Below, piece by piece: positions 1 through 64,000 of a stretch of DNA of 64,000 nt. Origin of the DNA: Mytilus edulis (taxonomy: Eukaryota). The notes beneath the pieces are model-generated. The model made no database searches. It saw nothing but the letters and a program-made list of their open reading frames with translations, and was not told the origin of the DNA. Positions within the stretch are counted from its first letter, which is position 1; every line of letters starts with the position of its first letter. The position numbers and the translations under genes were made by a program. Location of the stretch: positions 25,482,001-25,546,000 of the forward strand of contig NC_092347.1 of the NCBI RefSeq assembly GCF_963676685.1, read 5' to 3'.

Positions 1-618
1 ATCATTGACAAAAAATATTCCTGCCTCACACCATTTTTTATAAAAAATAGTTTTATTATCAATTTTTAAAAGTTTATTAAACCAAATAGGTTGGCCCATT
101 AAATCATTATGGTCACGGGAAGCATTCCTCAGTTTAGCCCAATTTAGAAGGATGTCCTTCCAAAATCTATTAAAATATATTGAAATTTGTTCAATACTAT
201 CCTTATTCATCATCCATATTTTATCTGCCCCATATTTTCTATACTTATCATTAAAAAGAACTTTCCAAGGAGAAAGATTGAAAGGGTCTAATAATTTATA
301 GATCCATGTCATTTTTAATGAATAACAGAAGGATTCAATATGAGGCATCTTAAGTCCTCCAGTATCATATGATCCAATTAGTACATTTCTTTTGATTTTA
401 TCTGGTTTGCCATTCCATAGAAACTTAAAAAAAATATTTTCAATTTTCTTAAAATTTTCAAAAGAGGGATTTGGCAATATTGTTAATGACTGAATGAGAA
501 TTGGCAATGCTAAAGACTTTATGACTGTTATTTTTCCTAGGTATGTAAGATCTTGGTAAATCCAAGTATTTAATAATGAGTTTATCTTTTCAATTTTCTC
601 TCGGATGTTTAAATTGCT
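1..618 (-). mobile_element. Tx1/L1-clade LINE ORF2 fragment (post-RT region), frameshifted
   Basis: Minus-strand translation gives EKINSLLNTWIYQDLTYLGKITVIKSLALPILIQSLTILPNP...FKFLWNGKPDKIKRNVLIGSYDTGGLKMPHIESFCYSLKMTW, then after a frameshift FWKDILLNW...QPIWFN. These are characteristic L1/Tx1 ORF2 motifs. Continues past the window start. Confidence 0.88.
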
Positions 619-2268
619 TTCACGATATAACAGAAGTTTTTAAGCTACAGATCAGTTTAAAATCATTCCCTACCATATGAATCAAAATAAGTTTGACTAA
701 AGTGGGTTTTTTCAATTGGAAGAAGCGTTATGAATGTTAAGACTATCGGCAGACGGAAATCATGGAATCTAGTGGCTACCAGATATGTTTCCACCTTTAG
801 CGACACAGTTGAAAAAAGTCCTATCTAGTCCTTTGCTGACTATTCATTGAATTTTACCCTTTTTAATGGCAAATGTTCTTAGTGACCTTTGAGGTGAATT
901 GTTTATTGGAAAAAAAATTAAAATTAAAATTGAAAGTGTTAAAAAAGTAAAACATTATAGTGTGGAGCTTTCCGATGATCATATAACGTGATAACAAACA
1001 ATTCGGAATTTGATATTTACGTTCTCAAAAGTGATTAGATAATGTTTCGATAGTTTAAAACAAAGAAATAAAAAAATGGATTGTCAAATTTTTTATCTGG
1101 TTATTTAAAGGAATTATAAGTCGGTTACTATAAAAACGTACATTTCAGTTTCAAAATAATCTATTATATTACATTCATGTTCGTAATATTTATATAGTTT
1201 CAGATGGTTATAGTGAGAAGATGGTAAAAGTGGTCAGGGAATCTGATAGCAGTGTTCCATTCGATCCTCAAATGTCTAAATAATTTATCCAAAGTAAGCA
1301 TCACTTGTTGGTGTCACTAAATAGGTAACGCATACAAACAGCATACTGGTGTCCCTGTTGTCACCGACAACGGCGTTCAAAACAACCTTGGTTTAAGTGA
1401 TGATGTTATCTTAGTAAAATGCAAACACATGTGTTGGTCGACGTATACAACAAATACTAGTAGTTCATACTAATCACTGTGAGCAACACTACACAAACAC
1501 GATTCATACTATTAACTATCTTGCAATCAGACGGGTTTGTTACTCCGAATGGTTTATTAAATGTAAAAATGTCCACATTAGAATTTATTTCAAGTAAGCA
1601 TCTCACGTTGGTATTGATACAAAATAAAAAAAATATTATGAATATATACAAGATTTTTTTGCACGATTCCACAACGCTGTTTCGTTTCAATTAATATACT
1701 GATTGTAGTATACGTTTATTTAAAGAAACATTAGATTTTTTTATCTTTTTGTGGACTGGTAGTTTATATTTTTGGTTCATCTCTCGTATCGTGAATTTCT
1801 GCCATTCATAACATTAAGGTTTTGAAGCAAAGACATAGTAAAACTCCGGCAATGTCCCTGAGCCACTTTCAGTATTGAAGTGGTTGAACAATTTTTTTTA
1901 ATGTAATCTTCGTTAGAAAAAGGTAGATATGAAGGCCCTTAGATTTGAATCCTCAGTTTTGAGTAATATGGTTTTATGCTTTATTCCTAGTCAAACAAGA
2001 CAGCATTGTGCCTAGTTTCTTACTGAAAAAAAAAACAACAACCAAAAATAACTTCCGTATGCATAGTTTACTACGATGCATTTATTACTACGTTAAGACC
2101 TAATGATTCTATTAACTTTCTTCTGTAACAAATTTTCTTGTATGAAGGGGGCAAGCTGCTGATGACTTAGATTTTTTAAACTTTCAATTTCAATAAATGT
2201 GAGTGATCGATAATATAAAAGTATGTTCAACTTGAACAGACTATGTTGAAATTAAATTTACATTTCAG

Positions 2269-2708
2269 GAAAGCAAGTAAAGAGAATACTTGACCAGTCA
2301 CCAGTAGCGTTTTATGCTTATTTGACAACTTCAGTGACAAGCCTTGGAAGACACCACACAATTATATTCGACCATGTGGTCACAAATGTTGGCAATGGGT
2401 ATAACAAGCATGCAGGTGATTTTATAGTTCCAGTTTCCGGTGTGTATGCCATGTCTGTTACAATCACCAGTGCGTATCGATCATGTATCTTAACGGAACT
2501 TGTTGTAAATGGAAATCCTGTTATTCCTTCAACGGTTTGTAGCAGATCAATTGACTTAGATCTATCGTCTACAAACACCGTTGTTCTTTCACTGTCACAA
2601 GGAGATACATGCTTCGTAAGAACCCATAAAGACTATGATTCATCAGGGACACTTTTATCTGAAAACTATAACAGGTCGTCATTTTCAGGCTGGAAAATAT
2701 CAGAATAA
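2269..2708 (+). CDS. C1q domain-containing protein (C1qDC), terminal coding exon encoding the globular C1q domain
   Basis: Acceptor tttacatttcAG at 2267-2268 (phase 1). The exon reads KQVKRILDQSPVAFYAYLTT...HTIIFDHVVTNVGNGYNKHAGDFIVPVSGVYAMSVT...NTVVLSLSQGDTCFV...RSSFSGWKISE*, with the hallmark gC1q motifs VAFxA, FD.V.TN.G..Y, F..P..GVY, L..GD and FSG. AATAAA at 2715-2720. Upstream signal-peptide/coiled-coil exon(s) not identified, probably before base 1. Confidence 0.93.
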
Positions 2709-2944
2709 TTGGTCAATAAAGTTCAGTATCAAATTGTATTTTGATGTTGCTCAATATTTTTATGTATGTGAGGCTAGTTTTCCTTTCTTGTTTCATGGTA
2801 CTTTGTAAGATTTTTCATTTTCAAATCCTTTCAAAATTATTTGTTAAATATAAGGAAGTTTATAAAAGCTAACAGTATTATTTAGAATAAATTATTTCTA
2901 AAAGAACCCCGAAAAGCCTGTCTTTTTCCCTATACCAAAAAGGA

Positions 2945-3600
2945 TATTAAAACTCATCAGTCGAAAATGAACTGACAACGCCATTGCAAAAAATGAAAAA
3001 AAGATAACTAGACAAACTACAGTATACAAAACTAAAAATAGGATTGAACAGAGGTGCCTCAGAAGAGTAAGTAGATCTTGCTCCACATGTGGAACCAGTC
3101 GTGTTGCTTATATAAGTACAAACCCGGTGATAAGTCTAATTCGGGGGAAAGAGTGCAGGATTGTGGTAACGAGGATTGGAACATATCCGTCGTTATCTGC
3201 AAAATAAATATTCCGTACTGGTCAATCAACTTTTTTCCAAAGAAGATTTCATTTTCAACTCTTGAAACTCGTGGTCTAATAACTTTCTTGTGAGCAGCAA
3301 TCCTCTATCAAGAAATCATGATCGACAACACAAGCCTTGGACTATCGTTACAACTGGGAGATATGTATTTAATGGCTAATATGCAGGCGCTACATAAAAA
3401 TTGAAAATTCGCAATTTGAAAGCTGAAATCATTTCTTCTGACGTAACATTTTGTTCTCAGTCGACCCTCATTGTCAATTTCTAGTCAAGATATGAGACAG
3501 TCTTTTCATTATTTGTTGCATCCTTTATTTTACGTTCGATTGCATAGATGCGTTCAAAATAGTCACCGAACTTTGAATTATTTTATCTACTAGTATCTAT
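2945..3600 (-). mobile_element. Degenerate Penelope-like (PLE) RT element, 3' fragment
   Basis: Reverse-complement similarity to the copy at 50227-50776 (cctctatcaagaaatcatga; cttgctccacatgtgg). Upstream sequence matches the RT C-terminal LEIDNEGRLRT..YD..DDF region. Confidence 0.7.
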
Positions 3601-4275
3601 CGGAAGTTAAGTTCAAGACTAATGACAGTCTCTTATCATTCTTCACAAGAAGCACATGTATGAAGTCAGCCTCATATGAATATATGAAAATGTAAAAATT
3701 CAAAAAATATATACAACACGGAGTAAAAAAAATTAGACGACCCTTTCAATCGGTTTCAGTGTGTGTTTTACTTTTGAAAACTTACAATTACGGTACATTG
3801 TAAATTGAAGAACCATGAAGTAATTTCAATATTATAAATCTGGCAAAGAAATCAAACATTTGCTATCAAAATTTAGTCCGACAATCACAATAAATCGTGC
3901 AAAAACAAACAAACACTTAGAATTGAATATGCTTTTGGAATTATCACTTGATAATTTGTAAGTGACATACGGATAATACCAAAGGAATGGTCATTCTCAT
4001 ACAAGCGGATATGAAATAAAAATCCTGTTAAAAAAATAATTGACTATCATTTAGTTTTGAAACAATGTGAACACATGCTTAAAATGCAAAATGTTTTTTT
4101 TTTAAATGTATGAGTAATTAAAAATAACAATGATTAAGCGTATAATTGAAATAATTGAAAAACCTTAAAGAAAAACTTCGTTATAACAGAATACACTTGA
4201 GTTATATAAGTAAAAATATTATAGACGACGAGATAATAATCTAGATGTGTAACAATATCTTTACATTATAGAAAA

Positions 4276-4880
4276 AAATAAATAACAAAAATATCGAACT
4301 CCGTGAAAATTCAAAACGGAAAGTCCGTAATCAAATGTTAAAATCAAAAGCTTTAACACATCAAACGAATGGATAAAACAACTGTCATATTCCTGACTTG
4401 GTACAGACTTTTTTGTTTTTAATTTTCATTTTGTATTGAAATCTGTACATTTGATAGTAAAGGACTTGGTACAGACATGTAGTAGATACATCATCATAAG
4501 CAAATTATCTTCCTTAATCAAATGTCTGTAGGAGAAGTGTTCACTTTAAGTGATTAATGAACATCTGAACACTAAAACTGTAACTTATCTGTTAGAATCA
4601 ACTTTTGTGATGATAATGTCCTTTATCAGTCAGAGTGATAGCGATAAAAATAAAAAGTAAATATAAATAATCCGAACTCAGAAGAAAATTCATAACGGAA
4701 AGTCACTAATCAAACGACAAAATTATATATCAGAACACATCAGACGAAGGGTAACCAACTGTTATATTCTTGACTTGGTACAGGCATTTTATTATGTAGA
4801 AAATAGTATTAAACCTGGTTTTTAGATAGGTAAACCTTTCAATTTTATGATTGTTGCATATAATCCATTATATAAGCAAT
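4276..4880. repeat. Two copies of a dispersed repeat (aaagtaaaataacaaaaataccgaactcc...cctgacttggtacaggc family)
   Basis: The same block recurs at about 10280-10510, 19120-19430 (rev), 23660-23870 (rev), 34000-34195, 35815-36015 (rev), 48650-48950 (rev) and 60810-60895 (rev). Probably a retroelement 3' end. Confidence 0.75.
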
Positions 4881-5424
4881 TGTTTGGTCGAATTTCAAAG
4901 ACGTACGAAGCGATTTCGGTGAATATAGATGACTAGTGCATGCTTGGATGTTTATTGTTGATGACATTCTACCAACTCTTGAGTCTAAGAAGATTAATAA
5001 ATCACTTTGTTCCTGTGATAAATGTGAATTTGGGGTATTTTTGTGACTTTTGGTTTATATAAATTCTCCCAGTGTTGATTATTTTACAACGATTGCAAAG
5101 TTTAAACACTTTTGTATACAACGGGAGATAACACAGATAATTTTGTTGATCACCTTAAAATGTCATGAATAAGTCAAGAAAAGAAGTACGGCAGCTTATT
5201 TCATCCTTTTTTTTATAATTATTTGATCGGGGCGCGTATAGTATCGTTTAGGTTTATTTTCGAGTCATATAAATAAAATCGGCATAGATACAAAATAACA
5301 AATGTGTACGCCAAACACGCGTTTCGTCCAATTTAAAGAGCAAAGAGCACTCCTTTTTGAATTTTGGTCCTCAGTGCTCTTCAACTTCGTACTTTATTTG
5401 GCCTTTTTAACTTTTTGAATTCGA

Positions 5425-5468
5425 GCGTCACTCATGAGTCTTTTGTAGACGAAACGCGCGTCTGGCGT
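5425..5468 (+). ncRNA. Hammerhead ribozyme copy with core mutation (CTCATGA), probably inactive
   Basis: Identical to 5788-5831 except CTGATGA>CTCATGA, which changes conserved G5. Confidence 0.85.
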
Positions 5469-5787
5469 ATATACAAAATTTAGTCCTGGTATCTATGATG
5501 AGTTTATTTACAATCACTTGGTCGATGCCACTGCTGGTGGAGATTTATTTCCCCGATGGAATCACCAGCCCAGTAGTCAGCCCTTTTTGTGCTGACATGA
5601 ATTATCATTGATATGTTTATATTTATAAATTAACTATTTACAAAATTTACAATTTTTGAAATACTAAGGCTTTTCTACCTCAGGCATAGATTACCTTAGC
5701 TGGATTTGGCAAAACGTTTTGGAATTTTGGTCCTCAATGCTCTTCAACTTCGTACTTTATTTGGCCTTTTTACCTTTTTGGATTCGA

Positions 5788-5831
5788 GCGTCACTGATGA
5801 GTCTTTTGTAGACGAAACGCGCGTCTGGCGT
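5788..5831 (+). ncRNA. Minimal type I hammerhead ribozyme, intact core
   Basis: gcgtca-CTGATGA-gtc(ttttgta)gac-GAA-acgcgcgt-C-tggcgt. Stem I gcgtca/tggcgt, stem II gtc/gac, palindromic stem III ACGCGCGT, GUC triplet. Predicted cleavage after C5825. Confidence 0.93.
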
Positions 5832-6207
5832 ATATACAAAATTTAGTCCTGGTATCTATGATGAGTTTATTCCTAATTCCGCAAGGTTTCGCCAAAAAAA
5901 ATAAAAAGATTATGTTATCTTCTCCTGGGGTAGAAATTCTTAAGTTTTTCGAAAAAAAATCGGAGTTTTATAAATGGGCGTTTCTTTATTATAATTCAAG
6001 CAATATTTTTGAAATCTCATATGCCTGTACTCATATGGTAGTAAATAGGATGACAAGATCCTTGTTTTAAGTTTGGAAATTATACGATATAAAGTATACA
6101 TTTTGACAAGTATGAAAGAACTGTCTCAACTTTTAAATTGTATTCCCGTACTACTTTAACATCCCTAAAATATAATAGGAATGCCTATGCCCCTTGCTCA
6201 TATGCAT

Positions 6208-6304
6208 CTTTTGGATTCGAGCGTCACTGATGAGTCTTTTGTAGACGAAACGCGCATCTGGCGTATATACTAAATTTAGTCCTGGTATCTATGATAAGTT
6301 TATT
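6208..6304 (+). mobile_element. 5'-truncated retrozyme with hammerhead at 6221-6264 (stem III variant acgcgcat)
   Basis: ctttttggattcgagcgtcaCTGATGAgtcttttgtagacGAAAcgcgcatctggcgt...gataagtttatt. Confidence 0.88.
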
Positions 6305-9300
6305 GTAAAGGTTAGATATTTTGGAATTATGAAATTGATGAATAGGTCATTCAACAGACATTAGGATTTTTTTTTCAGTATATTTTTGTAGTCAGTTAGG
6401 TTCTTGAGAAATACAATTTGTGTCTTCATAAAACCTAATGATATATGCATAACGTACAAATACAGAAACTATAATTTTGAGATTTAAAACATTCAATTCA
6501 ACCTTTAGATTTTTGAAAACCCACACTGGAATCACTACACCATATTTTTTTTAAAATTAAGATATATCATAGTTCATGTTATCTACCCCTTTGCTAGTCC
6601 AAAAAACAAATTCTTATTTCCAAAATGAAAAACAAAATAATAACTATTTACGATCGCATAAAACACGAACAGAAAATAGGGTAATAGTATTCACGAATCG
6701 ACAGTGACTCTTAGATACATGTTTTCTTCTCACAAAAATATATCATTTAAAGGTCAAATTTGAGCTGTCAAACACAGGTATTAATTGCGAAACTTTTCCA
6801 CTTAATGTAATTTATAAACTTTTAGTCGTATGTCGATGTGCTCAGCGTGACATTTTGTTGAAATTGCTTTCGTCGCTTTAAAATATATAATCAACCAGAC
6901 TTAGCGCTCAAAAGCATATATAAGATACCAAGGAAAAGTCACTGAGATAACCCACGAAAATCTTCAATTATTTATCCTTAACTTATATCAACACAATCAA
7001 TTCAATTACCAAAAATGATTGAAAATTAAAGTCATCACAGTTTGAAAGCCGAATTGAGATCAATCTTAAAATTCAATATTACCTGAATTACAGGTTTTCG
7101 ATTTTCTTACCCCTATATATAAAGAAGCAATTTCGACTTTTTCTTACATCCAACATATTAGCGATTAGAATATAAATTTTAATGTACATTTTGACAAAAA
7201 AGTCAATCAGTGAGACTTAATTTGAGTGAGAAAATGCAATTTTGACACCTCAGAGCCTTTATGGAGGTATGTAATTATACAGTGTATTGTAATTTATTTT
7301 CTTCGTGTGACTTATGACTACGACAACTAGTTGTTGAAATTTAACAACTTAAAAAGTGTATAGAAACTTTGTAAAATAAATGATCCCAGGGTTACGTTGC
7401 TGTGCTCCATTTAAGTAGCAACTGATCAAGATAAACAAATACATCATATAGTATCATCATTCAGATTATGAATATATTTTATAACGGTCGTAAAAGCATA
7501 CATGGAACTATATAAACCATTACGAATTGACGACAAAAGACTTTAAATGTGCAACAAAAGTTTTAAGTAAATAATTGATACCTATCTTCTAACTTCAGAA
7601 GAGGTAACACAAATACTTATTGTTTCCTGATTGACAAAAAAGTATTTCATTACATACTTGAATTGGGTTTGCTGGATCTTTAAAAGACACTTTTTAGAAG
7701 TTATTTCAAACAAGAACCCAATAGATCATTATTATATAAGTAATACTGTGTCTTTTATTTACGTATGGATAATGATGCATCATGTTTTTACTACTTTTTT
7801 ACCATATGTTGTAGAACTCTGATGAGAAGATAACGTAAACTTATTTCAACATAACAAGAAATCAGTCAAGATGGAAAGGTAGGCTTATTTAATATAGAGT
7901 TTGTGTCTTACTGTAGAAAAATGGTTATATATGATGAAACAGTTGATGTTACTGATAATAAATTAATAAGTAAATGAATGAAAAAAGTAAATGGGCATTC
8001 TTAATAATTATAACATAGGTTTCTTGTGATAAGCAAATTACGAATAAAAAGATTTTTCAGAAAGGATTACTAGTAATGATTTTTCTATTTTTCACGTTTT
8101 ATCTGATTTGTTGAATTATTGCATAACATTCTTCAATAAATAGGCAGAAAACACCAGGCGGACAATAACAAAATCTTACCTCAAGGATGACTAGGTTATT
8201 CAACCACCAAAGACAAAAACGACGAGAAGAAAAACAATCTAAAATAGACTACAAATTATTTATTAGGAGCGAACCAACTTAATTTTAAATACGTATGGGA
8301 TAAAAAAAATTAATAAACATTTCGTGTATTTGTAATAAAAGTAAAATTTCAAAATATCAAAACTCCGAGGAAATCCGAAAACGTTTGCCTTCCTCTTTCT
8401 CTTGGAAACACATTATACGCGAGCAATCAATTCACAGTGAGCTTTCAGTGTTTTTATATGATACACAGATGCTGATAGTGTTAATTGTTGCATGAGTTTT
8501 TCTACTGAAGGAACTTATAAAATTGGGACTAGTTTGAGTTTTGTGTAATATTGATTTACTGTATTCGGGTTGGCATGTAATTATTTGATTTACTTGGGAC
8601 ACCTGCCTGGGTTTATTGTTTATTTTCAATTTCTGTTCAAATGTGTGATAGTTGTTTCTAGCTTATTTTTTTTAAATGTTAAGGTTAAAATAGTAAATAA
8701 GAATATGTCAAACATGAATGGTTGTCTGTTGTTTTATGAAACCAATTTTAAATTGTAAAGCTTTATTGTGCTGATTTCATGTTATACATAGACGGTATTC
8801 GCATTGTACTCATTCACTTTAAAACGAAGAAAGCAAATACAGTATCTATTAGTTTTAAATCTTCAAGCGTTTGATGTACAATAATGGACCTTTCTCACAT
8901 GTTAATGTAATTTTTGATAACTGCCATTCGTACAATAAGTAATACAGACAGCCTTTCAGTTCTCTCTGGTTTTTGTTAGTTTTTTATAAACCCATTCATA
9001 TTGTATAGAAACTCTAAATATTCTGTATATACATATAAATCAATGCCGTTGCTTCTACCAAATTAGGCTAAAATTAGTTTTATGCTTATTGTCTACAAAT
9101 TGAAATAAAAAAAAAGCTCACAGGGTCTCGTTTTTTTACAACAATTCTTTTCAGTAAGGAAACTAGTTCCTGTCGACAATTGTGCAGATAAACAACCAGT
9201 ATATATCGCGATGATTTTAAATAAAATGATGCAATAAGATGAAATTGGCATTATTTAAGAGATCAAAACATATTTTGATCAAACCTTTCAACAATCCATT

Positions 9301-9589
9301 GCCAACCCGTATTACTGTTTTATTTTTTTGTTTGTTTTGTATCTTCGATTTTTGTATGGCTGTTTTATCGTCTGTTTCACTTCATTCAAAGAAAATGGCT
9401 GCTCTTATCCATTACAATTTTGTATTTGTTCATTTCCAAAGGCTTATTGCATGTAAAAGCTACCAGTTAGACCTGATTTGTAATTGTAAACTTGACAATC
9501 TGATACATATTTGGTCATTGATTGATGGAGAGTTTAGATAATGAACAGGTGTTTGAATACCCGGTAATACAAAACACAATTTATTTTAC

Positions 9590-9790
9590 CCACAAGCACA
9601 GATTGAACGTGCCGCATTTGGCTACAAGTTATCGAAATTTTCAGGTTTAAATGATCGTCAACTCCGTTTTTTGTTGAAACTTCCAACTACATTTTGTATT
9701 TTGATTCGAGCACCATTGATGAGTCTTGTATAGCCAAAACTGAAACGCGCGTCTGGTGTACCAAATTATAAGCATGTGTCTTTTGTAAGT
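9590..9790 (+). mobile_element. Old degenerate retrozyme copy
   Basis: ttcgagcacca-ttgatgagtc...gaaacgcgcgtc-tggtgt. Stem I variant gcacca/tggtgt; core mutated. Confidence 0.7.
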
Positions 9791-12479
9791 TTCAAAAGCC
9801 GCTTTCTACGTCAGTAAAATATCATGTAGCTCCGTTTCAATTCGCGGAAGGCAGGTGGAATGCAAGGAGCGAAATATAAAACTTATGCAGTTATATAAAT
9901 AGGAATTTACCAATATTAAAACCCCGGAGATCATTTCTTGAATATAAATATCAAATAACAGGAACAGAGGGAATTTCATAAACGCCAAATGAGTAAGAAC
10001 CATCGGTATGCCATCTTTTGCTATGCATGCATCACCAACCATGCAAATCAATACCCCTTCAAAATTTAAGACAGGGAAAATAAAAGTCCTGACACAATCA
10101 ATTGAAAATTGACTGCTTAAGCGATGATAGACTATAGACGCAATGATATACTATGGTCATTTGTCAGGTAAACCCACTAAATCAAACCTTTCGGCAAACA
10201 GTTCGCTGCTCGCAATGGAATCAACTAAAACCCGTTGCTGATACTGATTATTCGCAAGAATGCATTGAAGAATTACGATAGTAAAATGTAAAATAACAAA
10301 AATACCAAACTCCTGAGAAAAATTCAAAACTGAAAGTCCTTTATCGAATGATAAAATTAAAAGCTAGAACACATTAAACGAATAGAAAACAACTGTATTA
10401 TTCCTCACTGGGTACAGGCATTGCATTATGTACAAGATTAAATATTTAATCTAGTTTTATAGCTAACTAAATCGTATGACGGTTGTATAAAATTTCATCA
10501 TATTGGAAATGATTGGGGACTTAAATTTATATTTTCATCAAACATTAGTTTCGTTTTTTTTTTTAATTTGTCTTTGAATATTTGAAACAATTATTTGGTT
10601 TTTATTTAAATCTTACGAATTTAGTATTTAGATGGTAAGGATATAGAAAGAAAATCTGTATATTTCAGCACATTTTAAAATGTCTTTAATGAATTCAATT
10701 TAGATTTAAAGGCTTTATTGTGGGGACTTCAATAGCCATACTTTATTTTTGTAAGACTTATGTTATTTTATTATTTTCACATCTTTAAAGCATTTGTAGA
10801 CAGTATTGAAGGTATTTACAAATTTAAACTATTTTTATTAACTGTCATTCATACAATGAACAGCATGTACAAATATCTTTCATTCGTTGACAGTTAGTTA
10901 TACAGTAGATTGATAATAAACAAATGTAAATATTAGTTATAATATATCCAAGTAAACATAATATTGTATATATACTGTTATGAAACGAATTTGAAATTAT
11001 CTTTTAATTTATATAGAAAAAAAGGAAAACAAGACCAAAGTATCAAAAACAAATTTTTGGGATTTTAAAATTATTTTAACATTTCCTTTAATAGAAATTT
11101 AATGTATACCGTGGTAATGTAAGTAAAAGCAAAGCATTATTGTAATTTAATTTGGCATATGCGAATGATAGTATATAAGAGGCAAAATCTCCAACAAAGC
11201 AATTAAACACATCCAATGCAATTTAATTAAAAATTTCTAAAATTATTTTGAAACAAAGTGGTAAGAAATGGAAATTGAAAAGCTAAATATCAGAGTTAGA
11301 TTATCCTTAATAAGGGACAAAGAACACTTTCCGACATATATGATCCGAGAGGATAAGCATATAATTTTAAATAAATGTTAAATCTTTTCAAATTAAACTT
11401 AAAAGTTTCGGCTATTCACAAGTTCTTAATTTATAATTTGTTAATTGTTCATCATTGAATATAAAACGCAAATCTTCTTGCGTTGTTATGGCACATATCA
11501 TTTCGCAATCTTAACTGAAATATACTTTTTCGACTTTTAGGAGATTAGTACCGATTAACAGTTTACGTATAAGTATTGTAAGATATCAGATGCAAGTAAC
11601 AATAGGAAGCTTTTTGGGAAGTGGGCAGCGAACGAGATCATAAAGGCATCATTATGTATTATACAGCTAACATTGTCGATAAAAAACAAATCTGATAATA
11701 GATTTATCTGATTATATTCATGTAATTTTCATCACATGATAACTATTTTCCTTTACTGAACCAGCAAACCCGAAAGCAATTGAAAGGTAAGGATCAAACT
11801 TGAAAACGTCAGGTCAAACATTATGACGTCGGTGATGACTCCGGGTTAAGTATATTTGTCGTCACATTATCTTAATTTCGAAACTTTATGAAGAACGAAG
11901 CAGATTTGTCCAGGTACAAGGAAGATAATTATATTATTTAACTTTTCTTTCGTATAGAAATTTGAGTGTATAATATCGATAATCGTGGGAATTTAATTTT
12001 GTTTTGTGATGACATCAAATATGTAATTTGACTTGATCTTTCAATATCTTACGAAGAGTTATTCGCATGGCTGATCATATGCACAAATTATATAAAAATA
12101 AAAAAACACTTTTCTAAATGATATGTAATTCGATATCAGTTGGTGGGACTTCTTTTAATTGGAATACAGATTTAGATTCAGCCTAAAGTTTGTAACTATT
12201 AAAATCAAAGCCCATTACATACCTTCATATTGAACTTACGTCGGTAATACAGTTTTTGACAAATTGCTTGCTTTATGCCATTTTTCTTGAGTTTTGATTA
12301 ATAAAATAATATACAAAGTATGTTTCTGACAAATTCTGATCAATTCACTTAGTTTTATGACACAACTGCATTGCAGTAAAAATCATGTGCCCATCAGATT
12401 ACCGACAATGTCAAAAAGCCGCCGATAATTAAACAAGTAAAATATCACACTGGATATGATATCATTTAGTTTAAATATA

Positions 12480-12817
12480 TTTATTTATAGATGATTGAGA
12501 AACAAGTAATTGCAACTTATATTAAACCCTTTCCACTTTGCGGACGAAGTGCTGCTTTGTAGCGGCATTAGCCTACTCTTTTTCGAAATCTACAACGGTG
12601 TCTTTTACGTGCAAGAGATACTGCTCTCTTTTAACACGAGTCAGTCATGTATCGTCCCCTTCCGACGGACTATCATCGTTTTTCCAAACCATACTCGCAA
12701 ATGCTGTCAAGGGAGAGTTGAAAATTCAGTCCATGAAATTTTCTCCCCAGAGCGGCGATCGAACCATGATCCTTTGTGTTAGTAGTCTAATGCACTAACC
12801 ACTACACCACGGCTCTC
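12480..12817 (-). mobile_element. Near full-length tRNA-derived SINE with a Deu/Nin-like core
   Basis: Minus-strand head gagagccgtggtgtagtggttagtgcattagactactaacacaaaggatcatggttcgatcgcc carries A and B boxes. Core gcacgtaaaagacacc...ttcgaaaagagtagg; AT-rich taaa tail. Absent from the paralogous position in unit B. Confidence 0.8.
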
Positions 12818-13957
12818 CGTTTAAACATTAATTGCAACCTGATATTTTGTTTTAGAAAACAAGATCTTCAAAATTAATTCAAAAGGACATGAACAGTTTT
12901 AACCATTAATTTGTAATATCGATAGACTAATATTGTAAAGGCTGTACGATGACTTATGATGGCTAGGTACATCCTCATCCTTTGTCTCTGATGCCCATAT
13001 CTTTTTATCTTTATACCGTTGGAAAGTTTGGTGCTCTATTAAAACAACTTTTGAGTTCTGCTCTCCTTTTCCTTTTGCCATTTACATTTTTTTCTTTCTA
13101 ACTTTAAATTGCCCTGCATGTACCGAATACAATCAGTCCAGAAAATCACAAATTAGAACCAGGGTCCTACAGTATACCTATCAATGCAGTAAACATTAAG
13201 TTATCTTAGACATTTAAATATGAGAACCTTAAGTAGTAAACAAGTGATAGATTCAAAAAGCATATATTCGATGCACAATTAAAATTTGTAACCTTATTGC
13301 AATATATTGAACAATTACTCTAAGATGCCTGATTATTGTGTAATCATATGACCTAAGATTCAGCAGAGGGAGGTAACGTTGCAAGAACTTATTTATAATG
13401 GACTTTCCATTGAGAATCTTCCTTTAAGTTCGGTATTTTTGTTGTTTTCTTTTTTTTCAATTTATATTTTATTGAAATAAAATTTATTTGTTAAACTAGT
13501 TTACTTCATATTCCTTTATATTTTTTTTAATATCTCTACGTTTAACGTTTCTTTCGGAAAATGTTCAATATTGAATTATTCAATAGGTTTTTATTTAAGT
13601 GTCTATTAACCTTCAGTTTTTTGAACTGTGTTGACAAAAGTTCTGTATACATTTAAAATACTCCAATCATGAATCAAATCGTAAGAACTGTTGCACTTGT
13701 ATACATTAAATAAAGTAGATATAAGTATATGCATATCGAGTTGAATGACATAGTTTTTACGTGTAGGTGGTCGGAAATACCATAGAATTTTTAAAATAAA
13801 GAATACTTTTGTATATACTATCAAAGTAATACTAAAGGACAAAAACACTTGCATATGGTAAATGGAATCATAATAGTAAGTAAATGCATACATAGCACTT
13901 AATTTATATACTTAAAAGAAGTGTATCTATACATTATACATTTCCCCTTCTCCCAAA

Positions 13958-14215
13958 TGTTACCTACCGAATGAGACTATTAACGGGTTTGTGCTAACAT
14001 AAGGAACACGACGGATGTCACATGTGGAGAAGAATCTGCTTACCCTCCGGAGCACCTGAGATCATCCAAGTTTTGGTGGGGGAATTTTCCTGTTGCTACG
14101 TCTTTAATATTCTTTGTGTATTTTGCTTGTTTTTCTGTCTGTCTGTCTGTCTGTTTGTTTGTTTTCCTTTTTAGTTTTCGACTTGTTCCTCTGGTATCTT
14201 TCGCCTCTCTTTTTC
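13958..14215 (+). mobile_element. PLE 3'UTR fragment (paralogue at 27099-27330)
   Basis: cacatgtggagaagaatctgcttaccctccggagcacctgagatca matches the 3'UTR of 50227-50776. Further copies at 47780-48120 (rev), 49430-49640 and 50900-51100 (rev). Confidence 0.75.
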
Positions 14216-15532
14216 AAATATTTCTTCTTTGATATATCATCATTTTTATACACATGAAAATATTGCCTTTATTGAATTTAACAATACCTTTCGGAATTTT
14301 AAGTCTTTAGTCAGCCTGTCGATGTTATTTCAACATACAAATGGTGTGCACATTTCGCGTAAGCTCATATAAACATTATCGCCCGCATGTTTTTATAATC
14401 TGTTATTGCCGTTTACACGTTCACGAAGCGGGGAAAAGTATTGAATACATCTATATGGCAATAAGTGAGAAGGCTTGCTAAGATACCTTTTGGCTCGTTG
14501 AATTTCAAAATCAAAAAGTATTATTAATCTACCTTTTAACAGTACAATGTTACACCTTGAAAACACTTTAATTTACCGATCTCGATTTGATTTTGTATCA
14601 ACCATTTCACAGCACTCAATATGTAGCTTAGGTTTAGAGGACGTATGTGCCAAAGTGTTTGAAAGGAGTGGTTCAATAACTAGTACTTTTATGACTCTAT
14701 TTTGTAAGTCATACGTCAATACGTGTTCACAATTCTACTTTTTGCAGCAATGCTTAAAATATTGTTTGTTGTTGAGCCACTTACTATTATGATTTTGTAA
14801 TAAAAGACTAACAGCGAAATTAGCTTTCTTTAAATATTCATGAATATTTAAAACAATTATCGTAGGATGTAAACTTAAACTTGAGAAATAAAGAAATTTA
14901 AAAATAATTTGTAACAATTGTATACATTTCACATTTTTGGGAAGACGGTCTTTTCTATTAACCTACAGTTAAATCTAAAATTTACGTTGAACGAAATACT
15001 GAATGACAGCTGGTTCGTAATAGGAAGATTGAATGTGCAATTGTAATGTAATAGTTTAATGCACACTTAATGATGGAGATGTATTATAACTTTTTGCACT
15101 GCGAGGATTGACAAGTAAGAAAACTTGTATAATGGGCCCAATTAAATTCTTTACGGTCCATAAAACGTAAAGGATAGGTCCCACTCACTGTCTTACGACA
15201 TTTCCATATAGTTAAAGACCACTGTGTATCTTTGGATGATAATGCTATACAAAACAAACTTCAAATGGCATAAAACTAGGTGCGTCGATAGTGTATAATG
15301 CATCTTCAGTCATGCGAATTCTGAAGCAATCACTAGCAATTCTACCAAGACACGACACGTGCACTGGTTTACATTATAAAACTAGATTTGACTAGTTTTT
15401 AAAATGGAGGTGGTCGGAAATCCCATTTTTTTCAAAATCACATGACGTATTTTCAAGCTTTCATAAATGTTAATCATATTTAGAATTTTTTTCAAAGCTA
15501 TGACCATAGAATTTCGTTTTTATCTATATTAT

Positions 15533-15829
15533 ATGGGAGGGTTGAGATCTCATAAACCGCATTTTTGCGCCTGTCCCAAGTCAGGAGCTTCTGGCCTTTG
15601 TTAGTCTTGTATTATTTTTATTTTAATTTCTTGTGTACAATTTGGAGTTTATTATGGCGTTCATTATCACTGAACTAGTGTATATAATTGTTTATGAGGT
15701 GAAGGACGCCTCCGGATGCGGGAATTTCTCGCTGCATTGAAGACCTGTTGATGACCTTCTGTTGTTGTCTGTTCTATGGTCGGGTTGTTGTCTCTTTGAC
15801 ACATTCAGCATTTCCATTCTCAATTTTAT
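15533..15829 (+). mobile_element. 3' end of a PLE-family element (cctgtcccaagtcaggag...ttccattctcaatttt), unit-A-specific insertion
   Basis: Matches the reverse complement of 57647-57955. Shorter copies at 26847-26955 and 39578-39640 (rev). Confidence 0.8.
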
Positions 15830-16667
15830 AGTATATATTCATATGTAAACTTTAATGTCAAGGGTAATTCGTTGTTGTGTATGGAGATGCAGTATGCCGA
15901 ACTGTGCAGTATGTTTAGCAAAATATTTTTTGTTATCCTTTTTAACAATCATTGCATATCAATCTTCAAGTTTAAATATTTTAAATTCTTTTAGACCGAA
16001 CACTTAAATACTTTAATGGATAAATGCTTGAATTGATGATTAACATAGAAACATTCACCCCCTCCTCAATAATTAAAGGGAAATAAAAAAAAACAAATTA
16101 ATTACCCTAGATCTTCAAAATTTTTCTATGAAAACCTGATGAAGTCGTTTCTTACAAGTGTTGCTTATACGAAACCGCCTCAACAGTATGTCTCAAACTG
16201 AAATGCAGTTGTCTATAGCCATGTTTAAATTTTTGTTGTGTTTTATATAATTTAATACAAAAGACATATTTCCTGATTGTTTTAATGTATAATGAAGTGA
16301 CAGAATCGAGTCTTGCAAGTTAAATTATTTGAAAAATGTAAAAGAAATTAAAGAGAGCACGATAGCCTGCAAAAGAAGTATTTGAAATATAAATAATTCA
16401 ATAATTGCTTGAAATTTCATAATGCAGAAAAATATTTGTGGTTGCTACCGTATAATCTTTAACATTTATATTTAGGTCTTATGCTGCTAATTATTAATTT
16501 CTATACTATTTAAACTTCTGTAAACGTGTTACAATTTGAAAACGAAACGTGCATTTACGTCAACTAAATGTAATCATTAAATTATATATTCTTTGAGATC
16601 TAATCAATTGTGATAATCTTTGAAGTGTCAAGACTGTTCTAGATAACAAAAATACTTTGATCATACA

Positions 16668-16782
16668 TGTTCTTCAACTTCGTACATTATTTGGCCTTTT
16701 TAACTTTTTGGATTTGAGCGTCACTGATGAGTCTTTTGTAGACGAAACGCGCGTCTGGCGTAAATACAAAATGATGAGTTTA
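16668..16782 (+). mobile_element. Truncated retrozyme with an intact hammerhead at 16718-16761
   Basis: gcgtcaCTGATGAgtcttttgtagacGAAAcgcgcgtCtggcgt. Absent from unit B at about 29587. Confidence 0.9.
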
Positions 16783-16993
16783 CTGTGGATTCATAATTAT
16801 TCGTTGAATACCAATTTTCGTTGGTTTCGTGGGTACAAGTGAACCACGAATTCAAATGTTCAACGAATAACATATTTTCAATAGGCTTCGTATACAGAGA
16901 TTGGCAAAACCACGAAATTAAGTATCCACGAATATGCAAGTTTTTAGCAATCCACGAAAATAAATACCAACGATAATAAATGAATCCACAGTA
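16781..16993. mobile_element. MITE with terminal inverted repeats and flanking TA (Tc1/mariner-type)
   Basis: TActgtggattcat...atgaatccacagTA with internal ccacgaa repeats. Second copy at 26736-27061. Confidence 0.85.
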
Positions 16994-17747
16994 TTTGTTC
17001 CTGTCTCATTAGCGTATACCCTACATTTCTGTATACCAATTTAGATCTATTATAACGAAATGCATAATATCTAATGATTTGAATGTACTCAATCATTACA
17101 TATTTAGTAATTTTCATTAATATTATCAAAGGAAACATGCAACTATATATATTTTTTTTTTATCTAAATAATAGTTATAGAACCTTCAAAATTATACCAA
17201 ACATTTCTTTCCCTTCATATTTGTCCTACATTTATCAATTGAATGTTTTCATAAATATGTGCCGCTCACAAGCTGAAATTCTACATTTGATTAAAAAGTT
17301 TATTTCTACAAATGATATCTTCAATCTGTTTAGACTTTATCAGTTTTCATATACTTTTATGCATTAACACTATCAAAATGTATATCATTCCCAATCCCAT
17401 TAATGTTTAACAACGAAGTTTTGCAAAATCTGACCAATGTAAAAAAAAAACAGCATCAAAGGCTTATAACTTATAACGTCAGACACGCGTTTCGTCTACA
17501 TAATCTGAAAATAAGGCAGAAAAAAACAGTTGAGATTCGATTTATTTTTAACAATTTCTAAAGAGAAGGTCCACAGGAAAGTACTACAGAGATAATATTT
17601 TAGTATCCAAATACGCATTTCATCTACAAATATTTTAAGAATCATTTGTGTCAAATTAAAAAAGTTAAAAGGTCAAAGCAATGACAAAGTATACCAGTTC
17701 ATTCGTTCCCAAATTACATAACAGGTTTATAAACATAAAAAAAAATG

Positions 17748-18020
17748 GGGGAATTGTTTTTTAAACCAACTGTCGACATCCGTATGCAAACCAATCGTAT
17801 CCCTCGTCTAGCCAATGTGTGCGAGTGTTTGTTCGATGAAGTCTTATTAAACAAGAGCTCCTGAATTACAAAAGCAATAACTTGCAAAAGACTTCAACAT
17901 AACGATTCGCCATAAAGACAGTGTCTTCTCACTGAAATGTTTCAGATAAAGTGCTTGCCTTAATTTTTACTTCCATCAAGAAATTGACAGCGAGGGTCGG
18001 TTGAGAACTAAAGTCGGCAA
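17748..18020 (+). mobile_element. Degenerate PLE RT-core fragment (paralogue at 29888-30170)
   Basis: The unit-B copy reads GG.V..PTVNIFMETN and LKQELMNKKSKKLAKVLNITFRHKDNIFSCNNS, a decayed form of GGRVFQQTVGIPMGTNC...KKLA.SFNFTFRYIDDVLSLNNS. Confidence 0.7.
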
Positions 18021-19591
18021 CCTGTGGCCTTTTTGGTCTTGTATGGGTTTTTTTAAATTAATAAGTAGTCCGTTCGTATTGTATATTGTTAATCTATTGG
18101 TCATAAAAGTAGCTTAAATTGAAATGATCGAGAAATATGTTTTTGTTGATAATAAATAGAGTTTTGTTTTTCATCATTGTTTTACGCACCCCTGTTCCAT
18201 ATTGTTAATTCCCATTGAGAACAGAAAACTCTAAGAACTTTCATATAAATTATATATAACTTACTCAAGGCTTTGTGGTATGAAGTGACACGTGGAAGGA
18301 AAATTGTTTCCGATTTAGTTGTTTCTATGTTTAAAAGCACCTTTATAACCTTTGCCTATAATACGTGTGATGTTTGTAAAAAAAATAGTGGTTAAAATCC
18401 TTAATTGTCATTACATATAAAAAAGATTTAAACTGATATTAGTTGGAGATATAGATTTACAAAATAAACTTATATCGGCGATGACATTCTTTTCTAGTAC
18501 GCTGATATAGTAATATGACTAAGGCATGCGATTTGTACTTTATAAAAAAACAAATGATCAGTTCACGGTAACTTTTACACAACCAAACCAGGGTTCAATT
18601 ATAAAATGTGATTGTTTTAATGGTAGTTCGACAACCAGATTACGCAATCACCTTTTTATTATTGATCTGTTAAGTTAGTCCAGTACTCCAATAAAAATCA
18701 ATAATAAAACAAAACCAACGACTTTATTATCCCTATGGATACATATATAAAAACTATACAATTTTCATGCCAAACAACACATGTGTACTAGTACAAATTA
18801 AATAAGATCACAGATAAACCTGCAGTCTATTATTATATAAAAAAGATTATGTATGCTAATTTTCATTCATTCTTTATTCGAAAATATTTTTTACTTAAGC
18901 CCTGTCTCAATTAGCTCACCTGTATTTACTTTTCGATGTAAAGGTATTTAAGAAATCTTTTGTTTAGGGGCAGGGGTTGAATCCATTTCTCTAGATGGAA
19001 TTTGCAAAATATAATAGCATATTGTTAGTAACTTAACATCCAGAGGCGAATGTTGCATGCATTTGCGAGGAATAAATCAACTAATTGATCGAAAAAGTAG
19101 TAAGTAAGAAAGTTTAAGATTATAACACAATGCTGACTGCTGTATTGCTATTTTTGACATTTTTACCTATTATGTCTGTTTGGTTTTTCCACACACCGTT
19201 GTCAATATAATGGAAGTTGGTGCAACTGTCATACAAGTGCGGGTTTAGCTAGCTATAAGAACTGGTTAAGTCCACTATTTTCTACATAAGAAAATGTCGG
19301 TTTCCAGTTAGGAATATGACATTTGTTATCCATTCGTTTGATGAGTTTGAGCTTTTGAATTTGACAGTCGATCAGGGACTTTCTGTTCTGAGTTTTCCTC
19401 GAAGTTCAGTATATTTGTGATTTTACTTTTTTCTAACAAAACTAGTTTAATACCTCTATATGTTAAGGAGTTGTCCCAGGTCGTTAATCACATCAATGTT
19501 TTTCTTCTTCATGAATGTTTACAAAATGAAAATGCTGACTGATATATAGAACTTATTTTATTCCAAACGTATCAAGATCGGGGATAATGTT

Positions 19592-19927
19592 GATCAAAAA
19601 CAGTTATAAAACCAAACAGGTACAAAGTTGAAGAGCATTGAGGACCCAAAATTCCAAAAACTTGCCAAATACGGCTGATGTAATATATTCTTTGGATAAG
19701 AAAATCCTTAGTTTTTCGAAAAATTCAATGTTTTGTAAACAGGAAATTTATAAAAATGACCATATAATTGAAATTCATGTCAACACCGAAGTGCTGACTA
19801 CTGGGCTGGTGATACCCTCGGGGACGAAACGTCTACAAGCAGTGGCATCGACCCAGTGGTTGAAATAGTTATCAAAGGTACCATGATTATTATTTAATAC
19901 GCCAGACGCGCGTTTCGTCTACAAAAC
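19592..19927 (-). mobile_element. Retrozyme monomer on the minus strand, hammerhead truncated
   Basis: acgccagacgcgcgtttcgtctacaa is the reverse complement of the hammerhead 3' half. The body is the reverse complement of 59893-60165. Confidence 0.85.
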
Positions 19928-20687
19928 TTGTCATTATAAATGATGACCGTATGTTTTAGTCTCGGTTAATGTCTTCTTTTTGGCAATCCTACTTGCATTT
20001 CTCTTTATTCGTAGATAAAAACTGAAACATCGAATAAATCACGTATCTAGACAGCATTGATTTACACAGATATGTCAAATAGGTCGTTGTCTTTTTCTGG
20101 AGTTCAGTATCCATTTAATGCTTTAAAAAAGAGTCATTCATGTATCTTATCTCATCAATAGAAGATTTGTTGTTATTACTAGATACTCATTTATTTGGTC
20201 AGTGTAATTATACTAAAGTTTTTTTTTTTTTTTTGTAAATAAAACATTTTACCCCGAATCAATTGACACAGTGTGGTTTTATTTTTCATATATCTTTCAA
20301 ATATTTTATACTGAACAGAGAAATAAACACAATTATTTCCATAAAATGGACTTTGATATTTTTTATGAATGTTAAATGCGTTTTAACAGTGAGTGAAGTT
20401 AACTCGATATTACCGATTTATGTAAATCGTTCCAAAATCAACGACATAAAATATCTTCATATGAACAATAGATAAAGAAAGATATTTGGCAAAAATGGAT
20501 GACTTTGCATGAGTGTAAATCCAGAAAAGCACTTTGGACCGGCACCAAATTTAGACATCTTTATTTGCTTGCACTAGATAGATACCGCTGATGAAGACTG
20601 TGTGTCAACGATGGTAGTGCGGCGGGATTAATTCCCTAGAAAATATGGTAGATCCTTGTCAGCCGTAAGCGGTTGAGCTAAAGAAGT

Positions 20688-20760
20688 ACTTCTATAGCTC
20701 AGTCGGTAAACGCGCTGCCTTGTAACACAGAGGTTCCGGATTCGAGTCTCGGTGTAGACA
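20688..20760 (+). pseudogene. tRNA-like sequence (degenerate; TGT/Thr-like loop), tRNA pseudogene or SINE head
   Basis: tagctcagtcggta (A box), cttgtaa loop, ggattcgagtctc (B-box-like). Acceptor and anticodon stems pair poorly. Confidence 0.55.
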
Positions 20761-22402
20761 AGCAATATTGTAATGAAATTCATTGAAGGCCATACATTGA
20801 CCTATAATGGTTTACTTTTATAAACTGTTATTTGGATGGAGAGTTTTCTCATTGGCACTCATACCACATCTTCCTATATCTATCTCCGGTTACAGTTCCA
20901 TCAACTCAACAGTCAGTGCTTCGGTATTGACATTATCTTTAACTATCAAACTTGCTTGTCTAAATTTATCCGTTTATAACTTAAAACTCCCAGCCCTCAT
21001 GTTAAGTTGACCTTTGGATGGATTTGAAACTTTAAAACAAAATTGAACCAACAAATTAGTCGGTGATCTAAGATCAAGAAATTTAAATCTGTAAACATTT
21101 CTTTCTCAATTAAACAAAAGTTCCATAAGTATTAAATCTGTATTCACTTTATGATCAATATTTTAATAGTCATTTAGGCCAGGTTAAATTTAAGTGATTT
21201 GAACGAGATTATCCCTTTACGGTTACCATGAAAATTATATCTAGGAAACAATGAAGTTGACAACTTTGTGATGTCTTTGTTTTTCTTCGGAGTTCAATAT
21301 TATCCGTACGCTTAAAATTCATCCACATTTTATCTTTTCAATCTTTGTCTATATTATATCTAAATACCAGTCACTATGAAATAGTTGTTGTTGTTTACAA
21401 GTTGAACTTTTCATTCTGATTTATCTACATGTAAAAATAGTGTTTATCTCGATTCTAATTCTTAACCGAGTTTCGGTCTTCAACAAATATTGAAAAGTAC
21501 AGTGAATTCGCCTGTTCATTATGCGATGGTGTACTTTTAAATCTTCACTTTTATAGCTGCATTTATGTGACTAGATTACAGCTTTGAAATGGTGTAAACA
21601 AAAAACAAAGACCGACCATAATCATAGTGTGTAGCTTGTTTCAAGTCATATGAAACAAGTTGCTGGTAATTGTAATGTCCTCTGTGCACGTTTTTATGAC
21701 ATTTAATACGAATCCATACTGTATTATCGAAAACAATTAAGTCATTCGTTAATTTATGATCGAATACTTTGACTGTTGAAAAAACTTTCGGATATTGAAG
21801 TTGGCTTTTACTTTCGTCGTTGTTTTTCGCCGAACATTTAACGATATATGTCGTGTTTTAAAATACTGCTGCACACGGAAACGTTATCGGCGAAGTAAGG
21901 GAAGACAATATTTCAATACCAATATATTTTCTGAAGATTTTGAAAAATTAAGGCATGTTTATCGTTAAAAGAAAATATAATATGTACACATTCTTATGAT
22001 GAAAATTATTGATTGAGTTATATAAAACATATCTATCTTTATTGTTAGATTTGAAGGATCATATGACTATGATTACATGTTCATTCGTTTGCAAATTTTA
22101 TGAATAACTCTTTTTTAAATCCAATTTCCTGTTTCATAGACATTTCTCGGTAGTAATTTGTGATTTCCGTGTGAATCTTTTATAAATTTACATCGTTCCA
22201 ATGTATGCTTTGTAAAGAAAATGATACAGAAACACTTTAACAGACAATACAGATACTGACCTAATTTTTCATCCGACATCTTGGGATGACCGTGAATACA
22301 GTTACGGTCATCAGCTTTACCCCAGTGATTATGGCACATAAACAATTTGCAAGCTTTACTGATCGAGAAATACTTTTCGACTTGTATAAGATTAGTACCG
22401 AT

Positions 22403-22750
22403 ATCATCAGCTCAGTAGTCAGTATTTCGGTACTGACATGATTTAACAAACTACTAAAAGTGTCCGTTTATAAATTTTGAAATTATTGAGAAAAAAAGGT
22501 TTCAACCCCCTGAGGCAAAGTTGGCTTGAGATGAATTTGGCTATTTATTTTAGGTATTTTGGACATATAGCTCTTCAACGGTTTCGGTACTTATACATCT
22601 TCGGATTTCAAATGCTTGGCTTTGAGCGTTCCTGATGAAGGTAAATCCAGAAAAGCGCTACGGACGCAAGAAATTAATAAACGATGAAGGTAAATCCAGA
22701 AAAGCGCTACGGACGCAAGAAATTAATAAACGTGTTGTTTTCAAAATTGT
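22403..22750 (+). mobile_element. Second retrozyme subfamily with hammerhead at 22626-22667 and a 49-bp tandem duplication
   Basis: gcgttc-CTGATGA-agg(taaat)cca-GAA-aagcgcta-C-ggacgc, stem I gcgttc/ggacgc. The body shares blocks with subfamily 1 (cagtagtcag, gacatga, gctcttcaac). 22634-22682 is repeated at 22683-22731. Empty site in unit A at about 11555. Confidence 0.8.
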
Positions 22751-24039
22751 AACAGTTCATATGCATATTGATATTGTAAAATATCAGATACAGACAACAA
22801 TAGGGAGCTTTTTGGGGAGTGGACAGCGAGCGAGTTCATAAATGCATCATTATGTATTATACAGCTAACATTGTACAATATGATGAAAATCTGATATTAG
22901 ATTTATTTGATTATATTCATGTGATTTTCATCACATAAAAACTGTTTTTTTTATTGAACCATCAAACCCGACATCAATTGAAAAGTAAGGGTCAAACTTG
23001 TCAACGTCAGGTCAAACATTATGACGTCGGTGATAACTCCGGTCAAGTTTATTTAACGTCACAATGTTGTGATAAGCAATTTTGTTACGAGCTGTGCAGA
23101 TTTATTTAGATACAAAGAAGATGATATTATTTAATTTTTCTTTCGTATAGAAATTTAAGAGTACACAACAAGAATACCTGTAATCGTGGAAATCTAATTC
23201 TGCTTTGTGATGACATCAAATATGATATTTGCCTTGATCTTACAATATATTAGGAAGAGTTATTCGCATGAACGATCATATGCTCGAATTATGTAAAACT
23301 TACAAAACTTTTCTGAATGATATGTAATTACAGATATCAGTTGCTGGGACTTCTTTTAATTGAAATACAGATTTATAATTAGCCTAAAGCTAGTGATTAT
23401 TTAAAAGCATAGGCCATGACATACCTTTATAATGAACTTAAGTCGATAATACAGCTTGAGACAAACTGCTTGCTTTATGCTTTTTTTCTAACTGCTTGCT
23501 TTATGCTAAATTTTTAAAATTGTTTGTATAAACATTGAACGACAAAAATATGTGACGTATAAAATTTTCTGACGTCAGACACGCGAATCGATGAATGTGT
23601 TTGTAGAATGATGTTTTTGTGTTCTGTTAAATTGTTCCTTTTAAAATTGTTACACGATGATGACTGTTGTACCCTTATTTGACTATTTTATTTATTATGT
23701 CTGTTTAGTTCACGCATCATTGTAAATATAACGGAATTTTATGAGACTGTCAACAAAGTGAGAGGGTTAGCGCTATAAAAATAGGTTTAATCCACCATTT
23801 TCTACATTTGAAAATGCCTGTACCAAGTCCGGAATATGACAGTTCTTGTCCATTCGTTATTGATGGGCTTAGTCATTTAAGTATAAATTAATCAAATATT
23901 ACATGTTTCTGACAAACTCTGATCAAGAAACTTTTAATTTCATGATACTACTGTATTCCACTAAAAAGCATGTGCCCATCAGCTTACCAACAATGTCACA
24001 AAGCCACTAATGACACAATTCACATTTTGTTTCTTTCTA

Positions 24040-24744
24040 GCACAATACAAAGATTTTTCATCCCAAATCAGACAACTTTAAACTGATGTAATTCCAGTCA
24101 TCCTTCTTTATATTTTATAAATGAGGTACCAAAAGAAAGAAGAAAGATTAATCTTTCAAATTGTGATAATTTCATTATGACATAATTATTATATAATTAA
24201 TTATTATGTAGTTAGTTGCTATATTGTGATGTCTACACTTGAATGAATTTAGCTTCTTTGTTCTTCATAGCATCCCAAAATATTTTATAGATTCTTGTAC
24301 AACACAGCTTGACCTCCAAAACTGTGTCTCAGATTTCCAAAAACATCAATAGAACAAATTTGATACCCCATTGAATTTAGTGGTCTCTTATGAATTGATG
24401 TTGCAAACTTCATTGAAGATTTATGAGAGAATGAAATACAATAGGAAAAATCTGAGACACAGTTTTGGAGGTCAAACTGTGTTGTGCAAGAATCTATAAA
24501 ATATTTCGGGATGCTATGAATAACAAAGAAGCTAAATTCATTCAAGTGTAGACATCACAATATAGCAACTAATTACATAATAATTAATTATATAATAATT
24601 ATGTCATAATGAAATTATCACAATTTGAAAGATTAATCTTTCTTCTTTCTTTTGGTACCTCATTTATAAAATATAAAGAAGGATGACTGGAATTACATCA
24701 GTTTAAAGTTGTCTGATTGGGGATGAAAAATCTTTGTATTGTGC
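24040..24744. mobile_element. Foldback/long-TIR non-autonomous DNA transposon: 297-bp arms, 111-bp spacer, TA duplication
   Basis: 24040-24336 is the near-perfect reverse complement of 24448-24744, flanked TA|gcac...gtgc|TA. The empty site with a single TA is in unit A at about 13100. Confidence 0.92.
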
Positions 24745-24952
24745 TACCATAAATGCCCTGCATGAACCTAATAAAATCAGTCCGAAAACAATCACAAAAT
24801 GCAACCAAATGACGACAGTTTATATGTCAATGAAGTAAACAATTAGTTATCTTAGACATTTAGATATGAATACCTTAAGTAGCAAACAAGTGATAGCTCT
24901 AAAAAGCATATATTCAATGCACCATTAAAATTTGTAACCTTATTCCAACATA

Positions 24953-26097
24953 TCTATACTATTAAACGAGAAGACCTCATTTTGGGTGTCGCTTCTCTTC
25001 TTTCCACAACAAATTAATCAACACGCCTCTGTGTCCTATAGGTACAGTGCATAGTCGCATTTTTCATCCATTCATATGATTATTCAGATTGAGTTATTTT
25101 GGGATAAAATCGAGAAAAAGGGCATCCGGATATTGTCCCGTCATTGGACAAAATTTTAAGTCAGATTGCACTTCCGGTTTGCGTTTTTCTGTATACTTTG
25201 AACATACATATACTACGAATAAAGTGTATTTTCAGAACTCTATCTGCTATCACTTTCAAGTTTACTATCCACGGTGGTCACAGAGTTTATTAAATAGAGA
25301 GGGTCTGTATACTATATCAATGACCACCATGGATATATTAGAAAACTTAGAATTGAAAGTAAATACACTTTATTTATATAGTGAATGTTCATAATATACA
25401 GATAAGCGCTAAAATTATTCATGTGCACTTTTGATACCTTTTCTGAAATTCTCCAGTCATTAAATCTTTTACAAAATTCATTGATTACAAAAAAAAGAAG
25501 ATGTGGTATGACTGCCATGTTGACAACTCTCCGGGCCACAAGAGACCAAAATGACACAGAAATTAACAACTATAGGTCATCGTACGGCCTTCAACAACGA
25601 GCAAAGACCATACCGCATACTCAGCTTTAAAAGGCACCGAAATGAAAATGTAAAACAATTCAAACGAGAAAACTAGCGGCCTTATTTATGTACAAAAAAT
25701 GAACGAAAAACAAATGTGTAACGCATAAACAAACGACAACCACTGAAGTACAGGCTCCTTACTTAAATGTTCATTTATGTACAAAAAATGAACGAAAAAC
25801 AAATATGTAACGCATAAACAAACGACAACCACTGAAGTACAGGCTCCTTACTTAAATGTTCATAACATACTAAATGTATATTCATATTGAAATTGGTAGA
25901 AAACCACACATTTGGGAATTTTGAAAATAAAGGAGGAGGGATTAAAAAAAACATTTTCCTGTCCCCAATAACCTATGATTTATGATAATTTTGCTGAAAT
26001 TCTCCAGTCATTCAATATTTCACAAAATTCTTCCAACAACACTTTACATACTTTAAACTACGCTCTGAATGCCCGCGATTTCGCGGGTGTGTTCTAG
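24953..26097 (+). mobile_element. Non-autonomous Helitron (1145 bp)
   Basis: 5' TCtatactatta; subterminal hairpin cccgcg-attt-cgcggg (26072-26087); 3' CTAG (26094-26097). Inserted between A and T with no TSD. Empty site in unit A at about 13305. Confidence 0.9.
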
Positions 26098-26735
26098 TAT
26101 ACTTAATAATTACACTAAGAAGCCTGACTAATGTGTAATCATTGACTCTGAGAATCTGCAAAGAAGGTTACGTTGCAAGAACTTATTGATAAGGAACTTT
26201 CCGTTGAAAATCTTCCTTAAAGTTTGGTATTTTTGTTGTTTTCCTTTTTTCAATTTATACTTCATTTAAATAACATTTGACTGTTAAATTAATTTACTTT
26301 ATATTCCTATATAATAACGTGTTTTTGATTGTCTCTACGTTTAACGTTTCTTCGCGAAAATGTACAAAATTGTATTATATATAGGTTTTTATTTAAGTTA
26401 CTATCAACCTTCAGTTTTATAAACTATGTTGTCAAAAGTTCTCTATATATTTAAAATACTCTAATCGCTGATTATATAATATGAATCAAATCATTAGAAC
26501 TGTTCCACTTGTATACAATAAATAAAGTAGACATAACTTTATACATATTGAGTTGAATGACATAGTTTTTACGTGTAGGTGGTCGGAAATACCATAGAAT
26601 TTTTAAAATAATGAAACCTTTTGTATATACTATTAAAGTAATATTGAAGGACTAAAGCACTTTTATATGCTAAACAGTATCAAAATAGTCATTAAATGCA
26701 TACATAGCACTTTATTTATGTATTTAAAAGTAGTA

Positions 26736-27061
26736 TACCTTGTGGATACATTATTATTCGTTGAATACCAATTTTTGTGGATTTCGTGGGTACAGGTGAA
26801 CCACGAATTCAAATGTTCAACGAATAACATATTCTAAATAGGCTTTGGAATTTCTCGCTACATTGAAGACCTGTTGGTGACCTTCTGCTGTTGTCTTTTC
26901 TATAGTCTGGTTGTTGTCTCTTTGACACATTCCCCATTTCCATTCTCAATTTTATTTCTATACATAGATTGTCAAAACCACGAAATCAAATATCAACAAA
27001 TATTCAAGTATTCGTCAATCCACGAAAATTGATACCCAAGAAAATAAATTAATCCACAGTA
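26736..27061. mobile_element. MITE (same family as 16781-16993) interrupted by a retroelement tail at 26847-26955
   Basis: tgtggatacatt...aatccacagta; empty site in unit A at about 13924. Confidence 0.8.
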
Positions 27062-30000
27062 TCTATTAATAAACATTTCCCATTTTCACAAATGTAATTC
27101 ACCGAATTAGACGTATTACCGGGTGTGTGCTATCGTGAACAACACGACGGGTTTCACATGTGGAGAAGAATCTGCTTACTCTCCGGAGCACCTGAGATAA
27201 CCACAGTTTTTTGTGGGGTTCCTGTTGCTTCATATTTCTTATTCTTTGTTGTGTTTTGTGCACTGTTGTTTGTCTTATTGTCTTTTTTTTAGCCATGGCG
27301 TAGTCAGTTTTTTTTCTACTAGTATATTTCGTCAATCTTTTTTTTAAATGTGTCTTAATTTATGGATCATCTTTTTTAGAGTTATAACCCAAGGCATAGA
27401 TGACTTTTATTGTATTTGGCAATTATTTTCGGAATTTTTGTTCTAAAATCATCCTTTCATCCTTTGAAGTTTTTATACTCCATACAACATACATTATCGC
27501 CCAGATGTTTTTATCATTTTAACTGTCGTTACACATTTTAACGGAGTGGGTTGTAGGCGTTCAGTGCATCTATATGGCAATAACTGAGAAGCCCTTTTGG
27601 ACCCTGGAATTCAAAAATTAAAAAGTATTATTAATCTGCCGTATAACATCCTTCAGATGATAACAAGACTTTAGTCTGTCGAACATCAATATATATGAAC
27701 AGTACTAATCTACAGTTTGGAGTTTATCTTTTATAATGGTATAAGAGCTTAAAATGTCTTTAAATAAGGATGGTGAAATTTGGACCATGCGCGAAATGGT
27801 TATTTTATGTCAAATTCGTATATTTCAACATATCTATTACACAAAAGTGACATCGCAAGAATTCTTGCTGCACTAAAATTTGAAATGAAAGCAACTGGGT
27901 TTGGATAACTTTACTATTTTTCAAAAAGTTCGAGGGCCAAATGTTGGCACACGGGAAACTTATGTTGAAAATTATAATTCTATGTTAACATGTTAAGCTG
28001 GAAAAGATTTTATATCATCAATTTAACACTACTGGGATTTAGAAAGGGTCTGTGAAAAAATGGTTGGCAGGAGTGGTTCAATCACTTTCATGACTCTATC
28101 TTGTAAGACATACATGTGGACAACTCTACTTTTTGTGCTCACATCAGCAAAGAGTCTGTTGAGACACTTACTATTATGAATTTTGTTATAAGAGACTAAC
28201 AACGATATTAGCTTTCTTTATAAGTTTCTGAATACTAGTATTAGCGTAGGATTGTGGAATAAAGAAATTATAGAACAGTTGGTACAATTGTATTCAAATC
28301 AGAATCATATGAAGACAGTCTGTTTATTTGGCTATAATCAATGCTATAGTCCAATGAACATTTTGATGATTGATATATATTACAATAACTTCTTGCGCTG
28401 AGATGATTGACAAGTAACAAAATTTGTGTAATTGGACAGAAAAGATTCGTTACTACCCACAAACAAAGTAAGCGATAGGGTCCTCTCACTGCCTTACGAA
28501 AATACCTTTTTTCATAGTTAATGACCTCTGTGTGACTTTTGGTGGTAATACTTTACCAGACAAACTTCAAATAGGATTATACTAGGTGTGTCGATAGTGT
28601 ATAATGCATCTCCCGTCATGCGATTCCAATGTAATCACTAGCAATAATATCAAGAGACAAGTGCACTGGTATACATCATAAAATATGATTTGAATAGTTT
28701 TAATAATGGAGGTGGTCGGAAATCCCAGGTTTTTTTATCCAAATCACAAGACGTGTTTTCAGGCTTTCATAAATATTAATTATATTTTGAAATTTCAAAG
28801 CATTATCCTTACATTTTTATTTATATTATATACATAGTATATATACACTTTATATCTAAACTTTATTGCGCGTCTTGCACGAATACATAATTTCAATCCT
28901 GGTATATATGATGAGTTTAATGACATTGTCATTTGTATTTTTTTTGTGTGAAGATGCAGTCTGAATAATTAAAGGAAAATAAAAACCCAAATAAAATAGA
29001 TGTTTTAATTAACTCTGAATGCCCCATGAAGTCGTTCCTTCCAAATATTTTTTTTTTTAAACAATGTGTGTTGATTGCCACAGTATATTATTATATGAAA
29101 CCTCCTCAACAGTATGTCTCATCCTGAAATGCAGTTCAAGCCAGTTGTCTATGTTTGAATTTGGTTGTGTTATATATCATTTAATACATAAGACATATTT
29201 CCCGATTGTTTTAATGTATAATAAAGTAAAAGAATCGAGTCTTGGAGTTAAATTATTTGAAAAATGTAAAAGAAATAAAAGTAACCATGATAGCATGCAA
29301 AAGCAGTATTTGAAATATAAATAAAATTCAATAATTGCTTTACATTTCATAATGCAAAAAAATATTTGTGGTTGCTAGCGCATAATCATTAACATTTAGG
29401 TCCAAGTCTTGTAATTACTAACCTCTATATTATTTAAACTTCTATAAACGTGTTACAATTTGAAAAAGAAACGTGCACTTACGTTAATTAAATGCAATCA
29501 TTAATATATTCTTGGAGATCTAATCAACTGGAATAATCTTTGATGTGTCAAGACTGTTAGATAATAAAAATACTTTGATCATACATTTTGTTAAGTTGAT
29601 ATCTCATTGGCGTATACCCTACATTTTTGTATATGAATTTAGATCTGAACCTAAGGCAGAAAAAAACATTTCAAATTTGATTGATTTTTTACTATTTCTG
29701 AAGAGAAGGTTCACAAAAAATGACTGCAGGGATAATATTTTAGTACTCCGAACCCGCATTTTGTCCACAACTATTTTAAGAATCATTTGTGACGCTTAAA
29801 TTAAAACAGTTGAAAGGTAAAGCCAATGACAAAGTATACCAGTTCATTCGTTTGCAAATTACATAACAGGTTAGTAACATAAAACGTTTGGTGGAAGTGT
29901 TTTAAAACCAACTGTCAACATCTTTATGGAAACCAATCGTATCAGTCTTATAGCCACTGTGTGCGTTTTTTTGTTTTTGTTCGAGGGTGTCTTAAACAAG

Positions 30001-30940
30001 AGCTCATGAATAAGAAGAGCAAGAAATTAGCAAAAGTCTTGAACATAACGTTTCGCCATAAAGACAATATCTTCTCATGTAATAATTCAATGTTAAAGAT
30101 AAAGTGTTGATCTGCTACATTTTTTTTACTTCTAACAAGACATTGACAGTACGGGTAAATCGACAACTAAATTTCCCCCCTTTGGAACTTTTTATTTTTC
30201 ATTAACAGAACATTCATATAGAAACCTGCATATTGACGTATATTTATAATTCAGTAGACCGTATTCAAAGGAACCATTGAACTATATTGCAGTGATTTCT
30301 TCCAAACTGTTACCTTCACCACCAACGTCTAATCGGTTTATGGGTAGGGATTATCTGTATCACCGATGACCATACATTTCATCAAGTCAGTAACATATGG
30401 CCTTTGTTGGTCTTGTTCATTTTTTTTTATCGTTAATCTACTTGTCATAAAAATTAGCCTAAATTAAAATTAGCGGCAAATAGGGTTTTTGTTAATAATA
30501 TAACAAGTCTTTTTCATCATTGTTAATTGCACCTCTGTTTAAGGACAGAAAACTCTAAAAGCTTTCATATACATCATATATAACTTACCCAAGGCTTTGT
30601 GGTATGAAGTGACACGTGGCACGAACGTTGTTTCCAATTTAGATGTTTCTATGTTTGAAAGCACCTTTATAACCTTTGCTAATAATACGTGTGATATGAG
30701 ATAAAAAAATAGTGGTTAGAATCCTTAATTGTTATTACATATTAAAAAGATTTCAACTGATATTAGTTTGAGATATAGATCAACCAATAAACCCTTATAT
30801 CGGCGATGACATTTTTTCTAGTACGCTGGTTATATAACTGAGGCATGCGATTTTTGCTTTATGAAAAAACCAATAACCAGTTCACGGTAAACTTTTAAAC
30901 AACCAAACGTGAATTCAATTATAAAATATGATTGTTTTCA

Positions 30941-31635
30941 AGGGGTACTAGCTACGAGATATATGAAAAATATAAAATATGATTTTTTGGTTCAATCAGT
31001 AATGAAAGTGAAAAAGTGAAATAATATGTTGCATTTAGCAGCCAGTATATATGTTTTAATTTTGTCAAAATAAGCTAAGAAACATTGATGATGACTTATT
31101 AACTTGCAACTGAATAATTAGACCTCATGGAATCCGTATTCATGTGAACTTCAATTTAAACGCTTAGCTAGAGATGGATAGCGCATGCATTGTGCGTGTT
31201 CAATTAAGGATAATAATGTCAACATTGAAAGTGAAACAAAGGTTAATCCTTTGATTGACTGTTTCGATTCACAAACAAAATCATTGTTATACAGGTAAAA
31301 ACGATAATTTATATATATTTCTTATCTTAAATAAGAAATTAAACAGACATGGAAAAAACCAAATGAACGAGTCTGATATCTATTTATGTCTATATTTTTA
31401 TTTATATCGCTTATATGGCAGTCGGAGGTATTTGGAGATCAACTCGATAATAAATTAGATGGCGTCTAGACTAAAATGCACACAAAAAAGCTTCATATTT
31501 TCGATCCCATGTCCGGTATATTGTTTATTTTAGACTTTTTTTTTATAATTTTGATAAATGTTTTACATTGTTATAAATCTAATATTAGAATTTGAGTCAA
31601 ATCGGTGAACATCAATTTGACATCTAACGCCACTT
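30941..31635. mobile_element. Non-autonomous DNA transposon, possibly Kolobok-like, unit-B-specific
   Basis: Begins aggggtactagct where unit A has ttttaa (about 18616-18620). A degenerate inverted terminus (atctaacgccact) lies near 31622-31634. Superfamily assignment is tentative. Confidence 0.5.
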
Positions 31636-33227
31636 TGAACGCCACTTTTAAGCGTCACTTTTGGGCTATGTCGTGGCGGCCAGTTTTTATCGCTGGAGGA
31701 AGACGGAGTAGAGTGCCCGGAGAAAACCACCAACTTTCTACACTATGAATGTTTACAAAATGAAAATGCTGACTGACTAATAGAATTTATTTAAATCCAA
31801 ACGTATGAACATTCGTCTAAACAGTTGAAATATTGGTCTAAACATGCCATTATAAATGATGTCCTTATGTTTTAGTCTCGGTTAATGTCTTCCTTTTGAC
31901 GATCCTACTTGCATTTCTCTTTATTCGTAGATAAAAAAAACTAAAACATAGAACAAATCTCGTATCTAGACGACATCGATTTACACGGAAATATCAAAAA
32001 GGTCGTTGTCATTTCGGGAGTTCAGTATCCATTTAATGCTTAAAAAGGGTCATCGATTTATCTTATCTTATCAATATGAATTTTGTTGTTATTACTAGAA
32101 ACAGTCAACTTTTTATACTTAAGCTGTTTTGGTAAATAGAAAATTTTACCACGAATCAATTGACACAATATGGTTTTATTTTTCCTATATCGTTCAACTA
32201 TTTTATATTTAACAGAAACATAAACAAAATTATTTTCATAAAGTGGACTTTGATATTTTTTATAACAGTTAAATACTTTATAAATGTTAGTGAAGTTAAC
32301 TTTGTAAGTATTGACATTACCCATTGATTTTAATCTTTCCAAAATCAACGACATAAAAAATCTTAATATCAACAATAGTTTGTTAAAAATTGGAAATTTG
32401 GCAAATGTTACAACTTCGCATGGGTGTAAATCCAGAAAAGCATTTTGAACCGGCACCAAATTTAGACATTTTTTTTTTACTTGCACTAGATAGATACCGC
32501 TGCTTAAGGACTGTATGTCTACGATGGTATTGTGACGGGATTGCTTCTATCTTCTGGCCCTCATTTTAAGTTGACCGTTTATGGATTTGAGACTTTAAGA
32601 CAACATTGGGCCAATACATTTGTGGGTGATCTAAGATCAATCAGTTTAAATCCACAAACATTTCTTTCTCAATTAAACAAAAGTTCCATAAGTATTAAAT
32701 CCATATTCACTTTATGATTAATATTTTGATAGCCATTTCGGCCAGGTTAACTTTAAGTGATTTGAACGAGGTTACCCCTATACGGTTACCATGAAAATTC
32801 TATCGGAGAAACAATGATTGACATCTTTATGATGTTTTTGTTTTTAGACGGAGATCAATATTCTCATTATGCTACCAAAAATCCATTTATATTTAATCTT
32901 TTCAATCTTTGTCTATATTATATCTTAATACCTGTCACTATAGAATTGTTGTTGTTTACAAGCTGAACTTTTCATTAAGATGAAAATAGTGTTTATCTCC
33001 ATTCTAATTCCTAGCAGAGTTTCGGTCTGGAAGAAAAGTACTACTAATTCGTCTATCATACATTATGCGGTGGTGTACTTTTACCGCTTCATGTTTGTTA
33101 TTGGATAACAGCATTGATATGGCGTAAAGAGAAAAAATGACCGACCATCATCATATTCTGTAGCTAGTTTAAAGCCGTATGTAACAAGTTACTGGTAATT
33201 GTACTGTCCTCGGTGAACGGTTTTATT

Positions 33228-33695
33228 CTTTTGTAGACGGAACGCGAGTCTGACGCAAAAACAAAATTTCAATCCTGGATCCTGGTATCTATGATGAGTA
33301 TATTTACAACCTCTGGGTCGATGCCACTGCTGGTGGAGTTTTTATCCCCCCCCCCCCCCCCCCCCCGAGGTTATCACAAGTGCAGTAGTCAGCACTTCTG
33401 TGTTGACATGAATTATCATGATTAGTGATAATTATGAATTAACTGTTTTCAAAATAAATTTATTTTTGAAATTCTAATAAAAGCTTTTCTTCCTCAGAAA
33501 TAGATTACATTAACTGTACTAGTCAAGGCTTTTATGAATTTTTGGTGCTCAATGCTCTCCAACTTCTTATTTTATTGGCCCTTTTTAACTTTCTTTTTTT
33601 TTAATTCGAGCGTCAATGATGAGTCTTTTGTAGACGAAACATGCGTCTTGTGTAAATAAAAAAATCAATACTGGTATTCATGATGAGTACATTTA
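33228..33695 (+). mobile_element. Retrozyme, ~1.2 monomers, two decayed hammerheads, internal C21 run; unit-B-specific
   Basis: ttttgtagacggaacgcgagtctgacgc (33229) and gagcgtcaatgatgagtcttttgtagacgaaacatgcgtc (about 33608). Units A and C lack it. Confidence 0.85.
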
Positions 33696-34409
33696 TGACA
33701 TTTATAACCGTGATCCATAGTGTATGATCGACAACAATTTAGTCATTTAGTGATTGATGATCGAAAGCTTTGACTATTAAAACTTTCGGGTATAGATGCC
33801 GAAGTTAACTTTTTCATTCGTTGTTATTTTTCGTTTGCGATCGCCGAATATCTAACTTTAGATGTGTGTTTTTAAATACCGTTGCTCACGGAAAAGATAT
33901 CGGCGAAGTACGGGATGACAATATTTCAATAGCTGTACATTTCCCGAAGATTTTCATAAAATAAAGGTTTATCGTTAATAGAAAGTATAATTATGCAAAA
34001 AGTAAAATCACAAAAATACTGAACTTAGAGGAAGATCAATTGGGAAAGTCCATAATCACATGGCAAAATCAAATAACAAAACGCATCAAAAACGAATGGA
34101 CAAAAACTGTCATATTCCTGACTTGGTACAGGCATTTTCAAATGTAGAAAATGGTGGATTAAACCTGGTTCTATAGCGCTAACCCTCTCACTTTAACATA
34201 TCTTGTGACGAAAATTTTCCATTGAGTTATATAAAGCATATCCATTTTACTGTTAGATTAGAAGGATCGTATGACCACGATGACATGTTCATTCGTTTGC
34301 AAATTTTATGAATGCATATTTGGAGCAAATTAAAACTTGTGTATTTTAAAAGTACATGATAAAATGTTTTGCTTTTATTTATTTGTAATGTTTAAGAGTT
34401 TAGATGCAA

Positions 34410-35450
34410 ATAGACATCTTCTTTATATCTTGCACTGGATAGATACTGCTGATATACTGTATATCACCGATGGTATCATCAGCTTAAAAGTCAGTGCTTC
34501 GGTACTAACATGATTTTTTAACATATCTGTACCTTTCTAAATTCTCTTCGAAAATCATGGGGAATGTAAGGTGTCAACTCCCTAATCTAAAGTTGACCTT
34601 TGATAGATTTGAGACTTTAAGACAACATTGAACCAATACATCTGTCGGTGATCTAAGATCAAGCAATTTAAATCTGTAAACATTTCTTTCTCAATTTAAC
34701 AAAAGTTCTATGAGTATTAAATCTGTATTCACTTTATGATCAATATTTTAATAATCATTTAGGCCAGGAAAACTTTAAGTGATTTGAACGTAATTATCCC
34801 TATACGGTTATCACAAATTGTATCGCGGAATCAATGAAATTGACAGCCATGTGATGTCTTTGTTTTTTTTCGAAGTTTAATATTCTGCTCATGCTTAAAT
34901 TCCTTCATGTTTTATCTTTTCAATCTTTGTCTATGAATCTTCATACCTGCACTGTCACTATAAAATTGTTGATGTTTACAAGTTGAACTTTTCATTTAGA
35001 TTTATTTACATGTGAAGCTAGTGTTTATCTTGATTCTAATTCTTAACCGATTTTCGGTCTGGAGGTACACGCGATATAGGAAAGTACAATGAATTCCTCT
35101 ATACATTATGCTATGGTGTCCTTTATTGCTGCATGTATGCTACTGATTTACAGCGTTGCGATGGTGTAAAGAGAAAAAATGGCCGACCATCATATTGTGT
35201 AGCTGGTTTAAAGTTACTGGTAATTGAAATATCCTCCGTGAACGGCTTTTTGACATTTATATCGAATCCATAATGTATTATCGACAACAATTAAGTCATT
35301 CGGTGAATGATGTTCGAGAACTTTGACTGTTAAAACTTTCGGGTATTGATGCCGAAGTTGACCTTTTCATTCGTCGTTGTTTCTCATTTGCTATCGCCGA
35401 ATATATAACGTTGTCTAAGTACGGGAAGACAATATTTTAATAACAGAAAG
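34410..35450 (+). repeat. Partial third copy (unit C) of the distal ~1.3 kb of the duplicated unit
   Basis: Matches 20550-21910 and 32460-33930, e.g. gtcggtgatctaagatcaag and tgtttacaagttgaacttttcatt. 36280-36380 also matches 34280-34400. Confidence 0.85.
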
Positions 35451-36553
35451 TTGATGGAACGGGGTTATGTCGAAGACTGTCTCGTCCCTTTTCTTTAAAA
35501 TAAATTACCCGGTACATCGGAAGATATCCAGACATTGTTGATAAATATGCCTTATTAACTTCACAATAATACTCGATGGTCTAGGTTCTAGTTACTGACG
35601 TTGTTTACCATCTTTATTACGTGTAATAGTGGTATATTATTTGTCTGTGTATATTATTAACATTAACTGTTGGGTCATTTTGGGTGATGTCCATATGACG
35701 TGGCTCGGTACTAAAACATCCCGTCATTGTCATATTGTGCTATGGAACATTTTTGTGTTCTTTTATTTTGTTTCGTACTTTGTTTATATTATTTTCTGTT
35801 TTTCTTTGTCGACATATTTGTCAAACAAGTGAGAGTTTTACTAGCTATAAAACAAAGTTTAATCAACAATTTTCTATATCAGTAAATGCCTGTACCGAGT
35901 CAGGAATATAAAAGTTGTAATCCATTCGTTTTTTGAGCTTTAGATTTTGCCATTGGATTATGTACCTTCCGTTTTGAGTTTTCCTCGGAGTTCGGTATTG
36001 TTTCTTGTTACTTTTTATGAAAATGAATTACCGATTGTTAATGACGTATATGTCTAATATTGGCCCTCATACCACATCTTCTTATATATAATAACAACGA
36101 TATGAAAATCGATACATCATATATGCTACTATCAAATGAACGCCTTTCAAGAAATAACAACGAAAAAAGCATTCAGAATACCCAATTGTCAGGTTTCTGC
36201 CCCAAGTCCTAAATCTTTCAAGGCTCAGCTCAATCAGTAAATTAAATGACATGTTTTATTTGCACCTGTATACTATGAACATGATGACATGTTCTTTCGT
36301 TTGAAAATTATGAATAAAACTTTACAGTAAATGAAAACTTATGTACTTTAAAAGTACATGCTTTCATTTATTTGTAGTGTACAAGTGTTTCTTATTAATT
36401 CATATAATAGTAAACCCTTTTTATTTGATTACTGATTATGAAACTGGATTATGCAGTGTAAGTATTTACTAACGGGTGTTTCTTAAATAATTCAAAGTAC
36501 TTGTTAAAAGTTGTTTAAATAATACTGCTTTTCAACCAAATGAATTTAATTGA

Positions 36554-36995
36554 CACAAAAAGAAATCTTGCGCAAGTGTTAATCTTTAATTGAATATTTC
36601 ACCCTAGGCAATAAAAATGCAAATAATTTGTCCGCTGTGTGGCCAGATAAAGTGCCATATTTACCATAACGTAAAAACGAATTAAAATACATCCCATTTC
36701 AGTGCCATCTTCACTATTGTTCAAATGAACGTTTTGTTTTGGAAAATATTTTGGTATTGAAAGTAAAGTCGACAAAAAGAAATCTTGCGCAAGTGTTAAT
36801 CTTTAGTTGAATATTTCACCCTAGGCAATAAAAATGTAAATAATTTGTCCGCTGTGTGGCCAGATAAAGTGCCATATTTACCATAACGTATAACGAATTA
36901 AAATACATCCAATTTCAGTGACATCTTCACTATTGTTCAAATGAACGTTTTGTTTTGGAAAATATTTTGGTATTGAAAGTTAAGTCGACAAAAGA
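36554..36995 (+). repeat. Recent tandem duplication, 2 x ~217 bp
   Basis: caaaaagaaatcttgcgcaagtg at 36556 and 36773; the copies are nearly identical. Confidence 0.9.
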
Positions 36996-39015
36996 ACAGA
37001 AATCAGTGTACGTACGGTATGTTATTTTCATAGAGAGTTCGAAGTTGAAAAAAACACATATACATCGTAAAAATGTTCAAATCTAATGTTTACCACTTAA
37101 CGAATGTATGAAGAGACAAATAAACGGATCATCATATGCCATAACAGAGCCTGCAACATCGCATATACAGGGGACAAAAGGGGGGATTGAGACAGAAAAA
37201 AACCCAGAAGAGAAACGAATAGTAATAAAACTGACTAAGCTCAAAACTATTGGACTTAAAGTAAATTTAAGACAAGGACTCCAACGAGGACACCAAGACA
37301 GACATAATATGTTATGACGAAAAGTGACAGCGAATAAAACTACTAATGTGGATTGTAAGACATCTCATAAATACATCTTTCAGTTTGTCTGGAAGAGTTA
37401 TCTCCCGTCAAGCAGAGAATAAAACATAGGTATACTATTCTTTCGAAAAGTACTTATATTTATTATTTGTAGTTGTAACTGAGCTGTTAAAAGAGACAAA
37501 CATGACCCTATCACGTCATAGAATATTTTAACAGACGATCGTAAATTAAACAAAATACTTTTTTTTTACATTATTATGTAGCACTTATGCACTGCGCTCC
37601 CCTGAAGCACAAGACTTGTTGGCTGTCTTGAAGAATTCTTGACAACCGTGCATACTATTTGACAGGTTTATAGCAAGTAAATAAAATATATGATCTCACA
37701 AAGTTAAAGGGTGCCTTCGCATGGGTTGGAAAATCCACCTTAATATAAAAGACCTTTGACTTAATTCACTTTCATGTAATGATTTATGGACTTCGTGTTT
37801 CTATGTGAATTCAAAGTTAACCGATTGAAATCGGTTCGAACTTATATTAATCGTTTCGTACGACAAAAATAAAGAAACCATCATAATGTATAAGAGAGAG
37901 ATTTATTTGCCATATCGAAATGTATTGTATAGTTAGCTTTTTGAAATCATAATTAAAAAAAAAATCGTCCGAAGTTCACGGGAGTTCTTTGTTGCAGATG
38001 TAAACAACTAGAAGTATTGTATTGTGATACTTTGTGAATTTTTATATAGAAAGGCATTCATAACGAATCAACTAAATTGTTAAAATGCGGAATAGAAAAT
38101 AATTATAGATGTCAAAAATTAAATTAATTGAATACACTAAAATTGATATTTTGGTAACGAAAACATATCTTTCTGTTAACAACGGAATAGTTGAACAATT
38201 TCTGTAAATCAAAATGTGTTTTACGCATAATACATAAATATGCTCTTCTCTTTCACTATCTATTAGTTTATGTAATTAACAATAAATCCTACTATCAATT
38301 ATAATATTTAAACATATTGAAGACTGCATGTAAAATTCTACATGCTTCAGGTTATTTTTGTCTTGGGGTTGCTTTAACGCCACTCAGAGTCCTTTTTAAT
38401 TATTCCTTGGAAGGTTTTATCACAAGCTCTCAGGTTACTTAAAGAACAAATTGTACTCAGAATTTTTAGTTATGCAAGTTTCAATCGACAGATATTTATT
38501 GTCTACAGTTAGATGTCTCTTGCACCATATATATATGAATTCGAAGTTTTATACGACACAGAACCAGCAATTTTATTCTAGATATGAGTGTTTGAAACCT
38601 AGACCTTTTGTGTATTTTTGTATTTAACGTGTTCGGGGAATCATGTATACCACACCATATTTATATAGAATTCACTATAAGTTGTCATTTTCTTAAAATG
38701 ATAATTTTCTTATGTTCACATAGGATAATCTGTTGTCCGAGAATTTCGAGAACATCCGAGAATTTCATATCTATGCCTGCATATATTCTACGCGATACTT
38801 AAATAAAGGCAACAGTAGTATACCGTTGTTCGAAACTCATAAATCGATACAGAAAAAACTGTTTTTATAACTTTTGCTTTCAACTCACTGCAGCTCAGTA
38901 GTATTTTGCTGTTTATTTTAGTTTCTTCGTTCGTTTTGTTTGACAAATAAATAAAGCCTTCTCTGAGGTACATTAGAAGTTCATGTTTATAGATATCATG
39001 TACTTTAATGGAGAA

Positions 39016-39162
39016 GTAAACAGAATAATATATTTCCTAGTAACCTATAATAACAACACATCAAGTTAATATTCTCCAAACAAAGAAAGTGTATATTTCC
39101 TGGCAACCTATATAGTTATAAACTCTTTGACACCATTGATCTGCACTATTCATATTGTTTAC
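39016..39162 (+). promoter_or_regulatory. Candidate RFX X-box plus forkhead motif cluster
   Basis: tttcctagtaac (39033-39044), tttcctggcaac (39096-39107), gtaaaca (39016-39022), tgtttac (39156-39162; another at 39333-39339). Confidence 0.45.
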
Positions 39163-42100
39163 ATTATAAAACTGGACAAATAAAAGTCACATTTTATGTG
39201 ACTGTACTAACTGCACTGTCTGTTATGTTTGTAGTCGGTAAACTTTGACCATTCCTTACAAAGTGGACTTGGATTTCTGTTATATCATTGTATTGTAATA
39301 CTTTTGAAATGTGTCTGCAGAAAATCACTCACTGTTTACCATCATCCTACCAACGATTGTTGATGAAAATTTCTGATGCGGTAAATCAACAAAAAATAAG
39401 ACATGTCTAAATATTATTAAGACGCAAACTATTTTCTTGAATTGAATCAATCAGTTAAAAAAAATGGGATTCTTTGAGAATCTAGAAAAATCAAAAAGAG
39501 CAGAATGATATCACTGCAGACGTCTTGATATTCTGGATAGGAAACACTTTATAGATTGCATCTGTTATTATCAAATTAAAATAAAATTGAAAATGGAAAT
39601 GAGGAATGTGTTAAAGAGACAACAACCCGACCAAAGAGCAGAAATACATGCGTATAAAACAATATTGTACAAATATTTGTAAACATTGGAATACACTGCG
39701 GAATTTCTTGTGTATTTGAAATATTTTATAGTAAAATAAATTCCATTTTTAAGTCTGTTAAGACCTTCGATCATTACAAACAAACAGTATACTAGTAGTT
39801 ATATATATAGTTTTTGGTAATGCATTCCAAGCTGATTAAGAGTCAACATGACGTTATGTAATAGATGAAGGATTGTGTACCCATTTGTCATTATTTCCGG
39901 TACATTAAAAGACCATTCCATTTTTTGACCTGATCAATAATTATAAAATCACCAAATGAAAACATGTTGATACTATAAATTAACTCTCATACACTCAAAG
40001 TATTAAATTCCTTATAGAAATTAAATATAATTTCTTTTGTATAAGTGGAGATTAGGCGAGACATAATCTACTGATTTATAAACTATTTATCTGTTTTATA
40101 TCTGATTTGGTCAGTTGACAATGATATTAAATAAAGATTCATCGAGTCAGATGTCTTGTTCTTATATTATAAAAAAATATTGTTTTATTTTCTGAATTTC
40201 ATATATACCCAGTATATGTTGTTGAATAAGCAATAATGGATTAAAACATAATCATATGTTGCAGTCGCAATGTCGGGGTCGTTATATTTGATTGAATTTG
40301 GATTATTCTTTAAAAAATTGGTATTATAATGTTTTGCTGGTTCACAGGATCTGAAATAAAAGTGGAAAATATGTAAAATGTCTGCTGCATCGTATAAATC
40401 AGAACAATTGATGAAGATGATAAATTCCAATTACGCATAGCGATGTTTTTTGCAATGATCACATCTATGTTAAAATGTTCATGCTCATTCTTGAAAGTGA
40501 ATTGTTTTATTCTCTATAAATAGTTTCGTTCAACTCCGGAACCTATTTGATTGTTCTTGTTCTTATTTGTTTTTATGTGTTGTTATTTGTTTTATCGTTC
40601 TCTGACAGTTAAAATCTATTCCAGTTCTTTTATCGTCTTTATTTGTCTTTGTTTTGTCGTTAGGTTGATGTTTCATTTACGTGAAAGGTCAGTTGTCATC
40701 CTGCCTTCTTTAAGAATATGATTTATCATAATTCTTTTGAAAAAAAACATGAAATAAAATGGCCATAAAAAAATATACATTGATTTCCTTTACAATTTAA
40801 TGTCAAGTGCTGGATTTCATACCCTTTCTTCCTATATAGATATAAGAAGATGTGCTATGAGTGCCAATGAGACAACCTTCTATCCAAGTCATTATCTGTA
40901 AAAGTAATCATACATATATACATGTCATACATGTATAATATCTACAGTAATAGTTTTCTGTTGTTCATCTTTTGGTTATGACTATCATATCCTTTCTTAC
41001 CATATACATGTATAATATCTGCAGTATCAGTTTTCTGTCGTTCATCTTTGGGTGATGAATATATTGGTCAGTCAGTTTTGCAGCGCATGATATCCATTGT
41101 CTTCAACACTAAACAGATTACCGACTTAATATGTTTACTACACGAAGTGATTACTTTCTCTCTCTACATAAATATTTACAACTTAACATGATCTATAAAG
41201 TCTTTAATGAACAAATAAAGGTTTAATATATTTAATAACGACAGCAAAACAATTCAATATTGGTAGATAAGGAGAATATTGACCGCGGACAGGGTGTCCT
41301 TTCTCTCTTTATATTTTAAGGTAAGGATGGTCTTTAAATAGACAGCAGATAGGCAGAAAGCCATTTTTATATTAAATTAGATGTTTATCTCCTTAAAATG
41401 GACGTAGGTGTAAAGCTATATAAGGATTCCTTGATAAACATTTAAACCTATCATTCTAGATAATCTATATTTGAGGTAAGATGTTTCATCACATTCAATA
41501 TCATGTATGCTATTCACTTGACTTAAATATTAGGTTAGGCACTATTCAAATTTGCAAACAAACGGAGGCGTTTAACAGACGGCTTCTTTTTAAACGTAAC
41601 TTTTCTTTCTGTCGGGCAAAGAATAAAAATATAAGCATCAATATATGTATGACCATGATGTTTTCAATGCTGCATATATACTCTGCCATAACGCCGCTGA
41701 TGGTGGACTTTATAGTATAAAGACATTATTCTGTGGATACGTCTGGTTGTTGAATTTTTATCAAAGGATTTATTTTATTATATTAAAAGTCAGTGCTTCG
41801 ATTGCATATAATGGTCTTCAACTTGCATTTTTAATCGAAGATAGTTTTATTTTGGCCTTAAAGTTACGTTGAAATGTTCAATTAAATTTTAAAGAAACAA
41901 ACTCTATAGAGGCGGTAAAATTTCTATAAATCTGTTAGATTGGTCTTTATATATCCTGTTATCATGAATTATACATAAAGTATAGTTACTAATGTTTAAC
42001 CTTTTACCCATACCGTACAATTCGTCTTACCATTCACTAGTCCCAGACATACACATTAAATATTATAATAGATGATTGATATCATATGGATTGGTCAATC

Positions 42101-42747
42101 TTAAATCAAACTAAGAGTTTTTTTTTTAATTCGTTGTCCATTACAAATCTTTTAAAATGGACATTACTTCATGCCATATCTCTATTTTCAATTAATTTAT
42201 CTATATCTAAGTATGACAGGCCATTAATGATTCTCTGAAGTGTTTGTTTGAGGTCCCAGTGATCCACGGCCTTCATATATGATTCAACTTAAGAGAAATC
42301 TTAAAGCATGCCGACATACAAAAAGACTTTTGTTATTTTTACTAATGATCTTTTGACGTCATTAGAGTCATTTGAAAATTTAAATTCTTTCGATTGAAGG
42401 TGGGATTTAAAAGTTGCGTGTTGGACACCCATTCAGTTTCCGCGTTACTTAAATAAACATATAAACATCCGATTCCAATTGGTATACCGCTTCCGATCAT
42501 GTATATATATATAAATATAAAGCAATTTTGTCATGATCAGTTTAAATTTATTGAATTGCAGAGGAATACTTATTTCATATATTTAAAGTAAACTTAATGT
42601 AAGTAGGGTAATAACATCTCTTGCAATTTCTTCTATATTTTGTACAAAGATTTGTTTTTATCACAGCATCAAGGAATTCTTGCAATTTTTTTAATACATC
42701 ATTGTAAATATGCTTTTTATTGAACTGTTGATTCCATTTCATTGCAG

Positions 42748-42800
42748 ATTGCATTTCTACACAGAGTTACCAACTTTGCTGTTCAAAAATTATTTAAAAG
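42748..42800 (+). other. Probable 5'UTR exon of the 43445-44740 gene
   Basis: Acceptor ttccatttcattgcAG and donor aag|GTAAGT. Contains a TAA in frame with the downstream CDS when spliced to 43418. Confidence 0.65.
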
Positions 42801-43444
42801 GTAAGTTAGAAAGTTATATTTAATATTGAAATAGAAATAATGAAAAAAATCGGTATTTTTAATCTTTTATATAACAGTAGGCTGTTTTGTCAAGAAGGTA
42901 ATATAAAACAGGTAAAATTAAACGAACAACTTTATCCATTTGCTTACGTTTTTGCACGTCATGCAAACATCACACGTATTGATGATACGGTGGAAATTTT
43001 ATTTAATTAAGAGTATATGATAATCTTGAAGATTTGGAAACCTTAAATTAGTACAAAACTCTGTGTGCGGTATTTAACTTTCAGATAGGATAAAAATCGT
43101 TACGATGACAAGAATATTTTCCAATATAGGACACAGCTGGAAAGAGAACGAACATGTCTTAGGAGTAAAATGCTGATAATGTAAACACGACCCTTATGGT
43201 CATAGAATTTTATTTGATGACAAACTGATTATGTCGGTATAAAGGGATCAAATTTTCCAATAACGTCTTAAAGTTATCTTATGTGAGTTAAAGAGAAAGG
43301 GATATACCATAAAGGTAGATTTCATTATGATAGAAATACAAAGCAGATGAGTACATACAATTTATTTTACATTTTCATAGTAAAATAATTTAATCTATTA
43401 ATATGATATACTTTCAGTTAACGTCATTACCTCCAAGTGGAAAC

Positions 43445-44740
43445 ATGCAACCAAAGATTCCACTCATTCTGTCACGGCCACACGTGTGGTCTCATAATAC
43501 AAATTATGTTGGTGCAGTCGGCCTACACAGTGAAAATAGCTCAGCTGCACGTGCTCGAACACTCAGTATAGATAAACGTTTGAATAAAGTCATATCTGTG
43601 CTAAAAGACATGGAAAGGAAGGATATACGAAAGATTGAAAAATCTAAACGTGACATAGAGAAATCTATGTTAGTATACACTGAAAAAATGAAACAAATAA
43701 ATGCTTCTAAGCGACAAATTGCTAAATCCCCCGAACAATCAGATTCCAATAGTAGTCATTCGACATCGACTCTTGCCTCACCTGGCAGTTCTCCCGGAAG
43801 TGATAAATATTCACCTAGAACACGGAATGTGTCTCCGGTTAAGAGTCGCAGAGTGTCTCTTCCTAAAATTGGACTTAGTACACCAAGAAACATTAATAAG
43901 AGAAGACTGTCTAGTGTTTCCGACAGTGAAGCATTGCCTAATTCATTAAGTCAAAACAGATCACGATTATTGCAAGAAACCTCATCACGGTCGTTAACTT
44001 TTAGTGAAAATAAAGAATCTGATAAACCGAAGAATAAAACAGAAGATTGTGAAGATAACCATATCGAAATAAGTCCGTTTCCATTTGAATCTTTTGATTA
44101 CGGTAACTTGAAATATGGCACTGATGAAAAACCTACTATTTCGCAAAGGGATCGGCTACACAGAAAAAGAATTAACTACAGACAATTTCAAGATGAAAAA
44201 GAGTTTGAACGTCAACGTATACTTATGAAGAAAAAACAATTACCTGAGAGTGATCCTTTTGACCACAGGAAAGATATTTTACGTCAGCAGGCGGAAAATA
44301 AACGCGCTGCACTGCTTTTAGAGAAAGCAAGACAAGAAGCAGTCAAAAATAAGAAAGATGTGTGTAATTCTTTCTGTTACTCTTTTGCAATGGAAGAACT
44401 TATGAAAAAGTCTGATCCATTGGCATACATTGCTTCAGAAAAAGACTTCATATCTAAAGTAGAAGTTGATAAAAATGGTACAATTAAACAAACACTCGGT
44501 CCTGCTGTGTTGACAATCATTGGTGTTGATGAATTAAAAAATTATCAGGGAATGAGAATAAAATGGTCTGCAAAATACCGATCACATAATATAGAAGAAA
44601 ATGAACAGTCTGGAGATAGTTTTCTTCCACCAATAACAGTTGGAGGACAACAATATAATTTATCACGCGAGACCACGCGGGAGCATGAAAATCTCCATAT
44701 TCATAGACTAGATACTCAGTCAACCATATCAGTAAGTTAA
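43445..44740 (+). CDS. Uncharacterised ~431-aa Ser/Lys/Arg/Glu-rich protein with predicted coiled-coil segments
   Basis: The only long ORF (1.3 kb) in AT-rich DNA. The acceptor tactttcAG at 43416-43417 makes the track's ATG at 43403 intronic, so the likely start is aacATGc at 43445 (MQPKIPLIL...). No transposon motifs. Confidence 0.85.
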   Translation: MQPKIPLILSRPHVWSHNTNYVGAVGLHSENSSAARARTLSIDKRLNKVISVLKDMERKDIRKIEKSKRDIEKSMLVYTEKMKQINASKRQIAKSPEQSDSNSSHSTSTLASPGSSPGSDKYSPRTRNVSPVKSRRVSLPKIGLSTPRNINKRRLSSVSDSEALPNSLSQNRSRLLQETSSRSLTFSENKESDKPKNKTEDCEDNHIEISPFPFESFDYGNLKYGTDEKPTISQRDRLHRKRINYRQFQDEKEFERQRILMKKKQLPESDPFDHRKDILRQQAENKRAALLLEKARQEAVKNKKDVCNSFCYSFAMEELMKKSDPLAYIASEKDFISKVEVDKNGTIKQTLGPAVLTIIGVDELKNYQGMRIKWSAKYRSHNIEENEQSGDSFLPPITVGGQQYNLSRETTREHENLHIHRLDTQSTISVS

Positions 44741-45469
44741 ATGGTTGATGGTGTTTTATCTGTAATGTAAATTGTTGGTTGGTTTCTAAATGTAATGAGG
44801 TTAGATACGGACAAAACAGTAATGCATGCTCTGAACTACGCAAAATAAGCATTGGGTTGCTGTCTCATTGATATGTAATCTAGATCTCCTTTATTCAAGA
44901 TAATAAGTATCGAGAGAAGGTTCGGTTACAAAACGTTGTCGGTTCCAAAAAATTAACTTGCCATTATATGCTTTAAAAATGTTGGAATACGTGAAGCACA
45001 AAATATTGGGTCACTTGTTCACACTTACAGCAGTTCACATAAGGACACTGTTTGACATGCATCTAACCTCAATGATGTATATTTGGTGGAGTTGATAGTT
45101 TTGAAGAATTCAGGGATATACTAACATTTAAACTTAGTGTTGGTGCTGGTTAAAGTATTGCTTGAATAGTTATAATTCTGCAATTCAATTTTACAAAATT
45201 CCTATAAACCAATTATACTTGTGTTTGTATACGGGTTACATCTGATAGTTTATATTTAAAAAAATTAAGAACAAAATATTTCAGTTCATGTTATTCAAAA
45301 TGTAAATAAGGAAAATATATACTGGTATTTTAACTGTTAGGGGTCCTTGTTTATTTTCACAAAAGTTTGGTTTTCAAGGGGCTGATATTTCAATCTTTTA
45401 GTACATTTCGAAAAAGAATTGAGCCATCAGAAAATTCAAACGGAGATAACAACACATATAACTTTTAGT

Positions 45470-46780
45470 TTCTTTTCTACCTTTTTGGTTTCGATTCGAA
45501 TGAAAAGATATTGAATTTAAAAATGTCAATAAATGTAATTTTTTTTTATAATGATGATTTGTATCTCGCTTTGTTATTCATTTCATTTTCGACTGAAATG
45601 AGTAATATTTTACGATTATATAAGATTTGAATCGCACAATTGTACTTACTGCCTTGTAAATCTCGTTGACCGAGATTTGTATTTACATTTTAAGTCTTTT
45701 TGTTGTATTTCACTACAAGGTGGGTATAATAGCTATATAATTGTAGTCTGTTCGTTTTGACAGAAGTATTCATATGCGAGCAATGATTGAACAAAGGTTA
45801 CATGATCTTACATGTAATATTTTTACGTTAATTTTCACAAATATCAGTTTCTCAGTTGTCGGATAATTCAATGTCTTAGTTCAGAAGACTACCAGACAAA
45901 CTTTACGTTGATTATAGCACACAATATCTTTTTCCTTTTTGGTTTCGATTCGAATAAAAAGATATTATATGCAAATATGCCAATAGCTGTGATTATACTT
46001 TTATTACGATTTGTATCTCAATTTGTTATTCATTTCCTTTTTTCGACTGAAATGAGTAAAATTTTGCGATTGTAAAAGAATGAAATTGTATAATTTTAGT
46101 GTTTGCCTTGTAAATTTCGTTGACAGAGATGGTTATTTATATTTTTTTGTCTTTTCGTTATATTTTACTACAAGGTGTGTGTTTACTAGAAATAGGATTG
46201 TAGTCTATTTGACAGAAATATTGATTTAACTAATCTTATTTTAAAGTTACATGTACCATTCATATATTTATTTTCACACAGATACCGTTTTCAGTTGTCT
46301 TATATTTAAATCTTTTAGTTAATTTCGAAGAAGAACATGAAAGATTTCAATTTGACCATCCGACAAATTTTACGTTGGTCACACAATGTCTTTTCCTTTT
46401 TTTTGGTTTCGATTCGAAAGAAAAGATAAATTCATTTTTTTTGGAAAGATGTGAATTAATTAAAGTGATTTATTAAACAAAATAATAATATCGCCTTGCT
46501 ATTTATTGCAGTTTCGTTGCTTGTGTATTTGGATGAAATTTGAAATATTGTTTTGATTAAATAAGAATTAATTCGTCAAGCACGGGTTAATGCCTTATAA
46601 ATATTGTTTTGATCAAATAAGAATTAATTCGTCAAGCACGGGTTAATGCCTTATAAATATTGTTTAAGAAGATGTAAATTTATTTCCATATATTTGATCA
46701 CAAGGCGTAATTAATATAATATAAGTGGCTTTTTTCTTTGATAGAATTATTCAAATGCTAGTTGTGATTGAACCAAGGTC
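45470..46780 (+). repeat. Three diverged tandem copies of a ~460-bp unit; the third contains a 56-bp tandem duplication
   Basis: ggtttcgattcgaa at 45487, 45941 and 46405; 46543-46598 repeated from 46599. Confidence 0.8.
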
Positions 46781-49700
46781 ATTTTCAATTATATATAAAC
46801 CATTTATAAGTATGTGTTTTATGTTTTATTTCACAACGTAAACTAGTTGAGATGCTATCAGTAACTTTGATATGGTGTGTAAATACAATTAAGGAAATTG
46901 AAATTAATTTAAAATAACAGTTAACTTTAATGGCATGAAAAAGGAAATTCAATTTCACTTGATACTTTTAACTTTTAAAACCGTTTCTTATTAAATTTAA
47001 TTACTGTATCACCTTTGACCAATCTATATTTAACTTAATTTGCAAATAAATATGATAGTCTACATTGTACAAAATTTACTTTTTAAACGATTTGTATTTG
47101 AAATCAGTTATTTAGATTAAAAACTTATCTTCAATTCACTAACATTTAATTTCAGAAAAAGAAACAAAATAGGCGGCGAAAACTCAAGGCTGCTATGTCT
47201 TCCAAAGGATAGTTTAACTGTGATATATGATTATGTATTGAATCTCATAATTGTCAATAAATATAAAGTATACAATTACATATTTGCTTCTTTCTTTTTG
47301 TCTCAACAATTTTGAGAGAAAGTTGTTGCACATGACGCACCATCACTTTTTGTTATTCTCCATGTCCACTTCTCTTGGTCGTATTTCATCCGAATTTCTC
47401 CACGTCTTTCTTTGAACGGATGTCTCTTGGACTCACTTTATTCCTGCTTTTCTTTGTCTCACTCCATTCGGACTCCATGCCATATTGATTGCATTCAAAC
47501 TCTCATGTCTGTTTGTTCTAAGAAACCTTTACCTGATGCTGACCCGCGACTCAAATGTTTTCCCCGATAGACCTTTTTATTTTATTTAGTTTTTAGCATG
47601 CTTTAGTATGATAATTCATAATTAGTACATATATAATTGCATATCTTTTCGTATGTCTTTATGGTACCAAAAGGCAAAATTCATGTTTATGAAAGCGTCG
47701 TTATTCATTTATTTTGCAGTGTTTCATAACTTTAAATGTTTTGCAAGTACCTTTGTCCCATTGTATGCTTACAAGGAGACAGAAGATACCTATAGGATAT
47801 TCAAACTCATATGTCTAATAAAAATATCAATGCCAAGATAAAAAACCTAAAAACGACGGAAAAACAGACAACAGTTCACTAAACACAATATTTAAACTAA
47901 GCATGAGGAACACACACTTAATCAAAAACCAGGGATGTTCCGGAAGGGTATGAAGATCCTGCTCTACATGTTGCACTGGTCTTGCTGCTCATGTAAGTAC
48001 GAACCAGATGATAGGTCTAATCTGTAGGTCAAAGGCCAAAAAAACAGGACGGGATTGTGGTTAAAACAAATAGAACATATCTGTCTTTATCTGTGAAGCA
48101 GATCTTTCATAACGGTATTCAAATGATAAAGCTAGCTTCTTTTCACTCTTACGATCGTGCCTGTTTTGAGTCAGCATCATATGAATACATGAACAAGTCG
48201 ACAGTTTGTTCCCATAGACATGTTGATTGTCTGTTGAAAACCTCGTCCTCCAAATGTTTCTAATAACTGCAAGAGAGTATTGAAACGATGATCCCCAATC
48301 TACAAAGCATCGAGAAAATACTACGGGCTTTAGTTGACTCCTTAATAATAATGAACACTAATTCAGTGAAATGGCCGCCACACTGAGCTCAGAATCATGA
48401 CTGAACAACAATTTAAAATAAAAACACACAAGACTAACAACGACTGTAGGTTCCTGACTTGTGACAGGCACAAAACAGGCAAGGGGTTAAACATGTATTC
48501 ATCATATGAAAATCAACAACAATCTTTCCCCTTAGGGGATTAGTGTCATGATATTACAAATAATACGAGAAGAACATGACGCATATCATGACATCACTTT
48601 ATTACTTTCTTAAAATTGTGGTATTCTATACATTTATTTGTTTTATAGTGATTAAGATTATATCACAATGTGGACTGCTGTTCCCCAATTGTTGAAAATT
48701 TTATCTATTGTTTTTATTCACACATCGCTGTCATTTTAATTCTATGCGATTGTCATACAAGAAAGACGTATCGCTAGCTATACAACCTGGTTTAACCCAC
48801 CATTTTCTATGTAAGAGAATGTATGTATCAAGTTAGGAATATGACAGTTGTAATTCATTCGTTTGATGAGTTTGTGCGACTGACTTTGCCATTTGATTAG
48901 TGACTTTCAGTTTTGAAATTTCCTCGTGCGGTATTTTGGTGATTTTACTTTAGAATATGACTATCCAGGCAACTGTTCTGTTATATACTTGATATACTTG
49001 ATATCCTTGTTGTTCAATCTGCAATGTGACTTGATCTTGTTTTGCCATCGTTCTATATATTGGGTAATTTCTATGCTATCCCAATTTTTGTTTTGGAATT
49101 TTCTTATTTTATAAGGTGTTTCGATAGAAAAGAATACATCAAAACAAATTCAAACAATGAAATACAACACATTACAGAAAGAAACCGAGGTAAGAAATCA
49201 TGACCAGCACTGAGGCATGGTGATAGCGCATTACAAACTTCTTGGTGAGTAAGTCGAGAAAAATTAAATAGGGGCGAACATTAGATGATTTCACCAATAT
49301 AAAACTTGGTAATACACGAACAGCACGAACATTTATAGAACCATCAATGAATGCCATGACAAAATTTATTTGATAAATAGAATATAATGAATTAAAGTAT
49401 GGTGATGCGTCTTTCCTAGTTTGTGATTTATCACCAGATGTGTACTAACATGACCAACACAATGTGTGCCACTTGTAGAGCATGATCTGTTAACCATTCT
49501 TGAGCACATGCAATCACCCCCGGTTTTTGGTGGTGTTCTTGCTGCTCAGTATTCATTTTTCTATGTTGTGTTTTGTATACTATTGTTTGTTTTTTGTTCA
49601 TTTTTTTTGCCATGTCATTGTCAATTTATTTTCGAGCCCATTTGCTATAGTTTGCCCCTCTTGAATAACCATGCGGAACCGACGAGTGTGACACGTGCAA

Positions 49701-49829
49701 CAGTAAAAGTTTATCTCTCCGTGGCAGTTAACATGAGACGTCTCGTATGGCGATTTGTTTTGCTCTTGGAAAAGTGTAGTCCATTATCTATTGGCATATT
49801 GTAGTAATAATAGTACTGTCATAGAGTTC

Positions 49830-50130
49830 TATTTTTACTCTTGGCGTTGGTAGATCTTTTTACTGCTGGAATGTTGTAGCCTTTTTACTGTAGGCATGTT
49901 GTAGTCTTTTTACTGTAGGCATGTTGAAGTCTTATTGCTATTGACACGTGGTGGTATTTTTACTGCTGCCATGGTGTAGTTTGTTTTACTCTTGACTTGG
50001 TGTAATCTTTCACGTTTCGTTATATTGCAAGTCTTCGGTTTTTAGGCATGATCATTTTAGCGCGTTTCCTTATTGTTCGCTAGCTTGATTCATCTTATTG
50101 TTCGCTGGCTTATTGTTCGCTAGCTTGAGT
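49830..50130. repeat. Degenerate ~25-27-bp minisatellite followed by a short cttattgttcgct(a/g)gctt array
   Basis: tttttactgtaggcatgttgtagtc variants about 6 times; cttattgttcgct three times. Confidence 0.75.
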
Positions 50131-50226
50131 CTGGTTAATAGTGTTACGGGTTTCTATTACCTCCTTGCTATATTCAATTCCATCAGTATCAAGTCTACGA
50201 GTAATAATATTGAAATGAGACACTTT

Positions 50227-50776
50227 ATATTCCAGCAGCACCTGCATACAGGGTATATATCTCCCAATTGATACGCTATTCCCGTGCTTGCGTTTCCTAT
50301 CATGATTTTCTTGATAGAGGGTTACTGCTCACAAGGAAGCTATTAAACCAAGAGTTCCAAATGGTGAAGTTGAAATCATCCCTTCGTAAATTTTACGGAC
50401 GCCATCACGAGTTGGTTGACCGTTATGGAATAACCGTTTCACAAATGATATCAGATATGTTCCTTACGTCGTAACTACAATCCCCTTCCCTTTCATGAAT
50501 GTGACCTACCGAATTAAGACTATTTACCGACTTTGTAATCACATAAGCAACACGACAAGTGCCACATGTGGAGCAGGATCTGCTTAACCTTCCGGAGCAC
50601 CTGAGATCACCCCTAGTTTTTGATGGGGTTCGTGTTGTTTATTCTTTAGTTTTCTATGTTGTGTCATGTGTACTATTGTTTTTCTGTTTGTCTTTTTCAT
50701 TTTTAGCCATGGCGTTGTCAGTTTGTTTTAGATTTATGAGTTTGACTGTCCCTTTGGTATCTTTCGTCCCTCTTTT
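50227..50776 (+). mobile_element. 5'-truncated Penelope-like element: RT thumb/C-terminus plus 3'UTR
   Basis: IPAAPAYRVYISQLIRYSRACVSYHDFLDRGLLLTRKLLNQEFQMVKLKSSLRKFYGRHHELVDRYGITVSQMISDMFLTS* (stop at 50474). Confidence 0.85.
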
Positions 50777-53700
50777 ATAACTTCATAAAATGCGATTGAA
50801 CACAACAGTTTTCTTGCCATAAATAATCAAGGGACTAAAAGTGGACCAGTAAATCCCGGGGACAAGACTTCAACCGGAGTGTTCATGTTGCTCACAAAAG
50901 ATACAGAAGATACATAGTTACGTCGAAAAAGATTGGCGAAGACATGGCAAAAACAAACAAAAAACATCAATAAAAAAAGCAAGTTCCCACAAAAATACAC
51001 AGAAAACTCAATAGTAGTTGAAATTATCCGTACCCAAAACTGGGGGTGATATCAGGTGCTCTGGTAGGATAAGCATATCCTTCTACACTAGTGACTTCCG
51101 TTAATTTATAGTTTATAGTTAAGTATTTAGTGGACTATAATCATTGGTTAGATAAATGCGTCAGTAGTATACCACTCTTCAGAAAAAGTCATTAATCGAT
51201 TGAGTGAAAACAAATTTTAGTTACAAACTAGAAACGATTGAAACGTATCAACTATAAGAGGGATACAACGGAACAAAAGAAACACTGAACTGCAACAAAA
51301 ACGGACGCCAATATACATAGAAACAGACTATTTGATAACAAATACCATATTCCTGTCTTGTCTGTCTTGGTACAGGAAATTTTAAGAAAAAATGGTCGAT
51401 CGAACCTGTGTTTACGGCTTTTCATATTTGCATCTTTTTTCTTTTGTTCATTGTGTTGGCCGACTTTTTTCAACTTTTAGTTTTTAGTTACGTCACTTCT
51501 ATTCTCTCTTTTTATGAAAGATTGAAAAGCATCATACTTTAGATATTGTTGAAAGTGTTTCACTTTTATTCATTTCTCCCGCTTTTTATTTGATCAAATT
51601 TCAATAATGCACCGTCTCTGTTTCAATTGTAAACAAAGAAACCATAACATCAAGTTTTCATCTTTTACCAAACCACGATGCCACACATAATATACTAGTT
51701 TTAAAGGCTATTGACATTTTTTATTTACTTTTAAAACTTTTTAACTTAGCTATTTGGATCATAGAACAAAAGCAAATATTTCCTAACTGAACAGCAAAAT
51801 ATGTACTGATAGAACCCATTGTGCATAAATAAAATAAAATAATGTTACTAATATAGGTAGACATAATTGCCTATGTTGAAACATACTGTTGGTGCGAACG
51901 TGACAAAATAATCGCACGTCTAAAATATCCACAGAAATGATATGCTGCTCATAGTCATTATCCGTATTAATATTTTCATATATTATTCGTCTGTATTGAG
52001 TTGTCAGAGTGTGGTTGTTAAATATTGTATAAGTAATAGTATATCTATATAGGGATCACCAAAATGAAGCAAATTAAGAGAAATTAAAGTTAATTTTAAT
52101 GATTAACAAATGAAATTACATAGAAAATTGACACTATCAGTATGACCATCTTTGACCTCGCTTAAGATACCAACAGGTTCAATGGTAATTCTACACACTA
52201 CTTTAACTTCTTAACCATATCTTGTTAAGGATTGTTATTTCATTAATGCAACAAATGAATAACTCACTGGATTTAAGAAAAAACATCATCGATATCTACC
52301 CATATCATCAATTACATACACAGGTTCGTATCAATTAGTAAAGAAATCTGACGTTTACACCTAGATCGTACATAGCACTTTTGTAAGGCAATAACTGTGA
52401 TGAACTAATACGGATAAGCACATATCTTACACGGGAAGGCAATAGAAATCCATAAGAACAGACACCAAAATATATATTTTGCAATCAATTCTGTTCTTTG
52501 GCAGTTCAGAAGTTTAAATGAGTAATGCATTTCTAAATACTTTATAAGATGAAGTGTATTGTAATAAGTTACAGTAGATTTCTAAAAACACAATGAGTTT
52601 GTCAAAATACAAAATTAAAGTGTCGTCGTTTGAATGATAAATTCAAATATTTTCTGCTGAATTGTATTTCTCATCAGAAGTACATGGTAACCAGTAATCT
52701 TATTATTTAAAAAAAAATAAAAATAAAGATAAAACACAAATCTTCAACCCATGTTACAGGCTTATATAAACCAACTCAGTTTCTATATTAGGAAACAAAT
52801 CAGCAGTCAAAGCTTATCAGATCTAAATATACCATAGAACCATGGAAACATAACAAATATAGCTGAGAGAATATACAAAAACCAAAGAAAGATCAGATAA
52901 TGTTGTCCTTCGAATTAAAATAAATCCCTCTAAATTAGTAAACATTGATCCATTGATAAAACGAATCCTTAAAATGACTGTCTCATTCCAATGAAGATTA
53001 TGGATATTTTGGAGTTAGATATTTCACAACGCTTCATTTAATTTTAAATCAAGTCTACTTTGTCCATAAACAATGATAAAATTAAATAACCTTCAAAAAA
53101 GGGTGTAGCCGTCCCTATTTTAACATATCCATTCATAAAAATGTATTCATCAATGTCAATATTGTATGAAAGTTTCAAATGATTGGAATTTGGTGTTTTG
53201 TTCATTGCTCAAATAATTTGTCTGTGTCCCTTTTACGCTTCCGTATGTTACATGGTCATGAGACGAGACAATTATTAAAAGATATTTTTTAATGAATGTT
53301 TGACCTTTAATCGATGTTAAAAACCTTTTGGTTTCAACATCCAAAACACCATACATGACGTTTTCCCTGATTTCACAGTTAGAGTTCTGAGTCAAAGAAT
53401 GTAGTTTAATACTTATCATGTATGTAATTCAAACTGTTAAAACGTCTCCCTTTATATTAAAAAAACACTACAAACCATCGATTTAAAAACTGTTAAATTT
53501 AAGATATTTTTAGCCTTGACGTTTTTAACAGACACATTTTACAATTAAAATAAAAAAAAGATTATAGTCTTCAATGTTTATACTTTTTGTAATTAAAACC
53601 ATTTGAGATATTTTGCCTAATAAGTTTATTTTAAAATTAGTAATCAGTAATCAGTATAAGTCAAATAATTATAAGTATGACAGGTTTTCGTCTTGTGTTT

Positions 53701-55934
53701 TTTTTTATTGTGTTTCATATCCCCCTTTTGTTAATTCAAAAAGAAAGAACCGGATATGGGTAGGAGCTTTGATTAATGAGAACAATAGTTTGATTGGTAT
53801 ATCCATTAAAAATATAATGCTATCATATTACCCGCACATCATACAGAATTGTCGAGTATAATGTCATTGCGACATCATAAATTTGCAATTTTATGAATAC
53901 TGTATCCCAAACGACCTTTTCAGAAACAGTAGTTTGTCTGTTCATCCTTCTATTTCTTACAATTTTATCAGACCTCCTCATATGCCTTCGAAATTTTCTT
54001 TAAATTTTATCTTAAATCCAACCCATCTGTACTCTTTTTTTCAGTAAATGAACATGATTGTGTATGTGATTAAATTGATGGATTATCAATTATTAATCGA
54101 TCTAAAATCAATAGGGTTATAAAAAACAGATAGTTCGACTTTGCTTCTAACCTGACATGTCAATAAATTGTGATAAATCATGCTTTCAATTTGAACTGTG
54201 AACTAAGAATATACTATAATGTTTTCTTGAGCCTGTCAGTCCAAAGTCGGTTACATTCTTGTTTACTTTGCCTTGTAAACATATTTTCATATGGAAACCT
54301 TCAAACTGTTTTAAATACTTTGGGTTAAAATAATTGTAAATATAGGTAACAGTTTACCGATATTCAAGTATGTTACAATGTAAACAATGTCATTTGTAAT
54401 AAGCAGTATGATAGAAAATATGATAAATAGTTACAAACAGAACTCAGAGAATAGCAACGACAGATGAATCGAAAAATGTATTGTAAAAACCTTGAATGGT
54501 AACCATAGTCTTTTCAATGCCCATTTTCTTGTCAGATTTACATAAGCATAAACTTCTTAAAGGGAACTGTGTCTGCGAAAAATAACCCGAAATTGTGACC
54601 TTAAATAAAGGCGACTGTAGTATACCGCTGTTCAAAAGTCATTGCAGGAAGATAATATGAGTCTTGATCAAGTTTATTCTCCTTTCGTTGTATTTTCTTT
54701 GGAAATTCTCTCAGTTGAAACAAGCTTTTTAAAAGTCACCTTTATTGTGCACATTTTTATAATTATATTGATACGTTGCTTCTTTTCGAGGAAAATCATT
54801 TTTTTTTTTTAAATCATCAACAAATTAGAAATGAAAATCCGAAAAAGTAAAAGACAATTAAGCAATTTACTACACTAAAAAGAACCAACAGGATATCAGT
54901 CAGCAAGACAGATAACTGAAAAACAAACATTGACCAAAACGCAACCCACCAAAAACTGGGTTTTTTCTCATAAGTATCAAATGAAGCTGGAAATAACACC
55001 AATTGTGTTTCTCCTGTCTAGATTCGTCAATGAAATATATCTGGTGATACGTCACACAATAGAAAATTGGTCAATATATCATTCCTAAGAATACTAACTC
55101 ATCCATGATTACGAATTCATCAATCAAGTTTGTATATAAATTAATCTACTCTCTTATATAATCGAACATATATTTTTGAAATAGTTACAACTTTGTTCTC
55201 CAAAAAGAATAGAGAAGACCATTACATTACGATCCAACAAATACATTGAATAAAAAAACAATATGATATACAACAAAGGATACTACAGCAATGCAACATG
55301 ATTCACTTTAAAGCAAACTATGAGTAAAGTTGATGCTGAGGAAGGAAAATTAGTGCTTGCTCAATAAGTGGAACCTAGCGTGTTGTCAAAGACAAGTTAC
55401 AATCTAGTAATAATACATTGTATTTGATGATATTATCTAGAGGGAGAAGTGGACAATCATAAATTTTTAGCTTCGATAATTCAAACATAAACGTGGTCAT
55501 TTACGAAACATATTTTCAACAATGATCTATCAAATAATTAAGGAGTCCATATCATAAATATACCAAATATATGACTTTAACTATATAATGAAGAATCCTA
55601 CTTTCAAAAGTCCACTCCTGACCAACACTGTCAGCGTATAGATGTAGAAACACATGTGGACACGGGAAAAATTCCGTTTTCATTTACATCAGATTTATCA
55701 GTAGATTAAGCAGTTAGGTTCTTACTTAAAGATAAATTAAAAAACAAAATCTGACATATATACCCAATTTTATATTGAAACAGATTTAAGCTACAATTAA
55801 TGGGTCGAACTATGTTTTTCAAAACTTGACACCAAACATTAAAATGAGCGTGTAGATGGAAAAACAACGCCATGCCAATTAAGGAGAAATGATCACAAAT
55901 TCCTTTTGTGACGAACTTAACCCTGACTAGCTAA

Positions 55935-56760
55935 ATAGAGGCAGCCGTAGTATACTGCTTTTCGAAATTCATAAATCGATATTGAGAAAAAAGTCCCGGT
56001 TTCAAACTAAAACTGAGGGAAACACAACAAAAAGGAGAGGAGAACAACGACACAACAGAAACACAACACTAAAATGCAACACACACAGAAACGAACTATA
56101 ATATAACAATGACCATTTTCCTGACTTGGTACAGGACATTTTAAGAATGGTGGATTGAACCTGGTTTTGCGGATAGCCAAACCGCTCACTTTATGGCAAT
56201 ATTAAATATAACCCTAAAATGACACCATTACATGACGGGAATACAGTACAAATAAATTCAAGAACATTCAGGACAGAAAATTAGTCAAATAAACAATACA
56301 ATATAGTACATTTCGACAACGAAACAACAGAAACACTGAGGTGAACAAAAAAACAAACGACAATGCAACACATACAGAAACAAACTATTCAACAACAATT
56401 GCAATTTTCCTTACTTGGTACAGGACATGCTTTTAGAAGAAAAAAAATGGTGGATTGAAACTGGTTTTGTGGCTATATCTATTATATTTTGATAATAATT
56501 TTTAGTAAATGTGTTTTGTCATCAGAATCCGGGAACATGTCAGAATTACATTTTTAAAAACAATACTCAAATGATGACGGTCCATATACATTAAACTCAA
56601 ACAAAATCGAACAGGTAAATAAAGGCAACTGAAGTATACCTCTGTTAAAACGATTGAGAGAAACAAATCTGGGTAACAAACTAAAACAGCGAGAAACGCA
56701 TCAACTATAAGAGGAAAACAACGAACTAACAGAACACAGAAGTGCAACAAAAAACAAACA
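55935..56760. repeat. Cluster of dispersed-repeat fragments (aaactaaaactgagggaaac...cctgacttggtacaggacat family)
   Basis: Three partial copies here; relatives at 51160-51420, 38805-38850 and 54600-54640. Confidence 0.65.
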
Positions 56761-57481
56761 GCTTACACATTTAATTTCAGGGCATTTTTATACATAGTAT
56801 TTCTTTCGTATGGATAAGATTTCTTATCTTATAATAAAACAAATAATGAAAGTAAAAAAAATTACCTGCCTATCTTATGAATAATTTAGATTTAAATTTG
56901 CTTGAACGTGTTCAGTGTCAGGTCAAAGCGAGACAATCATGAATAAAATGAGGATAAATAATGAGCAATGTTTTTAATGTGATATTCATACAGTATCGTA
57001 ATATTATCACAATTATTAACTAATATCGTAAACAATACTGATGACGTACTCTTGTTTCTTAAATATATTTTTCTGAAAATGTATTAGCAAAAACAGCTGA
57101 TTAGTTTGTTTAGTATTCTAAAGTCTTAAATTAATTCAAATTTTAAAACTACCGCATTCACTCAATATATGCACAATTGGACAATTCAAAATGTATCTTC
57201 AGTGATTATATAGGCCAAAATGTGTTAAAGTGAAAAATATCATACAAACGGTGAAGAAGACAAAAACAAATCCCACCCCTAAAAAAAGAAATCAGAGCTA
57301 TGAACGAGGGGTACATATTTATTTGATTCAGTTTTGTAAGATCTAGTACAAAATCATGAATCCAATCTTTATGTTTTACAGTAATATATTTTTTTTGACA
57401 TTTCTGCACTTAACACTTCTATTCCCAATTCTTAATTAAAAGATCAATTACATCGTCTCAGCAAACAGTGTCTTTTTTTAT

Positions 57482-58700
57482 TGCATAACTGGAAAACGAA
57501 GATCAAAACATCTTTCTTTAGGTAATGTAAAATCTAAATGTATAAAGAACTGCACTGAATCCAAAAACACGTACACTGAGGAAGATATCATCAATATGCT
57601 GGATTTGTTTTTACTGGCAACATGTTTATCCAGCCGGTATTCCAATAAAATTGAGAATGGAAATGGGGAATGTGTCAAAGAGACAACAACCCGACCAAAT
57701 AAAAAACAACAGCAGAGGGTCACCAACAGGTCTTCAATGTAGCGAGAAATTCCCGCACCCGGAGGCGTCATTCAGCTGGCCCCTAAACAAATATATACTA
57801 GTCCAGTGATAATGAACGCCATACTAATTTCCAAGTTGTACACAAGAAACTAAAATTAAAATAATACAAGACTAACAAAGGCCAGAGGCTCCTGACTTGG
57901 GACAGGCGCAAAAATGCGGCGGGGTTAAACATGTTTGTGAGATCTCAGCCCTCCCCCTATACCTCTAACCAATGTAGAAAAGTAAACGCATAACAATACG
58001 CACATTAAAATTCAGTTCAAGAGAAGTCCGAGTCTGATGTCAGAAGATGTAACCAAAGAAAATAAACAAAATGACAATAATACATAAATAACAACAGACT
58101 ACTAGCAGTTAACTGACATGCCAGCTCCAGACTTCAATTAAACTGACTGAAAGATTATGATTTCATCATATGAACATCAGGCACAATCCTTCCCGTTAGG
58201 GGTTTAGTATCATACCATCATAACATATATGAGAAGAACATAACCCGTGTCATGCCAACAACTGTTTTTAAAATAAATGTGTTTAGTTCCGATGCAAAGA
58301 CCTTATCAGTGACTCAATATTAACGCCAAAATATGCAATCTTTAATGACTTGACAACAGTATCGTAATTATATCCCTTCTTAATAAGTCTATTCAAAGGT
58401 TTTGTAAGTTTCTGAGGTGAATACTGACACCTTTGTGCTTTATAAAGAATGTATACAAGTTCTGCACTAATACTGGTCAATTTCTTTTTTTTTTAAATAT
58501 ATGAAGCAAAATTCAATAAAAAAAAATGTAAAGAAACATACTGCAAAGTTGTTCAATTTATCATTCAGATATAGTGATGTCTTGTAACTCAATTGGCCAC
58601 ATTTAAGTGGGTGTTTGCATCTCATATTTTCCATCATTATATCTAGATTTTATTTCGACATTGACACAGATAGACACCAGTACCTATGACACACTCGATA
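57482..58700 (+). mobile_element. Old PLE RT-core fragment (+) interrupted by a younger antisense PLE insertion
   Basis: Left part reads GKRRSKHLSLG...KNTYTEEDIINMLDL. Removing the insert restores ggtattccaATGtataca = GIPMYTSSALIL (cf. GIPMGTNCAPLL), followed by AKLFNLSFRYS. Confidence 0.7.
57647..58447 (-). mobile_element. Young 5'-truncated PLE-family insertion (ORF C-terminus plus 3'UTR)
   Basis: Minus-strand ORF end ILYKAQRCQYSPQKLTKPLNRLIKKGYNYDTVVKSLKIAYFGVNIESLIRSLHRN*; AAT on both sides (57644-57646, 58448-58450). Confidence 0.78.
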
Positions 58701-59892
58701 GTTTCATGCGATTTCTCGAGTATTTGTTTGTTAACATGAATTGCCTTCGATGAATGAGAGAGAATGCTGCTGCCTAATTTTATTATAGCAAATACCAATA
58801 ATAAAACATCTGTATTATATTCCTGTCAGCACTGTAGTACTGAACTGTCATGCTTTTGATACATTCGTGCGCTAACAGTGCCCCCAACTGCAATTCATCG
58901 ACCGGGATGAGGAGGGGGAGGAAGGCAGACATAAATGGCGATCGATTCCTTGTTTTCAAAGACTTTCTAAGTTTTATCACTGCAAATCGAGCGTAGACTA
59001 AACACTCGTCTGGCATGTACAATTTAATCCTAGTATCTATGATGAGTTTATTTACAATAGTAACGAAGTACTAAGCAACCGTGCTAGTGATACCTCCTGG
59101 CTAACAGTATACCAACAGATTGATCCACCAAGAGTGTAGCAATAGAATGGAGAAACGTCTTCGTTTAATAACAGCAAATTTCAACAAAATGTATACCCGT
59201 ATTTAGAATAACTAGGATTGAAATGTTAAATTTTTAATTCGCTTAATTTTCTATGATGCATGCAGTTAAGATCACTTTTTTAATAATGTAATCCATTGTT
59301 ATTAGAGAATGTTCCAAACAAATATTAGATTCCACGAATGGAGTTCAACCTGGATACTTACTGTCTTTATCGATCGATCATGCAGCATTTACATTAAATT
59401 AAGTAATGGTTGAAAAGATAAGTTGACTATTACAAATACAGCTTTTCAAAGTTGTATGTGTTCGTATATGCAAGAGTCAAATCTTTTTTCAGTCCCAAAA
59501 GTGTGTCATTTCCTCAAATCAATGCCCTTTTCGTGAAGTTATGAAATTCATATAGGTGATACTTTTAACATGTGGCGTCAATTTTCTAAATATCTGCCCT
59601 TTGATTTCACCTCAAGTCTTTTTGACCATTTAGTCATCTAAAGCCGAATTTGATTATTCGATGAAGATTCAAAAGGTATAGGAAGAGTATCAAATCTCTT
59701 TAAAAAAATTTAGTGCAGTGTTTTGTAGGTTTGTGTTTTACCATCATTGTTTTTTTTTTCTTCAAAAGATATGTTTGTTTTGTCTTTTTGGTGTCTCACG
59801 TTTTTTTATTACTTCGTTTACCATACAAAGACCTACTTATATTTTTATAATGTCTTATAGTTTTATACGCTTTGACAGGGCGACTTATGTCT

Positions 59893-60244
59893 CACCACTG
59901 GGTCGATGCCACTGCTGGTGGACGTTTCGTCCCCGAGGGTATCACCAGCCCAGTAGTCAGCACTGCAGTGTTGACATGAATATTAATTATATGGTAATTT
60001 TTATAAATTTCCTGTTACAAAACTTTGAATTTTTCGAAAACCTAAGGATTTTCTTATTCCAGGAATAGATTACCTTAGCCGTATTTGGCACAACGTTTTA
60101 GAATTTTGGGGTCCTCATTGCTCTTTAATTTTGTACTGGTTTGGCTTTATAACTATTTTGATCTGAGCGTCACTGATGAGTCTTATGTAGACGAAACGCG
60201 CGTCTGTCTTATTAAATTATAGTCCTGGTACCTTTGATAACTAT
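59893..60244 (+). mobile_element. Retrozyme monomer with hammerhead at 60167-60210 (core intact, stem I weakened)
   Basis: gcgtcaCTGATGAgtcttatgtagacGAAAcgcgcgtCtgtctt; body collinear with 5510-5871. Confidence 0.88.
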
Positions 60245-61267
60245 CTAACCATTAACCATTATAAATAATATAATAGCCCAATGACTCAGTTGGTCAAAAC
60301 ATGACCAAGTAAAACAGTTAGAACTGTTGGTGAAAAGAACTTCGAATTTGAATAGAAAGAACATAGATGTGTGTTTTCTATGACGCATATTGAAGTGTTT
60401 CGATTTTACTTACGTGAATCTACTTTTATCTAAAGTATATATTTTTTGAATCCATGTTTTTGGAGATGAATTTTATAATGTGAATGGCTGTTATTATTGA
60501 TTACCTTATTGACAGTTTGCTTTGTCTGTGTTGTTTCTAATTGATCTTTTGCAATTCGATATAATAATTTACTTTATGCATTGCGTATTTAATGCATGTT
60601 TAATTACATAGCTACATGAACTTAACTCAAGTATGTAGTCAGTATGCCAGTGTGTTGAAACTATCTATCTATCAGCGGATCAAGTACTTGTATCCTTTGA
60701 AATGCATTGTACTTTCTTTTGTATTGTATTGTATTCTTTTACTAGTAACAGTGGCTTTTTGTTGTCTGTAATGTCGATATTATTGACAAAAATTTACGTC
60801 ATGGTTTTTATTTGTCATTTGATTTTTCCCTTTGATTAGGGACTTTCCGATTGAATTTTCCTCGGAGTTCAGTATTTTTGTGATTTGACTTTTTTCATGT
60901 TTAAAGGTTCAAATAAATGTTTATTGTGCATAAAAAATGAAAGGAAAGGTAGAACAACTAATACACCACATATAAATAATAGGTATCGAGTTATAAAATA
61001 GTTATCAAAGGTACCAGACTTATAATAAAAGATATGCATATGTTCCACAATTATAGACGTTTACACCTCGAGTCAAGCTATAGTAACTCGTCACGATTCT
61101 AGACAAGACGTATGCGATATGTTACAAACCTGCTCGTGCATTTTTCATTGTTATTCAACACAAAATAATTATCTAAGATACCTGGGACGATCTCATTTCA
61201 CAAAGGATTTCTTTTGTCTACTTATTGTACCTCGAACTTATTTACCCGGTGTAGGTCTTTAATTATA

Positions 61268-61364
61268 GGTTAGACAATACTTGGTCATGTTTTATGAAGA
61301 TTTAAGCCCAAGGCGAAGCCGAGGGCTTAAATCTTCATATAGCATGACCAAGTATTGTCTGACC
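61268..61364. repeat. ~97-bp near-perfect hairpin (miniature palindromic element)
   Basis: agacaatacttggtcatg..atgaagatttaagccc-aaggcgaagccga-gggcttaaatcttcat..catgaccaagtattgtct. Confidence 0.88.
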
Positions 61365-62379
61365 AATTTAGAACATATTCACACTTTCGAGTGACCTAAC
61401 AAAACTATTCTTTCCCATTGTCATATTCAAACCTAAACAAGAGTTCACTTTTTATAATTAACTAAATATAAAACATAGGTAAAGATCATTTCAATGGATG
61501 AAATGAAATAGCACTGACATAGTTTGTGAAGGATAAATTGTTTTTCTTCTGCTTCAGGTAAAATTTAATTCTTATATATCTTTAGATTTTTTTATTCTAA
61601 AAAGCAACACAATGTAATATAAATCCCCTTTTTGAAATTTGATTTTTTTTTAAATATTAAACTCTCTGTATGAATATTTGAATTCAGACCATTCAACATT
61701 AAATGCTTACTTTTTATTGATAAATTTAAAAGTATTGTGTTTCTCCGAAAACAATCCTTTGCTTTATATATCAGCAGTCTGGCATTGTGTTTTTTTGAAA
61801 GAAAGGGAAAATAATTCCCTCAAATGTAAGGTATATAAATTAAATAAATGTAATTTTATCCTTACCAATTTTTTGTTTGTGTATTCTATATATGTGTACC
61901 ATTAGAAAATGCATGAAATTTTGCAAAATTCAAAATGTTTTATTTTAATCTTTACTCTTCCATCTTTAATCAGCAGGCTATTTTCCCAAGGAAAATGCCT
62001 TAGGGGATTGTACACTTTGTTAGTGCAGCTATTAAGAGTTCACTTTCATAATTAACTGACAATGAAAAGTCATTCATGTAAAGCATTTCATAGTGCATGG
62101 AAAACCATGTACTATGAAAATTAGAGGGCAAAAAACTGACTTTTCATTGGACGAGAAAGGGTGAGTATGTTCTAAGTTGAGGTTGAATTTACTTAAAGTT
62201 AATCGGGCCTGACTAATTAGACACGCCCTCTTAAAATCAGGGGGTCCGAAATAGGAAAATAAAATCAATATTCAGGACGATAACATGTAAATATAAGTTT
62301 TTTACTAGACTGACCCGCTGAGTCGGGTTTTTTTTTATCGTGTAAGTTCACAAGATATATAATTTAGTTCGTAGGAAGA

Positions 62380-62575
62380 AAAGTCACCCGACCCGGATAC
62401 ATTTCCGACTCTGAGCCGGTCAGTCTGTGCTCTTACTCTATGGTGCTACGTGTTTATCGTTGAAATAGAATACCAATTTAATTAACGTATTTGTTTGACC
62501 CGTTAGGAATTCGAACAAATGACCTCCCCCTCTCGAGGCGAACACCCCACACGAGACCAACCAGGAGAGCGGTAG
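62380..62575 (-). mobile_element. Degenerate tRNA-derived SINE (possibly V-SINE type)
   Basis: Minus-strand head ...ttggtctcgtgtggggtgttcgcctcgagagggggaggtcatttgttcgaattcctaacgggtcaaac resembles a Pol III tRNA head followed by a SINE body. Confidence 0.5.
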
Positions 62576-64000
62576 TGATCGGTAGTACAGAATATTATAC
62601 CAAAAACTGAAGCACAATAGACAATACAGATTCACAGAATTCTCACAGTTACTAAAGCGAGCTAAAAGTATCTAACCTAAATTGTATGCGTGAAATGATA
62701 TTGTAAACTACACGTAAACATCGATGATCGACTTCAGGGTAGATTTTATGGATTAACGCTCTCGGCAAATTAAAAAGTCTTGCACCTATTATTTGAGTGG
62801 TCCGAATGTGGCCAGCTGTTGTAAGTCTAAATTTCTGTCCTTATTCAATATAATTATCCTCATTTTCCAGTGGTGTTTTAAAGTTTCACGTCCAACCTCA
62901 CTGTCGATCTCCTATTGCACGACCTACCTATTGTATTTAAAATGTATGTGTTATAGTCATTTTAAACATGCATGAAATATTTGCTACTGGACATAAAGCA
63001 AACAGCAATCAATCAACTGAATTTATTTCTCTGTACTAGTACTTAGCACACAAATACAAGATCTTGTAAAATGCTGTAATGTACAATTTCTATTTAAATT
63101 TTTATGTTTTTTTGGTGTTTTTTTTTCTCTTCAATATAGTACATGATAACTGACTCTTACTAAAAAGTTTTATATATATTTTTTTCTATGGTTATTATCT
63201 ACTGTTTTAATACGATTTATAACATATGATTTTTTTATCAGGCAACTGAAGGATAAAACTAAGAACGATAAAAGGTTTTTTTCAGATGTTTTTGCTTCTT
63301 TAGACATGAAAAAGGAATAACGGACGACTAAATTAAAGAGTTCGTTTTCATATAATACATTGAACTTGCGAATATATCTCCCTAACACGTTTTGATCGGG
63401 CCAGTGAAACCTAGTTTAAAACAGTTTTATTCATTGAAGTTTGCATGCATAGTTTTTATTTAAAAGTAAACAAATAAGGAAAGATCTATTAATTAATTGG
63501 ACTGAATAGACAAAACTAATTATTTTGCATTCGCATGTAAAGTAATGTAGGAAAATTACCGAATCGGAAACTTAATGAACATTTACAGGATGAATACTGT
63601 GAAAGACCTTATGCATTTATGTCTAAAAGTTCTAAAACAAGCTTTTCTAAGGTCTGATCTTTACGAATCTATTTCATGACTACTGACAGATAAAAAAACG
63701 TCAAGTATATATAACATGAAGTTGTTGGGCAGTATATTTATTGGTCAGTTATAAATGAGGTCTGTATGGGATTTTGAATGCCTCATTGATTAAATAAGAA
63801 ATCGTTATTTTGAAAAGTTTGATAAAAAATATAAATTTAGCCCCTAATTTTGTAAAACTATCATTTGTTGATTCATATTTTAATGATAAAACAAATTATG
63901 ATAAATACAACACATTAATTGTATATATATCAGTCTGCGTACTGTTTAACTATCATATAAGTTTAACATATTTAGACTCGTCCAATTCAGGGGAATTATG

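What the first reader, a model, noticed from the sequence alone, without database searches (positions are those of the whole stretch)
5826..61025. Independent retrozyme insertions share a fixed 3' end ~40-46 nt downstream of the ribozyme cut, with variable 5' ends
Seen: copies end at about the same motif (gatgagtttatt or gataactat) at 5871, 6304, 16782, 28919, 33695, about 59055 and 60244, and a ~30-nt minus-strand stub at 60996-61025 consists only of this terminal piece. The 5' ends vary (5353, 6208, 16668, 33228, 59893), and two copies exceed one monomer. Inference: reverse transcription is target-primed from a defined internal site rather than from the ribozyme-generated end. It reads through the cleavage junction and can pass one full unit, as expected for a circular or multimeric template. 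This would map a cis-acting RT initiation signal on the RNA circle. The copy at 19592-19927 does not fit the pattern.
Basis: partly seen in the sequence, partly recalled or inferred. Interest (0 to 1): 0.8.

Follow-up and report, generated by a model that had tools for sequence, protein, structure and literature searches.

The report
Mussel retrozyme copies end at one site
Copies of a small ribozyme-carrying mussel retroelement all end at one fixed point, just before an RNA hairpin shared with Naiad-type Penelope-like retrotransposons, so copying starts at an internal site, as already shown for such elements.

Summary
The repeat is the known mussel hammerhead "retrozyme": a 363-nt unit cut by the ribozyme at window 5825|5826.

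- **3' ends.** In the window and in 180 kb of random genome sequence, 25 of 26 copies end at ...GATGAGTTTATT(TA) or, in an older subfamily, ...GATAACTAT. That is 40-48 nt past the cut.
- **5' ends and size.** 5' ends vary. Arrays reach 1.3-5 units, and stubs of 26-29 nt exist.
- **Template.** Some 3' ends run 3-11 nt into the next unit, so the template continued past the end.

It is, however, a published property of Penelope-like elements (Frangieh et al. 2024, PMC11167929).

What I add:
- The 59 nt starting 8 nt after the end (window 5516-5574) form a covarying three-helix hairpin.
- Three Naiad-type (N-terminal GIY-YIG) Penelope-like families of this genome carry the same hairpin. Their own copies end at the homologous point.
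- Naiad family C matches the retrozyme at 87% over 61 nt across the junction. No hammerhead was found in the non-coding Naiad stretches sampled.
- 5' ends are modestly enriched in and near the ribozyme.

Circle versus linear multimer remains open. The scan reached the Naiad-hairpin reading before on other DNA (s1-838831, s1-836129). This is a new member of a known kind.

The parts
5354..5871 (+). Young retrozyme insertion of 1.43 units (unit positions 209-363, then 1-363). The internal unit junction is at 5508|5509.
5788..5831 (+). Type I hammerhead ribozyme with a minimal, palindromic helix III. The predicted cut is at 5825|5826 (unit 317|318).
   Evidence: RF00163, 32.5 bits (gathering score 34), E 3.4e-4. 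The same motif occurs at 16718-16761 and 60167-60210.
5425..5468 (+). Upstream hammerhead of the same insertion. Its core carries a private change, CUGAUGA to CUCAUGA, at 5433.
   Evidence: only a weak Hammerhead_3 match. In one search most reads show G at 5433.
5826..5871 (+). 46-nt tail between the ribozyme cut and the element's 3' end. The motif CCTGGTATCTATGATGAGTTTATT is conserved. Reverse transcription is inferred to start at its last bases (unit 363 to +2).
   Evidence: loose ends at 5509/5510.
5516..5574 (+). Leader hairpin of three helices (P1 pairs 5516-5522 with 5568-5574). It begins 8 nt after the 3' end and is shared with Naiad families A, B and C. It is the likely recognition element for the reverse transcriptase.
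   Evidence: 92.5% of cells paired, 10 of 23 pairs compensatory, 0 of 500 shuffles reach this.
5576..5596 (+). Second leader hairpin, GUCAGC...GCUGAC. The subfamily at 22414-22440 shows a compensatory change (GUCAGU...ACUGAC).
6209..6304 (+). 5'-truncated young copy (unit 268-363) with the canonical 3' end.
9699..9790 (+). Old, degenerate copy running from unit position 269 into an old-type tail.
16656..16784 (+). 5'-truncated copy (from unit 218) with a 17-nt deletion in the tail. It ends ...GATGAGTTTACT.
19593..19926 (-). The exception. This old copy runs from unit 296 through the junction to 275, so its 3' end is not at the canonical site.
   Evidence: Unexplained.
28868..28921 (+). Short copy (unit 311-363) with the canonical end.
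33227..33695 (+). Old copy of 1.3 units (unit 294-363, then 1-363).
58993..59058 (+). Short copy starting at unit 300. Its end runs 6 nt into the next unit (...TTTATTTACAAT).
59896..60244 (+). Nearly full old-subfamily unit (7-363) ending ...CCTGGTACCTTTGATAACTAT, 40 nt past the cut.
60998..61026 (-). Stub of about 29 nt that consists only of the old-type terminal piece.
61165..61230 (-). Old copy of about 66 nt, from inside the ribozyme to a tail ending ...GATAATTAT.
50447..50781 (+). 5'-truncated Naiad family C copy. It holds 335 nt of the 3' UTR and ends exactly at the family's 3' end (...CTCTTTTATT), which is homologous to the retrozyme end.
   Evidence: (95.8% to L055 1-334)
33997..34186 (-). 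Terminal 190 nt of a Naiad family A copy. At least 10 such fragments in the window end within the same 10-nt span.

Best explanation
The repeat is the known mussel non-LTR retrozyme, a protein-less 363-nt element with a minimal type I hammerhead. It behaves as a non-autonomous Penelope-like element that uses the machinery of Naiad-type elements, which have an N-terminal GIY-YIG endonuclease followed by a reverse transcriptase.

Proposed mechanism:
1. The template RNA holds at least one tail-to-leader junction. It is therefore either a read-through multimer or a circularised monomer.
2. The Naiad protein binds the 59-nt three-helix leader hairpin (unit positions 8-66).
3. It nicks AT/TA-rich DNA and starts cDNA synthesis 6-8 nt 5' of the hairpin base, on ...UUUAUU(UA).
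4. Every new copy therefore ends there, 46-48 nt 3' of the ribozyme cut, and lacks the hairpin on its 3' side.
5. Synthesis runs back through the ribozyme junction and often aborts, giving variable 5' ends and stubs of 26-48 nt. It can also pass one or more whole units, giving partial tandems.

Shown here:
- the fixed end and its small spread;
- multi-unit copies in phase with that end;
- the covarying hairpin;
- its homology with the Naiad leader and tail;
- the Naiad 3' ends at the homologous point.

Inferred: protein binding, target priming, and which Naiad family acts.
For: - **Fixed 3' end.** 25 of 26 copies in the unbiased sample end at the site. In run X8, the only listed class of diverse-flank loose ends lies at window 5510; none was listed for X3.
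- **Spread of the end.** Ends range from 362 to +11. T occurs at +1 in 20 of 29 copies and A at +2 in 17 of 29.
- **Copy sizes.** Arrays of 1.1-5 units are all in phase with the end. A 26-27-nt stub has an empty-site comparison in the neighbouring repeat unit of L054.
- **Insertion footprints.** Target-site duplications occur in 5 of 29 young copies against 1.0 expected, and no shuffle out of 500 reaches 5. There is no poly(A).
- **Leader hairpin.** 92.5% of cells are paired and 10 of 23 pairs are compensatory. No shuffle out of 500 reaches this, and slid controls pair at 40-52%.
- **Naiad family A (L053).**
  - It has an N-terminal GIY-YIG domain in a 1053-aa frame.
  - At least 14 solo 3' ends stop at L053rc 552-555 (two more run on to 560 and 562). 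At least 14 full copies continue from there into the leader.
  - Terminal fragments in the window end in the same narrow span.
- **Naiad family C.** The junction matches the retrozyme at 86.9% over 61 nt (E 2e-17), and the similarity continues into the tail. The last unit of a family C tandem ends exactly at ...CTCTTTTATT.
- **Relatives.** A related 1006-aa protein has GIY-YIG at 152-237 and RVT_1 at 647-854.
- **Literature.**
  - Internal initiation with a required RNA element 3' of the start, and AT-rich targets, in a Poseidon element (PMC11167929).
  - 5' truncation, partial tandems and a (TA)n bias in Naiads (PMC8557442).
  - Mytilus retrozymes of 350-390 bp made as circular RNA (PMC7229834).
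Against: - There is no biochemical evidence here. Binding of the hairpin and the start site are read from DNA footprints.
- Only one locus each of Naiad families B and C, and two stretches of family A, could be read.
- The covariation rests on 7 sequences, 4 of them retrozymes.
- The tail similarity with family C is partial (GGTATCTWT...TTTATT).
- RNA-seq showed no discrete RNA ends at the cut or at the junction.
- One copy (19593-19926) has a different 3' end.
- TA at +1/+2 could come from the target rather than the template. The exact start base is therefore uncertain by 2 nt.
Confidence: 0.75

Rival explanations
1. The fixed end is a true RNA 3' end. The RNA would be terminated or cut at the unit boundary (363|1), and copying would then start at the very end of the template, as in ordinary LINE/SINE target-primed reverse transcription. 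No internal initiation would be needed.
For: A fixed 3' end with 5' truncation is what end-primed copying gives. A few arrays start close to unit position 1 (L005; L059).
Against: - Copies of 1.3-5 units need templates that cross 363|1 uncut.
- Ends reach 3-11 nt into the next unit.
- Naiad full copies carry the tail directly joined to the leader.
- The apparent excess of exact single units dissolved once junctions were read. L058, L060 and L061 each have short tail pieces upstream.
- No RNA ends were seen at the boundary.
- In vitro, a Penelope-like element starts internally (PMC11167929).
Confidence: 0.1
2. The helper is not a Naiad. It would be one of the hammerhead-bearing, C-terminal-endonuclease Penelope-like families (Poseidon or Neptune type), from whose terminal repeat the retrozyme derives, as proposed for vertebrate retrozymes.
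For: The retrozyme has a hammerhead, and the Naiad parts sampled have none. Published work derives vertebrate retrozymes from terminal repeats of hammerhead-bearing elements (preprint 10.64898/2026.07.22.740005). Many C-terminal-endonuclease copies exist in this genome.
Against: - Four such families (L049-L052) show no similarity to the retrozyme and no Rfam hammerhead.
- The leader and tail match Naiad family C at E 2e-17.
- The hairpin covaries across three Naiad families.
- Only 4 of the C-terminal families were read, so a hammerhead donor may still exist.
Confidence: 0.1
3. The arrays and dispersed copies arose at the DNA level, by satellite-like unequal crossing-over and segmental duplication, and not by retrotransposition.
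For: Tandem organisation is present. Some loci are duplicated with their flanks (L011 = L012; C10:41568475 and C10:41613280).
Against: - Hundreds of different flanks join at one and the same end.
- 5' ends are graded and stubs of 26-29 nt exist.
- There is one filled-versus-empty site comparison.
- Target-site duplications exceed chance.
Confidence: 0.03

Closest known systems
Metazoan non-LTR retrozymes (Cervera & de la Pena 2020, PMC7229834), including the Mytilus galloprovincialis family of 350-390 bp
   Same: It has a type I hammerhead with a minimal helix III, a 363-nt unit and tandem or partial-tandem copies. It has no LTR, PBS or PPT, is AT-rich and is expressed as RNA. This is most likely that very family.
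   Different: That paper proposed a primed circular RNA template but, in the passages I read, gave neither the start site nor a helper. Here the 3' end is placed 46-48 nt past the cut, directly before a hairpin shared with Naiads.
Poseidon element PAc of Anolis: internal initiation of reverse transcription (Frangieh et al. 2024, PMC11167929)
   Same: - The start site is internal to a multi-copy RNA and lies downstream of the hammerhead cut (about 85-92 nt there, 46-48 nt here).
- It sits at an AC-rich structured region.
- RNA 3' of the start is needed (about 55 nt there; a 59-nt hairpin here).
- Targets are AT-rich, and ribozyme cleavage is not required.
   Different: - PAc is autonomous, has a C-terminal endonuclease, and its start lies inside its ORF.
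- Here the element is non-coding, and the shared signal belongs to N-terminal-endonuclease Naiads.
- No second start site 30-40 nt away was seen.
- The evidence here is footprints only, not biochemistry.
Naiad Penelope-like elements (Craig et al. 2021, PMC8557442)
   Same: The ORF has an N-terminal GIY-YIG followed by a reverse transcriptase and is about 1000 aa. Copies show heavy 5' truncation, partial tandems, no canonical hammerhead, a TA-rich target bias and very high copy number in bivalves.
   Different: In the passages I searched, that paper did not describe a conserved leader hairpin at the 3'-end/5'-start junction. It also did not link hammerhead retrozymes to Naiads; it suggested only that hammerheads may parasitise Penelope-like elements.
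Stringent SINE/LINE partnerships and R2, where the reverse transcriptase recognises a structured 3' RNA element
   Same: A non-autonomous element copies the helper's recognition RNA. The 3' end is fixed, 5' truncation is common, and there is no need for poly(A).
   Different: Here the recognised hairpin lies 3' of the start site and is not copied into a single-unit insertion. Only tandem or circular forms can therefore serve as templates.

Membership tests
Metazoan non-LTR retrozyme | Type I hammerhead ribozyme in each unit | tested here: met
   RF00163 at 32.5 bits (E 3.4e-4), just under the gathering score of 34. The core CUGAUGA...GAAA...GUC is intact at 5788-5831, 16718-16761 and 60167-60210. 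Self-cleavage itself was not tested.
Metazoan non-LTR retrozyme | Short non-coding unit (170-400 nt; 350-390 in Mytilus) in head-to-tail copies, without LTR, PBS or PPT | tested here: met
   The unit is 363 nt and arrays hold 1.1-5 units. No ORF of 130 aa or more overlaps a copy.
Metazoan non-LTR retrozyme | Accumulates as circular RNA | not testable with these tools
   RNA reads cover the unit and cross the unit junction. Genomic tandems give the same reads, and no discrete RNA ends were reported.
Non-autonomous Penelope-like element | Fixed 3' end, frequent 5' truncation, partial tandem insertions | tested here: met
Non-autonomous Penelope-like element | Shares terminal sequence with an autonomous Penelope-like family of the same genome | tested here: met
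   The Naiad family C junction matches the retrozyme at 86.9% over 61 nt (E 2e-17), plus part of the tail. Families A and B share the covarying hairpin.
Non-autonomous Penelope-like element | No poly(A); variable or absent target-site duplications; AT-rich targets | tested here: met
   Flanks are not A-rich. Duplications of 7-9 bp occur in 5 of 29 copies against 1.0 expected. TA is enriched right after the end.
Naiad clade (for the proposed helper) | Single ORF with an N-terminal GIY-YIG endonuclease followed by a reverse transcriptase | tested here: met
   L053 has GIY-YIG at residues 138-230 of the N-terminal 251 aa of a 1053-aa open frame. The relative P0128 has GIY-YIG at 152-237 and RVT_1 at 647-854.
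Naiad clade (for the proposed helper) | No canonical hammerhead | tested here: met
   There is no hammerhead match at E up to 10 in the sampled non-coding parts L053-L057. For family B only 361 nt around the junction were read.
Internal initiation of reverse transcription as in PAc | cDNA starts at a defined site inside the RNA, with required RNA 3' of the start | tested here: inconclusive
   Footprints fit this: ends lie at 362 to +11, junction-spanning multimers exist, and a conserved hairpin sits 8 nt downstream. The requirement for the hairpin needs an in vitro assay.
Internal initiation of reverse transcription as in PAc | [quoted passage not shown] | tested here: inconclusive
   The TA enrichment at +1/+2 may be template sequence or 2-nt microhomology.

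The most novel reading that the evidence does not exclude
A ribozyme-bearing parasite has copied only the two cis-signals of hammerhead-less Naiad elements, the 3' tail and the leader hairpin.

- The start site lies 46 nt from the 5' end of the ribozyme-released linear monomer, so that monomer can yield only stubs of 48 nt or less.
- Circularisation, or escape from cleavage, would therefore be required for propagation.
- This would give the hammerhead-plus-ligation cycle a concrete role: it would recreate the tail-to-leader junction without any genomic tandem.
- The enrichment of 5' ends in and near the ribozyme would then be the in vivo footprint of templates cut during copying.
Probability: 0.3. 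Interest if true: 0.65.

Novelty: new member of a known kind. Interest (0 to 1): 0.4.

Why it matters
Retrozymes are abundant in animal genomes and transcriptomes, yet how they are copied back into DNA has been a matter of models.

Here the DNA footprints place the start of copying to within a few bases. A covarying hairpin shared with an abundant autonomous family sits next to it.

This gives a directly testable helper-parasite pair: Naiad protein with retrozyme RNA in linear, dimeric and circular form. It would extend the 2024 in vitro finding of internal initiation from one lizard Poseidon element to the Naiad clade and to retrozymes.

It also suggests that some animal retrozymes did not arise from the terminal repeats of hammerhead-bearing elements.

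The general mechanism itself is already published, so the gain is one of detail and of a new test system.

Tried and rejected
1. **Rfam at gathering thresholds** gave nothing. The hammerhead appears only with E-value thresholds.
2. **Four C-terminal-endonuclease Penelope-like families (L049-L052) as helpers.** They show no similarity to the retrozyme and no hammerhead. A 16-nt match in L049 was not pursued.
3. **An apparent excess of exact single units.** Several arrays seemed to have 5' ends at unit position 1, which would have argued for one round on a circle. Reading four junctions rejected this. L058, L060 and L061 carry short tail pieces upstream that the search table had not listed.
4. 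**5' ends at 322-323 in L028 and L047.** These are false, because another transposon sits at GTATATA with a 3-bp overlap. Apparent 3' ends at 323-345 in old copies are BLAST artefacts of a diverged tail.
5. **Mapping of stubs with blastn-short.** It was not robust for old copies.
6. **Read laying.** It gave only the best-supported loose ends, so no full genome-wide histogram of ends was obtained.
7. **Solo 3' ends of Naiad family C by genome search.** The top 40 hits were saturated by junction-bearing copies. This was solved instead by reading the end of a tandem and by the window copy at 50447-50781.

Full report
**What is there.**
The window is AT-rich (about 31% GC). It lies on contig 4 of a 1.37-Gb genome. 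I take this genome for a Mytilus-type mussel, on the basis of its size, its 14 or more large contigs and the retrozyme literature.

A 363-nt unit (window 5509-5871) carries a type I hammerhead at 5788-5831. It scores 32.5 bits in RF00163, against a gathering score of 34, with E 3.4e-4. At gathering thresholds nothing is found.

Helix III is a loop-less palindrome (ACGC|GCGU). This is the minimal form described for Penelope-like elements and animal retrozymes. The predicted cut is at 5825|5826, which is unit 317|318.

Size, ribozyme type and host match the Mytilus galloprovincialis retrozyme of 350-390 bp, which is reported to accumulate as circular RNA (PMC7229834).

**Check of the observation.**
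- Copies end at 5871, 6304, 16784, about 28919, 33695 and 59052 with ...GATGAGTTTATT.
- A copy ends at 60244 with the older variant ...GATAACTAT.
- A minus-strand stub of about 29 nt lies at 60998-61026, and a further old copy ends at 61165.
- 5' ends fall at unit positions 209, 268, 218, 311, 294, 300 and 7.
- Two copies exceed one unit.
- The copy at 19593-19926 (minus strand) runs from 296 to 275 and remains an unexplained exception.

**Beyond the window.**
The 30 best genomic loci and 18 random 10-kb stretches give the same picture.
- All 16 scorable random copies end at the canonical site. This holds once old-type tails are recognised and two copies split by another transposon are rejoined (L028, L047).
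- With the window, 25 of 26 copies end within a 14-nt span (P about 1e-34).
- Flanks differ from copy to copy.
- In DNA contigs of two public runs, the only listed loose-end class with diverse continuations is in run X8, at window 5510, with 161 contigs and an agreement of 0.39.
- Target-site duplications of 7-9 bp occur in 5 of 29 young copies against 1.0 expected. No shuffle out of 500 reaches 5.
- There is no poly(A).
- A 26-27-nt stub in L054 sits in one unit of a local tandem repeat whose neighbouring unit is the empty site.

These are independent retrotransposition events.

**Fine structure of the 3' end.**
Among 29 young copies the end is at 362 (2 copies), 363 (5), +1 (4), +2 (11), +3 (3), +4 (2), +8 (1) and +11 (1). 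T is enriched at +1 and A at +2.

The commonest end is therefore ...TTTATTTA, 48 nt past the cut. The longer extensions reproduce the start of the next unit, as in L024 (TACAATCA). The template therefore continued past the start site.

This, together with in-phase arrays of 1.1 to 5 units, supports internal initiation on a multimeric or circular RNA. It argues against priming at the ribozyme-made end (317), where no copy ends.

**What lies next to the start.**
The first 90 nt or so of the unit are the best-conserved part among old and young subfamilies. An alignment of four retrozyme junctions with three Naiad junctions gives a three-helix hairpin at unit 8-66 (window 5516-5574).
- 92.5% of cells are paired and 10 of 23 pairs show compensatory changes.
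- No shuffle out of 500 reaches this.
- Slid controls pair at 40-52%.
- As an example, P1 is ACUGGGU/GCCCAGU in the retrozyme and Naiad family C, ACCGGAC/GUCCGGU in family B, and ACCAAGU/ACUUGGU in family A.

A second hairpin (5576-5596) shows a compensatory change in the subfamily at 22414-22440.

**The helper.**
Four C-terminal-endonuclease Penelope-like families (L049-L052) share nothing with the retrozyme. The evidence points to Naiad-type elements instead.

- **Naiad family A.**
  - A 1053-aa frame with an N-terminal GIY-YIG domain (L053) has a leader homologous to unit positions 1-56 directly before its ATG.
  - Relatives of about 1000 aa have GIY-YIG at the N-terminus, and one has RVT_1 behind it. 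This is the Naiad architecture.
  - A genome search with L053rc 1-700 showed at least 14 full copies that run from a partial upstream tail straight into the leader.
  - The same search showed at least 14 solo 3' ends stopping at 552-555, with two more running on to 560 and 562. One of these solo ends is this element's own 3' end.
  - Terminal fragments in the window end in the same narrow span.
- **Naiad family C.**
  - It has 1000-aa ORFs and a 3370-nt unit, and its copies are 97-100% identical.
  - Its junction matches the retrozyme at 86.9% over 61 nt (E 2e-17).
  - The similarity continues 5' into the tail...GGTATCTTTCGTCCCTCTTTTATT against ...GGTATCTATGATGAGTTTATT.
  - The last unit of a family C tandem ends exactly at ...CTCTTTTATT.
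  - A solo copy in the window does the same (50447-50781).

No hammerhead was found in the non-coding Naiad stretches I sampled. This agrees with PMC8557442.

The retrozyme thus carries Naiad-like tail and leader signals around a body of its own and a hammerhead.

**5' ends.**
They are variable but not uniform.
- Among about 42 arrays with at least one full unit, 6 start at 317-323 (P about 1.5e-4).
- In the unbiased sample, 8 of 29 start at 287-311, inside the ribozyme (P about 6e-4).
- The position windows were chosen after seeing the data, so this is suggestive only.

Either some templates had a ribozyme-cut 5' end, or the enzyme stalls on the ribozyme fold.

An apparent spike of exact single units was rejected after reading four junctions.

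**RNA.**
Two 2026 RNA-seq runs cover the unit with both read orientations and cross the unit junction. They also run from the 3' end into diverse flanks, which indicates read-through transcripts. No discrete RNA ends were reported. This cannot separate circles from multimers.

**Comparison with what is known.**
- Frangieh et al. 2024 (PMC11167929) showed in vitro that a Poseidon element starts reverse transcription at defined internal sites of a multi-copy RNA. Those sites lie downstream of the hammerhead cut, in an AC-rich stem-loop.
- In that work, RNA 3' of the start was required, targets were AT-rich, and ribozyme cleavage was not needed.
- Fixed 3' ends, 5' truncation and partial tandems are standard for Penelope-like elements (PMC8557442).
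- Retrozymes as non-autonomous Penelope-like elements have been proposed (PMC7229834; preprint 10.64898/2026.07.22.740005).

In the papers I could search, I found none of the following:
- the placement of the start for a retrozyme;
- the covarying leader hairpin;
- the link of a hammerhead retrozyme to hammerhead-less Naiads.

Earlier agents of this scan reached the Naiad-hairpin reading on other DNA (s1-838831, s1-836129). I tested it independently here.

**Limits.**
- Read laying listed only the top loose ends.

**Verdict.**
This is a new member of a known kind, of moderate interest.

Noticed in passing
L028:1055-1459 and L047:517-1131: Two independent insertions of other transposons sit at the same GTATATA site of the retrozyme tail (unit 322-325), each with a 3-bp overlap. 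The one in L028 has inverted termini of about 25 nt. This looks like a target hotspot for a DNA transposon with 3-bp duplications.
   Followed up: partly
window 5433: The upstream hammerhead of the 5354-5871 copy reads CUCAUGA instead of CUGAUGA. Most DNA contigs and RNA reads show G or A at this position, so this copy's first ribozyme is probably dead.
   Followed up: partly
window 22403-22750: A second repeat family shares only the end of the leader (the second hairpin, with a compensatory GUCAGU/ACUGAC change) with the 363-nt retrozyme.
   Followed up: no
window 58167-58231 (-): A SECIS_1 match scores 32.3 bits, against a gathering score of 35, with E 0.017. Some Naiad families are reported to encode selenocysteine with a SECIS element (PMC8557442). 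It did not overlap the Naiad pieces I had.
   Followed up: no
L054 (reverse complement) 340-860; G000:C5:1350450-1351350: The 3' UTR of Naiad family A holds an internal tandem repeat of about 265 nt, present in many copies. Its second unit carries a 26-27-nt stub of the old-type retrozyme/Naiad tail, and the first unit is the empty site.
   Followed up: partly
window 4266-4820, 10279-10463, 13395-13454, 19242-19435, 23763-23873, 33997-34186, 35844-36017, 48777-48951, 60811-60894: The window holds at least 10 terminal fragments of Naiad family A-like elements, each up to about 190 nt. All stop within the same 10-nt span at the family's 3' end. Naiad tails are as common here as retrozyme copies.
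   Followed up: partly
window 5254-5971 (RNA runs X21, X24): RNA reads lie in both orientations at similar depth. In X21 the minus-first-mate depth is up to about 3 times higher in parts of 5542-5757. The strandedness of the libraries is unknown, so antisense retrozyme RNA is possible but not shown.
   Followed up: no
L053 (reverse complement) 362-395: The upstream partial tail copy of this Naiad A element begins at AGGGTTAGCGCTATAGAACCAGGTTTAATCCACC. To my eye this loosely resembles tRNA A-box and B-box motifs. I ran no tRNA search.
   Followed up: no

What the first reader, a model, noticed from the sequence alone, without database searches (positions are those of the whole stretch)
22403..22750. 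Second retrozyme subfamily with a rewired hammerhead
Seen: the same CTGATGA/GAAA core but different helices. Stem I is gcgttc/ggacgc, stem II is gg/cc closed by an apparent A-A juxtaposition, and stem III is built on a different palindrome (agcgct), with cleavage triplet position TAC here. The body is still recognisably homologous to subfamily 1. Decayed relatives lie at about 20505, 32420 and 34410-34620. Inference: keeping a palindrome while its sequence changes supports dimer-dependent cleavage and would make the two subfamilies incompatible as dimer partners. The atypical stem II is a non-canonical variant. This copy looks mutated (aagcgcta; a full palindrome would be aagcgctt).
Basis: partly seen in the sequence, partly recalled or inferred. 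Interest (0 to 1): 0.7.

Follow-up and report, generated by a model that had tools for sequence, protein, structure and literature searches.

The report
Mussel ribozyme repeat with A·A mismatch
This is a broken copy of a mussel-type repeat whose self-cutting RNA motif carries an unusual A·A mismatch in over a thousand intact copies elsewhere in the genome; the family likely cuts itself best in pairs with its own kind, a known behaviour of such repeats that is untested for this variant.

Summary
Real. The window holds a 5'-truncated copy (22402-~22746, 94% identical) of a 350-bp tandem repeat family (F2) with a type I hammerhead motif. This copy has A at the invariant U16.1 and is likely dead. 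In the family, stem III is the palindrome AAGCGCUU and A10.1·A11.1 is fixed: 1,024 exact copies, against 14 and 8 with another base at either A.

F1 (ACGCGCGU) and F2 share the GCGC loop and differ in one pair, which a monomer also needs. Better evidence came from two further families: F3 (AUGCGCAU, 3,837 matches) and F4 (AUCUAGAU), whose loop changed at all four positions and stayed self-complementary. F1/F2 heterodimers would carry four core-adjacent mismatches. Dimers probably form within one tandem transcript, so this may be a by-product.

Mussel retrozymes and palindrome-dependent dimers are published (PMC7229834, PMC4209133); the axolotl has a U·U analogue. A natural A·A was not found in my searches, but the key supplement was unreadable. 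Cleavage is untested. Earlier scan notes describe the same retrozyme class elsewhere in this genome, not this variant.

The parts
22402..22625 (+). 5'-truncated body of an F2 retrozyme unit, starting at about unit position 89 of 350
   Evidence: blastn 93.95% over 281 nt to a 350-bp array unit from L023
22626..22631 (+). hammerhead stem I, 5' arm (GCGUUC)
   Evidence: sequence; pairs kept with compensatory changes across four families
22632..22638 (+). core C3-U4-G5-A6-U7-G8-A9
   Evidence: sequence
22639..22649 (+). stem II: A10.1·A11.1 mismatch (22639, 22649), two G-C pairs, UAAAU loop
   Evidence: fixed in the family: 1,024 exact copies; 14 with a non-A at 10.1; 8 with a non-A at 11.1
22650..22661 (+). 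G12-A13-A14-A15.1, stem III/loop palindrome and C17. Position 22660 is A here where the family has U16.1, so this copy is likely inactive
22662..22667 (+). stem I, 3' arm (GGACGC); predicted cleavage between 22661 and 22662
   Evidence: sequence; cleavage site inferred from hammerhead numbering
22684..22732 (+). exact 49-bp tandem duplicate of 22635-22683; incomplete hammerhead
22733..22746 (+). end of the 3' tail, at the family's usual end point about 32-45 nt past the cleavage site
20493..20616 (+). old, decayed F2-related remnant; core half lost
   Evidence: flanks shared with 32420
32393..32542 (+). local duplicate of the 20505 remnant
   Evidence: 85% identity to 20481-20629; shared flanks
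34409..34611 (+). old F2-related body fragment without a hammerhead
   Evidence: 69% identity to the F2 unit; downstream flank shared with 32420
5463..5831 (+). subfamily 1 (F1) unit with a canonical hammerhead, used for comparison
   Evidence: Rfam Hammerhead_1 E=0.00034; 363-bp period

Best explanation
The locus is a 5'-truncated, likely dead copy of F2, a recently amplified 350-bp tandem repeat family whose type I hammerhead has a fixed A10.1·A11.1 mismatch and likely cleaves weakly alone and better when two neighbouring copies in one tandem transcript pair through the AAGCGCUU palindrome. SHOWN: family, copy number, tandem arrays, the fixed A·A, all core residues kept, compensatory changes in stems I and III, sense-biased RNA in a related sample, a fixed 3' end past the cleavage site and variable 5' ends. 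INFERRED from the published retrozyme cycle: arrays are transcribed, paired hammerheads cut out 350-nt monomers, a host ligase circularises them, and a borrowed Penelope-type reverse transcriptase copies the circle into new arrays. The predicted mispairing with F1, F3 and F4 is most likely a by-product of separate divergence rather than a selected barrier.
For: Copy number and arrays: 1,024 exact motifs, 1,703 with core plus stem II; arrays of up to 9 units among the first 100 matches; 24 distinct full units are 90.5-99.7% identical, and none of the 22 columns with a shared variant lies in the core, stem II or stem III; one (unit position 9) lies just 3' of stem I (units were picked on stem II, so that part is circular). 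Selection on the ribozyme: bodies are 68-72% identical between F1, F2 and F3, yet 11 core positions are invariant (P about 0.014-0.027 pairwise). On 6 distinct sequences, 98.3% of stem I/III cells pair and 6 of 10 pairs change on both sides, against 20-46% paired for slid controls. Weak monomer: stem III hairpin +4.7 kcal/mol against -10.1 as an 8-bp intermolecular helix; the monomer MFE is an alternative fold that buries the cleavage triplet (ensemble share only 0.02). Palindrome under constraint: F4 shares 29 of 30 nt of its hammerhead with F3 but has loop CUAG instead of GCGC; 16 of 256 tetraloops are self-complementary. Template runs through the cleavage site: 21 of 25 locus groups end in the T-rich tail about 32-45 nt past it, 0 of 25 reach the following hairpin, and 5' starts scatter from 1 to 301. 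Precedent: axolotl HHR_Amex2 has a 2-bp helix III and a U·U at the base of helix II, cleaves 22% in 1 h as a monomer and much better as a dimer.
Against: No cleavage was observed. RNA reads show no start or end pile at the F2 site, but none at the canonical F1 site either, so the test is uninformative. G10.1-C11.1 is the most conserved pair after A15.1-U16.1 (PMC3088659), so A·A may be very slow. A cloned mussel repeat cleaved as a single copy, and the authors state that most invertebrate motifs work as monomers. F2 is not significantly more often in arrays than F1 (15 of 62 loci vs 12 of 84, p=0.14) or F3 (p=0.67). The F3/F4 loop swap is a single event. F2's sense-to-antisense ratio is lower than F1's (about 1.9-3.2 vs 3.7-7.6). 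Read-through templates could be uncleaved multimers rather than circles.
Confidence: 0.68

Rival explanations
1. Selected insulation: co-resident families keep different stem III and stem I codes so that each RNA is processed only with its own kind.
For: Four families have four different palindromes. F2 with any other family mispairs at 2.1-1.1 and at 15.2-16.2 in both cores; helix III falls from -10.1 or -13.3 to -1.7 kcal/mol for F1/F2. F3/F4 share stem I and II almost exactly but are blocked in helix III.
Against: F1/F3 remains partly compatible (-5.7 kcal/mol, one wobble and one mismatch). Dimers most simply form in cis between identical neighbours, where insulation is not needed. Any compensatory drift in a helix gives mismatched heterodimers. 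No benefit of insulation is shown.
Confidence: 0.12
2. F2's hammerhead works adequately as a monomer, and the palindrome is an inherited loop with no present role in F2.
For: A single cloned mussel repeat cleaved at about 0.1/min. F1, F2 and F3 share GCGC, which chance allows. There is no array excess in F2.
Against: F2 has both a weaker 15.2-16.2 pair (A-U) and a mismatch at the base of stem II; the axolotl analogue needs dimers; F4 kept self-complementarity through four changes.
Confidence: 0.15
3. F2's hammerhead is inactive or nearly so, and the family spreads from uncleaved read-through transcripts or by DNA-level array expansion.
For: It lacks G10.1-C11.1; reads cross the site freely; predicted linear and circular MFE folds do not show the active structure.
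Against: Every core residue and all stem I and III pairs are kept through about 30% divergence. The older relative L083 already has A at 10.1 and 11.1 with an intact core. F1's predicted folds are also not the active one.
Confidence: 0.08

Closest known systems
Mytilus galloprovincialis non-LTR retrozymes (Cervera and de la Pena 2020, PMC7229834; parts 1-4 of 6 of the text read, supplement unreadable)
   Same: Type I hammerhead in 350-390-bp AT-rich tandem repeats, thousands of copies, several families. The host here looks like a mussel: holder runs are labelled mollusc and gill metagenome, matches fall on 14 large contigs, and the window has a C1q exon.
   Different: The paper reports two families of similar sequence; this genome has at least four. 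The main text mentions no A·A mismatch. Whether F2 is one of the two (their Figure S4) could not be seen.
Axolotl HHR_Amex2 / Rtz_353 (same paper)
   Same: Second co-resident family with a 2-bp helix III, a tetraloop and a mismatch at the base of helix II; weak as a monomer, efficient as a dimer.
   Different: The mismatch is U·U there and A·A here; F2 has only two G-C pairs in stem II; F2 activity is unmeasured.
Palindromic-loop dimeric type I hammerheads of repeats and Penelope-like elements (PMC4209133, PMC3088659, PMC6765202; passages read)
   Same: Short helix III with a palindromic loop predicted to pair between two copies; an extra nucleotide between A9 and G10.1 is common in Penelope hammerheads, which is one way to read the first A.
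   Different: Those keep G10.1-C11.1 directly before G12; F2 has a further A between the last stem II C and G12. F2 is non-coding and has no reverse transcriptase ORF.

Membership tests
Type I hammerhead ribozyme | Core C3-U4-G5-A6-N7-G8-A9, G12-A13-A14, A15.1-U16.1, H17 | tested here: met
   Met in the family (1,024 exact copies). Not met in this window's copy, which has A16.1.
Type I hammerhead ribozyme | Three helices with stem I open | tested here: met
   6-bp stem I, 2-bp stem II, 2-bp stem III; covariation in I and III
Type I hammerhead ribozyme (canonical consensus) | Watson-Crick R10.1-Y11.1 pair at the base of stem II | tested here: not met
   A·A fixed; Watson-Crick forms are rare: 5 of 14 variants at 10.1 and 2 of 8 at 11.1. 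Published active hammerheads with U·U exist, so F2 is filed as a variant.
Type I hammerhead ribozyme | Site-specific self-cleavage | not testable with these tools
   RNA-seq shows no end pile for F2 or for the canonical F1 control
Metazoan non-LTR retrozyme | Tandem repeats of 150-450 bp, GC under 50%, each with a type I hammerhead | tested here: met
   349-355-bp periods for 37 of 38 neighbour pairs; AT-rich units
Metazoan non-LTR retrozyme | Non-coding, dispersed, with retrotransposition-like ends | tested here: met
   No ORF of 100 aa or more at the locus; fixed 3' and variable 5' ends; no target-site duplication was evident by eye at this copy
Metazoan non-LTR retrozyme | Transcribed | tested here: met
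   604-1,027 reads laid in each of 3 raw RNA runs of one study, whole unit covered, biased to the ribozyme strand if the library is of the usual kind; another organism label, not the window's own sample
Metazoan non-LTR retrozyme | Accumulates as a monomeric circular RNA | tested here: inconclusive
   Reads cross the cleavage site and the unit boundary, which circles and uncleaved multimers both give
Dimer-acting hammerheads | Self-complementary stem III/loop 3 | tested here: met
   AAGCGCUU, 8 of 8 pairs in the homodimer
Dimer-acting hammerheads | Dimer cleaves faster than monomer | not testable with these tools
   Needs a bench assay

The most novel reading that the evidence does not exclude
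One mussel genome hosts at least four co-active circular-RNA parasites whose hammerheads carry family-specific pairing codes (stem III ACGCGCGU, AAGCGCUU, AUGCGCAU, AUCUAGAU, plus matching stem I changes), so that each family is cut only with its own kind: self/non-self recognition between selfish RNAs. F2 would also be the first natural, actively spreading hammerhead in which A·A replaces the G10.1-C11.1 pair and dimer formation rescues it.
Probability: 0.14. Interest if true: 0.66.

Novelty: new variant of a known kind. Interest (0 to 1): 0.38.

Why it matters
If F2 cleaves, it widens the known tolerance of the hammerhead core to an A·A at a position treated as nearly invariant, and it shows that descriptor and Rfam searches miss abundant families (Rfam missed F2, F3 and F4). 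The four families form a ready natural panel for a simple, still open test: do invertebrate retrozyme hammerheads act as monomers or dimers, and are different palindromes orthogonal? Orthogonal self-cleaving pairs would be useful for making circular RNA. The single copy in this window is an ordinary dead insertion.

Tried and rejected
Rfam: no hit on F2, F3 or F4, so a miss is not evidence against F2.

RNA end mapping: no pile at F2 or at the canonical F1 site; uninformative. A 26-31% fall in sense depth across the F2 site was matched by a 15-22% fall in antisense depth and lies where most genomic copies end, so it was not used.

Array-size test of dimer need: not significant.

Folding: z-scores of hammerhead segments were near 0 and circular monomers folded no better than mononucleotide shuffles.

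A fifth candidate family (CTGACGA...GAAAAATATTTC) was rejected: no stem I, and it lies inside a roughly 450-bp inverted-repeat element. F1 copies with loops GUAC or GAUC were not counted as evidence, since they are scattered single copies and CpG decay can give GUAC. The U-A stem III matches in F1-type copies are CpG decay; the same search exposed F3. A search for an amplified older F2 lineage ending GGACCGG gave only 2 copies.

Literature: no paper held contains five short motif strings; searches listed no title on a natural A10.1·A11.1 hammerhead or on heterodimers between retrozyme families (listings only). Lunse 2017 and one further paper on stem II were not held; Ruffner 1990 and Forster 1988 are cited only through other papers. 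PMC9901934 passages gave no value for A·A, and its two supplements were listed but not read. The supplement of PMC7229834 (Figures S4, S5) could already show F2. Look-ups of earlier scan notes by this sequence and by words found nothing.

Full report
What is at the locus. It ends a 5'-truncated repeat copy that starts at 22402 and is 94% identical over 281 nt to a 350-bp unit found in tandem arrays elsewhere in the genome. After the motif come an exact 49-bp tandem duplicate (22684-22732) and the end of the usual tail near 22746. The copy has A where the family has U16.1: 22 of 30 loci chosen on core and stem II read AGCGCTTC and none reads TAC. U16.1 is an invariant core residue (established knowledge), so this copy is very likely dead. 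The remnants at 20505, 32420 and 34410 share long flanks at 78-88% identity and are best read as one old insertion duplicated locally.

The family (F2). The intact 36-nt motif occurs 1,024 times, the reversed control 0 times; core plus stem II occurs 1,703 times. The A·A is the family state. Only 14 copies have another base at 10.1 and 8 at 11.1, and the 7 that restore a Watson-Crick pair are dispersed, not amplified. An older relative (L083) already has both A's. Among the first 100 exact matches, 53 lie in arrays of 2-9 units, and 24 distinct full units are 90.5-99.7% identical, so amplification is recent. Runs under four organism labels hold 87-90% of the unit's sampled words, and other holders are labelled mollusc or gill metagenome. 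With matches on 14 large contigs and a C1q exon in the window, the host is probably a Mytilus-type mussel (inference).

Other families in the genome. F3 (core CUGAAGA, stem II GAC/GUC) has 3,837 matches, 87 of the first 100 with stem III AUGCGCAU, and 350-bp repeats. F1, F2 and F3 bodies are 68-72% identical. F4 makes up 27 of the first 100 listed of 716 matches (control 46); it has an unrelated 534-544-bp body, 29 of 30 nt identical to F3 across stem I 5', core and stem II, and stem III AUCUAGAU.

Is the ribozyme under selection? Across F1-F4, 98.3% of cells in stems I and III and the loop palindrome pair, and 6 of 10 pairs change on both sides; slid controls give 20-46% (6 distinct sequences, related, so not a formal probability). 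Eleven core positions are invariant where 68-72% identity predicts P of about 0.014-0.027. This argues that F2's hammerhead was functional in the copies that spread, but it is not a measurement.

The dimer claim. F1 and F2 palindromes share GCGC and differ only at 15.2-16.2 (C-G vs A-U; U-A in F3). The informative case is F3 vs F4, where all four loop letters changed and stayed self-complementary (16 of 256 tetraloops are). It is one event. Energetically, F2's stem III costs +4.7 kcal/mol as a hairpin and gives -10.1 as an intermolecular helix. Against obligate dimers: a cloned mussel repeat cleaved at about 0.1/min, and F2 is not significantly more arrayed than F1 or F3. An F1/F2 heterodimer has mismatches at 2.1-1.1 and 15.2-16.2 in both cores, so poor cross-cleavage is predicted; F1/F3 is partly compatible. 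Since neighbours in a tandem transcript belong to one family, I read incompatibility as a likely by-product.

Life cycle evidence. Of 25 locus groups (30 loci, arrays merged; two groups share flanks), 21 end in a T-rich tail about 32-45 nt past the cleavage site, 1 has the tail after a 20-nt deletion, 3 lose similarity at or near the site, and 0 reach the hairpin that follows; 5' starts scatter. The template therefore runs through the cleavage site, as a circle or an uncleaved multimer would. The hairpin folds similarly in F2 and F3 and partly in F1. Earlier scan notes say it is shared with Naiad elements; I did not test that. Three raw RNA runs of one study cover the whole F2 unit with a bias to one strand; F1 depth is about 12-13 times higher, near the 11-fold copy ratio, and more strand-biased. 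Neither family shows an end pile at its cleavage site.

Comparison with the literature. PMC7229834 (parts 1-4 of 6 read; supplement unreadable; preprint passages) describes about 5,000 mussel hammerheads in two similar families within 350-390-bp repeats, expressed as circles, and an axolotl family with U·U at the base of helix II that works better as a dimer. PMC4209133, PMC3088659, PMC6765202 and PMC7761336 (passages) establish palindromic loop 3 and dimer action; PMC3088659 notes U10.1·U11.1 as surprising. PMC8557442 (passages) describes Naiads as abundant in bivalves and lacking canonical hammerheads. Searches found no natural A10.1·A11.1 and no cross-family heterodimer test, within an incomplete library and with the key supplement unseen.

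Verdict. F2 works like, and by every testable feature belongs with, the metazoan non-LTR retrozymes. Its hammerhead fails the canonical 10.1-11.1 pair and is filed as a variant. The window's copy is ordinary debris. The fresh points are the fixed A·A in a recently spreading family and a four-family panel of palindromes that makes the monomer/dimer and orthogonality questions easy to test. Interest 0.38.

Noticed in passing
L134-L153 (e.g. L136, L139); not seen in the window: Family F3: 350-bp tandem repeat with core CUGAAGA, stem II GAC/GUC and stem III AUGCGCAU; 3,837 matches; body homologous to F1 and F2; its tail is abundant among loose read ends.
   Followed up: partly
L157, L166-L171, L177-L182, L192-L197: Family F4: 534-544-bp tandem repeat with an unrelated body but an F3-like hammerhead and loop CUAG; possibly a hammerhead captured by another repeat.
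   Followed up: partly
window 20611-20770; L087-L114: A tRNA-like segment belonging to a dispersed family, often in tandem with a period of about 285 bp. ARAGORN calls no tRNA in the window and Rfam found nothing in L088.
   Followed up: partly
window 2256-2708 (+): Open frame matching Pfam C1q (E=4.8e-23), probably an exon of a C1q-domain gene.
   Followed up: partly
window 43394-44740 (+): 448-codon open frame with no Pfam match.
   Followed up: no
window 58167-58231 (-): Weak SECIS_1 match (32.3 bits, below the 35-bit threshold, E=0.017); Naiad elements of clams encode selenoproteins, link untested.
   Followed up: no
window 19900-21300, 31800-33200, 33900-35300: Old local duplications at 78-88% identity.
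   Followed up: partly
L156, L164, L184-L191: A roughly 450-bp inverted-repeat (MITE-like) family that contains a hammerhead-core-like string without stem I.
   Followed up: partly
L023:533: An F2 loop 2 variant (UAUAU) in 73 of 350 reads of run X24, suggesting an expressed sub-lineage in that sample.
   Followed up: no
window 5430-5831, 6227-6258, 16718-16761, 60167-60210: F1 hammerhead copies; those at 5788 and 16718 are intact, others have core or stem changes.
   Followed up: partly
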